From positions 62,001-126,000 of the IMG/VR virus record IMGVR_UViG_3300032242_002454: DNA of 64,000 bases. One strand, given 5' to 3'. Positions 1 through 64,000 of the stretch are shown one piece after another (the stretch's first letter is position 1; each line of letters begins with the position of its first letter). The notes beneath the pieces are model-generated. The model was not told the origin of the DNA, ran no database searches, and saw only the letters and a list, made by a program, of their open reading frames with translations. The translations under genes were made by a program, and so were the position numbers.

Positions 1-1003
1 CAGAACCCAGTTGAGAAATCAAGCAATTAAATCCTAAAGACAGGTTATCACTAAAGGATACATTGATAGCACGAATATTATTAGTAAAAGTCAATACTTT
101 ACCATTATCAGCTTGAGATATGGTATAGCCAGACGAGGATATTGTCTGCAATGATGCTGAGAATCTTGTTAATTCACCATCTCCGAGAGATTGAGTTCCT
201 GTAAAGCTATTCCCTCCATTTAGTTTGGCAAAAATACCGGATGACAGTGTCGATATGTCTCCGAGACCTAAAGTAGTTCGTTGAGCAGAGGCCGATGCGT
301 CATTAATTAGTAATTTGCCAGCATCAGTTATAGATATGGTTCCATATTTATCTACTCCTGTACCACAGATAAGTTTATTTTGAATAATAGAAAGATTGCT
401 GAGTTCACTAAGTCTACTATTATAAGCCTGTACATTTGTACCAATTGTTAGTCCAGTGACTGATATAGTTAAAGTATTCAGATCCTGGTCTGCATAACTT
501 AATTGAAGATTATTTCCGGGTTGTAATAAATTAGCTACCCTATCATCTACTGACTCATTAAAATTATCGATTTCGCTTGAATTGTGATGGTGTCCTAACT
601 GAGAATATTGAGAACTTAAACTATCTGATGAAATACTGATAGTTTTAGTATTAGGAATAAATGAAACAACAGTACCTCCAGCGCCCTCAATATTAAGAGT
701 ATCATTTTCTCGAATAGTAATAGTACCAACATTCAGTTTGGTTAGACCAGTTCCCGGTGGTCCCTGTAAACCCGATGGCCCAATTGGTCCGGCTGGACCG
801 CTTGGACCGATTTCTCCTGGCAAACCGCTTGGTCCAGTTAATCCAGTCAAACCTCTTTCAACATAAACAACGCTTACAGTATTGTCAAAGCCATCTATAA
901 TATTTAAATTTGTAGTAATAATTCCAGTACTATCAGAACCATCAGTAGACTGATTAATTACTAAAACTTTTTGAGATGGTGGTATTATATTAACAGTAGC
1001 CAT
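1..1003 (-). CDS. Collagen-repeat tail fibre/adhesin protein (runs off the window edge)
   Basis: Hand-translated: ATG at 1003, open to base 1 (~334 aa). Contains a Gly-X-Y run (GLTGLTGPSGLPGEIGPSGPAGPIGPSGLQGPPG) plus NFNESVDDRVANLL and ASAQRTTLGLG modules shared with the 24609 and 18766 fibre genes. Confidence 0.8.
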   Translation of the reverse strand, partial: MATVNIIPPSQKVLVINQSTDGSDSTGIITTNLNIIDGFDNTVSVVYVERGLTGLTGPSGLPGEIGPSGPAGPIGPSGLQGPPGTGLTKLNVGTITIRENDTLNIEGAGGTVVSFIPNTKTISISSDSLSSQYSQLGHHHNSSEIDNFNESVDDRVANLLQPGNNLQLSYADQDLNTLTISVTGLTIGTNVQAYNSRLSELSNLSIIQNKLICGTGVDKYGTISITDAGKLLINDASASAQRTTLGLGDISTLSSGIFAKLNGGNSFTGTQSLGDGELTRFSASLQTISSSGYTISQADNGKVLTFTNNIRAINVSFSDNLSLGFNCLISQLGS

Positions 1004-1018
1004 AATTAAATACTATCC

Positions 1019-4000
1019 TTATGGTGAAGTTAAGTTTACTGTTTGTGTATCAAAACCAGTATCATCATATACTTTAAGACTAAAATTACTAGTATTTCTC
1101 CAATCATATCCTATAGAATTAATACCAGATAAAGTAATAGAGAGTCTGTCTGTACTACTGTTATAGTTATCGGTCATATCTTGAATATTTAATTTTCGAG
1201 TAAAGTTACACATATTGCCATTGATTAAGATTTCTGGAGTGTTGCTATAAACAGGTCTTAATCCTCCCTCAATTTCAAAACTAAGACTCCATGCTCCATT
1301 ATTTTTACTAATATTAGGATTAGGCAATATGATCTGAATAGGTTTATTGATAAATAATGGATATTCTACTGTATATTTCTTTGGAGTTAAACTTGTTCCT
1401 GAAAAAGCTGGTAGGTTAGGGTTTTCTAAAGATATCATTTTATAGATATAGTCTTTATATAGTCCAATTGGAGTGCCACTCAAGCTAAATCTCCATTCTC
1501 CTTCTTTATTCGAATAGGCAATATTTCTTATTTGAATTTGATCATAGTAATTTTTTCTCAAATCATAAAAACCAGAAACAAACAATCCGCTCATAAAAGG
1601 ATAATTACTAGGCCCACTAAAAGAAGCAGTCAGCGTTGTACTATTACCACCTACAATAGATAGCTTATAATTAGAGGGTAAAATGCTATTATTTTCAGTA
1701 GATGCAGAACTACCATCTAATATATCAATATAATCTCCAACACTATAAGTAAGATTATTGTGATTGATAGTAACTGTTCCATTGTTAACTGATTGTATAA
1801 CACACTTATCAGATGCTATTACTAACCCCGAAACAGAAAGTCCTTGGCGCTCAAAAGGTAGACTAATTGTATTAGCATATGTATTACTTAATACTATACC
1901 AGTTGAAAAAGATAAATCGCCACTAAAGGTAAGTAAAACGTAATTATTAGAATCAAAACCTGCTGGAAGAGATATATTAATTTTTTGTCCATTAACACCA
2001 CCCAAAAACCCAGAGTGTTGATATGTTCCAATTAATACTTTATCATTAAGTTTTTTCTGTAGTATGCCAGTAAATGACGGAGCATAATCATAAGATCTCC
2101 AAACGGTGTTATTTGGTAATTGATAAAAGGGTACTTTTTGACTTCCTCCACTATATGGAATATAGCCACCTATAGCTCTAATTGAATAACCAGATATTGG
2201 AACTCCACTCAAACAACTAATATTATTCCTAATACCAGTCATAATTATAGGAGGAAAGCTAGTTTGCGTAGGATTATCATCTCTATTTCCTCCTTTATGA
2301 ACCCAAAAATATTCGTTTTCTAAATAAGGAATAGCATTATATTTATAGGTTGGAAATTTTTCAGGCGTATTATTTAAGAAAATTGAAAATACAGTACCAG
2401 AATTAAGAATATTATTAAATTGAATTGGGGTTCCATTGGTGGTACCTGCGGCTATACTGGGAACAGTTCCACTAGCTATAGCTATTCCGGAAACAGCATT
2501 ACTAATTAAATAATTAATAGAAATTGATCTATAATTTGCAGCTAGATCTCTTTCATATGCAGAATTACCATATGAGCAACGACTCAATACTGCATATGGT
2601 TGATTGTTATATGCAAATGGAGCAACATCGAATGATGGTGGAGGAGCAGGAAGTTCTATTGATGGTTTTGGAATTTGCATACCACTTAATCTAATATATC
2701 CTGTCTCCCAACAATTAGATGTTTTGACTGTAAAAACAGAAGGATCAGCAGAATATTGGGGAATAGATGTTATAACTAGACCTGTGAATAATGAATCATT
2801 AGTATTAAAAACACCAGATAATGGTATATTAGCAACAAAAGATGGTTTAATTCTACCGTATAGTCCATATGATGTTGATACTGTATTTCCAAAATTTATT
2901 GGTTTAAAGCTTCCACAACCCATGATTCCGTTAGCAGTGTTTGTGTCTACTGTTCCATTGAATGGCTGTAAATTGCTTGTTCCATAAGAAACCTGACTAG
3001 ACTTAACAAGTCTACCTGTTCCTGTTGTCAAAATATTTCCAGGAATAGTTATATAGCCAGAACCACCAATAGTTTGTACTTTATATCCTTTATTAAGAGA
3101 ATTAGAAGGATTATTATCAAACTCAAAATAAACATCTGATGAAGAACTAATATCTATTCTTGTATTTGTAATATATACTCTAGAATTACCTCCACCACTA
3201 TAGCTAAAAGTAGAGGTCTGACAATTAGAGTGTGGTAAAATACTGGTACAGGTTAGTGATATTGGGTCAGATGGTGGCCAATACGTGCTAATAGAGCCTC
3301 CATCTAGAGCTTTGCTTCCTGATGGTTGTTCTATACCTCCAATATTGTTTGATTTAGGAGTATAGGCTGGTTTTTCATTTTCAAAATAAACAATAATATT
3401 AAGAGGAGATGCGGGGTTTGCTGTGGAAATATCAGTGAATGTTAATTGTTTACTATCTGATTTATTTCTGGCATCATAAACAGTAAATGTAAATTTTTCA
3501 CTATATAGACCACCACTAGCAAAAGTTTGTGGAACTCCATAGACTCTTAATGTTCCGCTAGATAAATTATTCCATGGTGCTGATGGTGATCCTCCAGGAA
3601 AACTAATACTATAGTTTAAACCAGAGGGTAATGATCCACTCACTATCCATCCAGTAATACCAGTAGGTATAGGACAAGCTCCTCTATTTTTGATACCAAA
3701 ATTATAGTATCTATCAATAGCTACATCTCCACACTTAGGATATAGTTGGATAGGATTTTGAGCTTGCTGTAATGGAGCTTCTACGATTTCTGGAGCTGGG
3801 TGGGTTGCTCCAATCGAATCTAAAGTACTATATAATATAGAAGCATATGCTATATCAGAATCCAAATAAATATTTTGTGTAGTATCAGTATCTATTGCTG
3901 TAATACTAAAAGATTTTAAACCACTTATATTACATAGAGGAATACCAACAAAACCAAAATCCCATTTCTTATTAAAATTATCCCATTTTTTGCTAGAAAA

Positions 4001-7000
4001 ACAAGAATTTTGTAACTCTGTGGCAAATTTTGGATCATATCCAGTACAAGGAGAAGGTAGTCCAGAAAATCTTATAGTTGGAGGATAATTAGGATTAGAT
4101 AAACCACCGCTGGTACTAAAAGTTATAGACCATGCAGAACCTTCTGTAGCTCTATAGTAGGGATCTACTACATTAATTATTTGTAAAGGCTCCATAGCAG
4201 AAGATAAAGAAGAAATAGTATTACTATCTAGCTCTATTAAATTTAGTTTTGCAATACCATATAATTTATCTGTAGAGATACCTTTACAGTTCAAAGAAAT
4301 AGAGGATGTTGTAGAATCTCCTAGAGATGTATTTAGGTTACTAATAGATAAATCCACATCCCACTTATCAGTAATAGGACTTCCAGAATAAGCATATTCC
4401 CATAGTTTTAAATTAGAATCATATTTATTATACCATTTAGTTAGATTAATTGTGCTTTCTTTTAATTCTCCAGGAATGCTTACTGATGGAGCACTGGTTT
4501 CACTAGTCGGTTCTTTAACATCTATTAAAGATAAATATGGATTATTAGGAGTACTATAAATAATATTTTTGATATTATCCAAATAAGGAGATCTAGTAAA
4601 TAAAAGTCTAACAGTCTCGTAGTTTGTAGAATAGTCATCCTCTGCATAAATTTTAACTAGATATTCACCAGTAGTTTTACGATATCTACCAAAAGAATCT
4701 TTTTTAGCAAAAGCTATAAAATTCCATTTTTTTTCTATATCATCATATGAAGAAATAAACAAATATTCTAATGGTTGAGTATCATATGATCCTATTGTTG
4801 GTAAATTAGATAATCTAACTCTAGGAGGTTTATCTGGACGAAATGCTCCTATACCATTATCTACTTTAAATTGAATAGCCCATGGTTCTTCAATGTCAAA
4901 TGTTAATGGTTCAATAAGTTGAGTTTTATTAATTTGTAAATTAGTATACAAAGTGAAATTAACAGCTTTATTATAACTATATCTAGTCCAAGTAGTTGAA
5001 CCATCACTTCCGTATGTTGGTTGTGAAATATTTATAGTTATATTTTGAGAGCCATAATACCCAGCAGTTCCATTAACTGTAGCTTTAACTCTATATCTTT
5101 TAGAACTAGTGCTATATTCTATAACAGGAGTAATAGTATAATGACTATTTTGTGCAAATGTTACGACTAAATTTGTATCGCCAGTATTAGTATCTGATGG
5201 TACATAAAAGACAAAAGATTGACTATTTCCAGTAGTAATATTTAAATAGATATCATCATCTAGATTTTGTGGTTGTATGCTATATGGTACTGATGCAGTA
5301 AGAGGAAGAACCGTTATGATTCCACTTTGTGACGATAGAACCTCAGAAGTTGCAAAATCTCTAATAGTAATAGTTGGATGGAAAACTCCAGTAACAGACC
5401 CCGCAGGGCCAGCTAATATCTTAACATTTTCACTATTATCTAGTGTTTCGTTGTATAAATAAGAAGAACTACCGGGATATCCACTAGCAGTTATGGTTAT
5501 TGGTGTGCTAGGTAATTTCTTGATATCATATGGAAGAACCCATTCTGAGCTATTCTGATATGCATATACTGGTATTGGAAATTTTATTTCTGGTATAACT
5601 TTAGAAGTTAAAAATATGTGTGTTGATACTGATCCGGTTTCATCTGTAGCTGTTAAAGTAATATCTTTATGATCAACTATTTGGTTAATATTTTCTATAA
5701 TAGCTACTATTGACCATTTTTTAGTAGTTGTATTATATGTCATATTGGCAGAATCTATATTATATGTACCAACCCCATATATATTGATTCTTGGAGCAGT
5801 TAGTGTCAGGTCGTTGCTCCACTTTCCTGCCCCATCAGAAAGAGTAAATCTTAAATAAATTGTTAATTTATTAGAGGGCAGTGTTAGTGTTTCATTTTCT
5901 CCAATAGTAGAGTATGAAGAACCATTATCAAGTGAATATTCTATCTGAAAAATTTTGATAGTATCTGGAGGAAGAGATATTAGTTGTGATTGATTTATTC
6001 CATTAAAAGTTACGTTATAACCACCAAAAGTATTGATGTTTTTATTAAAGTGAACCAAATGTTTCCATCTCTTTGATCCATTATTGTATGAATTAATGTA
6101 GGAATCTACTAAATTATTAGCTATAGATACTTGTGCTGAAGAGGTGACAAAACTATTGTCTCTATTAGGGGATCTATTTGATTTAATATTAAAGTCGCTA
6201 TCAATTAGATAAACTAGTCCACTTCTACTAAAATAATTCTCATTGTATGGTATATTTATAGTAAAGGTATTAGAATCTATTTTATCTACTACATAGTATG
6301 AACCATTGATTTCTGAACAATCATCAGAAAAATCAAAATATAGTTTTTTATTGATACCTAGTGGTTTAATATATCCTGAAACATTATTTGTTTCAATAAA
6401 ATTAGGTATTGATCCTAAATCATTTCTATCAATAGCATCTGGAATATTATTAAAAACAGCATTACTAAATGGAGTAATTTTAATACATAAAGTACCAGAC
6501 ATGCAATTAGTACTATTAACTCCAATAGAATATATACCAGTCACTGGATTAGGAACTACCTCACCAGAAGGATCCATAGGCCAAGACGCTGTGGATCCAC
6601 CATATGTATGATAATAAATATTATTGCTAAAGGGAATATTACAATATCCTGATACTGATCCTATAAAAGATAGAGTTCCTGTTGTTGGAAGAGTATCTGT
6701 TAATGTAAGACCAAGAGGATTTGTGAATCCATATTTTTTAGGAAATGATAAATTATCTAGGATAATACTATCATTACCATTAATATTAATACCAGAAAAG
6801 GCAGTATTCCTGGAGTTTGAATGAGTAACACGAATACTTTTACTGACCCCAGAACCAAAAGCAGGATTATTGTTATATTGCAGAATAGTGAGTTGGTCAC
6901 CAATATTTAGATAACTCCTAGGAGTAGATAAATTATCTATATAGATGGTATCTCCATTATAAAAATAGTTATTGGAATGTTTTAGACCATAATAACTATT

Positions 7001-10000
7001 TAAACAAGCAATATCTTTTGTGAAAATCTTAGGTAAACCACTAGTTGTAATAGCGTATGTTTTTGTTGCATTTTCACCATAATTTGGAATAGTGCTATCT
7101 AAAATTAAAGAATTGTCTGGTGTTATTCCTGTTGTAGCAATATTGTATAGATCAAAATAACAATAGACTGGATATCTCTCTGTAGTATATACAATTTCAT
7201 TGCTAGAATTTAGAGATGGAACAATGTGTGTGATGCATCCAGAGGTGGCCCTAATTTCTAAAATATCTCTAGGATATGTAGAAGAATTTAGGGTGATAGG
7301 AATTTTCATAGCCAAAGAATATGGTCTTGTGTGGTCTGTTGATAGAGCATATGGGAATGGACTACCAGAAGCTTGAGCATCAGCAGGGTTAATTAAATTA
7401 GCATGTAATATGCTGCTAGTATTAAATAAAATAGTTGTATTAGAAGATGTTCCATTAATAAGCTTAATGGTTGCTTGACTAGGACTGATAGATAATGTTT
7501 CAGAAGCTGATCGTGATGGTCCGCCAACATATGCTGGGGCAAAAGTATATGTTTGTGGATAGCCTCCTATACCACTTACTGTATAAAAATAACAATATCC
7601 GGAAAGACCAATAGATCCTGCACTACATCCCCTAACTATATAATTTTTAGTATAATCTATCCCAGTACCAGGAGTAGAAGAAGTAGCAAAGGTATAAGTC
7701 AAAGCTGGAGATTCTATAGTGTTTTGATCCAAAGCTATTGATTCTAAAGTGTGAGTATTTACTGTATGATTAGCTATTGTAACTCCATTAACTAAAGAGT
7801 TATTAGAGTATAAATTAACACCTGAAAATAATTGAATATTCCATAAAGACGATCCGCAATATCTTAAGATTTTAGATCCTGGAGTAGCTGTAACGTCCAA
7901 TATAAAACCATCGTCTATTCTATCTATAGATATAGGAAGCTTATAGTCTATGTAATAGGGAGATCCATTAGAAATAATACTATTTCTTTTCAGAAATGAT
8001 GTAATATTATTTTTGTCTATGTTAAATATGCGATTAGAATTATGAAATACTGTACCATTAAAATTAAAACCATTAGTTCTATATTCAGCTCTAATAGGTT
8101 GTTCAAAATATTTAGGAGAATTAATTTCACTTAATAGATAATTTTGAGAGTCTTTGACTATAATTTTATTGCCAGTAATATCTATAATATCGAATAAGTT
8201 ATTTTTAGGAGCTCTATTTGTATTACTAAGTATTGGATTGCTAAACTGAATAGGTATCTGATTAATATTACTTGAATCTAGAATTTTAAAACCATGGTTT
8301 CTGTCTAAATTAACTAATACTACTCCAGTTGAATCAAGAGCTATTTCTGGATATAAATGAGTATTATGCACCAAAAAATTATTATTGTTCAAGCCACTAA
8401 TGTTAGTATAAGTGTCATCTAATGGAACAGAACCATAGCTGCTATTGATAAAATTCAAAAATGTACTATGTTCATTATTTTCTAAATATGGATTTTCTGG
8501 TAGTGACAAACTAATTTCACTTTTACCAACATTAGTATAAAAATAAACAATACCAGTCAAATAATATCCAGGAGAAGCTGTATATTCATTAGTTTCTGTA
8601 GAAAAACCATATGTGTGATATTGGGATACTGTGGTTGGACAACGACCAGAAGTTACTGTAGAAGAAAAAATTTGAAGACCAGATGGATAGTAGTTATCAT
8701 TGTGTGGTTTAGCTCCACTGTAAGTAACCATAGCACTTACAATACCACTACCAACAAAGGTATTATTAAGAACAAAACTTCTACCTAAAGTATTGACAGA
8801 TATCCCTACGGGGATAGTTTGTGTACCAGTAAAGGGTAAATTTAAAGTAATAGAATTTGAAGTCAAACTCACAACACGAGACTCAGGATTCCATCCAGAG
8901 AGAGAAGAGTATAATTTCATACCAGAGAACATGGATCCAATAGGAGATGGTGAACAACCACTGATAATATATCCACTATACTGAGTAAAACCACTTATAG
9001 AAACCGGAGCTACAACACCAGAGATTGTAGCATAGGGCAAACCGGTATGTGAAGTTGAAATTGCTAACCCCGTAACCAGAGCATAAGGATCCCCGTAAAG
9101 AGTTGTTGTGGGGTACGCTTGAGAGTAAGAACCACATTCACTAATCACATTACTACCACTAACTAAAACACCATTAAAACTATTAGAAGCAGTACTAAAC
9201 TCTAAATAAGGAGAATAGCCTCCTATAGTAGACAGAGTACCAATAGTTGTACCTATTGGCAGATTTTCTGCTATAGTATTATTTGATAATAATATATTGG
9301 TTAAATTAAAAGAATAGTTTGAAGAATTTAAATGATCATTATCGTCCTGAATAGCAGCACCTGTAATATCTCCAATAGTAATTATAAGTGGTTTTTCTGT
9401 TATTCTATCAGATCTATCAGTGCTTCTTACTCTAATTTTATAAGATGATTTTGTTTCATAATCAAAAGACTGAGCACTTACTAACTTATCATTTTGTATA
9501 CTAAAAGAAGAATTATCATTACTTCCTTCTCCACAAACTAGAGAATAAGTAAATGGGGCAGATGGTAGGTCTATGGGGCCTAGTTCTTTATTAAAAACTG
9601 TGATTCTACTGGTTCCATTAGATGCTTGATATTGTGTATATATTCCTTCATATACATTAAAAGTACTAGCAGATCTATTATATCTTGCTTGATAGTTTCT
9701 TTTTGGAATTAATGTCAAAGTACCAGAATTAGTGCTTGCTGGAGTAGCTATTACCGGGGTTCCACTAAAATTTGAAGTTAATCCAGAAACAAAAATACCT
9801 ATTGTTGGAACACCACAGTAGGTAGTATCTATAACCCCACTAATATTTGATATATTTTGGTATCCATATGTTCCTAAATTAAATTGAAAAGTTTTTGTAG
9901 TATCAAATACATATCTACTATATTTATCTAATTTACAAAATCCAATATTATATATGGAAGATCCTAGATAAGTTCCAGTAAAACTAGGAGAGAAAGTAAT

Positions 10001-13000
10001 AGTATCATTTGTTACAGAGGTTATGATACCAGTTTGTATCAAACTTGCAGGATATTTATCTTGATCTGGTCCAAAAGAAATAAACATACCAGAAGCCAAT
10101 GATCCAATAGGGCTAGTGAATGGATTTGTTAAAGTATTACCATTGGTATAAATATTTCCAGAAATTTTGATTGAATTTAATTCTTCGGTCTCCTGTATTT
10201 TATTAGGATCTAAAACAAATAGGCTATTATTAACCATATAGCCATTCCACGAATGTTCAGATACTGTAAAATTATGTTTATCTATGATATCAATAGCCTT
10301 ATATTTTTTAGATAATGGTCTATAAATATATCCAGATACCATGTTTAAATCTACTAAACAACCAGATACTAATCCGTGATTATAAGATTTTACAAATATT
10401 TTTGTATCAGAAGAATTTTGATAAAACCAACCATCTGAATATGGTTTATTTAAAGTGACTATAACTTTACCATCATTAGTTTTTTCATATGCTCCTCCCA
10501 AAGTTAAATATTCAGGAGTATATTTATATAACACTTCTGTATTTTGTGGAGCAAGTGTGTTTGTTGGTAGAGGTGTTCGGGAAACATCTAAGTTTTGTAT
10601 GGTGTTTGTTTCATCTAAATCCAAGAGATAATGATAATAATGTCTTCTATATTGAGAATCATTGTAAATTTCTTGTTTATTAGGAGACCTAAGAACCCTA
10701 GTAGTATTTCTTAATATAGTAATATCGTTAGGATCTCTATATGTCATATTTTTAACAAGACCACTATTGAAAACAAATAAAGCTGCTCCGGTTCCAGCTG
10801 CCTTGTTTAATAATACTTCTATATTGTATGCAATAGTCTTATTTTTAGGAATAGATATATTGGGTGTCATTGCTACCCAATTACCATTAGTTTGAGAGCC
10901 AGGAAGCCCAAGAGCTATGGTAGAGTATTGTCCCTGAGCTATTGTATTATTAGAATCTGTCTCAGAAAAAGCTCCAAAACTAAATTGATTACTAGCCCAA
11001 GTATAACCATAATTACCAGCAGCTATAGATTTATCTTTAAGAGTTTTAGAACCATAATTTAGAGCAATACTATTATCACCAGATACAATATTATTAGAAC
11101 CAATAGCTAAACTTGAGTCTTGATAGATCTTATTGTTTGATCCAGCAGCTATAGAGTTATTAGATAAGAATGATCCGCTATTTGAATTACCTACATATAA
11201 ATTAGCATCATTATCTATGATAATTGCTGTAGTATCTGCCTTTTGCCTAATAATTGAATTACTGATAGTGCGACTAGGATCGGCTGTTCGACTATCAAAT
11301 CTTGGTATGTAGTCTGCTGTCCCATCTAAATTATCAAACTCGACTTTATTATAGCTAAATAAACCAGTCATATTAGAAGCATCAGTATAGTAAATACCAT
11401 GATTACCATCTAATAGATCTGAATTAAAATTATATACAAGTCCAGTATTACTTCCCACATAAAGAGGAGGAGCTGTTTGTCCAAATGATGGCAATATAGA
11501 AATGTATTCATTAACTGTTATTCTTTTCGCAAAAGTTTTTATGCCACTAACTATCTGATCATTTATTCTGCTCACATAAGAGCTGTCTCCAACACTACGC
11601 AAAAGAACAACGCTAGTATCTCCTGTTATATTACCCATTAGATAAACAGAATCTGCATTACCGCCATCTATATCATCTCTAAATGCATTAGATGAACTAC
11701 CTCCATTAATATTTCCAGTATCACTAGTTATATCAGTAATTAGCCTTAGTTCTTTATTCGATGGATAGTATGCTAATATACCGGTTCTTAGTGTTGCTCC
11801 ACCATACAGAAAACTAAAACCTCTAGGCTCACTAGGTAAAATAATTGAAGAATTTGTTCCAATAGTTGGTAAATTATCTTTTATTAAAAGTTCATCTGCA
11901 TTTAAATTAATATTACCATTAACTTGTAGAGAACCATTTATAGTATCTCCAGTAGTGCTAACTGGGCGATAACCTAAAGCATTAACAATATCAAAATAAT
12001 TATTATCTATTCCATTGACAACGATACCCTTATTATTTACTGTAACTTTAGTAAAAGTACCAGCTGTGGTTTGTATCGGTAATGAATTTGGATTAAGTGT
12101 ACCTGTCTGATTGCCTAAATCAAAAAAAGCAGATGCGTGTAATCCATCTAATAGATCAGCATCTAATCCAGAACCAGAACCATCATTACCAGGATGCCAA
12201 GGAGTATATCCTAGTATACTTAATATATCAGAGGAACTTAAACTACTACCTGAAATTACTCTACCTTTAGAGTCTGTTGTAATCTTACTATAAGTTCCTG
12301 GTGTTCCAGTAGTAGACAAAGATATAGAGGTATTCTCTACTAAAATATCATTAGAACTGCCAATATTAAGAACAACTGAACCAGAAGGCAGATTTACTAA
12401 ACCACCTCCAGTTAGTCCTGATCCAGCAATTATGTCTATTTTTGTTCCGCTTAATACTATACTACCAGTATTTAGAGGAAAAGAAGATATCTTGGATCCA
12501 TCATAATATAATAGCTTATTACTAGTAAAGACTTGATTGTTTGTTCCACCCTTAGCAATAGGAACAATTCCATCTATATTACCTAAACTTAATTCTACTT
12601 TACGAACTATAGTATCATCAACAACGATCTGATTAGTACCATTAATAGAAAGTCCATCTCCAATATTTGCTCCTAAAGTAACTGTGTTTCCTGTGGCACT
12701 TTTGTATAAACCTGATCCATTAATAACACCAGTAATAGCAGCACTACTATTGATAGCATTGAGTAAAGAATCTACTGAGTATGGAGAACTAGATAATTTA
12801 GATCCATCAAAATAAATAATATTTCCACTATTAAATGTAGTATTATTAGTTCCTCCACTATTAATAGGTAATTTATCAAAAACTATTCCATCTTTTCCCG
12901 GTGGACCTTGTGGGCCGGTAAGGCCAGTATCTCCTTGGGCTCCTTTTTCAATAGAAATTAAATTTACTCTACTAAGCCTAGTATCAGAGATTACCACATT

Positions 13001-13090
13001 AGTAGTGATAACACTCTCTGGGTCAGTTGCTTGTGTAATAACCAAATACTTTAATGGTTGTATATCTTCTTCTATTCTAACTATGCTCAT
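1019..13090 (-). CDS. Giant (4023 aa) modular tail fibre/adhesin-like structural protein
   Basis: Short collagen motif; PIxxGGTNN repeats; WHPGNDGSGSGLDADLLDG fibre motif; S(I/L)A(A/I/L)G head-like repeats; cadherin-like repeat (FSIQNDKLVSAQSFDYETKSSYKIRVRSTD); Ig-like repeats (GSLPSGLNY...FTFTVYDA). Lies in the structural block. Confidence 0.75.
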   Translation of the reverse strand: MSIVRIEEDIQPLKYLVITQATDPESVITTNVVISDTRLSRVNLISIEKGAQGDTGLTGPQGPPGKDGIVFDKLPINSGGTNNTTFNSGNIIYFDGSKLSSSPYSVDSLLNAINSSAAITGVINGSGLYKSATGNTVTLGANIGDGLSINGTNQIVVDDTIVRKVELSLGNIDGIVPIAKGGTNNQVFTSNKLLYYDGSKISSFPLNTGSIVLSGTKIDIIAGSGLTGGGLVNLPSGSVVLNIGSSNDILVENTSISLSTTGTPGTYSKITTDSKGRVISGSSLSSSDILSILGYTPWHPGNDGSGSGLDADLLDGLHASAFFDLGNQTGTLNPNSLPIQTTAGTFTKVTVNNKGIVVNGIDNNYFDIVNALGYRPVSTTGDTINGSLQVNGNINLNADELLIKDNLPTIGTNSSIILPSEPRGFSFLYGGATLRTGILAYYPSNKELRLITDITSDTGNINGGSSSNAFRDDIDGGNADSVYLMGNITGDTSVVLLRSVGDSSYVSRINDQIVSGIKTFAKRITVNEYISILPSFGQTAPPLYVGSNTGLVYNFNSDLLDGNHGIYYTDASNMTGLFSYNKVEFDNLDGTADYIPRFDSRTADPSRTISNSIIRQKADTTAIIIDNDANLYVGNSNSGSFLSNNSIAAGSNNKIYQDSSLAIGSNNIVSGDNSIALNYGSKTLKDKSIAAGNYGYTWASNQFSFGAFSETDSNNTIAQGQYSTIALGLPGSQTNGNWVAMTPNISIPKNKTIAYNIEVLLNKAAGTGAALFVFNSGLVKNMTYRDPNDITILRNTTRVLRSPNKQEIYNDSQYRRHYYHYLLDLDETNTIQNLDVSRTPLPTNTLAPQNTEVLYKYTPEYLTLGGAYEKTNDGKVIVTLNKPYSDGWFYQNSSDTKIFVKSYNHGLVSGCLVDLNMVSGYIYRPLSKKYKAIDIIDKHNFTVSEHSWNGYMVNNSLFVLDPNKIQETEELNSIKISGNIYTNGNTLTNPFTSPIGSLASGMFISFGPDQDKYPASLIQTGIITSVTNDTITFSPSFTGTYLGSSIYNIGFCKLDKYSRYVFDTTKTFQFNLGTYGYQNISNISGVIDTTYCGVPTIGIFVSGLTSNFSGTPVIATPASTNSGTLTLIPKRNYQARYNRSASTFNVYEGIYTQYQASNGTSRITVFNKELGPIDLPSAPFTYSLVCGEGSNDNSSFSIQNDKLVSAQSFDYETKSSYKIRVRSTDRSDRITEKPLIITIGDITGAAIQDDNDHLNSSNYSFNLTNILLSNNTIAENLPIGTTIGTLSTIGGYSPYLEFSTASNSFNGVLVSGSNVISECGSYSQAYPTTTLYGDPYALVTGLAISTSHTGLPYATISGVVAPVSISGFTQYSGYIISGCSPSPIGSMFSGMKLYSSLSGWNPESRVVSLTSNSITLNLPFTGTQTIPVGISVNTLGRSFVLNNTFVGSGIVSAMVTYSGAKPHNDNYYPSGLQIFSSTVTSGRCPTTVSQYHTYGFSTETNEYTASPGYYLTGIVYFYTNVGKSEISLSLPENPYLENNEHSTFLNFINSSYGSVPLDDTYTNISGLNNNNFLVHNTHLYPEIALDSTGVVLVNLDRNHGFKILDSSNINQIPIQFSNPILSNTNRAPKNNLFDIIDITGNKIIVKDSQNYLLSEINSPKYFEQPIRAEYRTNGFNFNGTVFHNSNRIFNIDKNNITSFLKRNSIISNGSPYYIDYKLPISIDRIDDGFILDVTATPGSKILRYCGSSLWNIQLFSGVNLYSNNSLVNGVTIANHTVNTHTLESIALDQNTIESPALTYTFATSSTPGTGIDYTKNYIVRGCSAGSIGLSGYCYFYTVSGIGGYPQTYTFAPAYVGGPSRSASETLSISPSQATIKLINGTSSNTTILFNTSSILHANLINPADAQASGSPFPYALSTDHTRPYSLAMKIPITLNSSTYPRDILEIRATSGCITHIVPSLNSSNEIVYTTERYPVYCYFDLYNIATTGITPDNSLILDSTIPNYGENATKTYAITTSGLPKIFTKDIACLNSYYGLKHSNNYFYNGDTIYIDNLSTPRSYLNIGDQLTILQYNNNPAFGSGVSKSIRVTHSNSRNTAFSGININGNDSIILDNLSFPKKYGFTNPLGLTLTDTLPTTGTLSFIGSVSGYCNIPFSNNIYYHTYGGSTASWPMDPSGEVVPNPVTGIYSIGVNSTNCMSGTLCIKITPFSNAVFNNIPDAIDRNDLGSIPNFIETNNVSGYIKPLGINKKLYFDFSDDCSEINGSYYVVDKIDSNTFTINIPYNENYFSRSGLVYLIDSDFNIKSNRSPNRDNSFVTSSAQVSIANNLVDSYINSYNNGSKRWKHLVHFNKNINTFGGYNVTFNGINQSQLISLPPDTIKIFQIEYSLDNGSSYSTIGENETLTLPSNKLTIYLRFTLSDGAGKWSNDLTLTAPRINIYGVGTYNIDSANMTYNTTTKKWSIVAIIENINQIVDHKDITLTATDETGSVSTHIFLTSKVIPEIKFPIPVYAYQNSSEWVLPYDIKKLPSTPITITASGYPGSSSYLYNETLDNSENVKILAGPAGSVTGVFHPTITIRDFATSEVLSSQSGIITVLPLTASVPYSIQPQNLDDDIYLNITTGNSQSFVFYVPSDTNTGDTNLVVTFAQNSHYTITPVIEYSTSSKRYRVKATVNGTAGYYGSQNITINISQPTYGSDGSTTWTRYSYNKAVNFTLYTNLQINKTQLIEPLTFDIEEPWAIQFKVDNGIGAFRPDKPPRVRLSNLPTIGSYDTQPLEYLFISSYDDIEKKWNFIAFAKKDSFGRYRKTTGEYLVKIYAEDDYSTNYETVRLLFTRSPYLDNIKNIIYSTPNNPYLSLIDVKEPTSETSAPSVSIPGELKESTINLTKWYNKYDSNLKLWEYAYSGSPITDKWDVDLSISNLNTSLGDSTTSSISLNCKGISTDKLYGIAKLNLIELDSNTISSLSSAMEPLQIINVVDPYYRATEGSAWSITFSTSGGLSNPNYPPTIRFSGLPSPCTGYDPKFATELQNSCFSSKKWDNFNKKWDFGFVGIPLCNISGLKSFSITAIDTDTTQNIYLDSDIAYASILYSTLDSIGATHPAPEIVEAPLQQAQNPIQLYPKCGDVAIDRYYNFGIKNRGACPIPTGITGWIVSGSLPSGLNYSISFPGGSPSAPWNNLSSGTLRVYGVPQTFASGGLYSEKFTFTVYDARNKSDSKQLTFTDISTANPASPLNIIVYFENEKPAYTPKSNNIGGIEQPSGSKALDGGSISTYWPPSDPISLTCTSILPHSNCQTSTFSYSGGGNSRVYITNTRIDISSSSDVYFEFDNNPSNSLNKGYKVQTIGGSGYITIPGNILTTGTGRLVKSSQVSYGTSNLQPFNGTVDTNTANGIMGCGSFKPINFGNTVSTSYGLYGRIKPSFVANIPLSGVFNTNDSLFTGLVITSIPQYSADPSVFTVKTSNCWETGYIRLSGMQIPKPSIELPAPPPSFDVAPFAYNNQPYAVLSRCSYGNSAYERDLAANYRSISINYLISNAVSGIAIASGTVPSIAAGTTNGTPIQFNNILNSGTVFSIFLNNTPEKFPTYKYNAIPYLENEYFWVHKGGNRDDNPTQTSFPPIIMTGIRNNISCLSGVPISGYSIRAIGGYIPYSGGSQKVPFYQLPNNTVWRSYDYAPSFTGILQKKLNDKVLIGTYQHSGFLGGVNGQKINISLPAGFDSNNYVLLTFSGDLSFSTGIVLSNTYANTISLPFERQGLSVSGLVIASDKCVIQSVNNGTVTINHNNLTYSVGDYIDILDGSSASTENNSILPSNYKLSIVGGNSTTLTASFSGPSNYPFMSGLFVSGFYDLRKNYYDQIQIRNIAYSNKEGEWRFSLSGTPIGLYKDYIYKMISLENPNLPAFSGTSLTPKKYTVEYPLFINKPIQIILPNPNISKNNGAWSLSFEIEGGLRPVYSNTPEILINGNMCNFTRKLNIQDMTDNYNSSTDRLSITLSGINSIGYDWRNTSNFSLKVYDDTGFDTQTVNLTSP

Positions 13091-13527
13091 TGGTTACAGG
13101 TTCCACAATCATTCTGTGTGTTAGTATTACAATCAAATACGTCGTTGTCAGGAACATTTCTTGAAATCAATGACACATTACCCTGTAAAATACGAAATAC
13201 TTTTTTACCTCCACCAGTATACAAATCATTAGGCTCCTGTAGTTCAAAATCATATTTAGCAGAATTAAATGAGTAGTTGGCTGTTGCTGAGGCTGGTATT
13301 TTGAGTATCACCTTCCCCAACAGTGGATCCATTATAAACTCATAGTCTGTAGTACTGGTGTTGGTTATAAAAGTTCTTACTATAGGAGTTGCTTGATCTT
13401 CTATCCAGCGAATACGTGCACACCAATTAGTAATATTAATAGGAATATTAGCATCATCTCTATATTCAAAAGCTATAACAAATGCTGTGCCTTTTTCTAT
13501 AGTGAAATTGTAGTCTGCTGCTGGCAT
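13087..13527 (-). CDS. Small virion structural/fibre-attachment protein, paralogue of 26458-26865
   Basis: MPAADYNFTIEKGTAFVIAFEYRD aligns by eye with MAAGKYDFAIEQGTSFRISFIYKD; both contain ELQxPxxLYxxGG. Confidence 0.6.
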   Translation of the reverse strand: MPAADYNFTIEKGTAFVIAFEYRDDANIPINITNWCARIRWIEDQATPIVRTFITNTSTTDYEFIMDPLLGKVILKIPASATANYSFNSAKYDFELQEPNDLYTGGGKKVFRILQGNVSLISRNVPDNDVFDCNTNTQNDCGTCNQ

Positions 13528-13542
13528 AATAATCTACTCCCA

Positions 13543-14058
13543 TCATGAATAAAAATATCTTGAACGATAAGTGTTGCCCTGCAAGTATCTTGGGTTGAAC
13601 TTGTTGCCAACAAATGGACTAAGTACCGCAGTAACAGCACTAGCATCTCTTACATTCCAATTAAGAACTAGATCTTGATATAGCGCACATGGGCCGGTTT
13701 CTAATAGGAGCTTTAATCCTTCTAAACTACCTTGTACAGTTAAACTTGCTGGTCCAAGAGAAGCTCTGATACCTTCAGTTGCCGATTTGGTTCTGACTGT
13801 ACTTTGATCAATGATACAAGCACTTTTCAAAGCAACTAAACCGATAAATACATCATCGTGATAATCGAGAGGATCGGGAGTTAATGTACCATTAGATACA
13901 TCCACAGTATATTGGTTATCTAGAGTAACCTCAAATTGAACATATTTTGATGCAACAGTTATGACCTGAATCAATCTTTCATCACTATAAACTGGCTGAT
14001 CTGTAAGGTCATTAATTAATGTGCGTACAATAAGTGGTATTTCAATAGACCAGCTCAT
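13543..14058 (-). CDS. Putative head-tail connector/neck protein
   Basis: 171 aa in the structural block. Size and position suggest an adaptor; function is inferred. Confidence 0.45.
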   Translation of the reverse strand: MSWSIEIPLIVRTLINDLTDQPVYSDERLIQVITVASKYVQFEVTLDNQYTVDVSNGTLTPDPLDYHDDVFIGLVALKSACIIDQSTVRTKSATEGIRASLGPASLTVQGSLEGLKLLLETGPCALYQDLVLNWNVRDASAVTAVLSPFVGNKFNPRYLQGNTYRSRYFYS

Positions 14059-14155
14059 AATTTGATCCTTTTATGTGTATTAGGGCTATTCTTTAATACA
14101 CCTTATAGTAGAGACTGTGGTTTTTAAAATTAATTGGCTAATCAACTAGTAAACT

Positions 14156-14359
14156 TTATTGAAGCGATATTTCTGGTACTATATTAATTTTTTGACATTC
14201 AATAAGATATTCATCATAACTTGTTCCTTGCCAATAGATCGTCCATCCATCTCCAACAGTGGTTACTTGATCAACTCCTGTAACACCATCTCCGTAATTT
14301 GTTCCATTAGTGATAATCCAATAAGTGGGATTAGCTGGTTTGACAATCTCTTCACCCAT
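14156..14359 (-). CDS. Hypothetical protein (67 aa)
   Basis: AAGGA RBS and a GGTGTAT motif upstream. Confidence 0.6.
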   Translation of the reverse strand: MGEEIVKPANPTYWIITNGTNYGDGVTGVDQVTTVGDGWTIYWQGTSYDEYLIECQKINIVPEISLQ

Positions 14360-14442
14360 AAATTTTCCTTTATTATAGAGTCATACACCACACAGTGATT
14401 AATAGATCAGGTGTATTATATGATACGGACACAGGATACCAA

Positions 14443-15156
14443 ATGATGATTTCGTATTGTTCTCAGATTAAGAATAGGTTTTATCAATTTCAACAAACTT
14501 TTTATCATAATATAAATCATATCAAGAATAATCCAGATACTGAATGGATCATTGTGGATTGTGATTCAAAGGATGGATTATATGAGCATATGTTGAAGTT
14601 TGGAATCTATGATAGAGTTCATTACCATAGAACATTAAATTATCATAGCTATTCGATTCCAGTTGCTAAAAATTTAGCGGTGAGGTTGAGTGCTGGGGAT
14701 TATGTTTTTAATTTGGATATTGACAACTATATTGGAAATGCCACAAGTCAAATAAAAAGTCTTGGAACAAAAACAGGAGTATGTTGTGATATTTTCAAAC
14801 GCGGAGTTTATGGTAGAATAGGTTGTTCTAGAAAAGTTTTTAATATGGTGGGTGGTTATGATGAATCTTTTTTACCAGCTGGAAAACATGATATGGATTT
14901 TATGGCTAGATGTAAATTAATTAATTATTACTTTAAACATATCCCGTGCCTGATTAATCCTATTTTAAATTCTAAAAGAGAAACAACTCTTAATACTGGT
15001 AGTGATATGGATTGGGAAACTATGAATTCTCTGAATGGAGAAAAAATGAAATATAATCTAGAAAATAAAATTCATTATCCAAATACAAAATTTACAAGCT
15101 GCGATTTAGAGTACAATTTTACTAAAAAAATTACACTATCTGAGGAGATAATATAA
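14443..15156 (+). CDS. Glycosyltransferase family 2-like protein
   Basis: EWIIVDCDS, AKNLAVRLSAGDYVFNLDID (DxD) and GGYDESF motifs. ATG 14443 follows AGGA (track start 14395). Confidence 0.8.
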   Translation: MMISYCSQIKNRFYQFQQTFYHNINHIKNNPDTEWIIVDCDSKDGLYEHMLKFGIYDRVHYHRTLNYHSYSIPVAKNLAVRLSAGDYVFNLDIDNYIGNATSQIKSLGTKTGVCCDIFKRGVYGRIGCSRKVFNMVGGYDESFLPAGKHDMDFMARCKLINYYFKHIPCLINPILNSKRETTLNTGSDMDWETMNSLNGEKMKYNLENKIHYPNTKFTSCDLEYNFTKKITLSEEII

Positions 15157-16268
15157 TGCTATTAACATTAAATAAGAATCGAATGGACCAACTAACTCCT
15201 GACCAAATAGCATTTTATCAAGGACAATGTGGAGATCTTCTCAATGTCTCACTACCAAGTATCACACAAAATCCTGCTGAACTAAAACAAAAAACAGGAG
15301 CTAATAATTTTACAAGTTTAGCTCCATACTATCATCCAGACCCAAACTCTCCAACAGGGTTTCCTTATATTCGAATTGATGGAACTAGAAATCTAGAGTC
15401 TAGAAAAAGTTCTGATAGTCCATATTTAAATTCTTTATTATCTTTAGTTTCTTCAGCATCTACTTTATATTACTATACTAAATCTGAAGATTATGCAATC
15501 AAAGTTATGGAAGCTCTTCAAGTTTTCTTTCTTAATGAAAATACTAAAATGAATCCTAGTATGACGTATAGTGGATTAGTTATTGGAGATAATATGGATG
15601 ATTTGCGTATTAGAGGGGCAATTATTGATAGTAACATACTATCTATATTGCCAGATTTTATTGAACTACTTAAACCTAGTCTACATTGGACAACTGAGCT
15701 AGACAATGGAATGGTTTCATGGTTTGACTCATTAAGCGATTGGTTCAAAACTAATCCTAGAGGAGTCTTGCAAGCTAGCTATAGCCATAATATTAAAACC
15801 TCTTATATGAAACAATTATGTTCTTATCTTTGTGCTTGTGGAAAAGAAGCTGAAGCACGAACTTATTTAGAAAATAATTTAACAGCTTTACTAAGTGCTC
15901 AAATAGATATGGATGGTAAACAGATCTTAGAAATGAACAGAGTAAAAAATAGACATTATAGCAATTTTAATCTTACACTACTGGTTAATTTAGCTACTAT
16001 ATCTAAATCTTTAGGAATTGATGTATGGAACTATGAAGATAGTGAGGGCAAGGGCAGTATTAAGAAGGCTATGAAATATTTAGCCTATTATTATCTCCAT
16101 CCTACAGAATGGACTACTTCTGATGAAACTAATAATTCTGCTATGACAAGAGCATGGTTACAAGCTGGGGTAGAGTTATATGATGATCAGATATTGCAAG
16201 ATGCCTTCAAAGAAGTTAAGATTTATAATTTTACTAGTGTACCAGACTATATTTGTTTACCTAATTAG
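15156..16268 (+). CDS. Alginate lyase-family (alpha/alpha-toroid) polysaccharide lyase-like protein
   Basis: PYYHPDP...PYIRIDG, FFLNENTKMNP and QIDMDGKQILEMNRVKNRHYSNFNL match the alginate lyase family pattern. Confidence 0.75.
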   Translation: MLLTLNKNRMDQLTPDQIAFYQGQCGDLLNVSLPSITQNPAELKQKTGANNFTSLAPYYHPDPNSPTGFPYIRIDGTRNLESRKSSDSPYLNSLLSLVSSASTLYYYTKSEDYAIKVMEALQVFFLNENTKMNPSMTYSGLVIGDNMDDLRIRGAIIDSNILSILPDFIELLKPSLHWTTELDNGMVSWFDSLSDWFKTNPRGVLQASYSHNIKTSYMKQLCSYLCACGKEAEARTYLENNLTALLSAQIDMDGKQILEMNRVKNRHYSNFNLTLLVNLATISKSLGIDVWNYEDSEGKGSIKKAMKYLAYYYLHPTEWTTSDETNNSAMTRAWLQAGVELYDDQILQDAFKEVKIYNFTSVPDYICLPN

Positions 16269-18376
16269 GTAAAATACAGAACAATACCACCAGCAGCACC
16301 ATTTGTTGAAACACTTGTTGATCCAGTACCCTTAAATCCTGCATTTAAACTTGAGCCTGAAAGTGTTACGGCAGCAACTCTACCTTGGAAATCTAACACA
16401 CCACCAGCATTAAATGATCTATTAAAATCTCCGCCTGTACCAGTACTATCAGCAAATATTGCACCTCCAGTACCAGTAATAGTAACTCCTCCATAAGTTA
16501 ATGTTGTATTCCCACCAGCAGTAGCAGAAGCACCAGCATTATCTCCAGCAACACCAAATGCTCCTACCACATAAGTAATTGTAGCTCCACCAGTCACAGA
16601 ATAAGTTTTTACAGCTTCACCTCCATTGCCTCCATCGGATTGAGCGCCACAACCAGATGAATCCTTAGTACCACCACCACCACCACCAATAACCCAAGCT
16701 TTCATACTTGTGGCTCCAGTTGGTACTGTACGACTAGTTCCAGAAGTTATCACATAAGCTACTGGAGAGAATGAGGCTGCTACTGGAGTTACACTACTAC
16801 TATTAGCTGAATAACTACCAGTTCCTGCCGAATTAACAGCAGCAACTCTAAAGATATAAGATGTACTATTGGTTAGTCCTGTTACTGTTATAGAAGCTGT
16901 AGCTGAAGCTGAGTGACTGAATGTTGTCCAACTTGAGCCAGAATTGCTACTGTATTGTACTGTATAATCGCTTATTGCTGCTCCATTATTATAAGTTGGA
17001 GCTGTCCATGTTAAAGAAACTTGAGCATTGCCAGCGGTTCCAGCTACTGAAGTTGGAGCATCCGGAGCCGCAGTTGTTGTTCCTCCATCTGTTATAGTCC
17101 AACCATAAGTTACTAAAGCTGCCCTCGCCGTAGCAGCAGCACTGCTACTTCCATAATAAGTATTAGATCCAAAACTTGGCCTTAGATCAGTTCTATAATT
17201 AGCTTTGTTAGTATTTAAAGCTATATAGAAAGCATTTAGATTCGTTGTTCCAAAAGTAGAATTAGTTGCCAAAAAATTATCAAAACTTGCTGTGGCATTA
17301 AGTCCTCTAATATTCCAAGAACTAATATCTTGACTAAAAGCTGTGGCTCCTTGAAACATACCAGCCATATTTTGAACACCACTAACGCTCCAAGATCCTA
17401 TATTTTGATTAAAAGGAGTTTGGAAAAACATACCAGCCATATTTGTTACAGAGTTAATATTCCAATTAGTAATATTTCCATTAAAAAGCGCTGCTTGATA
17501 AAACATATTGTTCATATTAGTAACTTTACTAACATTCCAAGAATTGAGGTTTTGATTAAATTTAGTAGAAACATAAAACATTTGGCTCATATTTATAGCG
17601 CTACTAACATCCCATTGTCCTATGTCTTGATTAAATCCATTAGTATATACTTGATTAAACATATTACTAAAATTTGTTACTTTACTAACATCCCAAGAGC
17701 CTAGTGGTTGATTAAAACCAGATTGACCGAACATACTATTCATAGCTGTAACTTTTTTAGTATTCCAACTATTCAAAGGTCTATTAAAAATAGACGCTCC
17801 ACTAAAAGTTGAACTCATATCAGTAATATTACTAGTATCCCAATAACATACTGAACTATCATTAAAATTAGTGCAAGATTGGAACATGCTTGTCAATAGA
17901 GTAAATGTTCTTGGAATTTGATTAGGAACATTTTTAAGATTAGAACAACCATTAAATGTGCAAGCTGTTAATTTTGAAAGATTGCCAAAAGATAAACAAC
18001 TTACCAATTTACCTCTTCCTGTCATTGAAGTAAAAGAGATACTACTTAATGTTCCACCAATTTGAACAATATATCGCCCCTTGCTAGAATAGGTGTGGGT
18101 TTTTGTTCCGGTCGTTTTAAAAACTTCTCTAGTTCCATCTCCCCAATCTACAAAAACATCAACCGTAGAACCTAAAGAAAAACTAAAAATATAGTCTGAC
18201 TCTAATGATGTATCAATCAAAAAAACCAAATTGTCATAATTAATACCAACACCTCTATTCTGGGATTGTCCTTGGGGTACTAAAATACTACTAGCAATAT
18301 TAGTAGTAGATAATATACTAGAACTAACAGTAGAATTAGTTTGTAAAGATGTTATATTAAAAAGACCATTATTCAC
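16265..18376 (-). CDS. DUF285/BspA-like repeat, FN3 and Gly-rich domain fibre protein
   Basis: Repeated W(D/N)(V/T)SxVTNMxxMF units; PKD-like VDWGDG; FN3 (APDAPTSV...LTWTAP...YIFRVAAVN). Likely GTG start at 18376 overlapping the upstream stop (track start 18442). Confidence 0.8.
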   Translation of the reverse strand: MNNGLFNITSLQTNSTVSSSILSTTNIASSILVPQGQSQNRGVGINYDNLVFLIDTSLESDYIFSFSLGSTVDVFVDWGDGTREVFKTTGTKTHTYSSKGRYIVQIGGTLSSISFTSMTGRGKLVSCLSFGNLSKLTACTFNGCSNLKNVPNQIPRTFTLLTSMFQSCTNFNDSSVCYWDTSNITDMSSTFSGASIFNRPLNSWNTKKVTAMNSMFGQSGFNQPLGSWDVSKVTNFSNMFNQVYTNGFNQDIGQWDVSSAINMSQMFYVSTKFNQNLNSWNVSKVTNMNNMFYQAALFNGNITNWNINSVTNMAGMFFQTPFNQNIGSWSVSGVQNMAGMFQGATAFSQDISSWNIRGLNATASFDNFLATNSTFGTTNLNAFYIALNTNKANYRTDLRPSFGSNTYYGSSSAAATARAALVTYGWTITDGGTTTAAPDAPTSVAGTAGNAQVSLTWTAPTYNNGAAISDYTVQYSSNSGSSWTTFSHSASATASITVTGLTNSTSYIFRVAAVNSAGTGSYSANSSSVTPVAASFSPVAYVITSGTSRTVPTGATSMKAWVIGGGGGGTKDSSGCGAQSDGGNGGEAVKTYSVTGGATITYVVGAFGVAGDNAGASATAGGNTTLTYGGVTITGTGGAIFADSTGTGGDFNRSFNAGGVLDFQGRVAAVTLSGSSLNAGFKGTGSTSVSTNGAAGGIVLYFT

Positions 18377-18756
18377 AAATCTGCTCCGAGTGCTGTCACA
18401 TGAGTAGTTTGTGCAACACTGGTTGTGACTCTCACAGACCAAGAAGCACTAGGAAGAATTAAGTTTGTATATAATGTACTAACTCTAGACTGTTGGACTG
18501 TTGAGCTACCTGTAGCAGCAGCAACGGTGACTTCATCAAATAACCAGTATGTTGATCCATCATAAAGAAATATTCTAACAATAGCAGCAGCGGATGTTGC
18601 TGCATTTTTAACTACTATTTCATTGATTTTTGTTCCTGTTGAAGCTCCAGTTATTAAAGTGCCCACGTTTGTAGGTGCTGTATAACTAGAATCAGCAGTA
18701 GCAATTGAAACTGCTGCAACTCTTGGTGTAACTGCGAAAACTGGACTAGCTGCCAT
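18373..18756 (-). CDS. Small fibre-associated structural protein
   Basis: 127 aa, beta-rich, translationally coupled between fibre genes. Confidence 0.6.
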   Translation of the reverse strand: MAASPVFAVTPRVAAVSIATADSSYTAPTNVGTLITGASTGTKINEIVVKNAATSAAAIVRIFLYDGSTYWLFDEVTVAAATGSSTVQQSRVSTLYTNLILPSASWSVRVTTSVAQTTHVTALGADL

Positions 18757-18765
18757 GATAAACTC

Positions 18766-20457
18766 CTATCTGAAAGATGACCATAAGTAAAGATTTGCAC
18801 TATTAGTAACATTAGTAGGTATACTACTACTACCAGTAGCATTAAGAGTGTATGTTCCAGAAGTGGCGGATATGGTCACACCTGATCCTGCTACTATATT
18901 TAGTACTGGTAATAATCCACTAACACTACTATTAAAATCAGTTATATTAGATGAAGTATGAGTATGGCTAGCAGCAGCATAATCGGTACCAGCAATAGCA
19001 ATGCTTGGAGCTCCTGTGCTAGTTGTATTCTTAATAAGACCAGTACTAAGCCCTGCTAATAAAACACCATTAATTTTTGTTACTGTCGCATTTAATGAAC
19101 TAGAGCTTCCAGATGCTGTAACATCACCACTGATGCTAATTGTTTGATCGCCAGTGTTGGTTCCACTACTAGTCCCACTAAAAGTTCCATTTTGTGTTGC
19201 CAAAGTACCCAAACCTAAAGAAGTTCTCTGAGCAGCAGCATCGGCTCCAGTTAATAATGCTCTTCCAGCAGTTGTACTATCGCTAATTTGACTAGAGGTG
19301 TGGGTATGTCCTACAAGACTAACTCCTGTACTATTTACCTGTAAACTTTGAGTAAAATTACCGCTTGGAGAAGATATCGAACCAGTGAATGTTGCACCAG
19401 TCAGGGCTGCTCTGGTTGTATCTGTTGGGTGTATATGATCTGCCCTGGCGTACCTAGTAGAAGTTCCTATTGTGGCAGTTCCGTCTATCAAAGGAGTAGA
19501 TGATGAAGCTTGTCCCAAAACAAATGCTGTACTAGCAATTTGAGTAGTATTAGTGTCTACTGCTGCTGTTGGAGAAAGAGGAGTTCCTGTTAAAGTTGGG
19601 CTATTTAATAAAGCATAATTACTAACTAATCCGCTAACCGAAGAATTAAAATCGGTAATATTTGATGAAGTATGAGTATGAGAAAGAGCAGCTTTATTAT
19701 CAAGAGCTGTTTGAGTAGCACTACTTATTGGTTTACTAGTATCACTAGTATTATCTACATTCCCCAGACCGACCATACTTTTAGTAATACCATTGACAGT
19801 TCCAGTAAAAGTAGGACTAGCAAGTGGTGCATATACCCCATTAACTAATCCACTTACAGAAGTATTGAAATCTGTAATCTGTGAAGATGTATGAGTATGA
19901 GAGCTAGCAGCATAGCTTCCAGAAGCTTGTTTACCATCCAAAGCACTTTGTAACCCAGTAACATCTCCAATTATATGATTATGTCCACTAACACTAACAT
20001 TAACACTATTCACCTTTAAAGAACTAGAGAATGATCCACTTGGTGCAGTTAGTGTTGCTCCATCAAATGTTAGATTAGTTTGGGCGTTAATTCCTGTAGA
20101 AGTATTGTCTGATAATAATACTCTATTAGATCCATAATTTGATACTGATGTAGATGAGCCTCCAGTAGCAGTAGAATTGATAGTATATGTTCCACTAGTT
20201 GAACTTATGGTTACATTACTTCCGGCCACAATATTCTTTACCGGGAAAAGCCCACTTACTGAACTATTAAAATCACTAATATTTGAGACAGTATGATTAT
20301 GGTTGGATAGGCTATTCCAAGCAGTAACTCCATCTCCTATTTTAAGAATTAGATTAGTTAAGTCATAACCCGGTTCTCCGCTAGCCAATACTGGGTTAGC
20401 CGAATTCCACTGAGAGGCTGTGCCTTTACGCAAAATTATTAGATTATTTACAGCCAT
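18766..20457 (-). CDS. Tail fibre protein with Mtd_N-like N-terminal anchor
   Basis: ILRKGTASQWNSANPVLASGEPGYD...KIGDG; repeated HTHTSSxITDFNxSVSGL. Confidence 0.75.
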   Translation of the reverse strand: MAVNNLIILRKGTASQWNSANPVLASGEPGYDLTNLILKIGDGVTAWNSLSNHNHTVSNISDFNSSVSGLFPVKNIVAGSNVTISSTSGTYTINSTATGGSSTSVSNYGSNRVLLSDNTSTGINAQTNLTFDGATLTAPSGSFSSSLKVNSVNVSVSGHNHIIGDVTGLQSALDGKQASGSYAASSHTHTSSQITDFNTSVSGLVNGVYAPLASPTFTGTVNGITKSMVGLGNVDNTSDTSKPISSATQTALDNKAALSHTHTSSNITDFNSSVSGLVSNYALLNSPTLTGTPLSPTAAVDTNTTQIASTAFVLGQASSSTPLIDGTATIGTSTRYARADHIHPTDTTRAALTGATFTGSISSPSGNFTQSLQVNSTGVSLVGHTHTSSQISDSTTAGRALLTGADAAAQRTSLGLGTLATQNGTFSGTSSGTNTGDQTISISGDVTASGSSSSLNATVTKINGVLLAGLSTGLIKNTTSTGAPSIAIAGTDYAAASHTHTSSNITDFNSSVSGLLPVLNIVAGSGVTISATSGTYTLNATGSSSIPTNVTNSANLYLWSSFR

Positions 20458-20538
20458 CTTGAAATATAGTCCTATTATAGAGTAGTATATAGGTTATCTT
20501 AATTATTAATACACCCGCTAGCCAGATAAGTAATGGTC

Positions 20539-21406
20539 TTATAATTGGCTATTTTTACCAAGCATTCTTTTTTTGGCTCTATTTAATATATTGTCCAAGC
20601 TCTCTTCTGATATTCTGGTCTTAAAATAATTATAAGCATCAACCACCATATAGTGATTAGGATCTTGACTAATTTCTAACCACCCCACAAAGTAGTTCCA
20701 GATCCTATCTTCTAATATTAAAGGATATTTAATTCCATTGGGACGATTAAATCTATGAAGCCACTTGAGTTGAGGAATACATATTGCTTTCCCCCCATTT
20801 CGTCTAAATTTTTCATGAATATAACCCTCTTCTGCACCAAAGCCTTTAAAGTAAGGATTAAATCCTGGCCAATTTTTAGTCTCACAGGAAAATAAGCCCA
20901 ATCCCATCATTTGTATTTCAAAAGGCAAACCAGACTCATAACCTTCTCTATTGGTATGCCAAGTTCCATACATATCTCCACGCCATTCTGGAACAAACTC
21001 TGTAGAATAGCTTTCTAAGTCGTCATGTACTAATGGTCCTTGAATTATATCTTTGCAATTTTCATTTTGATTATAATATTCTAATAGTTTTTCTAATCCT
21101 CCACTAGCTATCAATACGTGACAATCCATTGAAATGGTGTATTTGCCACTAGCATTAGAGAATATTTCGTTTCTAACTGCTGTGCTGGTTCGATCTTTAT
21201 ATGGAATATATTTGCCTCTACCTTTAGTCCACCCAGTTAATAGATCTTTGACAGCTTGTCCGTGAGGACCGTCTGGATTATTATCAATTACTATTAGTTC
21301 ATAATCAATAGATTGAAGGACTGGTTGATACATTCTTAATGCTTGGAGACTAAAATATACTCCATCATAATCATCATATGTTGCCATGCCTATGGTAAGA
21401 AGTTTA

Positions 21407-21417
<11 letters not shown>
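20539..21417 (-). CDS. Glycosyltransferase (GT-A fold, family 2-like)
   Basis: LTIGMATYDD, ELIVIDNNP, YTISMDCH and GFGAEEGYIHEKFR motifs. Confidence 0.8.
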
Positions 21418-22387
<970 letters not shown>

Positions 22388-22399
22388 TATAAAACTTAA

Positions 22400-23866
22400 T
22401 TAGGTAAAATATAGAACAATTCCACCAGGACCTCCTGTTCCATTGCCGTTGCCAAAACCAAAACCATAACTCCAAGTTCCTTTATATGCGCTTAAAGAAT
22501 ATCCAGCACAGGGAGTAAAGCCATCAAAAACACCTGATGGAATATACTGATTAAGTCCTAAAAATCCAGTACTATTATAGTCTCCTCCAGATCCTGAGCC
22601 ATCAGTACCATTATATATGTAGTTTGCCTGTCCGGCCAATGAGCTGGCTGGTGATCCTCCTCCAGCTGATATTGTTGCTCCATTATAAGTTATAGAAGAA
22701 CTTCCCCCAGCAGTAGGAGCTGGTCCACCATAATATCCTCCTAATCCAGAAGTGCCAATAGTATAAGATACAGAATTACCATATGATACAGAGTATGTCT
22801 TGATTGATCCTCCACCATCTCCTCCGTCTCCGCCTAATTCACAACTATTTTGGGTATTGTATCCTCCACCTCCTCCTCCATAAACAATTGCTATCATACT
22901 AGATGCTCCATTAGGAACACTATAACTACCAGCTCCTGGACTAGCAGAACAAAATCTTGTGGGAGTAAAAGATGGTGGGGCTGTAGTTGTGGTAGTAGTT
23001 GTTGAACCGCTAATAGCAATATCTATAGCTCCCTCTAATCCAGAAGGGTCAGAAAGTACTGGTAAAATACCAGAGTATGTAGCATCCCAATCTCCAATAT
23101 TAGCATTATCTCCTTCTCCATTTTCTCCAAGATTTTGTAAATTATCAAAAATATTACTGTTTTGAGTAAAGTTTTCTGTTGCAATTGTTAAGAAACTGGC
23201 CTCATTTTCTGATAATATTAATTCTTCTGATACTGCTTGAATACTAATACCAGTTTCAAAACTACTTCTAGTTAAACCATAAGGAGCTAATGCTTTTCCA
23301 AAACCATCCCATAATGCTCCGTCTCCACCATTCCATAAAGTTCCGTTGCTACTAGCTACTCTTTTAAGTATAGGAACTATAGCGCCACCAAGTTTAACTA
23401 CGTTATTAATATCAGACCAGCTAATTTCAAAATTAAGATAAGCATTATTTCCAGATCCAATTTTTAAGATTTTTATATTCACTGGCCCAGAAGTAAATTT
23501 AATTGTATCATTATATGTTGTAGAAGTGCCGTTATAAATCACTCTAACATTACTAACAACTTTAGCAGTGCCGTAGGCTTTATTTGTATAAAGAACTTTT
23601 ATAGTATTTGTTGAAGTTTGTAAATCTAATAGGATAAGTTCATTATTTCCTGCGGTTCCTGGTTTATTATCTCCCCATTGTGCTATAGTTTTAGTAATTA
23701 CTCTATTTTTAGAATCTAAAGAACTAGTAGTAATATACATATGAGGATCTCCCCACCCTCCTACCGTCATTGACGACAAGGTTGATAGCGGAGGAGATAT
23801 CGGTTGCGGGGGCTTTGTCTTGGGTCGCCCATTAACTATAAAAAATTTACCGTTTTTCATTAACAA
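22400..23866 (-). CDS. Fibre/adhesin-like protein with Thr linker and Gly-rich C-terminal domain
   Basis: WGDPHM motif; C-terminal domain similar to that of 16265-18376 (both end GGIVLYFT). Confidence 0.65.
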   Translation of the reverse strand: MLMKNGKFFIVNGRPKTKPPQPISPPLSTLSSMTVGGWGDPHMYITTSSLDSKNRVITKTIAQWGDNKPGTAGNNELILLDLQTSTNTIKVLYTNKAYGTAKVVSNVRVIYNGTSTTYNDTIKFTSGPVNIKILKIGSGNNAYLNFEISWSDINNVVKLGGAIVPILKRVASSNGTLWNGGDGALWDGFGKALAPYGLTRSSFETGISIQAVSEELILSENEASFLTIATENFTQNSNIFDNLQNLGENGEGDNANIGDWDATYSGILPVLSDPSGLEGAIDIAISGSTTTTTTTAPPSFTPTRFCSASPGAGSYSVPNGASSMIAIVYGGGGGGYNTQNSCELGGDGGDGGGSIKTYSVSYGNSVSYTIGTSGLGGYYGGPAPTAGGSSSITYNGATISAGGGSPASSLAGQANYIYNGTDGSGSGGDYNSTGFLGLNQYIPSGVFDGFTPCAGYSLSAYKGTWSYGFGFGNGNGTGGPGGIVLYFT

Positions 23867-23872
23867 CCTTAA

Positions 23873-24589
23873 TTATGGGGTTCCACCATCTATAGTAAAG
23901 TATTTTAATGTTGTTGTTGGCGTTGTATTTAATGAACCAAATAACTCATTACTTGATGCATTAAATTTGAGATTATTATTGACACTTGGTTTAAGATTGC
24001 CATCTGTGCCATTAACAAATACAAGACTATTTACATTACTTGTACTAAGATCTACTTCAATATTATTAGCATTGGTAGCAGTACCAGTCAAGTTACCAAC
24101 AAACGATGTGCTACTAACACTACTTAGTCCTGATATCGAGGTAATACTTCCACCAAGACTAACTGGTGTTAAACCAATAGTAACAGAACTATTAACTAAT
24201 TTAGAATTATCAATACCACTAGTATTTAAAGAAATAGTATAATTGCCACTATTCTGGCTAAGAGAGATACCACTTCCTGCTGTTAAAACACTACTAATAG
24301 TAAGAGTATTTGTTCCACTACTATATACGATATCGACTCCGCTACCACCAACAATACTTGCACTAACAGCATTATCAATAAGAGCATTAACACCACTAGC
24401 AAAATTAGTAATATTTGAAGTTAATAGATTAATACTACTTAAACTTGACCAAGTCGTAGATCCATCACCTATCTTTAAACTTTTATTTGTAATATCATAT
24501 CCTGGCTCTCCACTAGCTAATACTGGATTAGCAGAAGTCCACTCTGTTGATGTTCCTTTTCTAATCTGTATATTAGTAATTCTACTCAT
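23873..24589 (-). CDS. Fibre protein with Mtd_N-like anchor
   Basis: IQIRKGTSTEWTSANPVLASGEPGYD...KIGDG; ends IDGGTP. Confidence 0.7.
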   Translation of the reverse strand: MSRITNIQIRKGTSTEWTSANPVLASGEPGYDITNKSLKIGDGSTTWSSLSSINLLTSNITNFASGVNALIDNAVSASIVGGSGVDIVYSSGTNTLTISSVLTAGSGISLSQNSGNYTISLNTSGIDNSKLVNSSVTIGLTPVSLGGSITSISGLSSVSSTSFVGNLTGTATNANNIEVDLSTSNVNSLVFVNGTDGNLKPSVNNNLKFNASSNELFGSLNTTPTTTLKYFTIDGGTP

Positions 24590-24608
24590 TAAATAATCCT
24601 AAATAAAA

Positions 24609-26174
24609 TCAGGGAGTTCCACCGTCAATTGATGATATGGTAATATTTGCTGTACCATCAAAACTAGTCCCGTTGATGGTACGAGCAGTCTGGAGTGCTG
24701 TTGCACTACTAGCATTACCTGTTAATGCCCCATTAAAAGATGTACTAGTCACAGAAGATAATCCAGCTAGTGTAGTAGCCGATGAACCTAAAGAAATAGA
24801 TGTTGATCCAACAGTAACTGAACTATTAGCTAGTTGAGCATTATCTACACCAGCAGTTTTAATTGTTACATTGCCGCTAGTAACTAGAAAATCACCAACA
24901 TCAAAAGTCGCAATACCTTTAGTAGATGATGTAGCATCAACAACGCTTATTGATCCACTAACTACTCCTGTTACTCGTCCATAAGCATCCACCGAAACAC
25001 TTTGAATAACAGAAGAACCAGAACCGCTAGAATTACTTTGGGAAACTGTTGCAAGATCAATACTGTCTGCATTAACTACAATTCTGCTTGAACTAGCTGT
25101 ACCAATATCTATAGTATTGCCAGTTTTGGTAAGACCAGAACCAGCAGTAATTTGGCCAGCGCCACTAAATTGAGAAAATGTTAAAGATGTTGTTCCTAAA
25201 ACAATAGAATCATTAGTTGTTAGTACCCATCCAGAATCTGAGTTGGTTGTTCCTTCAGCAACAAAGGTAAACATACCAGCGGTAATTTTAGAACTAGCAT
25301 CTGCATCAGTATCTCGTGACCATGTACTAGCTGCTACGACATAAATACCATTAAAACTCGCTATTGTTTGATCTTTAACCAAAACTCTATCTCCAATAGA
25401 TAATGCAACACCATCTATGGTTTGGGTGCCACTTAAAGTGATATTAGCAGTTGTAGCTGCTCTAACACTTTGTTTAACGTCCAATCCTTGCTTTAGAGCA
25501 TCTACATATGCTTTTGTAGCAGCATCGGTGTCGCTTGTTGGGGTAGCAAGATTAGTAATTTTTTGACTATTTAAAGAAACAGAAGAGGTTGGAGCAGCTA
25601 GTTGATCGAGTGTGTTGGTTCTTACTGCTGTATTAAAATCCGTAATATTAGATGCTGTATGAGTATGTCCAGGCAAACTAACTCCAGTAACAGCAACTGA
25701 TAAAGAATTACCAGAGTCATTATATGTTAATTGAATATTTGATCCCGCGGATAATAAAGCTGCCACTCTATCATCAACTGCTTCACTAAAGTCTGTAACC
25801 AAGGTAGAATCAATAGTAGGATTACTAACGCTAATAGTATAAGTACCACTGCTATAACCTAAAACAATACCACTACCAGCACTTAAAGGACTTGACAATG
25901 TAAGAGTATTAGCAGCGTCATTATATAACTTAACAATACCAGTACCAGCAACTACTAGAGCATCTACCCTATCATCAATACTCTCATTTAATTCTGAAGG
26001 AAGAACAGCAGCATAGGGTAAGGATGACCATATTGTTGATCCATCACCCACCTTGAATTTTCCTGTATCAGTTTCATAACCAATTTCTCCGGCATATAGA
26101 ACTTGGCTGGTCCATTGATAAGACCCCACTCCTGCAGTACCTCTTCTGAGTTGTATTCTAGTTAGTGCTGGCAT
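24609..26174 (-). CDS. Tail fibre protein with Mtd_N-like anchor
   Basis: IQLRRGTA...GEIGYETDTGKFKVGDG; KITNLATPTSDTDAATKAYVD; QTIDGVALSIGDRVLVKDQT; ends IDGGTP. Confidence 0.75.
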   Translation of the reverse strand: MPALTRIQLRRGTAGVGSYQWTSQVLYAGEIGYETDTGKFKVGDGSTIWSSLPYAAVLPSELNESIDDRVDALVVAGTGIVKLYNDAANTLTLSSPLSAGSGIVLGYSSGTYTISVSNPTIDSTLVTDFSEAVDDRVAALLSAGSNIQLTYNDSGNSLSVAVTGVSLPGHTHTASNITDFNTAVRTNTLDQLAAPTSSVSLNSQKITNLATPTSDTDAATKAYVDALKQGLDVKQSVRAATTANITLSGTQTIDGVALSIGDRVLVKDQTIASFNGIYVVAASTWSRDTDADASSKITAGMFTFVAEGTTNSDSGWVLTTNDSIVLGTTSLTFSQFSGAGQITAGSGLTKTGNTIDIGTASSSRIVVNADSIDLATVSQSNSSGSGSSVIQSVSVDAYGRVTGVVSGSISVVDATSSTKGIATFDVGDFLVTSGNVTIKTAGVDNAQLANSSVTVGSTSISLGSSATTLAGLSSVTSTSFNGALTGNASSATALQTARTINGTSFDGTANITISSIDGGTP

Positions 26175-26197
26175 GTTTATAGACCTTAATTTAAAAG

Positions 26198-26470
26198 TTA
26201 TGGAGTACCACAGTCAAAAGTATAATGGTTTAAATAATCGTTAAGTCCAGAAATTCTATACACTGATAAATCACCAATAATTTTATTCATAGGATATGTA
26301 TCTGGTAAGTCACTTGGTAGTATCTTTTCAGTATTAATAATATCTACATTATAAATTTCATATCTTTCAATATCAATATTATTTATATTGTCTATATAGC
26401 TAGTTTCAATTTCAATAATACTAGTATCTGTATCTGTAATTTCAACTATAAAATCACTCATATTTGACAA
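26198..26470 (-). CDS. Hypothetical acidic structural protein
   Basis: Coupled to 26458-26865; ends FDCGTP. Confidence 0.55.
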   Translation of the reverse strand: MSNMSDFIVEITDTDTSIIEIETSYIDNINNIDIERYEIYNVDIINTEKILPSDLPDTYPMNKIIGDLSVYRISGLNDYLNHYTFDCGTP

Positions 26471-26865
26471 TCCAATATGTTAGATGATTGACTAAATCGT
26501 TTAACAACAGTAATTGTTCCAAAAAGAATACGAGTTAAATATTTACCTCCTCCATTAGCATATAATTCATCAGGAGATTGTAGTTCTACATCATATTTAG
26601 CCGTATTAAAATTAAATCCATTGGTGGTGGTGGCTGGTATCAGTATAGTTAATTTACCATTTGGTTCATCTATTGTAAATTTATATAGACTATAATCGGT
26701 ATTATGTGAGCTAAAGGTCTGTATTGTACTAAGATTAGTTTTCCATATTAATCTAGCACACCATCCAGTAAGATTGATAGGATTACCATTAGAATCTTTA
26801 TAGATAAAAGATATCCTAAAAGAGGTTCCTTGTTCTATAGCAAAGTCGTATTTACCTGCTGCCAT
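26458..26865 (-). CDS. Small virion structural protein, paralogue of 13087-13527
   Basis: Sequence similarity as noted for 13087-13527; first gene after the capsid terminator. Confidence 0.6.
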   Translation of the reverse strand: MAAGKYDFAIEQGTSFRISFIYKDSNGNPINLTGWCARLIWKTNLSTIQTFSSHNTDYSLYKFTIDEPNGKLTILIPATTTNGFNFNTAKYDVELQSPDELYANGGGKYLTRILFGTITVVKRFSQSSNILDCQI

Positions 26866-26951
26866 GTTTTAGGCCCTTAAGATTTATGGTTGGCCAACTA
26901 TAATTAAGTCTGGAATACCTATCATATAGATACACCTTAACACTAAGATAT

Positions 26952-26991
26952 AAAAAAAGAAGGGCCAGTAACTTTAATTACTGGACCCTTC
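26952..26991 (-). terminator. Intrinsic terminator after the major capsid gene
   Basis: Minus strand GAAGGGTCCAGTAA-ttaaag-TTACTGGCCCTTC followed by T7. Confidence 0.85.
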
Positions 26992-27019
26992 AGATTTTAA
27001 TGTAATCTAATTAATTAGA

Positions 27020-28030
27020 TCAGACAGCGCCTAGGATAACTCTGCGGTTGTCTAGAACAGCAAAGCCTTGCTCGGCCCAGCCGTAGAAGCCAGCTCTCTT
27101 TTGACGATGTAGTGTATCGTCTTCAAAGACCTGTACTTGCTCACGAACTGGCATTATGAAACTGTCTCTCTTGCGTAGATCGAGACCAACAACAATTTCA
27201 TTCTTGCCACTTGGTAGACTACCACTAAGAGTACTGCTATAGAATAGCTGGTATTCTTGGCCTTCGCCTAGTTCGTCAAGATCATGAAGATTAATACTGA
27301 AAACACGGTTTAGTGTGCCATCAGCAGCTGTGTAGATCTCTCTACGAGTCACTTCGTCAACTTGATCGATACCCCAACTGCGGATATCTTCCATTGACTC
27401 TGGTGAAACATAAAGATCAGTTAGCAAGCCACGATTGTTAGAAGCACTGTTACCACCGCCGTTGCGACGCATAACTGTCTTCATTAGACTTACTAGACGC
27501 TTTGTGAAAAGACCACTTGAGGCATCGCTGTCATAAACAACGATGTTGCGGTCAACACCAGCGGCTAGCAATGTGTGCCAACCATCGTCATTCATCTTCT
27601 TGACGAATGAACCTTCTAGTACTTCCATTGCACGACCAACAACGTCCCAACGAGCATCACGAGCATACTTTAGGAGGTAGTCGATTGAAGCGCCAATGTC
27701 ATAGGTTGGAACCATGACGTAATCGCCTTCAACGTGACGCTCTGGAATATAGCCGTGGTTAGGAACAGTGTAGGCCACAAAGTCTTTTTCCGTGCCAGGA
27801 GCAAGGAAATCGAGTGGAAATTCTGGAGTGGCACTTTGAGCAAGTTGAATTGGCTCGAAAATACCATCAAGAATATCACCACTCAAGAGACCTTGTCTTA
27901 GTGGTAACTCTAGAGCCTTTGCAAACTCTGAGTTAGCAGCTAAGGCTACTTCTCTATTTGGTGAACCGGAACGAACGAGAAGATCTGTTAGTTCTGGTGT
28001 TGGTTTAAATGCTTTTGTGTTAACTGACAT
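27020..28030 (-). CDS. Major capsid protein (HK97 fold inferred)
   Basis: 336 aa; follows portal, protease/scaffold and decoration genes; has its own strong terminator. Confidence 0.75.
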   Translation of the reverse strand: MSVNTKAFKPTPELTDLLVRSGSPNREVALAANSEFAKALELPLRQGLLSGDILDGIFEPIQLAQSATPEFPLDFLAPGTEKDFVAYTVPNHGYIPERHVEGDYVMVPTYDIGASIDYLLKYARDARWDVVGRAMEVLEGSFVKKMNDDGWHTLLAAGVDRNIVVYDSDASSGLFTKRLVSLMKTVMRRNGGGNSASNNRGLLTDLYVSPESMEDIRSWGIDQVDEVTRREIYTAADGTLNRVFSINLHDLDELGEGQEYQLFYSSTLSGSLPSGKNEIVVGLDLRKRDSFIMPVREQVQVFEDDTLHRQKRAGFYGWAEQGFAVLDNRRVILGAV

Positions 28031-28051
28031 TTTTTTCTCCCTTGTTAAAGC

Positions 28052-28507
28052 TTAAGCAATGTTAACTGATAATTTGACATAACCATCAGAATCTTTTGAC
28101 CCCAAGAAGGTGCCAATTTTCACACTATTAGTACTTGATGTGCCAATGAGGCCACTAGCACCAACATAGGCATCGACACCAGCAGCAGGAGTAATAGCAG
28201 CAACTAACATATTAGTTGTTACTTGACCCTGACGAAGTAGGGAGACCTTGCCACCCAATTGTACTTCATCTTTGTGCCAGTTGATGTGCTGTCTTGTTAG
28301 ATCAAGATTCACAACGTCATTGAGTAGGATACCGAGAGGCTTTGAACCACTTACTGTGGCAGCATAAGCAGCAACAGCATTAGCGTCATCCATAGCAACG
28401 CCGGAACCACTTGTTACAGCAGAAGCTACGCCGCCTCTTTCACTAACTGCGTTAGAGAAAAAAGAAATATCTGTTAAGAGTTCGATACGATCTGGTTTAA
28501 GAGCCAT
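28052..28507 (-). CDS. Capsid decoration/cement protein
   Basis: 151 aa, small-residue rich, between scaffold and MCP. Confidence 0.6.
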   Translation of the reverse strand: MALKPDRIELLTDISFFSNAVSERGGVASAVTSGSGVAMDDANAVAAYAATVSGSKPLGILLNDVVNLDLTRQHINWHKDEVQLGGKVSLLRQGQVTTNMLVAAITPAAGVDAYVGASGLIGTSSTNSVKIGTFLGSKDSDGYVKLSVNIA

Positions 28508-28508
28508 G

Positions 28509-30152
28509 TTATTCTCCCTTGTTAAGTTTTTTACCTAGTCTAGCACAAACAAATTCAATTAATTCAGCACGAGTGGTGTCAACTGGTGATGTTTCACTAC
28601 TAACACTGAGATTTACAGTCTCTTCAACTTCAACTGTGTCAAGAGCAGATGCATCTACTGTATCTTCGGAAGCTTTCTTCTTTTCCTTGGTATCAGTATC
28701 TTCATCTTCTTTTTTGTCTTTTGAAGTTTTATCATCTTTTTTAATCTTTTCCAACCATGGTGGCATTTTGCCAGCAAATAAACTAGTCATGGCTTCAAAA
28801 GCATCATCATTAAGATTATCAAATTTTTCAACTGTAGCTTCTGCTGATTCAGCATCAAAACCACAATCTAGTAGAGAGGCCTTTCTTTTCATCTTCTTTT
28901 CTTTCTTAGCCATCTCTTCTTCTTTCATCTTATAGCCAGCAATAACTTCGTTGGCTGCTTCTAAAGCTGCCTTAAGATTCTTATTCTCTTCATCTTTAGC
29001 GTCTTCGTCTTCTTTGACTTTGAGCTTCTTGGCTGCTTCTGTCTCTTCGTCTTCTTCTTCTTTTGCTTTCATCTTCTTAGCCATAGCTTCATTCATAGCC
29101 TTGAGGGCTTCGACTTCAGCTGTAAGAGAAGCAATTAGCTCATCTGTTGCACTAGATGTTTCAGGTTCTGTTGTTGTATTTTCTGTTGAAGCTTCTACTG
29201 TGGCCTTTGGAGCAGATTCTGTGGCCTTTGGAGCAGATTCTGTGGCCTTTGGAGCAGATTCTGTGGCGACAACAGCTTCTGTTGCTGTTTCGACCTTTTC
29301 GATTGTTTCTGCTACTTTATTGTCTGAACTCATAATATTATTCTCCACTTTAGAGGTTAACTGATTGTTAGATACACCTGCTATTGATAAATCGTTACTT
29401 TTTTTAGTAAACAAGTCATCAATTATATTTTTATTAAAAATAATACTTTCTGGATTAGCTGGTTTTTCAACATATCCTTTACCAGAAAATGTAATATTTC
29501 TTAATACTCTACCTATCTTATAATTGTCATGTTCTCCTAATCCACCATAAGCTCTTAAGTATTTTGTTAAATATGCAGTGTTTTCATTACGAGCTAAAGT
29601 TTTATATGTTCCAGTAGACTTATCTAGTAGACCATAATCAAAACCCTTAAAGAAACACTCCATGCTAACAAACATATCACCAGACTCTATTTCTGCAATA
29701 AGCTTATCAGATCTTTCTTTTAATTCTGGACTAGTAAAAGCTCTATAAATTACTGATCCAGTTAAAATATGGTACTTTTCTGGAAGGTTCTCAATAGGAG
29801 TATCTTCAGAAATAAGAATACCGTCTTCAGTGATTGGCCAATTGCTAGTAATATGGCCAATAATTAAATTCTCATCATGTTCTAGGTTTGTTGGTTTATC
29901 TTCTGGAGTATTTCTGGCCATCCATATTTCATCTTTATCAAAAATATCGTCATTTTTATTCCATGAAGAAGTAACTAGAATAGATTGAACATAATATAAA
30001 TCAGAATCTTCAACGGATGCTAAACTCTTAAATTTTCTGATTTGAGACTTGTTTGGGTGGCATGGCTCTGCTACGGAAGCATAAGAAATTGATGCAGATG
30101 AGGATATTTTAGCCTCTAAACCATCTTCGCGTTCTGCTGTAAATATTTGCAT
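28509..30152 (-). CDS. Prohead protease-scaffold fusion
   Basis: N-terminal NLEHD...IGH, VSMEC and GYVEKPANPES protease-like motifs; charged coiled-coil C-terminal half. Confidence 0.7.
   Translation of the reverse strand: MQIFTAEREDGLEAKISSSASISYASVAEPCHPNKSQIRKFKSLASVEDSDLYYVQSILVTSSWNKNDDIFDKDEIWMARNTPEDKPTNLEHDENLIIGHITSNWPITEDGILISEDTPIENLPEKYHILTGSVIYRAFTSPELKERSDKLIAEIESGDMFVSMECFFKGFDYGLLDKSTGTYKTLARNENTAYLTKYLRAYGGLGEHDNYKIGRVLRNITFSGKGYVEKPANPESIIFNKNIIDDLFTKKSNDLSIAGVSNNQLTSKVENNIMSSDNKVAETIEKVETATEAVVATESAPKATESAPKATESAPKATVEASTENTTTEPETSSATDELIASLTAEVEALKAMNEAMAKKMKAKEEEDEETEAAKKLKVKEDEDAKDEENKNLKAALEAANEVIAGYKMKEEEMAKKEKKMKRKASLLDCGFDAESAEATVEKFDNLNDDAFEAMTSLFAGKMPPWLEKIKKDDKTSKDKKEDEDTDTKEKKKASEDTVDASALDTVEVEETVNLSVSSETSPVDTTRAELIEFVCARLGKKLNKGE
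29198..29267. repeat. 21-bp tandem repeat, 3.3 copies (ATESAPK)
   Basis: CTGTGGCCTTTGGAGCAGATT x3 plus a partial copy. Confidence 0.9.
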
Positions 30153-30155
30153 TAT

Positions 30156-32360
30156 TTATACCTCTTTTTCTATAGAAGAATACACCATAGAATAAAACGA
30201 AGCTTTGGCCTGTTTGTGTTCATCAACAGATAGATCTTTATTGAGATCAGCTTTCAGTTCTTTAAGCCATACACTATAGGCTAATATTGTTTCATTTTTG
30301 TCAAATTGACTAAGATTACCTAGTATGTCGATAATTTTATCTGAAGCTATAGTTGATAGTGGATCTAAAGTAAATAGAATTTTAGTCTTGATTAGATCTA
30401 CTTCTTTTGTTTCGTCGCTAGATAAACTTCTGAGATTTTTTTTGTTATAGAACTCTAGCATTATAGGGTTAATAATTTGACTAATCTTATCTTGAGCTTC
30501 TGATGCCCATAGTAAAAGTTTGGCGCCGGTTTGTGGTTTAAAAACTTTTGTTTTACGTTTTTCAGTATCTTTGGAAGTTTTAGGTCTGCCTTGTCCGGGC
30601 AATCCTGGCAAAGATTCAGGAGAATCTTTTGCCAACTTCGTTGAGGGTGCAGTGGCAGGGGGTTGCTTCATTTCCAATGCAGTTTTCTCACCACTCTTCT
30701 TCTTCTCAAGCTCAAGTCCAACTTGACTAGGAGCTACTGAACCACCCTGTAACGCAATTTTCTTAAGAGCATTCTCAACTTGTGGATCAAACCAAGGACC
30801 AGCTTTTTTAACCATTCTACTACTATTTCTATCTCTAGCCTCTTTATTAAGTCTACTTTTTTCCATATCAGGATCAAGACCAAATCTAGTTTGTATAAGT
30901 TCATCAGAAACTAAGTTTCTATCTGCTAGCTGAACTAATAAAGATTTCTCAGTGTCTTCATTACTAAGATCCATTCTATCAAATTCTATTTTAGCTGGAT
31001 ATCTAAATCCCATGGCTTTTTGTACCAATGCAATTTCTTGTTCCCAAAAATCTATTAACACATCTCTGCCATATTGGAGTCTTTGCGTTAAGGTCTTTAA
31101 TGAAATAAAGTTATTAGTAGTTCCCGCTGCTCCAAAGGTTCCGGTAAGAGTTGGAGGAATACCAAGACCAGCATAAACACTATTCATATGAGGAATGTAT
31201 TTGCCTTCACCTAAGAATTGATGAACTGCTGTCTTAGATTCTAATAGTTCAATATCTGGACCCCAAACAAGATCCATTGTTCCACCACCAACATTATTAC
31301 CTAAGATTTGTGCTAGTTTAGCTGTTGCTGCTTTAGTAGGAGCAATCTTATGTTCTAGACTACCTAGTTTGAAAATACGAATATTAGAGATAGCACCATC
31401 AAGAGCAGCAAGGTCTGCTAGCTTTAATTTTTCAATAACATTGATATCATCCATAATAGCATATACCATAGGAAATGCCCATGATTGCCAATCGTCTTTC
31501 TTATAGTGAAATACAAGTGTCTTATTGGTATCTAGTGGATAAGGTAGTCTACTTTTTGCTGCTGCTATAATTTGAGGAGGAAGTCCTGCAACAACTTGTT
31601 TCTCTGCATCTGTCTTTGGATTATTAATTAATTTTCTTAACTCTGGTGGCAACTGTAGTTCATAAGCTTTACTCGATGTAAATGAGGATAATGCTCCAGC
31701 TGCAATATCTACTAAAAAAGGATCAATAAAAGTATATACCCAAGGAATTTCTCTTTTCTCTAGTTGTACTTCAGACAAATCCTGTACTTGCAAATCTGGA
31801 GAAGCTATTGAGTTATATAGTTTATCTGCAACCTTAAGACTTAGTTTGCCAGTTTGTCTATTAATAACAACATTACCGCTCTTATATAGGTTGTTTAAAA
31901 ATCTTTCGCTACGATCCTTGCCTCGAATCTTTTTGAACCATTGTCTATAGAATCTTTCTATTCTTTTGTTTTTATGAACTAGTCTGATACCTTGACTAGC
32001 AAAGTCACCCATAAGATCAATAACATTTTTTACTAAACCAACTCTTTGATAAATATCTTCTGCTCGTCTGATAATCATTTTGATTTCACGAGGTACTGCT
32101 TCGTCTGGACGAAAGTAATCGTAATCAGATCTTGTTAATCCTGGTCGACCAGAAGTATTTTTATCTAAATTAGAATAGTCTAATCCATAACGTCTCATAC
32201 CACTAGCTTTTTGAACTAGGGTATATTCTGACATAGATTCAGAAGACTGCTTAAGAGCTTCTTGTTTACTGGCTAAATCGTCTCCCCAAGCAACATAAGC
32301 CTGTTCGCCAGTAACTTGAGCATCATTGATAGCATCACTTTTTGGATATTTTTTAGCCAT
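30156..32360 (-). CDS. Portal protein
   Basis: 734 aa directly after the terminase; helical, with LGIPPTL and IEFDRMDL portal-like segments. Confidence 0.75.
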   Translation of the reverse strand: MAKKYPKSDAINDAQVTGEQAYVAWGDDLASKQEALKQSSESMSEYTLVQKASGMRRYGLDYSNLDKNTSGRPGLTRSDYDYFRPDEAVPREIKMIIRRAEDIYQRVGLVKNVIDLMGDFASQGIRLVHKNKRIERFYRQWFKKIRGKDRSERFLNNLYKSGNVVINRQTGKLSLKVADKLYNSIASPDLQVQDLSEVQLEKREIPWVYTFIDPFLVDIAAGALSSFTSSKAYELQLPPELRKLINNPKTDAEKQVVAGLPPQIIAAAKSRLPYPLDTNKTLVFHYKKDDWQSWAFPMVYAIMDDINVIEKLKLADLAALDGAISNIRIFKLGSLEHKIAPTKAATAKLAQILGNNVGGGTMDLVWGPDIELLESKTAVHQFLGEGKYIPHMNSVYAGLGIPPTLTGTFGAAGTTNNFISLKTLTQRLQYGRDVLIDFWEQEIALVQKAMGFRYPAKIEFDRMDLSNEDTEKSLLVQLADRNLVSDELIQTRFGLDPDMEKSRLNKEARDRNSSRMVKKAGPWFDPQVENALKKIALQGGSVAPSQVGLELEKKKSGEKTALEMKQPPATAPSTKLAKDSPESLPGLPGQGRPKTSKDTEKRKTKVFKPQTGAKLLLWASEAQDKISQIINPIMLEFYNKKNLRSLSSDETKEVDLIKTKILFTLDPLSTIASDKIIDILGNLSQFDKNETILAYSVWLKELKADLNKDLSVDEHKQAKASFYSMVYSSIEKEV

Positions 32361-32416
32361 ATTTTTCTAATACTATTGTAATTTAATTGTAATTCAATTA
32401 GTGTTTTTATACACTG

Positions 32417-34453
32417 TTATCTATAAATACCAGTATAAATATCATCATCATTTGCCGAGGATGTAAACCATTCTGGGCCTTTGTACATATTTCCTTGTTG
32501 TCCAACTACATCTCTTGCATTTCCACCAATAACTTCATACTTTACAGCCTGTAAAGTTCTATTCATTTGTCTAGCGATCATATTAGCAATAACTAAAGCA
32601 CTATATCGGTCTTTTCTTAATCGACCTCTTTTACCATTTGGTAACTTAACCTCTGGAGTATCCCATCGGTCTCGTCCTCCAGAACCGGTACTTGTTTGTG
32701 TCATAACAATTGTGGTCAATTCGCTTTTTAGATCTTCAATTTCTAATATGCATTCACTAAGGCTATCATAGATAGGATTGAGATCGGCACCTAGAATATC
32801 TTTTCCTTCTTTATCTAAAGCTAAACCCAGTGTTAAAGAATCAAATCTAGGAAACAACAATACTTTATCTTCTAAATCTTTTCTTAAACCGTGATTAGCT
32901 TGTGCTGTCCAATCTGCTTTAGCAAATTGTACTAATTCTAACATGTGTAAGCCAGCTTGGTTGTCTGTATCTTTTGGCTTATTATAATCAATGACTGGCC
33001 ATATCAGATGCTCGCCATCTTCTAGTTTGCTAGGATCATGTAAAGCTTCTTCAATAGCCACACCACCACCCTGTGCATCCATGCCTATTCTAGCACAAGG
33101 AAAAGTTTTCATAAGATTACGAATTTTTCTTGCACAGAATCCATAGAAATCATATTCTTTTACTAATCCTGTTTTTTGTCTTTCTTTAAAATTACTTCTA
33201 TTAGTAGTCCATACATATACAATTCGTGAATGATCAGGATGAACCTCTAGTACAACAATACTAAAATTATCTTGTTCGGATGCTGGATCGATACCATAAA
33301 CATATTGGAGAGATGTATTACCAGTAACAATAGGATCAAATAAAATAGGTTTATTATTAATCATGATTGGACTAGAATCATTAACAACACAATTTTCAAT
33401 TAGGCTGCGCTTAAAGAATCCATCACTATCTGCTGTAAAACATGCAGCATATTCCATATTATAGATACCAGTATGGATAGTAGCTCTGGCTCTACTCACC
33501 TGTTTATCATCCATGAATCCTTTAGGAATTAATTCATATGGAATACGAATAATTGAATAGTCTTTCCAATTAAAATTACTGGGTACTTCTCCTTTGAAAA
33601 GATCTTCTAGTTTTCTAGTATCTCCTTGGCTTTCGATAATAGCTTTATATCTTTTCCAGTAACTAGCAAAATGCTTAAAAGAATAATCTGCTGTTCCTGA
33701 TATAATAGCTTGATTACCCATCTTAGTATCTAAAGCTTCTAATTCTTCATTCCATAATCCAGCTTCACTCATTGCTGCTTTTTTAGCATGTTCTTTAACA
33801 TTCTGAATAGGACTAGCAGATACGGCAGCAAACCCTGATACTACTGTTTCATAAATATCAGGACTAATAGATGCAAATTCGTCAGCGATAATGATGTGTG
33901 CTCTTAAACCTCTAATCTTACTACCATCACCCATTGGCACAGCAATGGTCCAGCTATCACCTAAACGAATAGTACATCGGTCAACGTCTCTTCTTGGACC
34001 ATCATCATTACCATTAAAAATACTTCTTAGAATAGGACTACCTCTCCAGATAGTTTCCATGTATTCGAAAATAATTTTACTCTGTCTAAATGCAGCACCC
34101 ACAATAACAATCTTAGTTCCTGGATAAAACATACATCGCAATACAGAATACAAAGCTAGAAGGAAGGATTTGCCCCAACCACGAGAAGCTATATACATAG
34201 GGAAAGGTCTATTCCAAAATTCTCTAAGGATAGCAATCTGAATAGGATGAAGCTCTATATTAAATAATAGTTTACAAGTAGATCCTAAGTATTTAGGGTT
34301 TCTTAAAAGTCTAAGAAGATGCAAGTCAGGATTTTCTATGTCCTTCTTGATTCTATGTATCATGGGATTACTTGGAAGAATAAGCTCGGAGACATCTCCA
34401 AGATTTAACCAAGCATCTTCAAATATTTTCTTTTGGTTTTGGTTGTCCTTCAA
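32417..34453 (-). CDS. terL: Terminase large subunit
   Basis: ASRGWGKS Walker A, IIADE Walker B, YGIDPA nuclease start, KDRYSAL C-terminal Asp motif. Confidence 0.9.
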   Translation of the reverse strand: MKDNQNQKKIFEDAWLNLGDVSELILPSNPMIHRIKKDIENPDLHLLRLLRNPKYLGSTCKLLFNIELHPIQIAILREFWNRPFPMYIASRGWGKSFLLALYSVLRCMFYPGTKIVIVGAAFRQSKIIFEYMETIWRGSPILRSIFNGNDDGPRRDVDRCTIRLGDSWTIAVPMGDGSKIRGLRAHIIIADEFASISPDIYETVVSGFAAVSASPIQNVKEHAKKAAMSEAGLWNEELEALDTKMGNQAIISGTADYSFKHFASYWKRYKAIIESQGDTRKLEDLFKGEVPSNFNWKDYSIIRIPYELIPKGFMDDKQVSRARATIHTGIYNMEYAACFTADSDGFFKRSLIENCVVNDSSPIMINNKPILFDPIVTGNTSLQYVYGIDPASEQDNFSIVVLEVHPDHSRIVYVWTTNRSNFKERQKTGLVKEYDFYGFCARKIRNLMKTFPCARIGMDAQGGGVAIEEALHDPSKLEDGEHLIWPVIDYNKPKDTDNQAGLHMLELVQFAKADWTAQANHGLRKDLEDKVLLFPRFDSLTLGLALDKEGKDILGADLNPIYDSLSECILEIEDLKSELTTIVMTQTSTGSGGRDRWDTPEVKLPNGKRGRLRKDRYSALVIANMIARQMNRTLQAVKYEVIGGNARDVVGQQGNMYKGPEWFTSSANDDDIYTGIYR

Positions 34454-34904
34454 TTTCGTAAACCTTTTTCATAATGGATAAAGCCATTCTTTCAGCATTA
34501 GATGGACAGCCGCAGAAAAGGACTTTGATATTAAAAAACACTTGTAGTTCTACTAGATGCTTAATTATAAAGTTAGGAGAGATCTTGATTTTGTCCCACA
34601 TTTTCTTTGGAACATTTGAACCAACTGGGTAAATTAGGATATCTTCTAAATCAAATTCAAGTAATAAAAATGAATATTTATATTGAGTCATGCGACCCAC
34701 AACATCCTTGAATCTTTTTTCTGTGATATTGTTTGCTATTTCGCTAACACTCTTTTTTCTCTCAATACATAATATCTCCTCAAGCCCCCTTACAGAATAA
34801 TCTCCTGTATCAAGTTTTTCTGAAGATACTAAATGATGATCAAAGGTCCAGGGCTGTTGTTCTCTGGTATCTATGATAATTTGAAAATTATTGTAGTCTA
34901 TCAT
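34419..34904 (-). CDS. ERCC4 (XPF/Mus81-type) nuclease domain protein
   Basis: IIIDTREQ, LDTGDYS and CIERKK signature motifs. Confidence 0.85.
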   Translation of the reverse strand: MIDYNNFQIIIDTREQQPWTFDHHLVSSEKLDTGDYSVRGLEEILCIERKKSVSEIANNITEKRFKDVVGRMTQYKYSFLLLEFDLEDILIYPVGSNVPKKMWDKIKISPNFIIKHLVELQVFFNIKVLFCGCPSNAERMALSIMKKVYEIEGQPKPKENI

Positions 34905-35157
34905 TAGCTAAAATCTTTAAAAATGTAGGAGCATAGATATCTTCCATACCTTTAATAAGGTCATGATGATATTTACACAATGTTATACCATTACTAACTT
35001 CAAACCTTAAACCAGGAAATTTGGCCCAAGTCATTATATGATGAGCATTAAGTTTACGTTTTAGAGTACACCCTGGCCATCTACAATGATGTTTATCTCT
35101 TTTATATACGCTTAGTCTCCATTTCTTATATTGAGGATCTTTATAATTTCTAAACAT
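34888..35157 (-). CDS. Small HNH endonuclease (possibly packaging-associated)
   Basis: RD..HCRWPGC...AHHI...NGITLCKYHH; 89 aa near the terminase. Confidence 0.85.
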   Translation of the reverse strand: MFRNYKDPQYKKWRLSVYKRDKHHCRWPGCTLKRKLNAHHIMTWAKFPGLRFEVSNGITLCKYHHDLIKGMEDIYAPTFLKILANDRLQ

Positions 35158-36130
35158 TCTTAATATCGTATTGAAGCATATCCATAACTAATTCATCAAA
35201 AGAAATTTCTGGTACCCAACCTAGTTTATTTTTTGCTTTAGTAGCATCACCTTTCAAAAATTCTACTTCGGCTGGTCTGAATAAATCAGAATCGATCTCT
35301 ACATGATTTTTATAGTCTAGATTTGCTAGTCTAAATGCTGTTTCCACAAATTCTTTTACCGAACGAGTTTTCCCCGTAGCAATTACAAAATCTTCTGGAG
35401 AGTCTTGTTGTAACATCATATACATAGCTTTAACATAATCTTTAGCATGACCCCAGTCTCGTTGGGCATCTAGATTACCAAGTTTGAGAGGTTCTTTAAC
35501 TAATCCCTTAACTAACTTTCCAATATATCTAGTCACTTTTCGAGTTAAAAAATTCTCGCCACGTCTGGGACTCTCATGATTAAAAAGAATTCCCGAACAA
35601 CCGAATAATCCATATGAGGATCGATAAATTTCCACCATATGATAACTAGCTAGCTTGGCAACTCCGTATGGACTTTGAGGAAGCATCAGTGTAGTTTCAT
35701 TTTGATACTTTCCACCGAATTCTCCAATAGTAAAGTTTCGCCCAAACATTTCGCTGGTGCTAGCTTGATAGAATTTAGTAGATGGAGAAAGATTACGAAT
35801 ACTTTCTAAGATATTAACAACTCCCACAGTATTAATTTCAAAGGTTGTAGTTGGTTGCTTAAAGCTGGTTCCCACATGACTTTGAGCACCCAGATTATAA
35901 AACTCTTGTGGTTGGTATTGATCTATGATTCGGTTAATTCCCGAAGGATCTGTAAGATCAAATTCTTCTAATAGAAAATTATCTCTGCCTACCACATGTT
36001 TGATTCTTTCAAAATTATTGGTACTAGATCTTCGATGAAGACCCACAACCTTATAGTTTTTTTCTAATAATAGTTCAACTAAATAAGATCCATCTTGTCC
36101 AGTAATTCCCGTTACTAATGCTGTCTTCAT
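35150..36130 (-). CDS. gmd: GDP-mannose 4,6-dehydratase
   Basis: ALVTGITGQDGSYL, YNLGAQSHV, YQASTSEMFG, PQSPYGVAK, LFNHESPRRG, RDWGHAKDYV. Confidence 0.95.
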   Translation of the reverse strand: MKTALVTGITGQDGSYLVELLLEKNYKVVGLHRRSSTNNFERIKHVVGRDNFLLEEFDLTDPSGINRIIDQYQPQEFYNLGAQSHVGTSFKQPTTTFEINTVGVVNILESIRNLSPSTKFYQASTSEMFGRNFTIGEFGGKYQNETTLMLPQSPYGVAKLASYHMVEIYRSSYGLFGCSGILFNHESPRRGENFLTRKVTRYIGKLVKGLVKEPLKLGNLDAQRDWGHAKDYVKAMYMMLQQDSPEDFVIATGKTRSVKEFVETAFRLANLDYKNHVEIDSDLFRPAEVEFLKGDATKAKNKLGWVPEISFDELVMDMLQYDIKNV

Positions 36131-36966
36131 TATTTATCCTCTTTCTCTATAACACTTTCTGCTGTTAAAAATGGACTATCAATTCCACCGTCGGCATATT
36201 GATGATAACCTTCTAAGGTAAGCATTACCTTGTCAGTTGCCATACTAATAATTTCCATCTCACGACCCTCACGCTCACGAATTTCTTCGTCTTCTAACAT
36301 TCGGATCAATCCCACCCAAGAACTCTTTCCGTCTTCGATTCTTTTAATTCTTTGTTCTCTTGTGGCTTTAAGATCCTTGCTAATCTTTTGTTGTTCATTG
36401 AGAAGCTTAGTATATTCATTTGTGTAGTTGGCAATACTATTACGAGCAAAACTTAACTGGGTTTCCATATTAACAAGCTTGGGGATGTCTCTTTCAATTT
36501 CTGGTTTATCATATTCCTTGTCAACTTGCTTTTGAAGTTTTTCAGTTTCGCTTATGTGACGTTTGCGTTCTTTCATACTTCTATTGATAAGAATATCGAT
36601 AGTGATGAATTGTTTAATCTGAAGTTCTTCGGCAGGAAGAACGTCTTCACGAAACTGTCTAATTAAATTAATCCACAAACTTTCAAAGTATTCTAGTTCC
36701 CCACTATCCTCATCAAACTGTCTTTTGATTTCTATCCAGAAGTTTTTCCCGTGCAGCTTCTGTCTTAAAATCCGATCATCAGTAGCTTCTTCAGGATCTT
36801 GATTCAACTTGGCTTCTTCAATATATCTTTGGACAGGAGCGGTTGACCGATTAAGATTTTCCGCAATAGTTTCAATAGACAATAACGCTATATTGTCGCG
36901 GATATATTTTTCTTCGTCTAATCCTAATTGACCTCTTTTTTTTGGTCCTTTAGTACTCATATCCAT
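36130..36966 (-). CDS. HTH + coiled-coil protein (possible terminase small subunit)
   Basis: N-terminal SIETIAENLNRSTAPVQRY HTH-like segment and a long coiled coil; upstream of the packaging genes. Confidence 0.45.
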   Translation of the reverse strand: MDMSTKGPKKRGQLGLDEEKYIRDNIALLSIETIAENLNRSTAPVQRYIEEAKLNQDPEEATDDRILRQKLHGKNFWIEIKRQFDEDSGELEYFESLWINLIRQFREDVLPAEELQIKQFITIDILINRSMKERKRHISETEKLQKQVDKEYDKPEIERDIPKLVNMETQLSFARNSIANYTNEYTKLLNEQQKISKDLKATREQRIKRIEDGKSSWVGLIRMLEDEEIREREGREMEIISMATDKVMLTLEGYHQYADGGIDSPFLTAESVIEKEDK

Positions 36967-37606
36967 GTTCCTCTAGTATCTGTTGAATAATGGTCTGGAG
37001 TTTTTTAAGGTCATTCTTATAGATCTTTTCTCCATATTTTAGTCTTAAATAGGTTTCTCTATATTGAGCAGGTAAATGTTTGTCTAGTAGGTCTATTATT
37101 TGGTGGTTAAAGACCATTTCGGGAATATTATCTGATTTATGATTGCGGGGGCAACTATCTTGAAGGTCATCTATGCCTACGGGTTTCATAATATTCTTTT
37201 TGGATGAATTGCGGGTTTCCCAGGCCATGAATAGTTCGCAGTCTGTTTTATTTTCAAACTCTAAACAGCCACTCATGCTTTTTTTACAGTGGGCATCGTA
37301 TAAGGGGCAACTTAAACAGGGTTTATCGGGTCTTTGATAATTATCTCTTTTATAATTGAAGAGGCGATTACGAACGTGGGTCCAAAGGAAATTTTCAAGA
37401 GGTCTTTTATTATCATACTTTTGAAGTCCTTCCAAGGCAAATATAGCAGCTTGTTGCTTCATGTCATCGAAACTATGATAGCCGAATTTAAATTTGTGGC
37501 CTAATCTTTTGCTAATATTGTCAAGTACATCTAAAAATTGTTCTTGGGTAACACCATTGGGCAGATTAGTTGAGGGGGCTTTCGGTTTGGTGGTTTTCTT
37601 GGTCAT
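36950..37606 (-). CDS. Phage sigma-70-family factor-like protein
   Basis: Region 2-like FDDMKQQAAIFALEGLQKYD...FLWTHVRNRLFNYKR; region 4-like LLDKHLPAQYRETYLRLKYG. Confidence 0.7.
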   Translation of the reverse strand: MTKKTTKPKAPSTNLPNGVTQEQFLDVLDNISKRLGHKFKFGYHSFDDMKQQAAIFALEGLQKYDNKRPLENFLWTHVRNRLFNYKRDNYQRPDKPCLSCPLYDAHCKKSMSGCLEFENKTDCELFMAWETRNSSKKNIMKPVGIDDLQDSCPRNHKSDNIPEMVFNHQIIDLLDKHLPAQYRETYLRLKYGEKIYKNDLKKLQTIIQQILEEHGYEY

Positions 37607-37727
37607 ATAATAGTTGAGCTATACTCTTTCCTTGAGGAAGTGATAGATCTTGGTCGATATTGAGGTCAGTACCAGAGGCTTTAACGGTCAATATGGAATC
37701 GACAATATTAAATTCAGGATTAGTCAT
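37566..37727 (-). CDS. Hypothetical protein
   Basis: ATG 37727 after an AAGGAG RBS (track start 37754). Confidence 0.5.
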   Translation of the reverse strand: MTNPEFNIVDSILTVKASGTDLNIDQDLSLPQGKSIAQLLYDQENHQTESPLN

Positions 37728-37811
37728 AATTTCTCCTTGCGCTAAACTTGTCAACTACTAGTATAATAGAGTTCTTACACTTTTAGTCAACTTTATTCAA
37801 GAAAGTAAAAA

Positions 37812-38039
37812 ATGGCAACATATAAAAAGTGGTCATCTAGTGAAACAGAGTTTATTCAGAATAATCATACATTGTTGTGTGATGAGGTTTTGGGGGTCAA
37901 ATTGAGTCAAATGACTGGTCAAAATATTACAACATCAATGGTTCGTCGTCAGAGACGCAAGCTGGCATTAAAGAAGCCAAGAGGTCGTCCTAGTAAGAAT
38001 AAGGTAGTATCAAGTCCTGATTCTTCAGTAACAAGTTGA
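37812..38039 (+). CDS. Small DNA-binding protein with HTH-like core and AT-hook
   Basis: KKWSSSE...ITTSMVRRQRRKL followed by KPRGRPSK. Confidence 0.6.
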   Translation: MATYKKWSSSETEFIQNNHTLLCDEVLGVKLSQMTGQNITTSMVRRQRRKLALKKPRGRPSKNKVVSSPDSSVTS

Positions 38040-38049
38040 AAGGATTAAA

Positions 38050-38352
38050 ATGAGAAATTTATTGTGGGCCTTATTAATTGTTGGAGTTTTGGGGACAACT
38101 GGATATTCTCAGGAATACTTTCAGTATGTTTATCCTCAGTATGGATATCAAGTTTTTCAACAGCCTGTTACGGTTTTTCAGCCAGTGGTAGTTCAACCAG
38201 CCCCAGTGGTAGTTTATCGTCCGGTAACGGTGATGCAGAATGTGGTGGCACCAGTTTATTACTATAATCAACCAGTAGTGGTTGAAGAAAGAAGGAGTCC
38301 TTGTTGGAAACATTGGAACTATGGTCCAATGAACCGGTTGTACTCTTATTAG
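38050..38352 (+). CDS. Secreted low-complexity Y/Q/V/P-rich protein
   Basis: Signal peptide-like MRNLLWALLIVGVLGTTGYS, then QPVVV/YYY repeats. Confidence 0.6.
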   Translation: MRNLLWALLIVGVLGTTGYSQEYFQYVYPQYGYQVFQQPVTVFQPVVVQPAPVVVYRPVTVMQNVVAPVYYYNQPVVVEERRSPCWKHWNYGPMNRLYSY

Positions 38353-38377
38353 AAAGTTTCTGGTAAGTTTGATTAAG

Positions 38378-38410
38378 AAAGCCTCTGGTAGAAATGCCGG
38401 GGGCTTTTTT
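38378..38410 (+). terminator. Intrinsic terminator
   Basis: AAAGCCTCTGGTA-GAAA-TGCCGGGGGCTTT followed by a T run. Confidence 0.85.
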
Positions 38411-38541
38411 ATTAAAGGTGGGGAATACTGGCTAATAAACTGGCCAATTATATATGGTGGTGCCTACTATTTTTGGACCACCCGGCCTTTTTCGAGGATT
38501 TCCTCTGGTTCTAAAATGAAACGAAAAAACCCCCTCAGCCA

Positions 38542-38619
38542 TAAGAGTATATAAATAAAGGACTTATGATCATCTCTATCCGCCAAATTTGTCATAAGTA
38601 CTTATGCTATAATGGTTTA
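38542..38619 (+). repeat. Double-palindrome element E1 (degenerate)
   Basis: taagagtat-N7-aaggactta / 28 nt / taagtactt-N7-aatggttta. Confidence 0.75.
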
Positions 38620-38752
38620 CGTCAAAAATAGAAATATATTGTGTTTGGCATGAAATTATATTTCAAAAATTCCAAAGATTTCTCTTGAAAGCGTCGATAA
38701 ATACTGTATAATGAAAGCACAAGAGAACAAGAGACAACAAAAGGACAAGAAA

Positions 38753-38989
38753 ATGATCACCATCAACAACCGCAACGAACTGAACAGCTTCCTTTATGAG
38801 GGTGATGAGGTTGATACCCTTGTGGGTGTCGCGAACATTGGTGGTGAGTTGCTCGCTGAGGCTTTGACCATGCCCAGCATGGACGGAAATAGCTTCTACA
38901 TTACTTGTTTCTTTCCCTACGGTGATGAGGGTGAGGAAATTGTGGTTGACGCTAACGGCGACGTGTTGAGCGATTCGATCTATTATTGA
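38753..38989 (+). CDS. Hypothetical early protein
   Basis: Promoter at 38685 and AAGGA RBS; track start 38711 lies inside the -10 box. Confidence 0.7.
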   Translation: MITINNRNELNSFLYEGDEVDTLVGVANIGGELLAEALTMPSMDGNSFYITCFFPYGDEGEEIVVDANGDVLSDSIYY

Positions 38990-39060
38990 AAAATCTTTTC
39001 TAAGGTATTGACAAAGCCCTAGCCGATAAGCTATAATAGAATCAACACAAGGGAAAAGAA

Positions 39061-39210
39061 ATGACCATTCAAGTACAAAACACCATTCGCCGCCTAGTTG
39101 CTCGCCACGGTTATTCTGCTACGTTTGTTCAGCACATGGGCGAAGGTATAAGCTTGTACAGTATTGGTGGTATCATGTATCGTATTCGTGGTGATGGTAC
39201 GATTCTCTAA
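39061..39210 (+). CDS. Hypothetical 49-aa protein (not in track)
   Basis: MTIQVQNTIRRLVARHGY...; own promoter (39008) and a purine-rich RBS. Confidence 0.7.
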   Translation: MTIQVQNTIRRLVARHGYSATFVQHMGEGISLYSIGGIMYRIRGDGTIL

Positions 39211-39302
39211 GACTTGATATAAACCCTTCTCATATTCTACTATTGACAACACCATAACCGATAAGCTATAATAGAACCAACACAAGAAAGAAAAGGGATA
39301 AG

Positions 39303-39521
39303 ATGCTTTTTGAAACTGGTTACAAAGTCATGATGAACAACCTTGACAAGATTTTTTCTGCTATGCGAGCTGGCAAGTATCACTGTGTGATTGACCCAAA
39401 GGGCAATGCTCATGTGGGCCTGATCAATGGTATCATGCGTGAAGATGGTAGTGGAAAGAATTGGATCGTGACGGTGACTAACCGTACAGTAAGTGAACAA
39501 GTGTTCATTCACGCATCTTGA
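39303..39521 (+). CDS. Hypothetical early protein
   Basis: Own promoter (39243); stop 5 nt before E2. Confidence 0.7.
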   Translation: MLFETGYKVMMNNLDKIFSAMRAGKYHCVIDPKGNAHVGLINGIMREDGSGKNWIVTVTNRTVSEQVFIHAS

Positions 39522-39525
39522 GACG

Positions 39526-39603
39526 TAAAGCCTTGACCGTAAAGGACTTACGGCGAGGCGGGCGGCCCCGGTTTGATGTAAGTGCTTGTGGGGTAACGAC
39601 TTA
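39526..39603 (+). repeat. Double-palindrome element E2
   Basis: taaagcctt-N7-aaggactta / 28 / taagtgctt-N7-aacgactta. Confidence 0.9.
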
Positions 39604-39610
39604 CGTCAAT

Positions 39611-39626
39611 TGGCACAGTATTTGCA
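39611..39626 (+). promoter_or_regulatory. Sigma-54 (-24/-12) consensus site
   Basis: TGGCACAGTATTTGCA (GG-N10-GC). Confidence 0.75.
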
Positions 39627-39731
39627 TTGCGAACCTTACGAAAATGTAAGGAAACTTTTCTCTTGCAAGCTAAAGAATACTCTGTATAATGTCGATATAA
39701 CAAGTAAGAGAGAAGAAAAGAGGATAAGAAA

Positions 39732-39917
39732 ATGGAAAATCTGAATTACGATCTGGTTTCTGATTGCTGTGGTGCTGGTTGTGCTTTCGAGACCGGTGAA
39801 GGTAAGGATAAGATCGGGATTTGCATGGATTGCAAGGAATGGTGTGGTGTGGTCGAGGACATTCCGGAAGATGAGGCCGACTACATTCCGGGCCTTGACG
39901 ATGGGGAGGGTATCTGA
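39732..39917 (+). CDS. Small Cys-rich protein with acidic tail
   Basis: SDCCGAGC...CMDCKEWC zinc-ribbon-like. Confidence 0.7.
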   Translation: MENLNYDLVSDCCGAGCAFETGEGKDKIGICMDCKEWCGVVEDIPEDEADYIPGLDDGEGI

Positions 39918-40001
39918 ACCTTACGACATTGCAAGGTTCAAGAGTTGACAAGCACCTAACCGATACTGTATAATAGACAAACAAGAAAGAGAGACTCCTA
40001 A

Positions 40002-40133
40002 ATGATTACGCCTATCGAATACGTTCAGCTGTTTGCCCTGATTGGTTTTGCTGGTTTCATTTCCTATACCGTTGGACAAGTGGGTAACGCTATCCACTGC
40101 ATCCTGCACGAAAACGACAACTACAACTACTGA
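40002..40133 (+). CDS. 43-aa single-TM peptide (not in track)
   Basis: MITPIEYVQLFALIGFAGFISYTVG...; promoter at 39945. Confidence 0.6.
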   Translation: MITPIEYVQLFALIGFAGFISYTVGQVGNAIHCILHENDNYNY

Positions 40134-40144
40134 AAGGTTCTCAG

Positions 40145-40462
40145 ATGACACACTTTGAAGCTATCAAGATGGTTCACGGCAAGACCAAGAAAAACTCTCG
40201 TAAGGTGGGCAACAACACCTATGCGGAAATTCTTCCTGATGGTAGCGTGGGGATCATGCTGCATAGCACCTATGTGGTGAAGATTCATCCCGACAATAGT
40301 GCTACCCTCAATAGTGGGGGTTGGCATACTCCTACGACTAAGGATAGAATCAATCAGTATTCGCCTGTACGGGTGTACCAACGCAAGGGACAGTGGTACC
40401 TCGAAAGTGGGGATGAGTACGAGGATGGGGTGGTGGTGGCCGATAACAACCTTATTTACTAG
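40145..40462 (+). CDS. Hypothetical early protein
   Basis: 105 aa; AAAGG RBS; stop 4 nt before E3. Confidence 0.75.
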   Translation: MTHFEAIKMVHGKTKKNSRKVGNNTYAEILPDGSVGIMLHSTYVVKIHPDNSATLNSGGWHTPTTKDRINQYSPVRVYQRKGQWYLESGDEYEDGVVVADNNLIY

Positions 40463-40465
40463 ACG

Positions 40466-40543
40466 TAAGTCCTTGTCCCTAAAGCACTTAGGGCAAGGCG
40501 GGCGGGCCGGGATCGACATAAGTGCTTACAAGGTAAGGGGTTA
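40466..40543 (+). repeat. Double-palindrome element E3
   Basis: taagtcctt-N7-aagcactta / 28 / taagtgctt-N7-aaggggtta. Confidence 0.9.
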
Positions 40544-40550
40544 TGGCAAT

Positions 40551-40566
40551 TGGCACGGTATTTGCT
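40551..40566 (+). promoter_or_regulatory. Sigma-54 (-24/-12) consensus site
   Basis: TGGCACGGTATTTGCT. Confidence 0.75.
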
Positions 40567-40681
40567 ATAGAAAGCTTACGAAATTATAAGGAAGATTTTC
40601 TGTTGTAGGCCATTGACAATGGACGATAATATGTGTAGAATAATCCAAGTTCAGCAACAACAACCACTCAGAGAGTATCTC

Positions 40682-40873
40682 ATGCGATCCTACTACGACC
40701 TGACCATCGACACCATCATCGTCACCGCTTGCTGCGGTGCTTACGCCATCACGCAGAATGGCAGGCAACGCAGTCGCCCGTCGCAACTCGTTCCGGGTGA
40801 GACCCTCACCTGTGAGGGGTGTGGTGGAGAACACCCGGTATTCGTTGAAGAAGATGTGGCTTGGGAGAATTGA
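40682..40873 (+). CDS. Small zinc-ribbon-like protein
   Basis: ACCG...CEGCG; follows promoter 40613. Confidence 0.65.
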   Translation: MRSYYDLTIDTIIVTACCGAYAITQNGRQRSRPSQLVPGETLTCEGCGGEHPVFVEEDVAWEN

Positions 40874-40962
40874 TCCGTAAAAGGAGACGTTTGTATACTA
40901 TGCTCTAACTGCTATGTGGCCCGGAGTTCCCGGATAGCTATCCCTAAAACCACGGGTGTTTA

Positions 40963-41040
40963 TAAGCCGTTATCCAGTAAGGACTTAGGATAACTTGGGC
41001 GGGCCGGGCTTGACGTAAGTCCTTTGCTCATAAGACTTTA
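40963..41040 (+). repeat. Double-palindrome element E4
   Basis: taagccgtt-N7-aaggactta / 28 / taagtcctt-N7-aagacttta. Confidence 0.9.
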
Positions 41041-41144
41041 CGACAACCTTACGGTATTGTAAGGAAACTTTCCTCTTGCAGGCTCAAGATGAGTATGGTA
41101 TAATGTCGATATAAGAGATAGAGAAGAAAGAAAGAGAGAAAAAG

Positions 41145-41327
41145 ATGTTTGAAATTGGTGACACAGTATCGTTCATGTGGGGAAAAGAGAAAAAAGTTGG
41201 TAAGATTGTTGGTTGGGAATATGACGAGGGTAATGTGTGGGAAGTGACCGTGACCCAGAGTATGAACGCATATTTTTCGGATGATAAACTGACTCCCGCG
41301 ACCGATACATGCGAGGTGTCAAAATGA
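41145..41327 (+). CDS. Small SH3/KOW-like beta protein
   Basis: FEIGDTVSF...GKIVG...VWEV pattern. Confidence 0.65.
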   Translation: MFEIGDTVSFMWGKEKKVGKIVGWEYDEGNVWEVTVTQSMNAYFSDDKLTPATDTCEVSK

Positions 41328-41521
41328 GCGTTTTCACTTTTCATCGAATTGATACTCACGAATATGTGGGAATGTTTTCTGGTAAGGATTGGATGGAGGC
41401 CAGACGTAAGGCTAGTATAAAAAGTGGAATACCAGTGGATGATATTCTACCTTGGGCTTTCAATACTGAAACCTTTCCCCTACCTGAGAGGGATGAGACT
41501 CCCCACTACCCCTATGACTGA
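41324..41521 (+). CDS. Hypothetical early protein
   Basis: GAGG RBS; coupled to the previous ORF. Confidence 0.6.
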   Translation: MSVFTFHRIDTHEYVGMFSGKDWMEARRKASIKSGIPVDDILPWAFNTETFPLPERDETPHYPYD

Positions 41522-41608
41522 ACCTTACGAAATTGTAAGGTTGACAGCATAAAATCAGTTTGGTATAATGCACACACAAGAGAACGATAGGCCTAAGAAA
41601 GAAAAGAA

Positions 41609-41794
41609 ATGAATCGGTTTTTCAAAGCAATCGGTGAAGATGGTGAGGTGCTGGGTATGGTCATTGCAGACAACGAGAGTCGGGCGGAAGTCCAGTTTCT
41701 GTTTCAGCCGTGGTGCAGTGTTTTCACGAAGTTCACGGTAATCGAATGCAGTCGGCAAGAGTTTTTCGACAAAGAGTTTGCATCCAAAAAGTAG
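41609..41794 (+). CDS. Hypothetical early protein
   Basis: Follows promoter 41541. Confidence 0.65.
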   Translation: MNRFFKAIGEDGEVLGMVIADNESRAEVQFLFQPWCSVFTKFTVIECSRQEFFDKEFASKK

Positions 41795-41813
41795 AGAAAG
41801 AAAGAGAAAGAAA

Positions 41814-42140
41814 ATGAAAACCAAGTTTCCCATCATTCAAGCTGCCAAGCGTCAAGCCCGTCTGTGCTTTCTTGGTATGGCGATTCCAACTGAAGTGAAA
41901 GACATTGATGGTGAGATGATTCAAGTGGAAAAGGTTCTGAAGTTCAATCGAACTGCCTTGAAGAATATGGGCAAGAGCAAGATGGAAAAGGTTGACCCGC
42001 GGATGATCGGTAGCGAGGATACTATGATCGTGCCAGTGGGCAAGCCGGGTAGCCGTGAACGTGTCGAGGAATTGACCAAGCAATATGGTGTTGTTGCTCA
42101 CCTTGAAATCAGCCCGTTCAGCTTCAAGGGGGAGGAATGA
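41814..42140 (+). CDS. Hypothetical early protein
   Basis: AG-rich leader; MKTKFPIIQAAKRQARLCF. Confidence 0.7.
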   Translation: MKTKFPIIQAAKRQARLCFLGMAIPTEVKDIDGEMIQVEKVLKFNRTALKNMGKSKMEKVDPRMIGSEDTMIVPVGKPGSRERVEELTKQYGVVAHLEISPFSFKGEE

Positions 42141-42188
42141 ACGACTGTACACTAGTAAACAGATATACAGTAAACGCAAAACTTGACG

Positions 42189-42266
42189 TAAACCCTTGCT
42201 ACTAAAGGACTTAGGGCAAGGCGGGCCGCCCCGGCTCGACGTAAGTGCTTATGCAACAATGACTTA
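42189..42266 (+). repeat. Double-palindrome element E5
   Basis: taaaccctt-N7-aaggactta / 28 / taagtgctt-N7-aatgactta. Confidence 0.9.
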
Positions 42267-42275
42267 CGACGACAT

Positions 42276-42291
42276 AGCAAATGCTGTGCCA
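42276..42291 (-). promoter_or_regulatory. Sigma-54 consensus site, reverse orientation
   Basis: Minus strand TGGCACAGCATTTGCT. Confidence 0.75.
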
Positions 42292-42398
42292 AATCATGTT
42301 AGAAATACCTTACAGCATTGCAAGGAAACTTTTTCTGGTCTACCCTATTGACATTTGACGATAATACTTGTATAATGATGAGACAAGAAAGAGAAGGA

Positions 42399-42623
42399 AT
42401 GAAAATGAGAAAGCCTCCGAAAAGTTCGACTGTCAAGGGTAAAATCAATGCCTACGCTTACAAGTGTGGGTTTACGTTTCATCCGAAAGAGGATGGATCG
42501 TTTGCTCTGTTCGACATTCACATGGGATACTACGTCTGCCGTGGTTCGCATGATCGTGTTGTCCAGTTCGTGATCGATGAATTGTGGGCGAAGTATTATC
42601 GGTCGCATCCGACCCCCGTATAG
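42399..42623 (+). CDS. Hypothetical early protein
   Basis: Promoter 42348; AAGGA RBS. Confidence 0.65.
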   Translation: MKMRKPPKSSTVKGKINAYAYKCGFTFHPKEDGSFALFDIHMGYYVCRGSHDRVVQFVIDELWAKYYRSHPTPV

Positions 42624-42683
42624 TGGGGGTTGACGATCATCTGCCAAATCACTACAATACAAACACAAGAAAGAGAGAATGGA

Positions 42684-42923
42684 ATGATTCAGATTGGTGA
42701 CAGGGTTCAAATTGGTTCTAGAATTGGTGCTGATCTTGCGTGGGCTGTTGTGGTGGACATTATCCCAGCCAATGACTATAGAGAAGCTATGTATCGTGTC
42801 CGGTTCGATGTTCCTGTGAACCGTGATGGACGCAGATCAGAAATCGTAACGATCACACCTAATCCTAATGAGTGCTGGGTGGATGATGGTATTGTGTTTG
42901 GTCCGTTTCTTGAGCAAAACTGA
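42684..42923 (+). CDS. Small SH3/KOW-like beta protein
   Basis: IQIGDRVQI...AVVVDI...MYRVRFD; promoter 42630. Confidence 0.65.
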   Translation: MIQIGDRVQIGSRIGADLAWAVVVDIIPANDYREAMYRVRFDVPVNRDGRRSEIVTITPNPNECWVDDGIVFGPFLEQN

Positions 42924-42935
42924 AAGGCTGAACAA

Positions 42936-43121
42936 ATGTTCTCACCGATGGAAAAGATTTGGATGGGCCTTGGATTGCAAGGCGCTCTGGAAATGATGGA
43001 TGCGTCATGCTCCCTGTGTGAAAGACTCACGGAAGAATGTGTGACCAATCCCCCAGTGAAAGATGCTTTGATTCAAAGCATTGCTGCTGAAATTATAGGC
43101 AATCGCCAGAGTAACTCCTAA
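42936..43121 (+). CDS. Hypothetical early protein
   Basis: Its TAA stop is the first 3 nt of E6. Confidence 0.6.
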   Translation: MFSPMEKIWMGLGLQGALEMMDASCSLCERLTEECVTNPPVKDALIQSIAAEIIGNRQSNS

Positions 43122-43196
43122 GTGCTTACCGCATAAGGACTTACGACACGGCGGGCGGGCCGCGTTTGACGTAAGTTCTTATGAGATAACGACTTA
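43119..43196 (+). repeat. Double-palindrome element E6
   Basis: taagtgctt-N7-aaggactta / 28 / taagttctt-N7-aacgactta. Confidence 0.9.
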
Positions 43197-43205
43197 CAAC
43201 AACAT

Positions 43206-43221
43206 AGCAAATGCTGTGCCA
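43206..43221 (-). promoter_or_regulatory. Sigma-54 consensus site, reverse orientation
   Basis: Minus strand TGGCACAGCATTTGCT, identical to 42276. Confidence 0.75.
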
Positions 43222-43325
43222 AAGTTTCTATCCAAACCTTACGACATTGTAAGGAAAGTTTTTCTGGTCTAAGCTATTGACAAACGACGATAATAATGGT
43301 AGAATGATAAGACAAGAAAGAGAGA

Positions 43326-43508
43326 ATGAAAATGGAAGAATTTTCCACTAGGGTTTTGCAAGATAATCTGTGGCTTGAGCAAGTCCGGCTCACTAGAGAT
43401 ACTGATCCTGAAATGATCGAACTGAGAAAACAGCATATTTCCTATCTTGCCACAGAATTGCTCCGTCGGTATCGTGCGGAGTCTTTGTCTCTGGCTAGTT
43501 CCAGCTAA
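43326..43508 (+). CDS. Hypothetical early protein
   Basis: Promoter 43277. Confidence 0.65.
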   Translation: MKMEEFSTRVLQDNLWLEQVRLTRDTDPEMIELRKQHISYLATELLRRYRAESLSLASSS

Positions 43509-43645
43509 CCCTGTCGGGTTGAAACGTGGCCTAGTCAGACTAGTCAGCGAACCCTGTGGGCCTTGTAAGGTTGACAACTAAAGTTTTGCAGTGTAGAATG
43601 TCGATAATAGATATAGGAAAGATGACCAGTAACCAAGAGGAATGT

Positions 43646-43843
43646 ATGATAGACTATATCAAGCGGTATGATTGGGTGGAGTTTGATTATAAGGGTGAGA
43701 ACTATCGTGGTGAAGTTCGTAGGGTTTTGGATAAGCCCAAGGGAAAGATGATGATTGTGAAAATCGGCCTGACCGAATATCGTTCGTGCTATCTTGACCA
43801 GTGCGAAAACATGATCCATGTTGCTAACACGGTGGAGGCTTGA
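43646..43843 (+). CDS. WYL/SH3-like small protein
   Basis: VEFDYKGENYRGEV...EYRSCYLDQC resembles WYL-type folds (inference); GAGG RBS. Confidence 0.55.
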   Translation: MIDYIKRYDWVEFDYKGENYRGEVRRVLDKPKGKMMIVKIGLTEYRSCYLDQCENMIHVANTVEA

Positions 43844-44034
43844 ACATGAATGGTTTTATTCTGGTGTGGGTTTGGATGGGGGCTATGCTTTTTGTTTTGG
43901 GTTTTGTATATTTCCTTTCTATTGTAAGGGAAGTCTGGCAGAGACTTGCCGAATATGAGAGAATGAAGTCTAGGGGCTTTACTCTTATGAAAGATGAAAA
44001 TGGTGATGAGTTCTGGGTAGGATATGGGGATTGA
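43840..44034 (+). CDS. Single-TM small protein
   Basis: FILVWVWMGAMLFVLGFVYFLSIV hydrophobic segment. Confidence 0.65.
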   Translation: MNMNGFILVWVWMGAMLFVLGFVYFLSIVREVWQRLAEYERMKSRGFTLMKDENGDEFWVGYGD

Positions 44035-44215
44035 CCCAATAACACTGGAGATACAGGGATGTATCAATTTGATTTTATTAGTGTTGCTTTTGGTTATATT
44101 GTCGGTATCTTACTCTCTGCTAGTATGTCACATATCATGTATATGGAGGAAAATGATGAAATCGAGTGACTACATCTTATGGGGGGTATGTTTTACCCTT
44201 GGCTGCATTATGACG

Positions 44216-44293
44216 TATCTCCTTCACCAGTAAGGACTTACGACCAGCCCGGCCCGCCCCGCGAAGCGTAAGTGCTTATGCTGCAACACTTTA
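44216..44293 (+). repeat. Double-palindrome element E7
   Basis: tatctcctt-N7-aaggactta / 28 / taagtgctt-N7-aacacttta. Confidence 0.85.
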
Positions 44294-44423
44294 CGTCAAC
44301 AAAAAGATTTTTCATGTTTGGCATGAAATTATATTTTGGAATTTTCCAAGTTCCTGCTTGACACTAGCCGATAATAAGTGTAGAATCACAACACACGAAC
44401 GGTAACCACTAAGGAACAGAATC

Positions 44424-44597
44424 ATGCTGAACTTCGACGAGATCAACGACATTCTGAACGACATGGCCGAAGCGGGGATTGTTGAGCCGATGGTCGAGCC
44501 TATCGACGATCCTAGTGTGGAAGTGAATTTTTGGGATTGGGCAGACGTTGTGGGTGCTGTTGACGATTTCATTCCAGAGGAGTATATTGATGCTTAG
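44424..44597 (+). CDS. 57-aa acidic protein (not in track)
   Basis: MLNFDEINDILNDMAEAG...; 17 D/E and no K/R; promoter 44358, AAGGA RBS. Confidence 0.75.
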   Translation: MLNFDEINDILNDMAEAGIVEPMVEPIDDPSVEVNFWDWADVVGAVDDFIPEEYIDA

Positions 44598-44663
44598 TGC
44601 GATTGCTTTTGTTGTGAGCTATATTGGTTTGTTTTACACTATCACCATCGTGAGGGATTGACC

Positions 44664-44939
44664 ATGAGCTACGAATATGACGACCTTGAAGATTTTTATG
44701 GTATCGACGCTGATGATCGTACTAATGATTATTGGGCTGGAAATGATGATCTGGAGAATGATTCTGATGATTCGTTTGATGACAGTATGGATGGTGATGC
44801 TGAGTCTGCGTTGGCTTCCGCTGGATGGGGAACCGACGAGGACTATGGTTACTATGGTGACGATGGAGTAGAAGATTTCCATGCCGATGAGGCTGTGGGA
44901 TTCGTAGACTATAATGAGGATGGCCCATACGACGATTGA
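44664..44939 (+). CDS. Extremely acidic protein (DNA-mimic candidate)
   Basis: About 34 D/E in 91 aa, one R, no K, many Y/F/W. Confidence 0.7.
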   Translation: MSYEYDDLEDFYGIDADDRTNDYWAGNDDLENDSDDSFDDSMDGDAESALASAGWGTDEDYGYYGDDGVEDFHADEAVGFVDYNEDGPYDD

Positions 44940-44949
44940 AAATTCGCCG

Positions 44950-45027
44950 TAAACCCTTTGTGTATAAGCACTTAGGGCTTGCGCGGCCCGCCCGATTTGC
45001 TCTAAGTTCTTATTCTGCAACACTTTA
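44950..45027 (+). repeat. Double-palindrome element E8
   Basis: taaaccctt-N7-aagcactta / 28 / taagttctt-N7-aacacttta. Confidence 0.9.
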
Positions 45028-45122
45028 TGTCAACCTTGCGATATTGTAAGAAAACTATCTGCTTGACACCTAAAGTTTCTATGCTATACTTGTCGATATA
45101 AGAGATAGAGAAAGAGAGTGAC

Positions 45123-45296
45123 ATGATGAAAGTTTTGCAGTTGGTGTTGAACGGTGAGCCTCTGTCGTTTACGGTGGGAGCTACGGATTGGGCAGATGCT
45201 TGTGAAAAGTTTTCTGCTACCTACAGTTGGTTTGACGATTTGATGAAGTGTCAGTACGTTAGGATTTCTTTTCAAGAGGTTATGGGAAATGAGTAG
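45123..45296 (+). CDS. Hypothetical 57-aa protein (not in track)
   Basis: MMKVLQLVLNGEPLSF...; promoter 45063. Confidence 0.65.
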   Translation: MMKVLQLVLNGEPLSFTVGATDWADACEKFSATYSWFDDLMKCQYVRISFQEVMGNE

Positions 45297-45477
45297 GTAT
45301 TACGAAGGTCGTTTTAATCCGTACAATCGTCATGATACGGGAATGTATGTGGTCTATCGCAAGAGTGACAACAAGCATCTTGGAACGGTTGTGGATTGTC
45401 GTAGTGAGAGCGAAGCCAAGCGTAAGGCTAGCTACCAGTTTGATTGTGAGTGCTATGTTAGTGAGATTGAGGAATAA
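45289..45477 (+). CDS. Hypothetical early protein
   Basis: Coupled; GAGG RBS. Confidence 0.65.
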   Translation: MSRYYEGRFNPYNRHDTGMYVVYRKSDNKHLGTVVDCRSESEAKRKASYQFDCECYVSEIEE

Positions 45478-45478
45478 A

Positions 45479-45622
45479 ATGAAAACAAAAAAGAAAGAGT
45501 TGACAGCACACGAAAAAGCTGTTATACTCATGAATCGTGAAGCTGGTCGTGCAGTAAGTCGAGTTAAGTTGTTGGAACAGTTGTATTTTGAAACCATGAA
45601 AGCAAAGGAATTGGCAAAATGA
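45479..45622 (+). CDS. Hypothetical early protein
   Basis: GAGGA RBS before ATG 45479. Confidence 0.55.
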   Translation: MKTKKKELTAHEKAVILMNREAGRAVSRVKLLEQLYFETMKAKELAK

Positions 45623-45849
45623 AGTGCGTTGTGACTCATACGGATACGTTTGGTGGCGAAGCTAACTATGGCTGGGTGAATCGTTACGAGTTTATCCCCA
45701 AGAAGAATGCTAGCCAGCGTAGTGTTGTTCGTAAGGCTAAGGCTCTGGCTGGTATGACTGCGGTCAAGGCCGATACATGCGATTACGGCGACGGATATAC
45801 CGTCAAGCCTCGCGGTTATGCTCAGATCATCTTTGTTGATTTTGAGTAA
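45619..45849 (+). CDS. Hypothetical early protein
   Basis: ATGA-coupled; THTDTFGGEANYGWVNR. Confidence 0.7.
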   Translation: MKCVVTHTDTFGGEANYGWVNRYEFIPKKNASQRSVVRKAKALAGMTAVKADTCDYGDGYTVKPRGYAQIIFVDFE

Positions 45850-45867
45850 AAAAATAATCTCTCGTCG

Positions 45868-45945
45868 TAAACCCTTTGTGTTCAAGCACTTAGGGCCGAC
45901 GGGGGCGGCCGGATTTGCCGTAAGTCCTTATGCGTCAACACTTTA
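45868..45945 (+). repeat. Double-palindrome element E9
   Basis: taaaccctt-N7-aagcactta / 28 / taagtcctt-N7-aacacttta. Confidence 0.9.
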
Positions 45946-46043
45946 CGTCAATCCTTACAATCTCGTAAGATTCAAGTTTACCCCTTGCAATAGACGATAA
46001 TAGATAGTAGAATACGATATAGAAGAAAGGCAAGGGTGAGAGC

Positions 46044-46235
46044 ATGAGTCCTGACGGAAGCTATAATGGTTACGCAAACTATCAGACGTGGAATGTTTGT
46101 TTGTGGCTGAGTAATGATGAACTTCTGTGTAGTCTGGCTAAACAGTGTACCTCTTACGATCATTTCAAGATTTTGATTCGTGAGATTTTCGAGAAGGATA
46201 ATCTGAGGTTTGAGACTCCTGATGGTGTGGCTTGA
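46044..46235 (+). CDS. Hypothetical early protein
   Basis: YNGYANYQTWNVCLWLSND; promoter 45985. Confidence 0.7.
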   Translation: MSPDGSYNGYANYQTWNVCLWLSNDELLCSLAKQCTSYDHFKILIREIFEKDNLRFETPDGVA

Positions 46236-46377
46236 AATGACAGCGGCATCAATATTGCTGAAATGGTGGAGTATTGGGAAGAAAATTTTTCTAAAGTTCC
46301 CGCTTGACAAATGTCGATAATTAGTGTAGACTTGTGGCATGGATGTTTGATTGGTTTTCAATTTTGAAAGGGTTTCT

Positions 46378-46782
46378 ATGAGTGATACGATTTTGTTTGG
46401 TTCGATTCTTTCGGCTGTTGCCGTTGCTGTTGTGGGTTTCGTCTTCTATTCGGTCTATGGTGGATCGAAGGCTAGCTTGGCGAATGCCCAAGAGGGTCAG
46501 GTTTTCAACTTTGTTTATGAGCAGCCGTTGCATGGAACGCATGAGCGTTTTCTTGCTAAGGTGATTGGTAAGCAGACGTTGACTGTGGATCAGATTGCTA
46601 GACTCAATCGTAAGAGTCGTTATCGTGCTGGTGATCCTGAGTTCATCCGTACCAGTAATCTGGTAACGTGTCGAACCGCTGACGGCAAGGTGCGTAATTT
46701 CTATGCAGAGCGAGTGAGCAATTGCCGAAAGCCTCTTCTGGCCGGTGCTTTGTTCAAGAGTGGATTTGCTAACCTGTTCTAA
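46378..46782 (+). CDS. Membrane-anchored hypothetical protein
   Basis: N-terminal TM, then a WYL-like CRTADGKVRNFYAERV segment; promoter 46304. Confidence 0.7.
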   Translation: MSDTILFGSILSAVAVAVVGFVFYSVYGGSKASLANAQEGQVFNFVYEQPLHGTHERFLAKVIGKQTLTVDQIARLNRKSRYRAGDPEFIRTSNLVTCRTADGKVRNFYAERVSNCRKPLLAGALFKSGFANLF

Positions 46783-46818
46783 AAACTAGCAGTCTCTGCA
46801 CACTAACTGACCAACCCC

Positions 46819-46896
46819 TAACCCTTTGACACCAAAGGACTTAGGGCGAGGTCGGCCCGCCCGGCAAGTCGTAAGTCTTTATCTGACAACACTTTA
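46819..46896 (+). repeat. Double-palindrome element E10
   Basis: taacccttt-N7-aaggactta / 28 / taagtcttt-N7-aacacttta. Confidence 0.9.
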
Positions 46897-46980
46897 CGAC
46901 AATCTTTTTTGTTCAAGTTTTTCCTCTTGACAGGCCGATAATAGTAGTGTACAATACGAGGAACCTAAAGGAGAAAAAAG

Positions 46981-47256
46981 ATGCTGTTTACGCCATATGC
47001 TTTGACAAATCGGACAACGCGAACGATCACGACTGTGGACGGTGTGGATATGATTGAGTTCAGTGGGCTGTCCACTGGAGGTCGTGAGTTTTCCATCACT
47101 ACTCGACTTGACGATGCCCAGCGTTGGGTCAACGGAGAGTTGATTCAAGTTGCTTTTCCGTATCTCAATGCTGATGATCGTGAGATTCTCAAAACGGGAA
47201 TTGATGCTCAGGAGTGGGAAACGATGTTCGCAGGAACACAAGAGGAGGATGAATGA
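46981..47256 (+). CDS. Hypothetical early protein
   Basis: AAGGAG RBS; GELIQVAFPYLNADDREILKTGI. Confidence 0.75.
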   Translation: MLFTPYALTNRTTRTITTVDGVDMIEFSGLSTGGREFSITTRLDDAQRWVNGELIQVAFPYLNADDREILKTGIDAQEWETMFAGTQEEDE

Positions 47257-47402
47257 GTACCGATACCTATATGGTCATGAAGGGCAGCAAGATTGTTGGG
47301 TATGTTCAAGCGTACAGTACCTACCATGCTTTGCGTCAGGCTGAGAAACTTTATGGAAATAATTTGCTCATTGAGCGAATCTCTAAAGTTTGTCCTGCCT
47401 AA
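47253..47402 (+). CDS. Hypothetical 49-aa protein (not in track)
   Basis: GAGGAGG RBS; MSTDTYMVMKGSKIVGYV... Confidence 0.65.
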   Translation: MSTDTYMVMKGSKIVGYVQAYSTYHALRQAEKLYGNNLLIERISKVCPA

Positions 47403-47439
47403 TCCTACGGATTTGGGCTGTGTGGGTATAGTCAGCCAG
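47400..47439 (+). repeat. 40-bp family B repeat (TAATCC-N3-GGATTTGG...AGTCAGC)
   Basis: taatcctacggatttgggctgtgtgggtatagtcagccag. Confidence 0.75.
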
Positions 47440-47498
47440 TAGTCGGGACTTGACAAAGAGTCTTTGATAGAGTATATTGAGCAGAAAGGGAGAGGATT

Positions 47499-47702
47499 AT
47501 GTTGACAAGTGACGAAAGAGACGCTGTTTGTGGGTGTGTGGCTGATTTTGCTACTCGTTTGCTTACCGCTGCTACTATTGATGAGAAGTCTATGCACCAA
47601 GAACTGGATATTTTCTTTGAGTTCTTTTGTGAGGCTCTTGAGATTGCCAGAAGGGATGGGGTGGTTAGGGTTCGTGAGTCTATTGGTGCTAGTAATAACT
47701 AA
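47499..47702 (+). CDS. Hypothetical early protein
   Basis: Promoter 47450, GAGGA RBS; stop 4 nt before E11. Confidence 0.65.
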   Translation: MLTSDERDAVCGCVADFATRLLTAATIDEKSMHQELDIFFEFFCEALEIARRDGVVRVRESIGASNN

Positions 47703-47705
47703 TCG

Positions 47706-47783
47706 TAAGTCCTTATCCTTAAAGTACTTAGGGTAAGGCGGGGCGGCCGAATTTGACGTAAGTGCTTGTGTATCATAGGGTTA
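47706..47783 (+). repeat. Double-palindrome element E11
   Basis: taagtcctt-N7-aagtactta / 28 / taagtgctt-N7-atagggtta. Confidence 0.9.
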
Positions 47784-47859
47784 CATCAACTCTAAAAAAT
47801 TTTTGAAATTCCTATAGATAGGTGTTGACAACGGACGATAATAGATGTATACTTAGCAC

Positions 47860-48370
47860 ATAAGCAGATGAGGGCCTCTGGCAGAATGATATCAAAGAAG
47901 CCACGGTTAAATGCAAGGCCGAGTATGGCATAACCCAATCTGTTTATTTTACAATACAAAACTCGTGGGTCCATGCCTTGGACTAGGTTGGGATAGCCTA
48001 TTTCGATAAACACTGCGGCTGTAATGCAGCGTAGGGTTGCCAACGGGGCTATACGTTGGATAGAAGTACCAATCTATGGGGGATCGCGTCCTCACCACGT
48101 TATAATACAAGATGGCCGATGATAAAAAGACGCATAAGTCTGATCCTGTGTAGTGGATATAAAGGCATATTAAGCCACATACTACACCGGCCATCCCAAT
48201 ACAATCAGTAATCGTTCCCAAGAGCCAGACAGATTGCTTCATGAACAATCTCAGGGAGGTTTCCGTGGACGGTTTCCACTAGTGTTTACCTGGCCCAAGG
48301 GTTAAAAATATCGGGTATTAGTGGAGTATAGAACCGGAGTCGTAAATGGTTCGCTGGTTACAATACAAAG
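47860..48370 (+). ncRNA. Candidate large structured ncRNA (~510 nt, four domains joined by AAUACAA)
   Basis: Starts at the predicted +1 of promoter 47825-47853; no plausible plus-strand ORF; about 15 complementary stems found by eye; AATACAA at 47953, 48104, 48198, 48362. Confidence 0.65.
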
Positions 48371-48380
48371 GAGAAAGATA

Positions 48381-48590
48381 ATGATTGCTACAAAAGAATT
48401 GATTGCTGAAGCGAAACAACTTGCCAAAGACAACTATGAGAGTTGGGGCCAATACATAGTAGAGTGCTATGAAGATAGTGAGTTAGCCGAAAGCCTTAAA
48501 GATTTTGACAGCCTAGATGAATGGGTTGAAGTTAGAATCTCAATAGCAAACATATACGAGGAAAGAGAAGCTTTCTATGAGCAAGGATGA
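48381..48590 (+). CDS. Hypothetical protein
   Basis: AAGGAG RBS at the end of the structured region. Confidence 0.7.
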   Translation: MIATKELIAEAKQLAKDNYESWGQYIVECYEDSELAESLKDFDSLDEWVEVRISIANIYEEREAFYEQG

Positions 48591-48740
48591 AGCGATTATT
48601 AAGATTCTGAAAGTTTTGAAAAGCGCCATGATGGTGATGTGCAAGCCTAATAGGGATGAGGCATTGACTTTAGCAGAGGAGCATGGTATAACTGCTAAGG
48701 ATTTGATCGAGGTGTGGGAAAAGATAACGCTGAGGATATA

Positions 48741-48866
48741 ATGATCTACTTAAATATTAACGAGATCGAACGGTTGGCTGAAATTGTGGCTGAACTGGTT
48801 AAGTTGGATATGACTGTGATTGCTGAGTTGAAGGGGACTAAGTGGAGTATTGAGGTGACTAAATAA
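48741..48866 (+). CDS. Hypothetical 41-aa protein (not in track)
   Basis: GAGGA RBS; coupled to 48866. Confidence 0.55.
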   Translation: MIYLNINEIERLAEIVAELVKLDMTVIAELKGTKWSIEVTK

Positions 48867-49120
48867 TGGAATGGATTAGTTTTCACGGCCCTCGCCGCCC
48901 TATTAATGGTCAAAAGATAATCTATTATGGTGAGCCTATTGGTGTGTGGCGTGGAACATATAGGATAAATTATAATGATCCTTTTTGTATTCACAATATT
49001 GATTGTGGTGAAGCTCCCGGTAACGTAGACTATATGGATGCTCCGTGGTGGATGCCAGATGAGGGACAAGACAAGCCAGCACCGCCCAAAGAACATTATC
49101 CAAAAGATTATCCTAGTTGA
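48866..49120 (+). CDS. Hypothetical protein
   Basis: GAGG RBS; stop 3 nt before E12. Confidence 0.65.
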   Translation: MEWISFHGPRRPINGQKIIYYGEPIGVWRGTYRINYNDPFCIHNIDCGEAPGNVDYMDAPWWMPDEGQDKPAPPKEHYPKDYPS

Positions 49121-49122
49121 CA

Positions 49123-49200
49123 TAAGTCCTTGCTGCTAAAAGACTTAGCTCAAGGGCGCCCGGCCGGTTTCGTCGTAAGTCCTTGCTACTAAAGACTTTA
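49123..49200 (+). repeat. Double-palindrome element E12
   Basis: taagtcctt-N7-aaagactta / 28 / taagtcctt-N7-aagacttta. Confidence 0.9.
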
Positions 49201-49282
49201 CGATTAGCAATATTTCTTCAAGATTTCCTCTTGACTTGTCGATAATAGTAGTGTAAGATACTAGCAACACACGAAAGGGAAT

Positions 49283-49525
49283 ATGATGACTGTTGCTGAA
49301 CTGATCGAAGAATTGAACAAACTGCCACAAGATATGCTCGTGATGGTTCCGGGCTATGAGTGTGGATATGATAATGTTGAAGTTAGGCCTAATACTGCTG
49401 TTCGTCTAAATGATAATTGGGATGGACAAGAGAAGATTAATTGGTGGGATGGCAGACATTCTATGTCTTTCGGCCCTACTGAAGATGAGATTACGCATTG
49501 TGTTGTTCTTTGGAGAGGAAAATGA
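49283..49525 (+). CDS. Hypothetical protein
   Basis: MTVAELIEELNKLPQDMLVMV; promoter 49231. Confidence 0.7.
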   Translation: MMTVAELIEELNKLPQDMLVMVPGYECGYDNVEVRPNTAVRLNDNWDGQEKINWWDGRHSMSFGPTEDEITHCVVLWRGK

Positions 49526-50031
49526 AACAAGTAGAACTCCATGCCGAAGTGCGATTTCATCTGCTAAACGGGCCTAATTATAAAAAATGGCAAGTAAATA
49601 TTATGCAAGGTAAGAAAAGGGTTGACCAATTTTATGTAGACCCTACAGAATACCAGTTAGAGATGCGTGGTTGCAAACTGGTAAATAAGGTAGCTAGGGC
49701 AAAATGGGTCAATAAGAAACAAAAAAAGAATGTTAGTGGTTGGGTACAGTGCGAGGAGGTTATGCTTCGCAAGGATTTTTATCCCTCTTTGCCTATTGAC
49801 AATCTTGAAAAGTTGTATTACAATCCGATAAAAGATATCCATTGGCGACGAGAGAGTGATTGTGGTGAACATGTGTGGGATGATAGTGAGTATGACACCT
49901 TAGTTACCGATGGGCGACAGGTACATATTCTGGAAGAACGTGACGGAAATTTTGACGGCATTTACGAGATAGACCCTAAGTATACAGAAAGTTTTGGAAT
50001 TTATGATCAAGATCGAACTGAGCGTCCGTGA
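49522..50031 (+). CDS. Hypothetical protein
   Basis: GAGGA RBS; ATGA-coupled. Confidence 0.7.
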   Translation: MKQVELHAEVRFHLLNGPNYKKWQVNIMQGKKRVDQFYVDPTEYQLEMRGCKLVNKVARAKWVNKKQKKNVSGWVQCEEVMLRKDFYPSLPIDNLEKLYYNPIKDIHWRRESDCGEHVWDDSEYDTLVTDGRQVHILEERDGNFDGIYEIDPKYTESFGIYDQDRTERP

Positions 50032-50377
50032 GTCGTTGAACATGATTGCAAACGGTTGCAGTCTGGATATGTTCGACAAGATTGTGTGTGCGTTGGAGGT
50101 GGCGTTGGGTGTGAACCAGCGTCGTACCGTGACCATCACGGGTGGTATGACTCTCGACAATCGCATCCATTGCATCAAGGCAATTCGACTCCACACCGGA
50201 TGGGGTTTGAAGGAAGCCAAGGATTGGAGTGACTATCTGGTTGGTGGCTGGAAGTACGACAAGTGGTATCCAGCACCGGCAGGCGTTAAGCACAGCATGA
50301 CTCTGAAAACGCCCGAAGCGGCAGAGGCACTGCTGCGTGAATTGACTACCTTGGGTTGCGAGGGTTTTCTCTCTTGA
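50003..50377 (+). CDS. Ribosomal protein bL12 (L7/L12) C-terminal-domain-like protein
   Basis: NRIHCIKAIRLHTGWGLKEAKDWSD matches the bL12 CTD pattern K(I/V)xVIKxVRxxTGLGLKEAK. Confidence 0.7.
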   Translation: MIKIELSVRESLNMIANGCSLDMFDKIVCALEVALGVNQRRTVTITGGMTLDNRIHCIKAIRLHTGWGLKEAKDWSDYLVGGWKYDKWYPAPAGVKHSMTLKTPEAAEALLRELTTLGCEGFLS

Positions 50378-50379
50378 CC

Positions 50380-50457
50380 TAAAGCCTTGTCCCTAAAGAA
50401 CTTAGGGCGAGGCGGGGCGGCCGAATTTGATGTAAGTCCTTATCTGGAAAGAACTTA
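50380..50457 (+). repeat. Double-palindrome element E13
   Basis: taaagcctt-N7-aagaactta / 28 / taagtcctt-N7-aagaactta. Confidence 0.9.
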
Positions 50458-50661
50458 GGACAAAATCAAAAATCTTTGAGGCTCACTCAAGTTCATGGTT
50501 GACAATGACGATACTATACTGTAGAATGAGAGTATCACGAGACAAGACTCCGCGATGATGCCAACAACAGAAACCATCACGACGGACTTGACAAGTGGGT
50601 AACAGTAGCGTATACTGATACTAGAACGATTGGTAACTGTAACACTTTTGGAGAAGATAAG

Positions 50662-50916
50662 ATGAAGAAGTTTAGTTTTACTGTTGATGTGGTGTCTGAA
50701 GACTTGGATCGTGAGGCTACTGCCCAGACTCTTAATTTGTGTCTGACCGATTCCCTCCCCGAAGATGCTCATGCTCATGTAAAGATTGGCGAGGTTAAGG
50801 CGTTTTCTGAACAAGGTTGGAAGGTATTCCGTGCTAGGGTTATGGGTATTACGGCGAAGCAGGCTGGCGATGCCCACAATGGTAAGGTAGAGAATGAGGT
50901 TGAGACGGTTGCGTGA
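50662..50916 (+). CDS. Hypothetical protein
   Basis: Promoter 50590; GGAG RBS. Confidence 0.7.
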   Translation: MKKFSFTVDVVSEDLDREATAQTLNLCLTDSLPEDAHAHVKIGEVKAFSEQGWKVFRARVMGITAKQAGDAHNGKVENEVETVA

Positions 50917-50981
50917 CCAACTCTAAGGAGTTATAATGACTGTGAGCCTTCACGGGACGCCGTGGGGGCTTGCAGTATTAC

Positions 50982-51054
50982 GCCCCTGTAGCTCAGTAGA
51001 TAGAGCGGCGAGCTTCTACCTCGCGGGTCGGGAGTGCAACTCTCTCCAGGGGTA
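50982..51054 (+). tRNA. tRNA-Arg(TCT)
   Basis: Acceptor GCCCCTG/CAGGGGT; anticodon arm GCGAG-CTTCTAC-CTCGC; T-loop TGCAACT. Confidence 0.9.
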
Positions 51055-51540
51055 CTATATATGTGTCCATTGTTTATTAGAAACGATTCTTTTGATATGC
51101 TGATAAGAAACATTATATATTCTTCCTAAGTCAGCTAATGTATATTTATCAGTACTATATAGTATTCTAATCTCTTTAATATTCTCTTCTGAGAGTTTTG
51201 CTCTGCCATGATCGATGCCTAGTCTAGGTTTTGTTTTGTGAGATTTAGCAGTATTTGATGATCTTTCTAACCATTGTAGATTATCTATATGGTTATTAGA
51301 CATATCTCCATCAATATGGTCTATGGTGGGATGGATCATATCATTAGGTTTAGGCTCGCCCCAAACGTCCATAACTAATTGATAGATTTTTCTTCTATAT
51401 CCATTGCCAGTGTTAATAGTTAGGTAACCATCTTTGTCTTTAAATCCGATAAACTTTTGATACCTAAGACCAAAAATACGGCCATCTTTATAAACTAGAT
51501 AATTAGTATAAATTGGGTGTGTTTTTGCTTCGTTGTTCAT
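51055..51540 (-). CDS. HNH homing endonuclease with C-terminal DNA-binding domain
   Basis: TIDHIDGDMSNNHIDNLQWL; HGRAKLSE...TLADLGRIYNVS. GGAGG RBS before ATG 51540 (track start 51552). The only real minus-strand gene seen in the early region. Confidence 0.85.
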   Translation of the reverse strand: MNNEAKTHPIYTNYLVYKDGRIFGLRYQKFIGFKDKDGYLTINTGNGYRRKIYQLVMDVWGEPKPNDMIHPTIDHIDGDMSNNHIDNLQWLERSSNTAKSHKTKPRLGIDHGRAKLSEENIKEIRILYSTDKYTLADLGRIYNVSYQHIKRIVSNKQWTHI

Positions 51541-51568
51541 AATTTCCTCCATACCTTATAATACACCA

Positions 51569-51646
51569 CAAGTCCTTATTTGGCAAGTACTTAGGAGAAA
51601 TGCGGCGGGCCGGGTTTGACGTAAGTCGTTCTCGCATAAGGACTTA
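51569..51646 (+). repeat. Double-palindrome element E14
   Basis: caagtcctt-N7-aagtactta / 28 / taagtcgtt-N7-aaggactta. Confidence 0.9.
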
Positions 51647-51728
51647 GAGCAAAATATTTTTCACTAAAGAATATCTCTTGACTTAGCCGATTATTAGGTT
51701 ATACTTGATAGACACGAAAGGGAAAAGT

Positions 51729-52433
51729 ATGAAATACGCTATTGGTAATGACAAGTTGGGTAAGAATTGCTTGGTCGTGAGTCGTCCGGTTGGCGATACT
51801 TGCCCGCCCGATTGCGACTATCTTGGGAACGGATGCTATGCCGAAGCTACTGAAAATCAGTATAAAAATGCTCGCACTGCTGGATTCTCCAATATCATTA
51901 CGGAAAAGAATAAAATCCGTGCGATGATTCTGGAAGCAAAACGTACCCAAAAAAGTATTCGCTGGCAAGAACGTGGCGATTGGTTTCTCAATGGTGAACT
52001 TGACCTAGACTATGTTGCTAATGTAACGTGGGCTTGTGAGAGTATTCTTGCCGATGGTAACACTTTGCCCGATATGTGGTTTTATACTCATATCTACGAT
52101 GCTCGGCTTGTTAGTCTGGAAAAGTATATGAATGTATATGCTAGTGTGCATGACGATAATGATATGGGCGAAGCGTTGGCACAAGGTTTCAAGTTGTTTG
52201 CATGGTGTGATAGTGACATGAAGATTGCTCCCAAGCGTCCTAAGAGCAAAGTCAAGGCCGAAGCATGGCGACAAGCACTGCCCAAGCTGGTTGTTCTCAA
52301 CGCTACAAAGTTTGTGGTTTGTCCAGAAATCCGTCGTGGTCGTTCGGAAATCACTTGCACTGGCACTAAAGATAGTATATCATGTGACTTGTGTGTTCGT
52401 GGTTTGGCTAATGTCTTGTTTCCAGCCCATTGA
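51729..52433 (+). CDS. Gp88-like Cys-rich phage protein
   Basis: NDKL...TCPPDC...GCYA, RWQERGDW and C-terminal CPE...C...CDLC. Confidence 0.65.
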   Translation: MKYAIGNDKLGKNCLVVSRPVGDTCPPDCDYLGNGCYAEATENQYKNARTAGFSNIITEKNKIRAMILEAKRTQKSIRWQERGDWFLNGELDLDYVANVTWACESILADGNTLPDMWFYTHIYDARLVSLEKYMNVYASVHDDNDMGEALAQGFKLFAWCDSDMKIAPKRPKSKVKAEAWRQALPKLVVLNATKFVVCPEIRRGRSEITCTGTKDSISCDLCVRGLANVLFPAH

Positions 52434-52444
52434 AAGGAATAAAA

Positions 52445-53023
52445 ATGAGCTACGTTGGATTGTATGATGATGCAGGGAGTAAGAACGCTTTCTATATTAT
52501 CAAGGATAAAAAGATTGGCCGGAAGCGTGTGGGCTTCAAAGAGTTTGAGAATGAGCAGGAAGCTAAGTTTGCCCATCGGGTTCAAAAGCATCTGGCTCAG
52601 TTTGATTTGGCCCCTATGGTATATGGAGATGTTGGTTTTATTCGTAAACATGATGGCGAAATGACTTTTTATGGTTATTTGACCGAAGTTGCTCGGCCTA
52701 TGCCAGAGTGTAATGATGAAGATTGTTCTGGTGATTGTTTTCAGTGGTGTGAATGTAAAAATGGTACTGCTATCTCTGAAGTAGTTTGTTATTTGGGTGA
52801 ACACGGATTAGACTATAATGATGCCCATAGTGGTAATTTTGGTTATGTTCGACGCAAGGGAAAATGGATAGCGGTTGTTATCGACCTTGGAATTGAGAGC
52901 TTTACTGAATGGGATGAAGATATTTATGGGAAGTTTGATTACGATGCTGATGATGCTGTCGAGTTTGATGACTACGGCCGATGCAATTGTGTTCTATGTA
53001 AAAAGTTTCGAGAGGAACAATAA
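52445..53023 (+). CDS. Protein kinase-like (APH/Ser-Thr kinase fold) protein
   Basis: VGFK Lys motif, LAPMVYG, catalytic loop DAHSGN, DLG as the DFG equivalent. Confidence 0.75.
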   Translation: MSYVGLYDDAGSKNAFYIIKDKKIGRKRVGFKEFENEQEAKFAHRVQKHLAQFDLAPMVYGDVGFIRKHDGEMTFYGYLTEVARPMPECNDEDCSGDCFQWCECKNGTAISEVVCYLGEHGLDYNDAHSGNFGYVRRKGKWIAVVIDLGIESFTEWDEDIYGKFDYDADDAVEFDDYGRCNCVLCKKFREEQ

Positions 53024-53253
53024 TGAGCAAATACTATATCAAGTGTGGAACTCTAGAAATAATTTATTCCTGCAACAAATGCCCACGGGATGCTGCTATG
53101 GATGCTATCTGGGAAACAAATGAAAATGATACACTAGATGAGTATATCTATCTTGATGAACGTGGATATAGAGACTATAAAAATGCTGATGGTAAAACTT
53201 GTGTGTTGCATACTTCTCATATTCTCAAAGATGCTGGCTGGACATTAGAATAA
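53023..53253 (+). CDS. Hypothetical protein
   Basis: GAGG RBS; coupled. Confidence 0.65.
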   Translation: MSKYYIKCGTLEIIYSCNKCPRDAAMDAIWETNENDTLDEYIYLDERGYRDYKNADGKTCVLHTSHILKDAGWTLE

Positions 53254-53278
53254 ACATATAAAACAAAGGAGATATTTA

Positions 53279-53554
53279 ATGGAAAAGAAAGACGTACTAA
53301 ATAAGATGATTCCGGCCGATGATTTGCATTGGGTTGCTGATGAGGGTTTTGTGCTATTGAGTCTTGAAGAAGTAGAAGAGATTATTCAGACTGGGAAGGC
53401 TCAAGATATGTCTGAAGATGATATTATAAAGACCGTAAGATGGTGTGAGAGCATTAGAACCGGACAAGTATTATGGAAAAATATTCTAGCGGGAGGTATC
53501 CGTATTCATCACTTTGAAAATGACGAACCTATCTTTACGAAAGGCGTAGCGTAA
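53279..53554 (+). CDS. Hypothetical protein
   Basis: AAGGAG RBS. Confidence 0.7.
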   Translation: MEKKDVLNKMIPADDLHWVADEGFVLLSLEEVEEIIQTGKAQDMSEDDIIKTVRWCESIRTGQVLWKNILAGGIRIHHFENDEPIFTKGVA

Positions 53555-53562
53555 TCTTACCG

Positions 53563-53640
53563 CAAACCCTTGGTGCGTAAGCACTTAGGGCAAGCGGGGC
53601 CGCCCGGCTTTGACGTAAGTCCTTATCCGTCAACACTTTA
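53563..53640 (+). repeat. Double-palindrome element E15
   Basis: caaaccctt-N7-aagcactta / 28 / taagtcctt-N7-aacacttta. Confidence 0.9.
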
Positions 53641-53696
53641 GAGCAAATCTAAAAATCTTTTAAAGTTTCTCTACTAGACTGGTCGATAATATTGGT

Positions 53697-54092
53697 ATGG
53701 AAACGAAGCAAGAAATCAAAAGGAATGGACAGATGATCCAGTGGGTTGGGATTGTGATTACGATTTTGGGTTTGGCGTATACGGGAATCAAAGATTATCA
53801 AAAAGGTGATATAAAATTCCCTCCCATGCCTCAGAAACCGGCCTTGACAAAGATAGTTTATCCGGTACAATACTGTCTGATGGCTTACGACCCTAATGTT
53901 GACAAAGTTTTTTATCTACACGAAAACGGACAATGGCATGATTACGCTCCACAACAACGACGATACCAGACCACGCCGCAACCATATCAAGATCAAGGTC
54001 AGGCCGCAGTGGCAAGTTCCTACGGGTCACAAGGAACACCGCAATACTATTATGGACAATCGCCCCAAGCGTCTGCGAACCCGATCCGCTGA
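53697..54092 (+). CDS. Membrane-anchored protein with Q/Y-rich tail
   Basis: TM WVGIVITILGLAY; low-complexity C-terminus. Confidence 0.6.
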   Translation: METKQEIKRNGQMIQWVGIVITILGLAYTGIKDYQKGDIKFPPMPQKPALTKIVYPVQYCLMAYDPNVDKVFYLHENGQWHDYAPQQRRYQTTPQPYQDQGQAAVASSYGSQGTPQYYYGQSPQASANPIR

Positions 54093-54142
54093 AAAGCGTA
54101 GAGCTTGCGAGAGTGAGGATTATTGAGTATAATTAGTAGTAT

Positions 54143-54215
54143 GCCAGTGTAGCTCAGTCAGCAGAGCGTCAAATTTGTAATTTGAATGTCGCGGGTGCAA
54201 CTCCTGCCACTGGCT
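54143..54215 (+). tRNA. tRNA-Thr(TGT)
   Basis: GCCAGTG/CACTGGC; TCAAA-TTTGTAA-TTTGA; T-loop TGCAACT. Confidence 0.9.
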
Positions 54216-54281
54216 TTATGAGTCGAAAGAAAAAACGTATGTAAACGCTCTATCTGGTGTATATATTCGTATCCAGAGGAG

Positions 54282-54809
54282 ATGTCTATGATTGTAAAAT
54301 GTAGTTGCTGTAATAAAGAGTTTAATAAGCAGAAGTACGAGGTAATTAAGTCAAAAAATAATTACTGCTCACGTTCCTGTGCAGCAAAAATAAACAATAG
54401 GCTATTTAAAAAGAGAAGAAAAAAAGTTAGGCATTGTACGAACTGTAAGATTGAAATTATTGGCAAGGGAAAACTTTATTGTAGTATTAAATGTCAAAAT
54501 GTTTTTCAGTCAGAAATAAAGATAAAGTCATGGCAGCTAGGAATGGACGATGGATACGAAACTAATGGAACAGTAAGGAGGTATATAAAAAAATTCTTAC
54601 TGGAAAAAAGAGGTCAGAAATGTGAGGAGTGCGGTTGGAATAAAATCAATCCAAATACCAATAAGTGTCCATTGGAAATACATCATAGGGATGGAAATTA
54701 TAAAAATAATATAGAAGAGAACTTACAAATACTATGTCCGAATTGCCATTCATTGACAGATACATATAAGAATATGAACAAAGGTAATGGTAGAGAATGT
54801 AGAAGATGA
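54282..54809 (+). CDS. HNH endonuclease with N-terminal zinc-finger repeats
   Basis: CSCC...YCSRSC, CTNC...YCSIKC, CEECG...LEIHHRDGNYKNNIEENLQILCPNCH. Confidence 0.85.
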   Translation: MSMIVKCSCCNKEFNKQKYEVIKSKNNYCSRSCAAKINNRLFKKRRKKVRHCTNCKIEIIGKGKLYCSIKCQNVFQSEIKIKSWQLGMDDGYETNGTVRRYIKKFLLEKRGQKCEECGWNKINPNTNKCPLEIHHRDGNYKNNIEENLQILCPNCHSLTDTYKNMNKGNGRECRR

Positions 54810-54880
54810 TCCGGGATGGTGAAATGGTATCACAGCAGACTTTGGATCTGCGTTTCTACGTTCAAGTCGTAGTCCCGGAA
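54810..54880 (+). tRNA. tRNA-Gln(TTG)
   Basis: TCCGGGA/TCCCGGA; GCAGA-CTTTGGA-TCTGC. Confidence 0.9.
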
Positions 54881-54884
54881 TTAT

Positions 54885-54956
54885 TGGCGAGTAGCACAAC
54901 GGTTGTGCAAGCGGCTGTTAACCGCTAGGTTACAGGTTCGAATCCTGTCTCGCCAG
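54885..54956 (+). tRNA. tRNA-Asn(GTT)
   Basis: TGGCGAG/CTCGCCA; AGCGG-CTGTTAA-CCGCT. Confidence 0.9.
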
Positions 54957-54961
54957 CTTGA

Positions 54962-55048
54962 GGAAGAATGGCAGAGCGGTCTAATGCATCTGATTACTAA
55001 TCAGAAGAAGTGTAAAAACTTCCGTGGGTTCGAATCCTACTTCTTCCG
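54962..55048 (+). tRNA. tRNA-Ser with unusual ACT anticodon
   Basis: GGAAGAA/TTCTTCC; TCTGA-TTACTAA-TCAGA; long variable arm; canonical TTCGAAT T-loop. Confidence 0.85.
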
Positions 55049-55078
55049 TTCGGAGGCTGATGTTTGAGTTACGAAAAC

Positions 55079-55149
55079 ATTGGAGTAGTTCAACGGTAGA
55101 ATGACGGTCTCCAAAACCGTAGATGAGGGTTCGATTCCCTCCTCCTTTG
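55079..55149 (+). tRNA. tRNA-Trp(CCA), imperfect acceptor stem
   Basis: ACGGT-CTCCAAA-ACCGT; T-arm GAGGG-TTCGATT-CCCTC; acceptor ATTGGAG/CTCCTTT has two U-U mismatches. Confidence 0.65.
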
Positions 55150-55152
55150 CTT

Positions 55153-55224
55153 GGCCCCATAGTATAGTAGTTAGTACGCTGGCCTTTCACGCCGGAGACC
55201 TGGGAGCGTAACCCAGTGGGGTCA
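55153..55224 (+). tRNA. tRNA-Glu(TTC)
   Basis: GGCCCCA/TGGGGTC; CTGGC-CTTTCAC-GCCGG; atypical T-loop AGCGTAA. Confidence 0.85.
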
Positions 55225-55235
55225 TTTGTTTCTGC

Positions 55236-55275
55236 TAATCCTGCGGATTTGGAAGCTGTGGGAATAGTCAGCGAG
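55236..55275 (+). repeat. 40-bp family B repeat
   Basis: taatcctgcggatttggaagctgtgggaatagtcagcgag. Confidence 0.75.
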
Positions 55276-55346
55276 AATCCTAAAGTTTTGGGTGTTGACA
55301 GACCGATATTGGTATGGTAGACTGTTGGAACAAGAAAGGAAACTGT

Positions 55347-55520
55347 ATGAAGAATCTTCGTATCTACGACATTGTGACCGAGGATGGTAAAACTCTGGCA
55401 GATATTCAACTATCCATGCAAGAGGATTTTGAATGGTCGGATGTTTTTGATAAGCTCTATGATTTTACAACCGAGAGCGTCCAAAGTTATTCTTACGAGG
55501 AAATTACCGTAACCGAATAA
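55347..55520 (+). CDS. Small acidic hypothetical protein
   Basis: Promoter 55295; AAGGA RBS. Confidence 0.65.
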   Translation: MKNLRIYDIVTEDGKTLADIQLSMQEDFEWSDVFDKLYDFTTESVQSYSYEEITVTE

Positions 55521-55526
55521 TAAGGC

Positions 55527-55599
55527 GGGGCTTTAGCTCAGTTGGTAGAGCAAGGGTCTTTTAAACCTTTGGTCGTGGGTTCAAGTCCCACAGGCCCCA
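55527..55599 (+). tRNA. tRNA-Lys(TTT)
   Basis: GGGGCTT/AGGCCCC; AGGGT-CTTTTAA-ACCTT; TTCAAGT T-loop. Confidence 0.9.
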
Positions 55600-55651
55600 C
55601 TTGACAGTTGTTGATTGTTGGTGTAGAATAGAGGTAAGAAAGGGAGTAATT

Positions 55652-55828
55652 ATGAGATATGAAGATCACTATGATGGCTACAATTATGACTACGATGAAT
55701 TGGTAGAAAATACCGAGGATCTTGGTCTAGACGAAGAACCTTGGATGGATGGGTATGAGGAAGAAGATGACGAGGTTCCTTCATATGGTAAGAATTACTA
55801 TCCTAGTATTGAGGATGATCAGGACTGA
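55652..55828 (+). CDS. Highly acidic Tyr-rich small protein
   Basis: 23 D/E and 9 Y in 58 aa; promoter 55601, GGAG RBS. Confidence 0.7.
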   Translation: MRYEDHYDGYNYDYDELVENTEDLGLDEEPWMDGYEEEDDEVPSYGKNYYPSIEDDQD

Positions 55829-55890
55829 TTTTTGTGTGTGCTTCTAGGTGGGACTAGACCCTATTCTTTATTCCTTTCTTCTTCTCGGGA

Positions 55891-56418
55891 TTGTCGGTTC
55901 AAATCCGGCCACACACTTTTATGAACGCTTTCCAGCAAGAGCTTGATGATTTTCGACGTACCCCAGACGGTAAGATCATTCAAGGGGCTGCTCATACTAG
56001 CCGAGTATTAAATCACAAATATCGGAATGGTGTGATTATCAAGGCTGTCTGTTCTCTGCGTAAGATTGAGAATGATTTTGACAGTATTGCTTGTTGTGGC
56101 GTAAGTGGTTTGATGGTAGTGCCACAGATTGCGGAGATTCTCAATAAGAATATTATCGTTGTTCGTAAGGATGAAAGACGGTATAGTCAATTTTATATCG
56201 AAGGAGTATCTCCGTCTCGGTATGTTATTGTGGATGATTTGATTTGCTCTGGTGATACAATTAAGCATATTATTGGCAGTATTCATTTTGATACTCCGCG
56301 AGCAAAATGTATTGGTGCATATTTCTACATGGGTGAAGAGTGTGCCTACAATGCTTCTAATTCTAAACTTTTTGAGAAGCAGTTCGGGACGGTTATTCTA
56401 AACCCTTACGCTGATTAG
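55891..56418 (+). CDS. Type I phosphoribosyltransferase-like protein
   Basis: PRPP-binding motif YVIVDDLICSGDT; IACCGVSG; start may be ATG 55921. Confidence 0.8.
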   Translation: MSVQIRPHTFMNAFQQELDDFRRTPDGKIIQGAAHTSRVLNHKYRNGVIIKAVCSLRKIENDFDSIACCGVSGLMVVPQIAEILNKNIIVVRKDERRYSQFYIEGVSPSRYVIVDDLICSGDTIKHIIGSIHFDTPRAKCIGAYFYMGEECAYNASNSKLFEKQFGTVILNPYAD

Positions 56419-56476
56419 ACTTAGGACGAAACCGGGCGCCCCGGCGAGCCGTAAGTCCTTATCTATCAACCACTTA
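56399..56476 (+). repeat. Double-palindrome element E16 (overlaps the PRTase stop)
   Basis: taaaccctt-N7-ttagactta / 28 / taagtcctt-N7-aaccactta. Confidence 0.85.
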
Positions 56477-56578
56477 CGACGAAAAGAATTTTTCCAAAGT
56501 TTTCGCTTGACACTGCCGATAATATAGTGTAGAATCAGTGGACAAGAACGATTGAACAGCAACACGAAAGGGATGATT

Positions 56579-57532
56579 ATGGCTCATGCAGTTGAACAGA
56601 TGATGTTTGTTGGTGCGACCCCGTGGCACGGTCTGGGCAATAAGCTCGACGAAGCTCCCACGGTTTCGGAAGCGATGACCGCTGCCGGTCTGGATTGGGA
56701 AGTTGGTCTGAGAGATTTGATCACGCTGGAAACGAATCAACCCGTTCCAGCCCGTGCGACTTATCGCAAGACTGATGACAGCATCTTGGGCGTTGTCGGC
56801 CCGCGATACACTCCGCTGCAAAACAGCGAAGCGTTCGATTGGTTCCAGCCGTTTCTGGACGCTGGCGAGTGTGCATTGCATACTGCCGGTTCGCTCCACA
56901 GCGGTCAGAAGGTTTGGGTTCTCGCCCAACTGAACCGCGACAATAGCGAGATCGTGAAGGGTGACGAGGTTGGGAAGTTCATTCTTCTCAGCAACTCGCA
57001 CGATGGCACGACTGCTATTCGGGTTGGCTATACGCCGATCCGCGTTGTTTGTGCTAACACTATGGCAATGGCCCATAGCAAGAGCAGTGGTTCCAAGCTG
57101 ATCCGTATTCGTCACACCCGTTCCAGCAAGACCAATCTGGAAAACGTGCGAGACATTATGGACAACATCAACATGGAGTTTGAGGCGACTGCGGAACAGT
57201 TCAAGTTCCTCGCGTCCAAGAACTTCAATCAGGCCGACATTCGTCGCTATGTCAAGGTGATGCTTGACATTGACGGTACGCCGGACGATCAGATCAAGAC
57301 TCGTACCAGAAACATCATGGACGAGATTCTGAATCTGGTCGAAGGCCCGAAGCAGAGTGCGACGGGTGTTCGTGGAACTTGGTGGGCCGCGTACAACGGC
57401 TACAACGAGTACCTGAATTACAACAAGGGTCGCACGGAAGATAACCGTCTCGACAGCCTGTGGTTCGGACTCAACGCCAACGATAACACGAAAGCGTTGG
57501 AAAGGGCTATGGAGTTCGCTCAGGCACTCTAA
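56579..57532 (+). CDS. DUF932-family (TIGR03299-like phage/plasmid) protein
   Basis: MAHAVE...PWHGLG, LLSNSHDGTTA, TPIRVVCANT, RLDSLWFG; start may be 56573. Confidence 0.85.
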   Translation: MAHAVEQMMFVGATPWHGLGNKLDEAPTVSEAMTAAGLDWEVGLRDLITLETNQPVPARATYRKTDDSILGVVGPRYTPLQNSEAFDWFQPFLDAGECALHTAGSLHSGQKVWVLAQLNRDNSEIVKGDEVGKFILLSNSHDGTTAIRVGYTPIRVVCANTMAMAHSKSSGSKLIRIRHTRSSKTNLENVRDIMDNINMEFEATAEQFKFLASKNFNQADIRRYVKVMLDIDGTPDDQIKTRTRNIMDEILNLVEGPKQSATGVRGTWWAAYNGYNEYLNYNKGRTEDNRLDSLWFGLNANDNTKALERAMEFAQAL

Positions 57533-57557
57533 TCCCTCTCAATGGGGGTTGACACGG

Positions 57558-57593
57558 GAGCCGCCACTCAGCAATGGGTGGCGGTTCTTTTTT
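57558..57593 (+). terminator. Intrinsic terminator after DUF932
   Basis: GAGCCGCCACTCA-GCAA-TGGGTGGCGGTTC followed by a T run. Confidence 0.85.
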
Positions 57594-57612
57594 GTCTATA
57601 GGCAACTTGACA

Positions 57613-57690
57613 TAAACCCTTGTCAATAAAGGACTTAGGGCGGGCCGGGGCGGCCGAATTTTATCTAAGTTATTTGATACCAACGACTTA
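57613..57690 (+). repeat. Double-palindrome element E17
   Basis: taaaccctt-N7-aaggactta / 28 / taagttatt-N7-aacgactta; degenerate single palindromes follow at 57715, 57766, 57918 and 58469. Confidence 0.9.
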
Positions 57691-57844
57691 CGTCAAATTA
57701 GTCAAAGAAACTCATAAGCTTAGTGTTGGCAACGGGTTACGATGACGATATACTGTATGTGGACGTAAGGCGTGTGGTGGCAAGGGTTTAGGATAAAAAG
57801 ATAATGAATAATGTAAAGATAGGATCATATTCATTTGTCTCGCC

Positions 57845-57884
57845 TAATCCAGCGGATTTGCTGACGTTGCTGGTAGTCAGCCAG
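57845..57884 (+). repeat. 40-bp family B repeat
   Basis: taatccagcggatttgctgacgttgctggtagtcagccag. Confidence 0.7.
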
Positions 57885-58109
57885 AATTGTGGCTATAGTA
57901 ACATGATTCACTGTTCCTAAGTTCTTATGTTTCAACCACTTGCAGCCGATACTACAGTATGGTATACTAGACAGTGTAACAACGATAGTAACAATCGCTC
58001 TGCTTGTTGAGACTAATTCTCAATAGATAAAGATGATTAGATATTGTTGTCTAATCTTATAGTCAGGCAAAAAATGGGAGCCCTTGTGATGCAGAAGGAA
58101 AAAATTATT

Positions 58110-58292
58110 ATGACTGATAAAAATAGAGAGAAAATAACTGATCTCTATTGCAACAGACTATTGGACGATATGGACTTTAGCACACTGTACTGTTTTGCTT
58201 TTGATATGTTGAAGGATAGTAAGAGTGGGTTGACTAATAAGATGTTGGAAGATCAAATTGCTGATTATTACCCTGACATTCTGGAGAACTAA
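58110..58292 (+). CDS. Hypothetical protein, distant paralogue of 59133-59387
   Basis: NR..Y...LD.MDF...LEDQI...PDIL versus NR...Y..IL.ELDF...LEAEI...PEVL. Confidence 0.6.
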   Translation: MTDKNREKITDLYCNRLLDDMDFSTLYCFAFDMLKDSKSGLTNKMLEDQIADYYPDILEN

Positions 58293-58439
58293 ATGGAAAT
58301 AGATATTACTAAACAAGAAGCTTGGAAACTAATAGATGCTATTCAAGCCTACATGAAAGATTATACTGTTACGGGGCCAGTTCATAAAACATTTGATGCT
58401 ATTACTAAAAAGTTAAAGGGGGTTGTGCAGGAGAAATAA
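58293..58439 (+). CDS. Hypothetical 48-aa protein (not in track)
   Basis: GGAG RBS; MEIDITKQEAWKLIDAI. Confidence 0.55.
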   Translation: MEIDITKQEAWKLIDAIQAYMKDYTVTGPVHKTFDAITKKLKGVVQEK

Positions 58440-59132
58440 TAAGTTACTAACTGGGTGAGTTTGGTTTGTAAGTTGTTTGTTCTCAAGGGTTTGCGTCAAC
58501 AGTGCCGATATGGTATACTAAGGCTGCGGTGGATAGTGGTCAACCCTAACTTCTAACTAATTGGACAATATCATTTTTATTATCCTTGTTCTTATGATCT
58601 TCTTCGTGGAATAAAATGTGTGTAAATTGCGGTGGATGGGAGAGAGTATTACTAGATACTATAGATTCTAAGAATCTCTTATTTGTATTCTAGCTTATTG
58701 TAAGTTCTATAACTCTTATTCACTTCCCCCTGCATAATACATATCCTAAATCAGAAACCCTGTCAAGTAAAAAAACTTTTTAAGTGAAATCTTATGGCTG
58801 AAATTGAGATAGGTTATTGTATCGTTGGACTAATTTCTTTAGTATCATTGATTGGAATGATATCCATTATCAGTGATATGATCTTTAATAGAGAAATAAA
58901 AAATGTAACTATAAAACGAAAGGAACCTCGCATTGATTGGGCCGAATTCGTTAAGGACTAGTCAGCAATTTTAAGGGAGTCAGTTAATAAATAACATTTG
59001 TCTCCTCCTCCCCTCTCTGGTATAATACACTAGTCAACGAGGCCAATAGTCAGACATCATGGTGAGATGATGAAGGACTTACGGAATCATGGGCAAAGAG
59101 TTGTTTTTAACTTTTAAACCATGAGGTGTACT

Positions 59133-59387
59133 ATGCGTACTCGATATGTTAGTGAGATTAATCGTAAGGAAGTTCAAAGAAAGTATATTGATGTTATCTT
59201 GGGCGAATTAGACTTCATGCAAATCAAAGATAGATTAAGAGACTATCTTGAGCATGAAAAAGATAAAGAATCTAATTATGCCTTAGAAGCAGAGATACGA
59301 AAAGAAGCACCAGAAGTATTGGTGGAAAATTGGGAAGATTTTAATGGGCCTGCTACTCTAACACAAGAGGAGCATTATCATGCCTAA
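59133..59387 (+). CDS. Hypothetical protein
   Basis: GAGG RBS before ATG 59133. Confidence 0.65.
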   Translation: MRTRYVSEINRKEVQRKYIDVILGELDFMQIKDRLRDYLEHEKDKESNYALEAEIRKEAPEVLVENWEDFNGPATLTQEEHYHA

Positions 59388-59631
59388 GAAATTTCATAGG
59401 ATAATTTCTTTTGAAGTAGAAGGTGAAATTTATGATCACCTAGCATCTCCAGAAGATATTCTAAAAAGCTATGAGTGGAAGTTTAAAGGTTTTCACGACA
59501 ATCATGAGGATAAATGTTTCTTAGAATCATCTCATGATGATAGTCGCGGACGCATTACTAAAATAGTGCGAAAGAATAAAATCGGTAAGACCGATAAAGC
59601 AGATACAGAAACTTTTACAATTAACCAATGA
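59380..59631 (+). CDS. Hypothetical protein
   Basis: GAGGAG RBS; overlaps the previous stop. Confidence 0.65.
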   Translation: MPKKFHRIISFEVEGEIYDHLASPEDILKSYEWKFKGFHDNHEDKCFLESSHDDSRGRITKIVRKNKIGKTDKADTETFTINQ

Positions 59632-59787
59632 GGTGATTTATGAATTATCAATTATTGTATTGGGGTCTTGGTGGAGTTATAGCACTGGTAGCATTAGTAT
59701 CGTTATACTATTACTCATGTCATTGTTCTCCTCCATCAATCAAATAGTAATTTGATGTTAACTTAATCCGGTGAGGTTAGTCCCAGC

Positions 59788-59827
59788 TAATCTCCCGGAT
59801 TTGGTTTTAGTGGTAATAGTCAGCGAC
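59788..59827 (+). repeat. 40-bp family B repeat
   Basis: taatctcccggatttggttttagtggtaatagtcagcgac. Confidence 0.7.
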
Positions 59828-59947
59828 ATTGTGGAGTCAGTAGGATTGATTAAGAAAAACAAACTTGACCGTATATCTCCGATGTCTATTATAGAACATC
59901 AACAGTCGCAAGGAAGCGACATCACTTTCCCAAGGAGATATTTTATT

Positions 59948-60163
59948 ATGATGAAGTTTATTCTAGTTGTTGCTCTTATGGTATTTGGTTCATCTGTCTA
60001 TGCTGGTGAATGTGCTAATGGTAATTGTACACTCCGTAGCAGGACTGTCAATGTTACAAGAGAACTAATTTCAGTTCCAGTAACAGTAACACGCCGAACT
60101 GTTGAGGCTACTCGTAATGTTGGTCGCAGGACTGTGGCTCGCGTTCGCAGCGTTGTTCGTTAA
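59948..60163 (+). CDS. Small secreted protein with CxxxC and Arg/Val/Thr-rich tail
   Basis: Signal peptide MMKFILVVALMVFGSSVYA, then GECANGNC; AAGGAG RBS (track start 59771 rejected). Confidence 0.75.
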   Translation: MMKFILVVALMVFGSSVYAGECANGNCTLRSRTVNVTRELISVPVTVTRRTVEATRNVGRRTVARVRSVVR

Positions 60164-60221
60164 TATTCTGGTTGATAGTTTGAAGGATCATGAAAGATTT
60201 GTCAGACTATAGATCACACGG

Positions 60222-60253
60222 AAAATTCCCCTGAAGAAATTCGGGGGTTTTTT
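60222..60253 (+). terminator. Intrinsic terminator
   Basis: AAAATTCCCCTGAA-GAAA-TTCGGGGGTTTTTT. Confidence 0.8.
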
Positions 60254-60271
60254 CTTTATATTTGTATCAGC

Positions 60272-60311
60272 TAATATAAAAGGGTTGGATTTTATGGATA
60301 CAGTCAGCGAG
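60272..60311 (+). repeat. 40-bp family B repeat (degenerate)
   Basis: taatataaaagggttggattttatggatacagtcagcgag. Confidence 0.6.
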
Positions 60312-60318
60312 AACTCTT

Positions 60319-60507
60319 ATGATTGTTAGTATTAAAATACAGAATGAAATGAACTGTGAATATATTTGCCAAAAGATTCAAGAAGCTATTAGTAGATATC
60401 AACAACAAAATAATATGCCAGACCTAACAGACTCTCTACTCATTATTGATATCAAGAAACCCAATGAGGATACTGAACTTATTCCAAAATTAGAATTTAA
60501 AACTTGA
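60319..60507 (+). CDS. Hypothetical protein
   Basis: 62 aa directly after a family B repeat. Confidence 0.55.
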   Translation: MIVSIKIQNEMNCEYICQKIQEAISRYQQQNNMPDLTDSLLIIDIKKPNEDTELIPKLEFKT

Positions 60508-60564
60508 TAGATCATCCTGCATCATGTATAATACTATTGGGATAATATGTACTTTTGTCCCACC

Positions 60565-60604
60565 TAAAATTCCGGGTTTGGAATTTATGGAAACAGTCAG
60601 CGAG
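60565..60604 (+). repeat. 40-bp family B repeat
   Basis: taaaattccgggtttggaatttatggaaacagtcagcgag. Confidence 0.65.
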
Positions 60605-61082
60605 AATTAGTCATGGCAAAAAAGAAGTGTTGCAAGAATAAATGCTGTGGGGAAAAACCAGTAGAAAATATTGACCCGGCCCCTGAACCTAAACTTCTTC
60701 CTAAAACAAATTTCTTCCTAGAACTAATTAAGAAAAACTTCCGATCATGAAAGATGGATTAGAAGTGTTGGGATTTGTTGCTGGGTTGTTTGTATTTGTG
60801 GAAATTTTAATTCCCCTATTATCATACTACTGGAATAGCTATGTTAATCAATCAGATTCTAATAAGCGTAGCGACTAAGTTCCCAGTTCCAGTATTGATC
60901 CATGATGATCCTACTAGAATATTCATTTCCCTAATAGGACTATTAATCCTGTCAGCAATCCTCTATAGGGTTATGAGGTATTATGGTGGAAAATAATAAT
61001 CTTATTATATATGGCCCACATATCATTTTCTCCTGCATCATCATTCGATCAGCTTTGATCTGGTATTTAGAGCATTTTTTAT

Positions 61083-61274
61083 ATGAGGACTATAATGAGT
61101 AAGGTTTCAAAAAAAGAAGAATTTCATATCCCTTTTATTAAGGAACTAGTATTTGTGGGGCTAGTTACTATAGTTTCTATGCTTTCTGTGCGATTTTTTG
61201 TAACTTCTTTTATGTCACCAACCCTTAATCCCCCCAATATTATCTATACAGATTCCCAGATTACTGAAAAGTAG
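61083..61274 (+). CDS. Single-TM hypothetical protein
   Basis: LVFVGLVTIVSMLSVRFFV. Confidence 0.5.
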   Translation: MRTIMSKVSKKEEFHIPFIKELVFVGLVTIVSMLSVRFFVTSFMSPTLNPPNIIYTDSQITEK

Positions 61275-61488
61275 GGTTTTGTTAGGTAATATCGTCTATT
61301 ATGTGGCTAATTCAATATTAATTCACTTATTAGCTTATCCCGTGGTGAAAATTGGGTTAAAGGACTAAAGGAATTGTAGCATATCGGCCTAAAGTTGTCA
61401 AGCCTCATCTGCCGATACTTGACAGATAGGATGACCTGTGGTATACTGCTACTAATAGGGTTGGAAATGTTAATAAAGTAGGGGAAAA

Positions 61489-61656
61489 ATGTATAAAAAC
61501 GTATTATTGACCGATAAAGAAATCGCCCTCCTCAAGCGTGTTGTAGGAGATCATTTGCATGAAAAATTGACTCCAGAACGTCAAAACTTGACCATTATTT
61601 ATAATCGTCTCAGGGACATCAAACCCACAAAAAAATACAATCAAAGTATCAATTAG
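61489..61656 (+). CDS. 55-aa protein (not in track)
   Basis: MYKNVLLTDKEIALLKRVV; promoter TTGACA...TATACT near 61419-61447. Confidence 0.6.
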   Translation: MYKNVLLTDKEIALLKRVVGDHLHEKLTPERQNLTIIYNRLRDIKPTKKYNQSIN

Positions 61657-61688
61657 GGTCATAATCCCACAAATCAAAAAGAAATCAA

Positions 61689-61913
61689 ATGAAATCAGAA
61701 TATCTCAATTTGACAATAGATTTGGTCGAATTGTTGTACAATCCTAACTTGTCAAAGCGTAACTATATGCTCAGGATTAAGAATGATATTTATCAGAAAT
61801 ATGAGACAGTATTAAGGAGAGATGAACTAAAGGTGTTAGCCGATTTTATTAATGAGTTTTTGGATGACACTAATGGTAACAACTATGTGGAACTTTTTGA
61901 GGGAGATGAATAA
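61689..61913 (+). CDS. Hypothetical protein, paralogue of 61913-62098
   Basis: RRDELKVLADFINEF versus TKDEIVGLANFLNQF. Confidence 0.65.
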   Translation: MKSEYLNLTIDLVELLYNPNLSKRNYMLRIKNDIYQKYETVLRRDELKVLADFINEFLDDTNGNNYVELFEGDE

Positions 61914-62098
61914 TGAGTATTGTGACTAAGGATTCTTATAAGGCTGATGTTTTTAATTTTGAAATGGAGAAGTTTGGGTCTATTTTTAATTTGACCATAA
62001 ACAATGTTATTAGTTGGGATTGGCAAAAACTTAAACTTACCAAAGATGAGATTGTGGGGCTGGCTAATTTTCTTAATCAGTTTGTGGAGGAAAACTAA
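61913..62098 (+). CDS. Hypothetical protein
   Basis: TAATG-coupled; GGAG RBS. Confidence 0.65.
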   Translation: MSIVTKDSYKADVFNFEMEKFGSIFNLTINNVISWDWQKLKLTKDEIVGLANFLNQFVEEN

Positions 62099-62276
62099 TG
62101 GTAATTCAAAAAACTTGGACAGACCTTTTGGGAAAGCCTCAAGGTAATGAAAGTGTTGATGGGAAAGATATTGTGAGGGAAGTTAGTCCTCATCAATTTA
62201 GAATACTGTGGTCATGCTGCACTAATAAAGAAGCTAATTGGATTTATACCTATTGGACAACTATGGAGAATAGCTA

Positions 62277-62504
62277 ATGAAATGGAACATAGAACTTGTC
62301 AAAGCAAAACACAGGTTTGAGACAGACCATTCATTAAACCAGCTATCATATTATGATACTATGTCAGATTGTTTGGTTCCTATGCTTGACGAGCCTTTGT
62401 CTCCTAAATTAATTTTGCAAATGGAAGAATTTTCACAATCGGACAAGGGAATTGTATTCATGGATTATAAAACTCACAAAATAGGCTTAATAATTAATAA
62501 CTGA
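62277..62504 (+). CDS. Hypothetical protein
   Basis: GGAG RBS. Confidence 0.6.
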   Translation: MKWNIELVKAKHRFETDHSLNQLSYYDTMSDCLVPMLDEPLSPKLILQMEEFSQSDKGIVFMDYKTHKIGLIINN

Positions 62505-62525
62505 AAAGATATACGGAGAAAACTA

Positions 62526-62705
62526 ATGACTAGATTAAATTTGGATTTGACAACTAAACAGATCAATATTCTATTTAAGGCTTTGGAAAGTCTTGAGAAG
62601 AATAATACTGTAGGAGATACTGAACTTAGTAGAGATATTGTTAAGTTGACAAGATATTTGGATAGTGTGGTGTTTGTTGAGAAATGGTATGTGGAGAATA
62701 AATAA
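62526..62705 (+). CDS. 59-aa protein (not in track)
   Basis: GGAG RBS; MTRLNLDLTTKQINILFKAL. Confidence 0.6.
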   Translation: MTRLNLDLTTKQINILFKALESLEKNNTVGDTELSRDIVKLTRYLDSVVFVEKWYVENK

Positions 62706-62911
62706 TGACCTATAGTATAGTCTATGAATACGGAGAAGATCCAAATACTTCAATAAAATATATTAGAAATGAATATGGACTATTTTGCTCCAATGGTCGT
62801 TTTTTAAGCAAATGGAGTAACCAAAATGGTTGGCTAGACATTACCACATTTATTGATTATACTCCTATTGAGCAAGTTGAGAGTATTACTAGAAAAATGT
62901 TTGGAGAATAA
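62705..62911 (+). CDS. Hypothetical protein
   Basis: GGAG RBS; TAATG-coupled. Confidence 0.6.
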   Translation: MTYSIVYEYGEDPNTSIKYIRNEYGLFCSNGRFLSKWSNQNGWLDITTFIDYTPIEQVESITRKMFGE

Positions 62912-62973
62912 ATAATGGCTGGACTAGTATTGTTCGGTATATTAGGATATATGGCTTGTATACGAATTTATGA

Positions 62974-63255
62974 TTGGTGGAATGGATATGGGGATTTATT
63001 TTAATGACTAAATCTGAATATAAGGCTTACCACTTTAAAGTTATCCAGTACATTTATGCAGAATATAGGGATTTTCATTTTAATAAGATGAAAAATGGAT
63101 CATTATTGATTCAATTAAATCCAATCGATAAACACCTATTTCATTTACTAATTAAAAATCTATACAATCCTAAAGATAGTATTAATAATATTGCTGGTAA
63201 TGTAATGGAAGAGATGTATCAACATTTATGGGGAATTTCTAAGATAAGGTCTTGA
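62974..63255 (+). CDS. Hypothetical protein
   Basis: Track ORF; start may be ATG 63004. Confidence 0.5.
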   Translation: MVEWIWGFILMTKSEYKAYHFKVIQYIYAEYRDFHFNKMKNGSLLIQLNPIDKHLFHLLIKNLYNPKDSINNIAGNVMEEMYQHLWGISKIRS

Positions 63256-63300
63256 CAACATCCGATAAGAATGGTATGCTTACTGGCAAAGAGATAACTA

Positions 63301-63489
63301 ATGACTCTGCTAAGAACTCTGAATCTTGAATATGATACTATCGAGATTCATTATAATGAGCTTTTGAAAAATAAACCTTACTTGGTGAGGGTTTTCTCAT
63401 ATAATAATACTGATCCCAGCGAACTACGTCTGGACGAAAAAGAAGTAAAAAATCTATATCAAACCCTTAAAGAACATGAGCTATTATGA
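63301..63489 (+). CDS. Hypothetical protein
   Basis: Follows promoter TTGACA-acatccgataagaatgg-TATGCT (63253). Confidence 0.6.
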   Translation: MTLLRTLNLEYDTIEIHYNELLKNKPYLVRVFSYNNTDPSELRLDEKEVKNLYQTLKEHELL

Positions 63490-63824
63490 AACCCATAATT
63501 CTAACGGATGAACAAGTGGCATCAATGCTGACTAGGGCATTTTACGAGGGTTTTAACTTCACTTGTGAAGGATTTAACGGAGAATGTGCATTTGACCATT
63601 TAGCCCCAGATGGATTGACGCTTGAGGAAAAGTCAGCTATTACCGTCAGAGAGATACTGTCAGATCATGATGCTAAACTAATGACTAAACCCATAATTTT
63701 AACGGATAAGGAAATTGAAGCAATTAAATGGTGTGTGGAGCAGTGGACGGGTATTAAACGAGCCGAAACTCTCCGTAATCTATTAGAAAGAATAAAGGAT
63801 AATGAAAACTTTAGTAGTAATTGA
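63486..63824 (+). CDS. Hypothetical protein with internal repeat
   Basis: KPIILTDEQ and KPIILTDKE both present. Confidence 0.6.
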   Translation: MKPIILTDEQVASMLTRAFYEGFNFTCEGFNGECAFDHLAPDGLTLEEKSAITVREILSDHDAKLMTKPIILTDKEIEAIKWCVEQWTGIKRAETLRNLLERIKDNENFSSN

Positions 63825-64000
63825 AGTTGAAAACGAAATCGGCAACCCTTCTGCTCAAGATATAGAATTTTTTGTTAAACAAATCATAGAAAAAGGACTT
63901 GTTGGGAATTTTGACATACACAAGTATTGCCCAATGAGTGGTATATCGCTAAGAGTTTTAATAGCACTTCAAGCTGATAAAGATAGACTAAAGGGTCTTG
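63802..64000 (+). CDS. Hypothetical protein (runs off the window edge)
   Basis: AAGGA RBS; ATG 63802 open to the end. Confidence 0.55.
   Translation, partial: MKTLVVIEVENEIGNPSAQDIEFFVKQIIEKGLVGNFDIHKYCPMSGISLRVLIALQADKDRLKGL

What the first reader, a model, noticed from the sequence alone, without database searches (positions are those of the whole stretch)
38542..57690. 17 co-oriented 78-bp double-palindrome elements with invariant geometry
Each copy is two 25-bp palindromes, TAAGTSSTT-N7-AASSACTTA (often extended by flanking CG to 11-7-11), separated by exactly 28 nt in all 17 copies; the linker is GC-rich in all but E1. Centre-to-centre distance is 53 bp, about five helical turns, so both sites face the same side of the helix. 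Starts: 38542, 39526, 40466, 40963, 42189, 43119, 44216, 44950, 45868, 46819, 47706, 49123, 50380, 51569, 53563, 56399, 57613; most gaps are 0.7-1.4 kb. Outer arms often read TAAA.../...TTTA and inner arms ACTTA/TAAGT, so the whole element is a higher-order inverted repeat with polarity. The SS positions often do not pair across arms (E2: GC versus CG), which favours recognition of dsDNA by a protein over RNA hairpin pairing. The 7-bp spacer between inverted arms resembles tyrosine-recombinase core sites, and the five-turn spacing resembles resolvase res subsites (general knowledge). The roles of repressor array, DNA organiser or recombination site are all inference. No recombinase gene is visible in this window.
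Basis: partly seen in the sequence, partly recalled or inferred. Interest (0 to 1): 0.93.

Follow-up and report, generated by a model that had tools for sequence, protein, structure and literature searches.

The report
Double-palindrome cassettes in phage early region
Seventeen near-identical 78-bp double palindromes separate the small early operons of an uncultured jumbo phage; they look like duplex-DNA sites for an unidentified protein, each joined to a strong promoter, and they also serve as recombination points for swapping small genes.

Summary
Seventeen units of 25 + 28 + 25 bp lie at the stated coordinates (30 dyad matches against 0.36 expected). The window is about 64 kb of an uncultured phage whose longest related contigs are 223-238 kb. 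Each unit starts within about 50 nt of the preceding stop codon in most cases. A sigma70-type promoter and 1-5 small ORFan genes follow 30-85 nt downstream.

The same double dyad occurs in arrays in at least 75 related environmental contigs. Spacing is fixed within a contig but differs between lineages (41-64 bp). Across 262 copies the arms show no compensatory change, and the linker folds no better than shuffled sequence. This favours reading as duplex DNA by a protein over a hairpin.

A 97%-identical relative carries one hybrid unit where the window has two units flanking an ORFan cassette, and synteny breaks cluster at the units. The closest known kind is therefore the PeSL promoter/stem-loop cassette of T4-like phages, in a more elaborate, sequence-specific form.

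No binding protein was identified. The best guess is a dimer-of-dimers regulator or roadblock that insulates and coordinates the early operons. The recombinase-site idea is not supported. A sigma54-like motif beside many units remains unexplained.

The parts
38542..38619 (+). E1, a degenerate double dyad with an AT-rich linker
   Evidence: Mismatches 3 and 4; linker GC 0.39. Promoter at 38685-38712 (11/12), 65 nt downstream.
39526..39603 (+). E2 double dyad
   Evidence: Mismatches 2 and 0; linker GC 0.79. The upstream stop codon is 4 nt before the element. Promoter at 39663-39690.
40466..40543 (+). E3 double dyad
   Evidence: Mismatches 0 and 2. Promoter at 40613-40641. Supplies the left half of the hybrid element in relative L123.
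40963..41040 (+). E4 double dyad
   Evidence: Promoter at 41075-41104 (9/12). Supplies the right half of the L123 hybrid.
42189..42266 (+). E5 double dyad
   Evidence: Promoter at 42348-42376 (12/12).
43119..43196 (+). E6 double dyad
   Evidence: Its first TAA is the stop codon of the upstream gene. Promoter at 43277-43305.
44216..44293 (+). E7 double dyad
   Evidence: Overlaps the end of the upstream gene. Promoter at 44358-44386.
44950..45027 (+). E8 double dyad
   Evidence: Promoter at 45063-45090.
45868..45945 (+). E9 double dyad
   Evidence: Promoter at 45985-46013 (9/12).
46819..46896 (+). E10 double dyad
   Evidence: Promoter at 46927-46955.
47706..47783 (+). E11 double dyad
   Evidence: Promoter at 47825-47853.
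49123..49200 (+). E12 double dyad
   Evidence: Promoter at 49231-49259 (9/12).
50380..50457 (+). E13 double dyad
   Evidence: Promoter at 50499-50527.
51569..51646 (+). E14 double dyad
   Evidence: Promoter at 51678-51705. Alignments to several relatives resume at 51585, inside the element.
53563..53640 (+). E15 double dyad
   Evidence: Only a weak promoter match downstream. Alignments to six relatives stop at 53253 and resume at 53556-53560, at the left edge of the element.
56399..56476 (+). E16 double dyad
   Evidence: The first dyad has 5 mismatches. Promoter at 56507-56535. Followed by a DUF932 gene.
57613..57690 (+). E17 double dyad, the last of the array
   Evidence: Preceded by the only strong intrinsic terminator of the region, 57556-57589. 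Promoter at 57726-57754.
57918..57942 (+). Extra single dyad without a partner
   Evidence: 2 mismatches.
39611..39625 (+). Sigma54-like -24/-12 motif (module A), 7 nt after E2
   Evidence: exact TGGCAC-N5-TTGC. A second + copy lies at 40551-40565, after E3.
42277..42291 (-). Sigma54-like motif (module A) in reverse orientation, 10 nt after E5
   Evidence: A second - copy lies at 43207-43221, after E6. Reverse orientation at 10-15 nt is the commonest arrangement in relatives.
39634..39651 (+). Small hairpin CCTTAC-N6-GTAAGG (module B) just upstream of promoters
   Evidence: 10 matches against 2.2 expected. Further copies at 39919, 40574, 41047, 41523, 42308, 43237, 45034 and 45953. Two were flagged as terminator-like.
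40528..40962 (+). Cassette (promoter plus ORFan 40682-40873) present here and absent from the 97%-identical relative L123
   Evidence: The ORFan has no homologue in any fetched locus.
37812..38039 (+). Candidate regulator gene: 75-aa three-helix HTH with a basic RGRP tail, the first gene on the + strand before E1
   Evidence: Homologues in 65 loci. AlphaFold2 model pLDDT 82.6 with three helices. Only weak fold matches, to small-terminase HTH and Myb/SANT domains. Weak AT_hook match, E = 0.019. The link to the element is inference only.
36950..37606 (-). Sigma-factor-like gene, divergent from the early array
   Evidence: Weak Sigma70_r2 and PHROG sigma-factor matches. The family is conserved beside arrays of the 50-, 52-, 53- and 58-bp classes.

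Best explanation
The 17 units are the conserved upstream half of an intergenic regulatory cassette. The cassette is repeated through the early, host-takeover-type region of an uncultured phage whose longest related contigs are 223-238 kb.

Each cassette reads as follows: stop codon of the previous operon; dyad 1; GC box; dyad 2; optional small modules; an A/T-rich tract; a near-consensus sigma70 promoter; a Shine-Dalgarno sequence; and 1-5 small ORFan genes.

Shown: this anatomy; the fixed geometry; conservation of the element across hundreds of related contigs; the absence of any pairing signal; and the use of the repeats as exchange points for gene cassettes.

Inferred: the double dyad is read as duplex DNA by a sequence-specific protein. 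The most likely form is two dimers on four TAAGTCCTT-type half-sites, held at a distance fixed for each lineage. Bound between consecutive transcription units, the protein would act as a boundary. It would stop read-through from the upstream unit, as a roadblock does in the manner of mycobacteriophage stoperators. It may also switch the neighbouring early promoters together. One factor would then control the whole array.

Because the copies are so alike, ordinary homologous recombination between them adds, deletes or exchanges ORFan cassettes, as PeSL elements do in T4-like phages. The binding protein is unknown. A conserved 75-aa HTH protein encoded at the head of the array is only a candidate.
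For: Non-random and exact geometry.

Position: every unit lies between a stop codon and a sigma70-type promoter on the same side.

Few intrinsic terminators: they are close to chance level in the 20-kb array, 19 found against 14.2 expected, and only one is strong.

Family-wide conservation: 262 distinct 53-spaced copies in 75 loci share invariant TAA/TT/AA/TTA positions and symmetric T-G-CG flanks. Each dyad therefore spans about 37 bp.

No pairing signal: there is no compensatory change at variable arm positions and no long-range complementarity, apart from one flanking pair.

Weak folding: RNA folding of the linker is no better than shuffles (z = +0.14), and the dyads fold weakly (z = -1.0 to -1.7).

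Strand symmetry: the GC-core words occur in both orientations.

Spacing: invariant within a contig and lineage-specific between contigs.

Recombination role: L123 carries a hybrid of E3 and E4. A second event has its exchange point in the promoter region. Of 148 synteny break ends, 27% fall in elements that cover 8.6% of the region. The cassette genes are ORFans.

Precedents: PeSLs (PMC2839356, PMC4122927) and stoperators (PMC9283540).
Against: No binding protein was identified, and all early proteins are ORFans.

The dyads lie 30-85 bp upstream of the -35 hexamer at variable distance. That is unusual for a simple repressor.

About half of the roughly 32 strong promoters in the region have no element.

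Some lineages have out-of-phase spacings of 48-51 or 58 bp.

In other lineages the dyads are perfect 11-3-11 palindromes and the linker is a clear GC hairpin (z about -6). A structural role cannot be excluded there.

The sequences compared are related contigs, not independent samples. There is no expression or binding data, and the host is unknown.
Confidence: 0.45

Rival explanations
1. The element is a structural terminator or attenuator, the stem-loop part of a PeSL-type cassette. The two dyads and the GC core would form hairpins in the transcript, or cruciforms in DNA, that end each operon. In this view sequence conservation only reflects recent duplication and gene conversion.
For: The elements sit at operon ends, and ordinary intrinsic terminators are close to chance level in the array. 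In the 41-, 50- and 58-bp lineages the dyads are near-perfect 11-3-11 palindromes, and the linker is a GC hairpin with loop changes (z about -6). PeSL stem-loops are G-run/C-run hairpins shown to terminate transcription (PMC2839356). Bacterial sequences that match the dyad are mostly extended hairpins just after tRNA or tmRNA genes.
Against: In the window's lineage there is no covariation at all in 262 copies. The linker folds no better than shuffles, and the dyad hairpins are only -4 to -6 kcal/mol. No U tract follows. The S positions keep their composition but not their pairing. The half-sites are conserved across lineages that share almost no early genes, which duplication within one genome cannot explain.
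Confidence: 0.17
2. The double dyad is an upstream activator sequence for a sigma54 enhancer-binding protein, and the adjacent TTGGCAC-N5-TTGC motifs are sigma54 promoters. The cassettes would then be phage enhancers.
For: Four exact -24/-12 motifs occur in the window, all within 10 nt of dyad 2. There are 136 such motifs in 846 kb of related loci, where a few would be expected by my estimate, and most lie beside elements. The consensus ttTGGCAcG-N4-TTGC fits the published sigma54 consensus, which I cite from general knowledge. Locus L035 has 2-3 tandem copies after every double dyad. Tandem dyads on one helix face are typical of binding sites for these activators (general knowledge).
Against: Only 72 of 260 cassettes have the motif. 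About three quarters of the instances point back toward the element from only 10-15 nt away, which is too close and on the wrong side for looping activation. In L035 the -12 part reads TTGAA, without the conserved GC. No GAFTGA-type activator gene was found in any phage sequence held. Every cassette in the window has a sigma70-type promoter match (8-12 of 12; weak at E15), which needs no activator.
Confidence: 0.12
3. The units are sites for a site-specific recombinase, either res-like or tyrosine-recombinase core sites.
For: The arms are inverted around a 7-bp spacer. The 53-bp centre distance equals the site I-II distance of Tn3 res (general knowledge). One exchange maps to the central GC core.
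Against: No recombinase was found among the ORFs scanned. The spacers differ between copies. The core occurs in both orientations within one co-linear array. A second exchange maps to the promoter, outside the element. Spacing varies from 41 to 64 bp among relatives. Seventeen direct repeats of an active site would be unstable.
Confidence: 0.04
4. The units are centromere-like, replication or DNA-organising sites. Examples would be arrays bound by a ParB/KorB-type protein or gyrase/BIME-like sites, with only indirect effects on transcription.
For: There are many evenly spread palindromes, about one per 1.1 kb. Their position upstream of promoters resembles KorB operators of RK2. The paired palindromes with a fixed linker at operon ends resemble BIMEs (general knowledge).
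Against: No ParB-like, RAYT or replication gene was seen in the sequence held. The elements are confined to one roughly 20-kb early region and are tied to promoters. There is no hairpin signal of the kind REP elements show.
Confidence: 0.07

Closest known systems
PeSL (promoter-early stem-loop) cassettes of T4-like phages (Arbiol et al. 2010, PMC2839356; Comeau et al. 2014, PMC4122927)
   Same: Both are repeated composite motifs in intergenic spaces of a hyperplastic early region full of small ORFans. Both have a near-consensus sigma70 promoter preceded by an A/T-rich tract and, further upstream, a G/C-rich element at the end of the previous unit. In both, indels and replacements between close relatives are bounded by the repeats, with exchange points at various places inside them.
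   Different: The upstream part here is not a simple G-run/C-run hairpin. It is two 25-37-bp dyads of conserved sequence at an exact distance around a GC box. It shows no pairing signal in this lineage. Its half-site sequence is conserved across lineages that share few genes. The phage is not T4-like: TerL is 24% identical to Bacillus siphophage terminases, and the portal has no match. Terminator activity and mini-circles are untested.
Stoperators of cluster A mycobacteriophages (L5 gp71-type repressors; PMC9283540)
   Same: Both have many copies of one conserved site in short intergenic spaces, co-oriented with transcription. Stoperators are bound by one phage protein that blocks elongating polymerase and represses an early promoter.
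   Different: Stoperators are single asymmetric 13-bp sites bound by a monomer, spread over the whole genome of temperate phages. Here there are paired dyads of 78 bp, confined to the early region, and no repressor is known.
Upstream activator sequences of bacterial enhancer-binding proteins such as NtrC, XylR and NorR (general knowledge)
   Same: Both consist of two dyad sites at a whole number of helical turns, near sigma54-type -24/-12 motifs.
   Different: The sigma54-like motif is missing from most cassettes. Where present it is usually inverted and only 10-15 nt away. No activator gene was found.
Conserved inverted repeats (CIR) with conserved early promoters in Streptomyces phage phiC31, and the dispersed C1 operators of phage P1 (general knowledge, not checked in a paper here)
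   Same: In each case one repressor controls many early transcription units through a repeated site next to conserved promoters.
   Different: Those are single 17-bp sites in temperate phages with a known repressor. Here there are double dyads with a fixed linker, in what appears to be a lytic jumbo phage.
Tn3/gamma-delta res sites and tyrosine-recombinase core sites (general knowledge)
   Same: Both have inverted arms around a short spacer, and the centre distance is 53 bp.
   Different: There is no recombinase, the spacers are not conserved, there are two equal subsites rather than three unequal ones, and the exchange points are not fixed.

Membership tests
PeSL cassette | Strong sigma70-like early promoter inside the repeat | tested here: met
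   Sixteen of 17 units have a 9-12/12 match 30-81 nt downstream; E15 is weak.
PeSL cassette | Stable G/C stem-loop upstream of the promoter that terminates transcription | tested here: inconclusive
   A GC-rich core is present. Its folding is no better than shuffles in this lineage, but it is a clear hairpin in the 41-, 42- and 58-bp lineages. Terminator activity cannot be tested here.
PeSL cassette | Intergenic location in a plastic region of small ORFans | tested here: met
   Gene map. Several cassette genes have no homologue even in close relatives.
PeSL cassette | Indels or replacements between close relatives bounded by the repeats, with hybrid repeats | tested here: met
   L123 hybrid of E3 and E4; L071 event; break ends enriched at elements, 27% against 8.6%.
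PeSL cassette | Excised mini-circles in infected cells | not testable with these tools
   Needs a cultured phage or long-read data.
Sigma54 enhancer (activator binding sites plus -24/-12 promoter) | TGGCAC-N5-TTGC promoter served by the sites | tested here: inconclusive
   Present after 4 of 17 units and in 72 of 260 related cassettes; absent from the rest.
Sigma54 enhancer (activator binding sites plus -24/-12 promoter) | Sites upstream of the promoter at looping distance | tested here: not met
   Most motifs point toward the element from 10-15 nt away.
Sigma54 enhancer (activator binding sites plus -24/-12 promoter) | AAA+ activator with a GAFTGA loop encoded by the phage or host | tested here: inconclusive
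   None found in the window or in any phage locus held. Only part of each genome was available, and the host is unknown.
Resolvase res site or tyrosine-recombinase core site | Cognate recombinase gene | tested here: not met
   None among the ORFs scanned. The small ORFs were not all scanned, and the rest of the genome was not available.
Resolvase res site or tyrosine-recombinase core site | Identical crossover spacer in partner sites and a fixed exchange point | tested here: not met
   The N7 spacers differ between copies. Two exchanges map to different places.
Intrinsic terminator | G/C-rich stem followed by a U tract | tested here: not met
   Only E17's linker (57643-57655) was flagged, as a weak 5-bp stem; none of the other 16 elements was. 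Folding is weak, and no T run follows.
Operator or stoperator array of a phage repressor | Many co-oriented intergenic copies of one conserved duplex site | tested here: met
Operator or stoperator array of a phage repressor | Identified protein that binds the site | not testable with these tools
   Only a candidate exists: the 75-aa HTH protein at 37812-38039.
Structured RNA family (Rfam) | Match to a curated covariance model | tested here: not met
   Only tRNAs were found in the window.

The most novel reading that the evidence does not exclude
The double dyad, GC box and sigma54-like motif together form a phage-borne enhancer or insulator system. A dedicated protein, possibly acting with host sigma54 polymerase, would assemble on about 17 identical platforms. 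It would time or insulate all early operons, and might launch antisense transcripts that start exactly at the edge of the element. Nothing like this has been described for phage early regions, as far as my literature searches show.
Probability: 0.12. Interest if true: 0.8.

Novelty: new variant of a known kind. Interest (0 to 1): 0.6.

Why it matters
The phage lineage is abundant in environmental metagenomes: at least 597 contigs carry a related terminase. It has no cultured member. Its early region is organised by a single, very conserved 78-bp architecture, which should give a direct handle on how such phages coordinate and later silence their takeover genes.

The element is also a ready-made bait for finding the regulator, and a marker for early regions in metagenomic contigs. 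It extends the idea that repeated promoter cassettes drive the turnover of ORFan genes from T4-like phages to an unrelated jumbo phage group. If the sigma54 link were real, it would be a new mode of phage gene control.

Tried and rejected
- **Cultured relatives.** Megablast of the 20-kb region against cultured phages found no match. By protein search, TerL reaches only 24% identity, the portal has no match, and the best DUF932 hit is an unannotated 595-kb metagenomic phage whose first 50 kb lack the element.
- **Rfam.** Only tRNAs were found in the window.
- **Giant protein.** Pfam, PHROGs and PDB searches with the 4023-aa protein found nothing, so it is not shown to be a virion RNA polymerase.
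- **Host operator hypothesis.** The scan of 185,579 genomes gave 82 stretches. The arrays lie on phage-like contigs binned into unrelated MAGs. The single sites are mostly extended hairpins after tRNA or tmRNA genes. One family lies inside an IS element. Neighbouring genes are heterogeneous, so there is no regulon. My estimate is that a palindromic pattern will hit tens of ordinary terminator hairpins by chance in a database of this size, so I draw no host inference. The excess in Planctomycetota and Treponema is unexplained.
- **Literature.** Searches for the half-site sequence returned only primers. Searches for sigma54 in phages returned nothing relevant.
- **Flanking-gene orientation.** My crude ORF caller is unreliable for these small genes, so I discarded that analysis.
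- **The 91-aa protein.** It seemed conserved across lineages, but it is a low-complexity acidic protein, not a DNA binder.
- **Mobile element (MITE).** There are no target-site duplications, the elements have one orientation only, and they occupy one region only.

Full report
**1. The observation.**
The degenerate dyad TAAGTSSTT-N7-AASSACTTA, allowing up to 3 mismatches, matches 30 times in the window. All matches lie between 38,542 and 57,942. Shuffled sequence gives 0.36 on average and never more than 3. At each of the 17 reported starts there are two 25-bp dyads exactly 53 bp apart start to start. Five dyads are more degenerate, with 4-5 mismatches. The 28-nt linkers are 68-86% G+C, except in E1 (39%).

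Each dyad is in fact longer than reported. Conserved T-G-CG and CG-C-A flanks make it about 37 bp.

**2. The setting.**
The window is phage DNA. A minus-strand structural block occupies 1-37.6 kb. It holds a 4023-aa protein, tail fibres, a major capsid protein, and a large terminase at 32,417-34,453. From 37.8 kb onward there is a plus-strand region of very small genes.

The 38-58 kb stretch is 41-47% G+C, against 31-36% for most of the rest of the window and 38% at most. It carries 8 tRNA genes.

No cultured phage is close. TerL is 24% identical to Bacillus siphophage terminases, and the portal has no match. By contrast, at least 597 IMG/VR contigs encode a TerL relative; the 80 best are 78-99% identical. 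The longest of these contigs are 223-238 kb, so this is an abundant uncultured jumbo phage lineage.

**3. Anatomy of one unit.**
The elements lie between small operons of 1-5 genes of 40-130 aa. In most units the element begins between 20 nt inside and about 50 nt beyond the preceding stop codon. Larger gaps occur at E4, E11, E14 and E17. In E6 the first TAA of the element is the stop codon.

A promoter close to TTGACA-N17-TAgAAT lies 30-85 nt downstream of dyad 2. It often has an extended -10 TG and a shared CGATAAT in the spacer. A purine-rich ribosome-binding site and the first gene follow.

Three kinds of sequence can lie between dyad 2 and the promoter:
- A/T-rich tracts.
- A small hairpin, CCTTAC-N6-GTAAGG.
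- In four units, an exact sigma54-type TGGCAC-N5-TTGC motif, twice on each strand.

The region holds about 32 strong plus-strand promoters, but only about half follow an element. Ordinary intrinsic terminators are close to chance level, 19 found against 14.2 expected, and only one is strong.

**4. Relatives.**
At least 50 of these loci carry three or more double dyads.

The start-to-start distance is constant within a contig but differs between contigs. It is 53 bp in most. Other contigs have 52, 51, 50, 49, 48, 42, 41, 58 or 64 bp.

In the other classes the dyad is a near-perfect 11-3-11 palindrome, TAAGTCGTTGA-N3-TCAACGACTTA. The linker there is a short GC palindrome or hairpin.

These classes share few early genes with the window. 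The half-site is therefore conserved well beyond the gene content. Arrays always occupy one stretch of about 20 kb per contig.

Spacings near whole helical turns dominate, in 62 of 76 array-bearing loci. However, 48-51 and 58 bp are out of phase, so same-face geometry is not a family rule.

**5. Duplex DNA or hairpin?**
I collected 262 distinct 53-spaced copies from 75 loci.
- Mutual information is high only between neighbouring columns.
- At every variable arm position, observed Watson-Crick complementarity is equal to or below that expected from column composition. This holds for dyad 1, for dyad 2 and for the whole-element symmetry.
- A scan of all column pairs found a single covarying pair, the two bases flanking dyad 1. 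An alternative hairpin that I had noticed by eye received no support.
- Relatedness among the sequences should inflate covariation, not hide it.
- The linker folds no better than shuffled sequence (z = +0.14). The dyads fold weakly, at -4 to -6 kcal/mol with z = -1.0 to -1.7.
- The preferred GC-core words, such as GGCGGGC, occur in both orientations, 75 against 25.

Together these results argue that, in this lineage, the element is read as double-stranded DNA with position-specific preferences in each of four half-sites. The half-sites are TAAACCCTT, AAGGACTTA, TAAGTSCTT and CAAnnACTTA. It does not appear to be read as an RNA or DNA hairpin.

**6. Recombination.**
Relative L123 is 97% identical over 39.2-44.3 kb. 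It carries a single element whose left part equals E3 and whose right part equals E4. The switch lies inside the 12-nt GC core that E3 and E4 share. Relative to L123, the window has an extra 497 bp, consisting of a promoter and an ORFan with no homologue anywhere.

In L071 a similar event joins the E7 unit to the sequence downstream of E9, with the exchange in the promoter part.

Across all relatives, 40 of 148 alignment break ends fall in the elements, which cover 8.6% of the region. These ends are not independent events. Several genes next to elements are replaced in relatives, and one replaced segment holds an HNH endonuclease gene.

This is the behaviour described for PeSL cassettes of T4-like phages. 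Those are strong sigma70 promoters with an upstream G/C stem-loop. They sit in hyperplastic ORFan regions and mediate modular shuffling, with exchange points at various positions (PMC2839356, PMC4122927).

**7. What I conclude.**
The element is the upstream half of a repeated early-region regulatory cassette. The cassette nature and the recombination role are well supported.

The function of the double dyad itself is inferred. The most likely reading is a platform for a sequence-specific protein, probably a dimer of dimers, placed exactly at the boundary between transcription units. There it could block read-through, like the stoperators of mycobacteriophages (PMC9283540). It could also control the adjacent promoters together.

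I could not identify the protein. The early proteins have no informative matches. At the head of the array there is a conserved divergent gene pair:
- A sigma-factor-like gene at 36,950-37,606.
- A 75-aa protein at 37,812-38,039 with a confident three-helix model and a basic RGRP tail. Its fold matches are weak and point to small-terminase HTH and Myb/SANT domains.

The 75-aa protein is a candidate only.

**8. Rivals.**
A hairpin terminator fits the position of the element and fits the other lineages, but not the statistics in this lineage.

A sigma54 enhancer is suggested by the marked enrichment of TTGGCAC-N5-TTGC next to elements. There are 136 such motifs in 846 kb of related loci, 72 of 260 cassettes carry one, and L035 has tandem copies. 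Against this, the motif is absent from most cassettes. It usually points back at the element from 10-15 nt away. No activator gene was found.

Centromere-like or topological roles have no positive evidence.

**9. The bacterial matches.**
A stricter pattern found 82 stretches in the genome collection.
- Arrays lie on low-GC, phage-like contigs binned into unrelated MAGs.
- Single sites lie in high-GC genomes, many from Planctomycetota and Treponema. They often lie a few nucleotides after tRNA, tmRNA or tRNA-Sec genes and have extended stems.
- One family lies inside an IS element of a Verrucomicrobiae chromosome.
- The neighbouring genes form no regulon.

I treat these single sites as ordinary hairpins that fit a palindromic pattern. 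They are not evidence for a host operator. The taxonomic skew remains unexplained.

**10. Verdict.**
This is a real, striking and widespread repeat. It is best filed as a new, more elaborate variant of the promoter/terminator cassette idea known from T4-like phages. The protein-binding double dyad is its distinctive and unexplained part.

Noticed in passing
window 39611-39625 (+), 40551-40565 (+), 42277-42291 (-), 43207-43221 (-); related loci; L035: Exact sigma54-type -24/-12 motifs (TTGGCAC-N5-TTGC) sit next to dyad 2. In relatives they are strongly enriched (136 in 846 kb). They are mostly inverted, at 10-15 nt from the element. L035 has 2-3 tandem copies of TTGGCACG-N4-TTGAAT per cassette.
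   Followed up: partly
window 38000-58000: The early array is 41-47% G+C with positive GC skew, against 31-36% for most of the rest of the window (38% at most). It carries 8 tRNA genes at 50.9-55.6 kb.
   Followed up: no
window promoters, e.g. 42348-42376, 46927-46955, 56507-56535: Most early promoters, with or without an element, share a CGATAAT-like word in the -35/-10 spacer. It may be a second regulatory site.
   Followed up: no
window 44664-44939 (+): A 91-aa protein made almost entirely of Asp, Glu, Tyr and Gly. It resembles DNA-mimic anti-restriction proteins, and it is conserved in 24 related loci.
   Followed up: partly
window 51055-51552 (-): An HNH endonuclease gene on the opposite strand, next to tRNA-Arg and just before E14. 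This segment does not align in the relatives examined.
   Followed up: partly
window 1019-13090 (-): A 4023-aa ORF at the end of the structural block with no Pfam or PDB match and only one marginal PHROG tail-fibre hit (E = 0.002). Gene order recalls N4-like phages, but nothing shows it to be a virion RNA polymerase.
   Followed up: partly
window 14395-16268 (+), 20539-21417 (-), 35150-36130 (-): Alginate lyase, glycosyltransferase and nucleotide-sugar epimerase genes lie inside the structural block. They may be clues to a host with an alginate-like capsule.
   Followed up: no
L232, L236, L228, L244, L218, L229, L259, L261, L266, L267, L272: In bacterial genomes the same 25-bp palindrome often lies 3-15 nt after tRNA, tmRNA or tRNA-Sec genes. 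Planctomycetota and Treponema MAGs are over-represented.
   Followed up: partly
L211, L252, L263, L264, L271, L274 (Verrucomicrobiae chromosome OX638380.1): Six copies of an IS element (DDE transposase) carry the perfect palindrome about 200 bp inside the left end, just upstream of a promoter-like sequence.
   Followed up: partly
L204, L219, L223, L233, L235, L250, L255 (Phycisphaerae MAG) and L203, L206, L225, L241, L260, L269, L276 (Planctomycetaceae MAG): Repeat families in high-GC MAGs carry a dyad with the same asymmetry as the phage's dyad 2 (TAAGTCCTT ... CAACGACTTA), with conserved flanks. Their nature is unknown.
   Followed up: no
window linkers E3, E4, E6, E14 versus E7, E8, E10: The GC core is a preferred word (GGGCGGGCCGG) used in either orientation between the inverted inner arms. 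Past inversion of the linker, or a strand-symmetric requirement, could explain this.
   Followed up: partly

What the first reader, a model, noticed from the sequence alone, without database searches (positions are those of the whole stretch)
39303..57690. Integron-like cassette layout: element after the stop codon, promoter and gene(s) after the element
Elements begin 3-5 nt after stop codons (39521/E2, 40462/E3, 47702/E11, 49120/E12, 50377/E13), supply the stop themselves (TAA 43119 in E6, TAA 44231 in E7), or overlap it (E16 and the PRTase stop). Each is followed by a promoter and 1-5 small ORFs. The arm-N7-arm / linker / arm-N7-arm layout parallels integron attC sites (two simple sites around a variable centre, folding as ssDNA) and functionally recalls T4-type PeSL shuffling cassettes. 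It lacks GTTRRRY. The N7 spacers differ between copies, which would block classical homology-dependent tyrosine recombination but not attC-type ssDNA recombination. Hypothesis: a phage-borne gene-cassette array for acquiring and shuffling host-takeover or anti-defence genes.
Basis: inference. Interest (0 to 1): 0.82.

Follow-up and report, generated by a model that had tools for sequence, protein, structure and literature searches.

The report
Repeated boundary elements between phage early operons
A 20-kb early-gene region of an uncultured freshwater jumbo phage is punctuated by 17 copies of a conserved ~92-bp four-armed DNA element that looks like a protein-binding boundary marker in front of each promoter. 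It sometimes serves as a patch for gene shuffling, but it does not behave like an integron recombination site.

Summary
The window has 16 full copies and one degenerate copy of a ~92-bp element, all in one orientation, only at 38.5-57.7 kb. Each sits at or a few bases after a stop codon and ahead of a sigma-70-type promoter. The family has about 620 copies in 136 related IMG/VR jumbo-phage loci.

The integron/attC reading is not supported:
- The arms are conserved in sequence, but pairing is no better than in shuffles for any fold.
- Neither strand folds better than the other.
- No element contains GTTRRRY, every cassette has its own promoter, and no recombinase was found among the window ORFs scanned.
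- Homology break points are spread along the whole element.
- Gene adjacency is lost as often at junctions without an element as at junctions with one.

The elements are positionally stable: 96-100% of relatives keep one at the same junction. A sister lineage has different arms in all its copies, with the same layout, which points to a trans-acting sequence-specific binder.

Gene gain, loss and reordering are real. Against the closest relative, two of six differences have crossovers inside elements, one lies in a duplicated promoter and one in a shared leader. That is the homology-driven pattern known from T4-type PeSLs.

Best reading: a protein-bound operon-boundary element within a PeSL-like regulatory cassette. 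Its molecular function is inferred, not shown.

The parts
38555..38626 (+). Element E0, a degenerate copy (right unit good, left unit decayed)
   Evidence: nhmmer 27.6 bits
39522..39611 (+). Element E1, starts 1 nt after stop TGA 39519-39521
40460..40551 (+). Element E2, abuts stop TAG 40460-40462
   Evidence: left parent of the hybrid element in L062
40961..41049 (+). Element E3
   Evidence: right parent of the hybrid element in L062
42183..42275 (+). Element E4
43115..43205 (+). Element E5; its first arm TAA (43119-43121) is the stop codon of ORF 42936-43121
44210..44301 (+). Element E6; ORF 44024-44233 ends inside unit 1
   Evidence: site of a 566-nt cassette insertion in L062
44945..45035 (+). 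Element E7
45863..45953 (+). Element E8
46816..46905 (+). Element E9
   Evidence: present at the same junction in 18/18 relatives
47700..47791 (+). Element E10, abuts stop 47700-47702
49117..49206 (+). Element E11, abuts stop 49118-49120
   Evidence: 16/16 relatives
50374..50465 (+). Element E12, abuts stop 50375-50377
   Evidence: 39/41 relatives; orthologue series
51565..51654 (+). Element E13, next to the minus-strand HNH endonuclease gene
   Evidence: 39/40 relatives
53557..53648 (+). Element E14; the only copy without a clear downstream sigma-70-type match
56394..56484 (+). Element E15, overlaps the stop (56416-56418) of the PRTase-like ORF
   Evidence: 49/51 relatives; orthologue series
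57607..57698 (+). Element E16, preceded by a canonical terminator; inverted or replaced in several relatives although the flanks are conserved
57556..57589 (+). The only canonical intrinsic terminator in the region (15-bp G+C-rich stem followed by a T run), just upstream of E16
39663..39690 (+). Sigma-70-type promoter after E1. Equivalent promoters follow the other elements at 38685-38712, 40613-40641, 41076-41104, 42348-42376, 43277-43305, 44358-44386, 45063-45090, 45985-46013, 46927-46955, 47825-47853, 49231-49259, 50499-50527, 51678-51705, 56507-56535 and 57726-57754
   Evidence: many carry a conserved CGATAA(T) motif in the spacer (families D5 and D7)
39634..39651 (+). Small hairpin CCTTACG-N4-TGTAAGG between element and promoter. 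Further copies at 39919-39936, 41047-41064, 41523-41540, 42308-42325 and 43237-43254
   Evidence: (D9, D18)
39611..39625 (+). Sigma-54-type motif TGGCAC-N5-TTGC directly after E1; a second + strand copy at 40551-40565 after E2
42277..42291 (-). Sigma-54-type motif on the minus strand, pointing into E4; a second copy at 43207-43221 points into E5

Best explanation
The elements are conserved operon-boundary modules of the early, many-promoter region of an uncultured freshwater jumbo-phage lineage.

Anatomy (shown). Each element is a large imperfect palindrome built from two asymmetric 25-bp units: a strong arm TAAGTNCTT, an N7 spacer, and a weak arm AANNNNTTA. The units lie head-to-head, with the strong arms facing a core of roughly 12-16 bp that is almost entirely G and C. 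An A/T-rich stretch and a strong sigma-70-type promoter follow.

Proposed function (inferred). The element most likely acts as double-stranded DNA bound by a sequence-specific trans-acting protein, for example two dimers. It would demarcate or regulate early transcription units as an insulator, a roadblock, a timed shut-off site or an enhancer-like site.

Recombination role (shown for individual events). Because copies are 60-80% alike, they also provide patches of homology, as the repeated promoters and purine-rich leaders do. General recombination at these patches deletes, inserts and reorders single genes or small operons, as described for T4-type PeSLs. No dedicated integron-like recombination needs to be invoked.
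For: (1) Sequence conservation, not pairing conservation. On 357 unique copies there is no long-range mutual information, and Watson-Crick frequencies at variable positions are at or below the independence expectation for every candidate fold. On a sequence-only alignment of 150 copies, two local hairpins give 73.2% of cells paired against 73.5% in shuffles. The whole-element fold gives 72.7% against 75.6%, and all 500 shuffles reach or exceed the observed value.

(2) A footprint-like divergence profile between orthologous copies: arms 0-5%, flanks 9.8%, centre 15-30%, inner N7 of unit 2 29-33%. The centre stays almost purely G/C while its sequence changes.

(3) Concerted arm switching. Loci L044, L033, L078 and L117 carry, at the same kind of position, a type-2 element with the same layout but different arms: CTGCCAAAAYGGCAG, a G+C core, then CTGCCAAAATGGCAG. 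The two types are essentially mutually exclusive per locus; the one exception is L135, with six type-1 copies and one weak type-2 match.

(4) Positional stability. An element is present at the same junction in 49/51, 39/41, 39/40, 18/18 and 16/16 relatives. It is absent in all relatives (0/41, 0/33, 0/25, 0/14) at four junctions that lack it in the window; at a fifth such junction 11 of 30 relatives carry one.

(5) Fixed geometry with the promoter: the -35 hexamer lies 21-33 nt after the element in 10 of 17 copies.

(6) No common RNA fold, and modest z-scores. No strand asymmetry. The region has one canonical terminator (57556-57589) and it sits directly in front of E16, so at that site the element is not needed as a terminator.

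(7) Homology-driven shuffling. Against the closest relative L062, two crossovers lie inside elements, one in the duplicated promoter and one in the shared leader. PeSL properties are taken from PMC2839356.
Against: - No binding protein has been identified. The conserved neighbouring genes of the type-2 locus L044 are no more divergent than those of type-1 relatives at a similar distance.
- Only 64 kb of a 204.6-kb genome was available, so a recombinase or a cognate factor encoded elsewhere cannot be excluded.
- Conserved palindromic arms would also fold as RNA or ssDNA. Absence of covariation weakens that reading but does not exclude it where the arms never vary.
- Sigma-54-type promoter motifs often point into the element, which would make its antisense strand part of a transcript.
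- The adjacency test rests on my own crude gene calls and identity thresholds.
Confidence: 0.55

Rival explanations
1. Integron-like system: the elements are attC-like sites that fold as single-stranded DNA and are recombined by a dedicated recombinase to capture and shuffle cassettes.
For: - The layout of two 9-N7-9 sites around a variable centre resembles two recombinase core sites.
- Two clean cassette indels relative to L062 have hybrid or duplicated elements at their borders, with the crossover in the shared G+C-rich centre or the right half.
- Non-complementary N7 spacers would be tolerated as an unpaired central spacer in an attC-like fold.
Against: - No compensatory changes. The attC-like fold pairs less well than column shuffles.
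- The outer arms mismatch at 3-4 central positions in most copies.
- No strand asymmetry in folding energy.
- No GTTRRRY in any copy.
- Homology break points are scattered along the element.
- Gene flux is equal at junctions with and without an element.
- Elements are stably inherited at fixed junctions.
- Every cassette has its own promoter.
- No recombinase among the window ORFs scanned.
- Crossovers also occur in promoters and leaders.
Confidence: 0.07
2. RNA-level element: the transcribed element acts as a 3' end, a processing site or an attenuator of the upstream operon, or as the 5' part of an antisense RNA started at the adjacent sigma-54-type promoter.
For: - The elements lie where terminators would be expected, and the 20-kb region has about 35 strong co-directional promoters but only one canonical terminator.
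- 88% of copies share the orientation of the early genes.
- 75 of the 111 sigma-54-type motifs that lie near an element point into it.
- More distant relatives carry repeated CCCCC-N6-GGGGG inverted repeats; their position relative to the genes was not examined.
Against: - The eight copies folded adopt different minimum-energy structures, with z-scores of -0.5 to -3.4.
- No covariation.
- No U tract after any stem.
- E16 sits directly after a true terminator.
- A genome-wide switch of arm sequence is not expected for cis-acting hairpins.
Confidence: 0.15
3. Enhancer (upstream activating sequence) for an enhancer-binding protein that drives the sigma-54-type promoters next to the elements. This is a special case of the protein-binding model.
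For: - The motif tTTGGCAc[ag]-N4-TTGCT occurs 203 times against about 9 expected, and 111 copies lie within 40 nt of an element, including type-2 elements.
- Conservation extends to consensus positions that the search pattern did not force: T before GG and T/A after TTGC.
- Two dyad sites are the usual enhancer layout (general knowledge of NtrC-type activators).
Against: - Only 4 of 17 window elements have the motif.
- Most motifs point into the element and abut it, which is too close for the usual DNA looping.
- No AAA+ activator gene was seen in the window.
- The host is unknown.
Confidence: 0.13
4. Selfish miniature transposable element (MITE/REP-like) that has spread through the intergenic spaces.
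For: - Terminal inverted repeats (TTGACGTAA... / ...TTACGTCAA), a size of about 92 bp, intergenic location and many copies.
- A few copies are inverted at orthologous sites.
Against: - Presence at orthologous junctions is 96-100%, and four of five junctions that lack an element in the window lack it in all relatives.
- Copies are confined to one 20-kb region, and 88% share one orientation.
- No target-site duplications.
- No transposase in the window.
- No arrays in any isolate bacterial genome.
Confidence: 0.05

Closest known systems
PeSL (promoter-early stem-loop) regulatory cassettes of T4-type phages (Arbiol et al. 2010, PMC2839356; Comeau et al. 2014, PMC4122927)
   Same: - Repeated composite motifs sit between small, mostly ORFan early genes in a hyperplastic region.
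- A strong sigma-70-type promoter has an A/T-rich upstream tract.
- A G+C-rich palindromic component lies upstream.
- Recombination between copies deletes, inserts or replaces genes, with crossovers at various positions in the motif (element, promoter, leader).
   Different: - The palindromic component here is not a simple G4...C4 stem-loop terminator. It is a 92-bp four-arm element with sequence-conserved arms, unconstrained spacers, no pairing covariation and a non-self-complementary G+C core.
- Lineage-specific arm types imply a specific binder.
- The phage lineage is unrelated to T4: the large terminase is only about 24% identical to any deposited phage.
- Terminator activity and mini-circles are untested.
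Integron attC sites
   Same: - They lie after the stop codon of a cassette.
- Two short inverted-repeat sites flank a variable centre.
- Copies differ in sequence.
   Different: - No GTTRRRY.
- Sequence rather than structure is conserved.
- No strand-specific fold.
- Cassettes have their own promoters.
- No integrase, attI or Pc found in the window.
- Break points are not fixed and are not confined to the elements.
Dispersed operator systems: mycobacteriophage L5/Bxb1 stoperators and KorB operators of IncP plasmids (from my own knowledge, not tested here)
   Same: Many copies of one protein-binding site are scattered through intergenic spaces, with an orientation bias relative to transcription (stoperators) or at variable distances upstream of promoters (KorB OB sites). 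They allow global control of many transcription units.
   Different: - Those sites are single 13-bp motifs with known binders.
- Here each site is a 92-bp double dyad with a G+C core, no binder is known, and the phage appears lytic with no repressor identified.

Membership tests
Integron attC site / integron cassette array | Conserved core sites R'' (RYYYAAC) and R' (GTTRRRY) at the ends | tested here: not met
   Neither pattern occurs in any of the 17 elements
Integron attC site / integron cassette array | Folded single-strand structure maintained by complementarity while the sequence varies | tested here: not met
   72.7% of cells paired against 75.6% in shuffles, with covariation below every shuffle; Watson-Crick frequency at or below expectation at variable positions
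Integron attC site / integron cassette array | Strand-specific (bottom-strand) folding | tested here: not met
   Mean minimum free energy of top and bottom strands differs by 0.6 kcal/mol with RNA parameters, with the opposite sign under DNA parameters; 56% against 44% of copies
Integron attC site / integron cassette array | Adjacent intI integrase, attI and a common Pc promoter; promoterless cassettes | tested here: not met
   Each module has its own strong promoter. No integrase among the window ORFs scanned. The rest of the 204.6-kb genome was not available.
Integron attC site / integron cassette array | Cassette gain and loss with junctions at one fixed crossover point in the site | tested here: not met
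   Homology change points are spread over all parts of the element. Crossovers also occur in promoters and leaders. Gene adjacency loss is equal at junctions without an element.
PeSL-type regulatory cassette | Strong sigma-70-like early promoter with an A/T-rich upstream tract, repeated between small early genes | tested here: met
   About 35 + strand promoters with at least 10 of 12 consensus matches in 20 kb; A/T-rich tract between element and -35 hexamer
PeSL-type regulatory cassette | Associated stem-loop that terminates or attenuates transcription | tested here: inconclusive
   Small CCTTACG-N4-TGTAAGG hairpins occur at six sites. The 92-bp element has no common fold and no U tract. Terminator activity cannot be tested here.
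PeSL-type regulatory cassette | Copies serve as sites of homologous exchange that produce gene indels and replacements in a hyperplastic region | tested here: met
   A hybrid E2/E3 element and an element-flanked insertion at E6 in L062; promoter and leader hybrids; module reordering in L061, L121 and L063; the anchor-to-anchor distance varies from 16.6 to 33.5 kb
PeSL-type regulatory cassette | Excised mini-circles | not testable with these tools
   Needs reads or outward PCR
MITE / REP-like mobile element | Insertion polymorphism at orthologous sites, target-site duplication, scattered distribution | tested here: not met
   96-100% positional conservation; no target-site duplication; confined to 38.5-57.7 kb of the window
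Sigma-54 enhancer (UAS) | Dyad-symmetric activator sites upstream of a -24/-12 promoter, plus an AAA+ activator | tested here: inconclusive
   The -24/-12 motif is strongly enriched beside elements, but most copies point into the element and no activator gene was seen in the window

The most novel reading that the evidence does not exclude
The elements are operators of a previously undescribed genome-wide control system of jumbo phages. A phage-encoded (or virion-delivered) sequence-specific protein would bind about 17 double-dyad sites that bracket every early operon. It would co-evolve with the arm sequence (type 1, 1b, 2). It would switch the whole host-takeover region off or over to a second programme, possibly by firing the adjacent sigma-54-type promoters, many of which run antisense into the preceding operon.
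Probability: 0.25. Interest if true: 0.75.

Novelty: new variant of a known kind. Interest (0 to 1): 0.5.

Why it matters
- It extends the PeSL principle (repeated regulatory cassettes that both organise early transcription and channel gene shuffling) to an unrelated, uncultured clade of 200-240-kb freshwater phages.
- It adds a component that PeSLs lack: a long, four-armed, apparently protein-recognised boundary element whose arms switch in concert between lineages.
- It gives a concrete handle for finding a global regulator of early (host-takeover) genes in jumbo phages. Profiling arm type against gene content in complete genomes, or pulling down proteins with the element, are the obvious routes.
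- It shows that an integron-looking layout can arise without integron mechanics.
- The abundant sigma-54-type promoter motifs, if functional, would be unusual for a phage and would narrow the host range to rpoN-bearing bacteria.

Tried and rejected
- Near-identity DNA search against deposited phages found nothing. The large terminase is only about 24% identical to Bacillus and Microcystis phages, so no cultured relative or host could be named.
- Rfam, at gathering and at E-value thresholds, gave only tRNAs in the region.
- A first synteny test with 120-nt flanks at 85% identity or more was confounded by divergence: 63% of control sites counted as broken against 76% of real sites. I dropped it in favour of protein-level adjacency.
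- Raw BLAST break points were enriched 2.3-fold inside elements (22 of 129 against 7.5% expected). That null ignores the fact that break points must fall between genes. The adjacency test removes the enrichment.
- An alternative stem (N7 of unit 1 pairing with the GGGCAAGG that follows) looked convincing in E1-E3 by eye and in individual folds, but it has no support across copies.
- I checked whether C.A mismatches become G.U pairs on the bottom strand. This holds in unit 1 and the opposite holds in unit 2, with no net asymmetry.
- A scan of one genome per bacterial and archaeal species with an element pattern gave arrays only on metagenome-bin contigs of inconsistent taxonomy. These are probably mis-binned phage contigs. 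No isolate genome carries an array.
- A search for the cognate factor by comparing gene identities of type-2 and type-1 loci gave no candidate.
- Literature searches for phage sigma-54 promoters or similar intergenic repeats found nothing relevant.
- The distant DUF932 locus L054 is an unrelated A+T-rich phage without such elements.

Full report
**Source and context.** Minus-strand genes at 1019-37606 are virion and late genes. They include a large terminase, a major-head-like protein, three proteins with a Mtd_N domain, a DUF285/fibronectin protein, a 4023-aa ORF and a sigma-like protein. From about 38 kb, small plus-strand genes follow. G+C content is 41-47% at 38-58 kb, against 31-38% elsewhere in the window. 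No deposited phage is close: there is no megablast match, and the terminase is about 24% identical to Bacillus and Microcystis phages. IMG/VR holds many relatives, several on contigs of 200-240 kb. I fetched 136 loci around two anchor genes.

**The observation.** The repeat is real.
- 16 copies share an 84-nt core.
- A profile HMM finds these 16 plus a degenerate copy at 38555-38626 and nothing else in the 64 kb. Every copy scores better on the + strand.
- The unit pattern TAAGTNCTT-N7-AANNNNTTA has 46 matches against 0.41 expected, all between 38542 and 57942.
- That scan also shows the true anatomy. Each 25-bp unit is asymmetric, with a strong arm and a weak arm. The two units lie head-to-head, with the strong arms facing a G+C-rich centre.
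- The family consensus over 357 unique copies is tgaCgTAAa.CCTTg.c.c.aAAGgACTTAGGgC.Ag...GGccGGCCgg.tTtGaCGTAAGTcCTTat....cAAcgacTTAcGaCAAa.
- A sigma-70-type promoter follows 16 of the 17 copies. Its -35 hexamer lies 21-33 nt after the element in ten copies, and 51-72 nt after it where a small hairpin and/or a TGGCAC-N5-TTGC motif is inserted.
- The region has about 35 strong plus-strand promoters and one canonical terminator.

**Spread of the family.** The HMM finds 623 places in the window and the 136 loci, giving 471 unique sequences. About 88% lie in the orientation of the early genes. A pattern scan of one genome per bacterial and archaeal species found arrays only on contigs of freshwater metagenome bins. 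Those bins are assigned to unrelated phyla, so the contigs are most likely mis-binned phage. No isolate genome has an array.

**Does it fold?**
- Eight copies folded as RNA give different structures, with z-scores from -0.5 to -3.4.
- On 357 unique copies, the top mutual-information pairs are all neighbouring columns.
- I tested four candidate structures: the whole-element (attC-like) hairpin, the two local hairpins, and an alternative stem that I had noticed by eye. For each, Watson-Crick frequencies at variable positions equal or fall below the product of the column frequencies.
- On an independent, sequence-only covariance-model alignment of 150 copies, the two local hairpins have 73.2% of cells paired against 73.5% in shuffles, and a covariation score of 0.095 against 0.095.
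- On the same alignment the attC-like fold has 72.7% against 75.6%, and all 500 shuffles are at least as high on every measure (499 of 500 on one).
- The outer arms mismatch at three or four central positions in most copies.
- Top and bottom strands fold equally well.

Pairing is therefore a by-product of a palindromic sequence motif. It is not what selection maintains.

**What selection maintains.** I compared orthologous copies whose flanks are at least 90% identical, which gave 123 distinct pairs.

| Segment | Divergence between orthologous copies |
|---|---|
| Arms | 0-5% |
| Flanks | 9.8% |
| N7 spacer of unit 1 | 6-15% |
| Centre | 15-30% |
| Four inner bases of the N7 spacer of unit 2 | 29-33% |

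- Series of orthologues of E12 and E15 show the centre changing freely while staying almost purely G/C, for example GGC-GGGGCG-GCC, GGC-CGGCCC-GCC and GGC-TGGGCC-GCC.
- This is the pattern of a protein footprint with a compositional constraint on the spacer.
- A G+C-only centre would also hinder cruciform extrusion. That follows from general knowledge of palindrome extrusion and is an inference.

**Arm-type switching.** At the PRTase/DUF932 junction, two relatives lacked a detectable element. Inspection shows a second type with the same layout: CTGCCAAAAYGGCAG, then a G+C-rich stretch of 12-14 nt ending in aaaa, then CTGCCAAAATGGCAG, in the same position after the stop codon and before the promoter.
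- L044 has 8 such copies, L078 has 7, L033 has 2 and L117 has 1. None of these loci has a type-1 copy, and no type-1 locus has type 2 apart from one weak hit in L135.
- L136 has diverged type-1 arms (AAGGSTTTA). L131 instead carries repeated CCCCC-N6-GGGGG inverted repeats, whose position relative to the genes I did not examine.
- A change of all copies in a genome to a new arm sequence argues for a trans-acting, sequence-specific partner. I could not identify it: the conserved genes next to the type-2 elements are no more divergent than in type-1 relatives at a similar distance.

**Are the elements the recombination sites?** The region is plastic. The distance between the two anchor genes ranges from 16.6 to 33.5 kb, and modules are lost, gained and reordered.

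Against the closest relative, L062 (91-97% identical), there are six structural differences:
1. The E2-E3 cassette is missing. A single hybrid element remains, identical to E2 on its left and to E3 on its right, with the switch inside the 12-nt core they share.
2. A 566-nt insertion at E6 is flanked by two element copies.
3. One gene was lost by a crossover within the duplicated promoter at 39006/39241.
4. One gene was lost by a crossover within the purine-rich leader.
5. and 6. Two further differences lie at other gene borders.

Across all loci:
- The points where homology to a partner ends are spread over the whole element, with no fixed position.
- At the protein level, adjacency of neighbouring genes is kept in 54% of comparisons at element junctions, 50% at other promoter-bearing junctions and 56% at short operonic junctions. 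The Mann-Whitney p values are 0.47 and 0.81.
- Elements are retained at the same junction in 49/51, 39/41, 39/40, 18/18 and 16/16 relatives. They are absent in all relatives at four of the five junctions that lack one in the window.

Gene flux therefore runs gene by gene and uses any shared regulatory repeat. This matches what Arbiol et al. describe for PeSLs, including crossovers at different places within the motif (PMC2839356). It does not match integron behaviour. No element contains GTTRRRY and none shows a target-site duplication. No recombinase is among the window ORFs scanned. The rest of the genome was not available.

**Function.**

*Shown:*
- the anatomy;
- the conservation pattern;
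- positional stability;
- arm-type switching;
- individual recombination events.

*Inferred:*
- The element is bound as duplex DNA by a specific protein.
- It acts as a boundary or regulatory module of early operons.

A terminator role is not supported by sequence: there is no U tract, no common stem, and E16 lies just after a true terminator. A protein roadblock or timed shut-off remains possible.

A further motif clouds the picture. tTTGGCAc[ag]-N4-TTGCT matches the sigma-54 -24/-12 consensus, including at positions the search did not force. It occurs 203 times against about 9 expected. Of these, 111 lie within 40 nt of an element, 75 point into the element and 36 point away, and the motif also accompanies type-2 elements. 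This keeps an enhancer function or an antisense-RNA function alive as rivals.

**Verdict.** The element is a new variant of the PeSL kind of regulatory cassette, with an unusual and probably protein-recognised four-arm boundary element.

Noticed in passing
window 39611-39625 (+), 40551-40565 (+), 42277-42291 (-), 43207-43221 (-); many related loci: A sigma-54-type promoter motif (tTTGGCAc[ag]-N4-TTGCT) is about 24-fold enriched in this phage family: 203 hits against about 9 expected. It usually abuts the elements, often pointing back into them, and it also accompanies type-2 elements. If functional, the host must have rpoN and the phage would make antisense transcripts into its early operons.
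   Followed up: partly
L044:760-11077, L078:276-7038, L033:1984-3195, L117:721-768: A second element type (CTGCCAAAAYGGCAG, a G+C core, CTGCCAAAATGGCAG) replaces type 1 at equivalent positions in a sister lineage and is mutually exclusive with it per locus. L136 has diverged type-1 arms. L131 has repeated CCCCC-N6-GGGGG inverted repeats.
   Followed up: partly
window 47857-48380: About 520 nt with no ORF of 40 aa or more lie directly after the strong promoter at 47825-47853. Parts of it (48198-48363) are 97.6-99.4% identical in relatives whose neighbouring sequence is about 80% identical. There is no Rfam match and the fold z-score is only -1.2. It may be a large non-coding RNA or another strongly constrained feature.
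   Followed up: partly
window 51055-51552 (-) and 54288-54809 (+): Two HNH homing-endonuclease genes lie beside tRNA genes (tRNA-Arg; between tRNA-Thr and tRNA-Gln). Most relatives lack both, so they look like recent mobile insertions.
   Followed up: partly
window 50982-51055 and 54143-55600: Eight tRNA genes (Arg-TCT, Thr-TGT, Gln-TTG, Asn-GTT, Ser-ACT, Trp-CCA, Glu-TTC, Lys-TTT) are embedded in the early region.
   Followed up: no
window 47399-47439, 55235-55275, 57844-57884; L044:1079, 4618, 11199, 11405: Another conserved repeat, CTAATCCnnCGGATTTG...GTAGTCAGC(C/G)AG, contains a short AATCC/GGATT hairpin. It is present in both type-1 and type-2 genomes. Its function is unknown.
   Followed up: no
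window, promoters at 40613, 42348, 43277, 44358, 46304, 47825 and others: The early sigma-70-type promoters share a conserved CGATAA(T) motif in the middle of the 17-nt spacer (TTGACA-N5-CGATAAT-N5-TAnAAT). This suggests an extra recognition element or a factor-binding site.
   Followed up: no
window 38000-58000 against the rest: The element-bearing early region has 41-47% G+C and strong positive GC skew. The virion genes and the small-gene region after 58 kb, which has no elements, have 31-38% G+C.
   Followed up: no
window 1019-13090 (-), 18766-20457, 23873-24589, 24609-26174 (-): A 4023-aa ORF has no Pfam match. Three proteins carry the N-terminal domain of the major tropism determinant (Mtd_N), as in targets of diversity-generating retroelements. 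No reverse transcriptase was seen in the window.
   Followed up: no
window 14395-16268 (+), 20539-21417 (-), 35150-36130 (-): Glycosyltransferase genes, an alginate-lyase-domain gene and a nucleotide-sugar epimerase gene lie among the virion genes. Two of them are on the opposite strand to their neighbours.
   Followed up: no
window 37812-38039 (+): The first plus-strand gene encodes a 75-aa protein with an AT-hook-like KKPRGRPSK motif. Its C-terminal 42 residues, the part used as the search query, have homologues in 67 related loci. It may be a small DNA-binding protein at the head of the early region.
   Followed up: no

Follow-up and report, generated by a model that had tools for sequence, protein, structure and literature searches.

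Sigma-54-type boxes in both orientations within the early-gene cassettes of a freshwater phage

Organization of the early-gene cassettes

We analyzed a 64,000-nucleotide stretch (positions 62001 to 126000 of IMGVR_UViG_3300032242_002454; here, the window) of a 204,625-bp freshwater phage genome, in which small early genes are separated by repeated regulatory cassettes. Each cassette consists of an 84-nt element, a slot, a small hairpin, a sigma-70 promoter, and a leader. The element is a double inverted repeat, with an invariant AAGnACTTA, a GC-rich core, and then an invariant GTAAGTnCTT, plus outer arms, and is present in 16 to 17 copies between 38.5 and 57.7 kb, each followed by a near-consensus promoter. 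The copies relevant here are E2 (39526 to 39609), E3 (40466 to 40549), E4 (40963 to 41046), which has no box after it, E5 (42189 to 42272), and E6 (43119 to 43202), all on the plus strand. The sequence TGGCAC-N5-TTGCW matched exactly at four slots, at 39611 to 39626 (+; box 1), 40551 to 40566 (+; box 2), 42276 to 42291 (−; box 3, facing E5), and 43206 to 43221 (−; box 4, facing E6). Each box starts 2 to 4 nt after the element as delimited here and is followed by a CCTTAC..GTAAGG hairpin, which after box 1 lies at 39634 to 39651 (+) and is followed by AAACTTTTCT, giving it a terminator-like appearance, with equivalents at about 40574 to 40591, 42308 to 42325, and 43237 to 43254. The sigma-70 early promoter downstream of box 1 (TTGCAA-16-TATAAT; 39663 to 39690, +) serves the gene at 39732 to 39917, and its equivalents lie at 40613 to 40641, 42348 to 42376, and 43277 to 43305.

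The two sense boxes precede two small zinc-ribbon genes, at 39732 to 39917 (+; DCCG..CxxC..DYIPGxDDGE family) and 40682 to 40873 (+; a paralogue with ACCG..CxxCGGEH), which are the only two members of this gene family in the phage. The two antisense boxes point away from the next gene. Sigma-54 transcripts start about 12 nt downstream of the GC dinucleotide; the predicted start sites are at about 39637, at the 5′ arm of the downstream hairpin, and about 40577 for the sense boxes, and at about 42265 and 43195 for the antisense boxes, which would read into the element and then into the genes at 41815 to 42140 (+; an early gene widely conserved in relatives) and 42936 to 43121, respectively.

The cassettes are analogous to the promoter-early stem-loop (PeSL) mobile cassettes of T4-type phages (PMC2839356, PMC4122927), which are also repeats of about 100 bp between small nonessential early genes, with a stem-loop containing G/C tracts and a strong sigma-70 promoter with an AT-rich upstream region. 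As in PeSLs, gene indels between close relatives are bounded by the repeats: in the 97%-identical relative L009 (relatives are designated here by L or G numbers), the left half of E3 is fused to the right half of E4, where the window has an extra cassette at about 40528 to 41313, which includes box 2; box 4 is conserved in L009. However, the phage is an analogue rather than a member of this group, since its TerL is no more than 24 to 26% identical to any cultured phage and none of the hits is T4-type, its replicase is a split DnaE-type polymerase, and its element is a double inverted repeat around a GC core. PeSLs as described are composed only of a sigma-70-like promoter and a stem-loop, so that a sigma-54 box would be an extra module. 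The element has no U-tract, and no significant covariation supported any of the helices tested, leaving the CCTTAC hairpin as the only terminator-like structure.

Quality and conservation of the boxes

In order to test whether the four boxes could have arisen by chance, we compared the window with 100 dinucleotide shuffles. The expectation was 0.06 matches, and no shuffle reached four. The four boxes are also the only matches in the whole genome, even with looser patterns. On a matrix built from the logo of the phage family, boxes 1 to 4 scored 23.4, 26.0, 27.1, and 27.1 bits, respectively, whereas the next best site in the genome scored 16.5 bits, and the number of sites at 12 bits or more (9) was close to that in shuffled genomes (1 to 5). 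The four sites therefore form a class of their own, and the observation made in the initial annotation is correct. The boxes are, however, two pairs of paralogous cassettes (76% identity over 150 nt for the sense pair and 82 to 85% for the antisense pair), so that within this genome there are about two independent events. Between the sense and antisense versions, similarity is confined to the 17-nt motif itself, indicating that the motif is what is kept and not a larger inverted block.

The initial annotation also described an identical 21-mer with an intact −24 and a broken −12 box. We found this sequence twice, at 38643 to 38663 (+) and 44316 to 44336 (+); the positions given previously, 38646 and 44319, are the first T of TGGCAT. 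It has an intact −24 (TTTGGCAT) with TATAT in place of the −12 TTGC, and it lies about 22 nt upstream of the TTGAAA/TATAAT promoter of the first cassette and, in its second copy, upstream of the promoter at 44358 to 44386. The variant is conserved in at least 11 relatives, always in the sense orientation and at this promoter, and is thus a conserved variant and not a decayed site.

Absence of the sites from related phages had been named beforehand as grounds for rejecting the sigma-54 reading; we therefore examined 80 related contigs. These contained 134 unique boxes at exactly N5 spacing, where about 2 would be expected from composition (an estimate from base frequencies over 1.3 Mb), against 14 or fewer at any other spacing from 0 to 10 nt. 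The reversed-pattern control gave no matches in ten complete or near-complete relatives. The logo from 207 family sites is TTTGGCAYRRnATTTGCT, which equals the sigma-54 consensus at every informative position and agrees with the extended consensus YTGGCACGr-N3-TTGCW reported by Barrios et al. (1999); all four sites have the GG (−25/−24) and GC (−13/−12) dinucleotides at the invariant 10-nt separation. In the complete relatives G000, G001, G003, G004, G012, and G014, the boxes lie in one 2.4- to 3.7-kb stretch at the TerL-proximal start of the early region. The boxes are therefore conserved, and this ground for rejection fails. That they are neutral passengers of the recombining cassettes is very unlikely: although the four boxes here are two paralogous pairs and cassettes demonstrably recombine, across relatives the flanks and the N5 spacer diverge while the informative positions stay fixed, the spacing is strict, and the number of sites far exceeds expectation.

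Orientation and context in relatives

Use of either orientation in the same slot is a general property of the family. In relatives, 58 boxes were antisense, 38 were sense, and 29 were unclear. At the slot orthologous to that of box 1, the box is sense in L048, L039, and L044 but inverted in L011 and L012 while the flanks stay collinear, and the slot of box 3 holds a convergent pair in L019 and forward-reverse-forward triplets in L011 and L041. Pairs occur in fixed geometries: convergent pairs with −12 ends only 2 to 4 nt apart and tandem pairs 26 to 27 nt apart, neither of which can be co-occupied by two holoenzymes, which looks more like selection for binding than for direction. Neighboring gene families showed no orientation rule across relatives, and box-to-promoter distances were only loosely clustered. 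These observations favor the view in the initial annotation that more than plain gene expression is involved.

However, simple gene expression, which the initial annotation considered a poorer fit than a roadblock, a decoy, or antisense transcription, cannot be dismissed. In at least 17 unique cases in relatives, the box is followed by TATATA, the standard ATAAGAAAGAGAGA leader, and ATG, with no sigma-70 promoter, and is thus the only visible promoter of the early gene. Boxes of this class are consistently oriented toward a gene, and the expected +1 falls where the sigma-70 promoters also start. Seven of these promoters drive the zinc-ribbon family to which both genes behind the sense boxes here belong, including orthologues of the gene at 39732 to 39917 in L036, L075, and L084. 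Phages with sigma-54-only promoters also carry slot-type boxes in both directions (L016, L045, L058, and L059) and therefore appear to depend on active sigma-54 polymerase rather than only neutralizing it. Lake metatranscriptome contigs, which cover the region thinly, come from strain variants, and have no direction, gave no start sites.

We next looked for an activator. No enhancer-binding ATPase, GAFTGA motif, or sigma-54 domain was found in this phage or in nine others, comprising relatives and other box-rich phages; the only PF00158-like hits were RuvB, and no consistent upstream activator site was recognized. Of five MAGs into which related contigs had been binned, a heterogeneous set, three have RpoN. 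The suggestion that the double palindromes are themselves enhancer sites for a bacterial enhancer-binding protein is unlikely. The elements contain strictly invariant inverted repeats, which suggests sequence-specific recognition rather than RNA structure; no significant covariation was found, and enhancers work from either side and in either orientation. However, only 4 of about 17 elements carry a canonical box, plus 2 with the variant; the nearest palindrome is only a few nucleotides from the box, too close for looping; relatives with quite different element sequences have the same boxes; no cognate ATPase was found; and the element is better explained as the recombination and putative terminator part of a PeSL-like cassette.

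A roadblock or insulator, in which a stable closed complex in the slot would stop read-through from the upstream cassette or shield the sigma-70 promoter, is also disfavored. The slot does lie between a terminator-like element and the next promoter, and box placement is orientation independent. In E. coli, however, sigma-54 bound inside genes had no effect on expression of those genes, and the authors regard roadblock repression as effectively ruled out (PMC4591121). In addition, about 11 of the roughly 17 elements here have neither a box nor the variant and presumably need none, and the boxes do not overlap the sigma-70 −35 hexamer or the UP region (36 to 56 nt away).

Possible roles of the boxes

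Taken together, the data partly support the interpretation in the initial annotation. Our preferred reading, to which we give a probability of roughly 0.45, is that the four boxes are genuine recognition sites for the host's sigma-54 (RpoN) RNA polymerase holoenzyme that act as enhancer-dependent promoters, two sense and two antisense, and that they are one interchangeable module of cassettes whose recombination spreads, deletes, duplicates, and flips the box. In this view, the sense boxes would give the downstream zinc-ribbon gene a second promoter about 60 nt upstream of its sigma-70 start, whereas the antisense boxes would start an RNA running through the element and into the preceding early gene, allowing an activated host enhancer-binding ATPase to damp that cassette. 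The activator would have to come from the host or from an unrecognized phage protein. The quality of the motif, its strict spacing, conservation, and slot position, the recombination of cassettes, and the use of the motif as sole promoter in relatives are established by our analysis, whereas sigma-54 binding, the start sites, antisense silencing, and the identity of the activator are inferred. The phage family probably engages the enhancer-dependent RNA polymerase of its host in a way that has not been described.

A less likely but live rival is a direction-independent sink, in which the boxes exist to bind sigma-54, free or as holoenzyme, and not to start RNA. Multiplied by phage genome replication, consensus sites would draw the limited sigma-54 pool onto phage DNA, switching off sigma-54-dependent host responses or freeing core polymerase for sigma-70 and the phage's own sigma-like factor. 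The occurrence of both orientations, the in-place flip, the paired and tripled geometries (which would fit several free sigma-54 molecules), the consensus strength of the sites with no intermediates, the failure to find an activator or common enhancer site, and a copy number that varies from 0 to 12 between relatives are consistent with this reading, as is an unrelated complete 43.6-kb phage, L093, with 7 boxes within 170 nt. In contrast, the same lineages carry sigma-54-only promoters in front of early genes, which need active polymerase; four sites per genome is a small sink until replication is advanced; and the boxes are confined to one slot type and one 2.4- to 3.7-kb stretch instead of being spread over all noncoding DNA. 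We found no report of such a DNA decoy for a sigma factor, which marks novelty and is not evidence either way. In its broadest form, which we consider unlikely but which is not excluded, a widespread clade of freshwater jumbo phages and at least one unrelated phage (L093) would carry shuffling, invertible arrays of consensus sites without an activator as a nucleic-acid "anti-sigma" strategy that silences enhancer-dependent host responses during infection.

It is also unlikely that the motif is the operator of some other DNA-binding protein, phage encoded or host, that merely resembles the sigma-54 consensus as two direct TkGCA repeats one helical turn apart. Palindromic pairing, tandem arrays, and orientation independence are typical of operators, the host may lack RpoN, and in the G004/L030 lineage the flanking element palindromes themselves contain TGCCA-TTT-TGGCA. 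However, the match extends to secondary consensus positions (T at −26 and −27, C/T at −21, a purine at −20, and TT before GC), the spacing is exact, single asymmetric boxes are the majority, the box sits at promoter distance from conserved leaders in relatives, and no candidate protein was identified.

The boxes share with canonical bacterial −24/−12 promoters the GG and GC dinucleotides exactly 10 nt apart and T-rich positions before both elements, but they are found in a lytic-type jumbo phage without a recognizable activator, in either orientation in one slot, often as overlapping convergent or tandem pairs, and directly upstream of strong sigma-70 promoters. There is precedent for phage use of host sigma-54 as well as sigma-70 in the sigma-54-like promoter of Pseudomonas phage YuA (Ceyssens et al. 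2008, as cited in PMC10914365). YuA, a 58-kb siphovirus, is reported with a single such promoter region, whereas here clusters of 4 to 12 boxes in both directions are conserved across dozens of sampled contigs of a clade of at least 596 related contigs. In E. coli, many high-quality sigma-54 sites are transcriptionally silent under test conditions, some are antisense, and decoy or interference roles have been discussed (Bonocora et al. 2015, PMC4591121); those sites are mostly inside genes, weaker than consensus, and biased to the sense direction, while the phage sites are intergenic, consensus strength, and orientation neutral. Finally, in overlapping sigma-70/sigma-54 promoters such as glmY of enterobacteria, the two promoters overlap precisely and share a start site, whereas here the sigma-54-type box lies about 60 nt upstream of the sigma-70 start or is inverted.

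Sigma-54-type boxes in the early region

The window covers bases 62,001-126,000 of a 204,625-bp IMG/VR virus record with direct terminal repeats, and the public runs that hold the sequence are freshwater metagenomes. Its left part carries late genes on the minus strand, encoding tail and head proteins and the large terminase (TerL) at 32417-34453. A 218-aa ORF at 36950-37606 (-), at the boundary between the late and early regions, has a weak sigma-70 region-2 match (E about 1e-3, below the Pfam cut-off) and may encode a phage late sigma factor. A classical intrinsic terminator at 38369-38400 (a GC stem, then TTTTTTATT) closes the small plus-strand genes at 37812-38352, just before the first cassette. 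From about 38.5 to 57.7 kb the composition jumps from 31-36% to 41-47% G+C, and this stretch is filled with small plus-strand genes, each behind a near-consensus sigma-70 promoter, together with eight tRNA genes. An 84-nt repeat, hereafter the element, occurs 16 times, with an additional degenerate first copy. A scan of the window against Rfam at gathering thresholds found only tRNAs.

The motif TGGCAC-N5-TTGCW matches at 39611(+), 40551(+), 42276(-) and 43206(-), against an expectation of 0.06; the observation made in the initial annotation is correct. These are the only matches in the whole genome, even with relaxed patterns. On a matrix built from the family logo the four boxes score 23-27 bits, whereas the next best site scores 16.5, which is at background level. 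An identical 21-mer, with TGGCAT but with TATAT at -12, is present at 38643 and 44316. All six sites lie right after an element copy and before a sigma-70 promoter, a position referred to here as the slot. The four boxes are two paralogous pairs, and the sense and antisense versions share only the 17-nt motif. We considered whether the box could instead serve as a sigma-70 -35 element, but inspection of the sequence showed no -10 at 16-18 nt, and this reading was rejected.

The element has strictly invariant inverted repeats (AAGnACTTA and GTAAGTnCTT) around a GC-rich core. In order to test if it is conserved as an RNA structure, two alternative pairing schemes were examined; neither showed more covariation than shuffles, and the conserved parts are invariant sequence. 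A 97%-identical relative, L009, lacks the whole early-gene cassette that carries box 40551 and gene 40682-40873 (window 40528-41313 versus L009 3455-3962). In its place L009 has a hybrid element, in which the left half of E3 (the third element copy) is joined to the right half of E4 (the fourth) inside the shared GGGCGGGCCGGG core. The elements therefore behave as recombination linkers, as described for the PeSL cassettes of T4-type phages, which combine a stem-loop with G/C tracts and a strong sigma-70 promoter and recombine to shuffle early genes (PMC2839356). As the phage is not T4-type, the cassettes are an analogue of PeSLs rather than a member, and they extend PeSL-type modular shuffling beyond T4-type phages. 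Recombination between paralogous cassettes is the simplest way to spread, lose, duplicate or invert the box.

Conservation, orientation and arrangement in related phages

A search with the terminase found at least 596 related viral contigs, of which the 80 best loci (1.3 Mb) were analyzed. In these loci TGGCAY is followed by TTGC at exactly 5 nt in 134 unique sites, whereas any other spacing from 0 to 10 nt has 14 or fewer. The logo of the family, TTTGGCAYRRnATTTGCT, is the sigma-54 consensus, including its secondary positions. At least one box is held by 39 of the 80 loci. In complete or near-complete relatives the boxes lie in one 2.4-3.7-kb stretch at the terminase-proximal start of the early region, and the reversed pattern gives zero; one complete relative (G013) has none. 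The initial annotation had proposed that its reading would fail if the sites were not conserved in related phages, and this condition did not hold. The 21-mer variant is also conserved in at least 11 relatives, where it is always sense and always upstream of the same first-cassette promoter.

Relative to the local sigma-70 promoters, 58 unique boxes are antisense and 38 are sense, with a further 29 of unclear orientation. Pairs fall into discrete classes: convergent with 2-4 nt between the -12 ends (9), divergent with 8 nt (4), tandem at 26-27 nt (7) and forward-reverse-forward triplets at 43 nt (5). At the slot orthologous to 39611 the flanking element, hairpin and sigma-70 promoter align collinearly in six phages, in four of which the box is sense (the window and relatives L048, L039 and L044) and in two of which it is inverted (relatives L011 and L012), showing a regulatory module inverted in place. 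Distances from the box to the sigma-70 -35 hexamer are only loosely clustered, and no fixed spacing was found. No orientation rule tied to a neighboring gene family was found either, as the zinc-ribbon family neighbors boxes in every arrangement. In one sublineage (L030/G004, L056, L057, L127 and L096) the inter-cassette element keeps its architecture of palindrome, GC core and palindrome, but the palindrome is CTGCCA-TTT-TGGCAG instead of the CGTAAGT/ACTTACG type, so that it contains -24-like TTGGCA in both arms. The boxes in L030/G004, L056, L057 and most of those in L127 point into this element, whereas in L096 two of the four slot boxes point away from it.

A different, complete phage of 43.6 kb and 55% G+C, L093 (IMGVR_UViG_3300009285_003899), carries eight boxes near one contig end, at 12282-12706. 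Seven of these lie within 170 nt, as three convergent pairs plus one more box, and no enhancer-binding ATPase is encoded. The orientation flips, the overlapping arrays and the seven clustered boxes of this unrelated phage fit selection for binding as such. Together they keep alive, as a less likely alternative to promoter use, the hypothesis that the boxes act as a sink for sigma-54.

Several features nevertheless suggest that boxes of this type can be used as promoters. At least 17 unique sites in relatives have TGGCACGG-N3-kTGCA, then TATATA, then the standard purine-rich leader of the family and an ATG, with no sigma-70 promoter in between. The expected +1 coincides with the start of the leader that the sigma-70 promoters also use. 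This second putative promoter class, found in relatives L016, L017, L021, L036, L045, L047, L058, L059, L061, L067, L075, L077, L079 and L084, is preceded by an A/T tract (AAAAAATATTTTT) and is absent from the genome of the window itself. Seven of these sites would drive a small zinc-ribbon family (DCCG...CxxCGEHC). The present genome has only two members of that family, at 39732-39917 and 40682-40873, and they are exactly the two genes behind the sense boxes. Phages with such apparently sigma-54-only promoters also carry slot-type boxes in both directions. A further complete phage of 46.5 kb, L112 (IMGVR_UViG_3300006916_000082), has five same-strand consensus boxes 85 nt to 2.5 kb apart, at least one of which sits directly upstream of a start codon. 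It looks like a phage whose operons are driven by sigma-54 promoters, again without an encoded activator.

Predicted engagement of host sigma-54

Sigma-54 polymerase binds its promoters tightly but stays silent until an ATPase acts, and phages are almost never described as using it. No sigma-54 domains, no enhancer-binding ATPase and no GAFTGA motif were found in this phage, in which the weak PF00158 hits are a RuvB homologue, and the same holds for nine other phages with boxes, including complete 46-kb and 44-kb genomes. Attempts to identify the host gave no consistent assignment. Comparison with cultured phages gave no DNA match, and TerL and DnaE give only 24-34% identity to unrelated phages. 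TerL relatives are binned in MAGs labeled Rickettsiales, Alphaproteobacteria, Flavobacteriales, Silvanigrellaceae and SAR202, which is inconsistent and probably reflects binning by composition; RpoN is present in 3 of 5 of these MAGs. Protein-atlas look-ups of RuvB and the sugar dehydratase returned mainly viral clusters. Three lake metatranscriptomes hold only thin, strain-variant, undirected contigs over the region, one of which begins at 39613 and one of which ends at 39634, and these are too thin to show start sites.

The quality of the motif, its strict spacing, its conservation and its position in the slot are established by the sequence comparisons, as is the recombination of the cassettes, whereas binding by sigma-54, the start sites and the activity of the boxes as promoters are inferred from sequence alone. 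On this basis we consider it likely that the boxes are bound by host sigma-54, either free or as holoenzyme. Within that, directional promoter use is the best-supported reading, with a probability of about 0.45. It rests on the sole-promoter class in relatives, the link to the zinc-ribbon genes, the precedent of phage YuA and the co-occurrence with sigma-54-only promoters. The interpretation offered in the initial annotation, which favored a roadblock, a decoy or antisense transcription over simple gene expression, is partly supported. The sink remains possible, but a roadblock is disfavored by direct evidence from E. coli (PMC4591121). That the motif is the operator of another protein is doubtful but cannot be excluded in the absence of an assigned host.

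Literature searches found no description of clustered, invertible sigma-54 sites in phages or of a sigma-54 DNA decoy. What distinguishes these boxes from known -24/-12 promoters, including the phage precedent, is their clustering and their use in either orientation. If the boxes are promoters, a globally common group of lake phages ties part of its early program, in both sense and antisense, to whichever host enhancer-binding protein is active, which would couple infection to host physiology such as nitrogen status, envelope stress or RNA damage. If they are instead sinks, this would be a new kind of host takeover, by DNA decoy. In either case the sites are short, of consensus strength and readily amenable to study with standard E. 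coli reagents.

Additional features of the phage genome

The early region (38000-58000) is 41-47% G+C against 31-36% elsewhere. The phage tRNAs (Arg-TCT, Thr-TGT, Gln-TTG, Asn, Trp, Glu-TTC and Lys-TTT) read A/T-ending codons, and early genes may be tuned to a host of higher G+C, with late genes served by the phage's own tRNAs. At 54962-55048 ARAGORN calls a tRNA-Ser with anticodon ACT, which is unusual; Rfam also scores it as a tRNA (57 bits).

Giant ORFs of 4,023, 5,022 and 2,674 codons lie on the late strand, at window 1019-13090 (-) and at genome positions 37321-52389 (-) and 17642-25666 (-), respectively. Outside the window, the replicative polymerase is a DnaE (Pol III alpha) split into two ORFs about 0.9 kb apart, at genome positions 3437-5311 and 6201-7832, one of which has the PHP and NTPase domains and the other the finger, HhH and OB domains. 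The genome also has a class II ribonucleotide reductase, an ATP-dependent ligase and the RuvB homologue.
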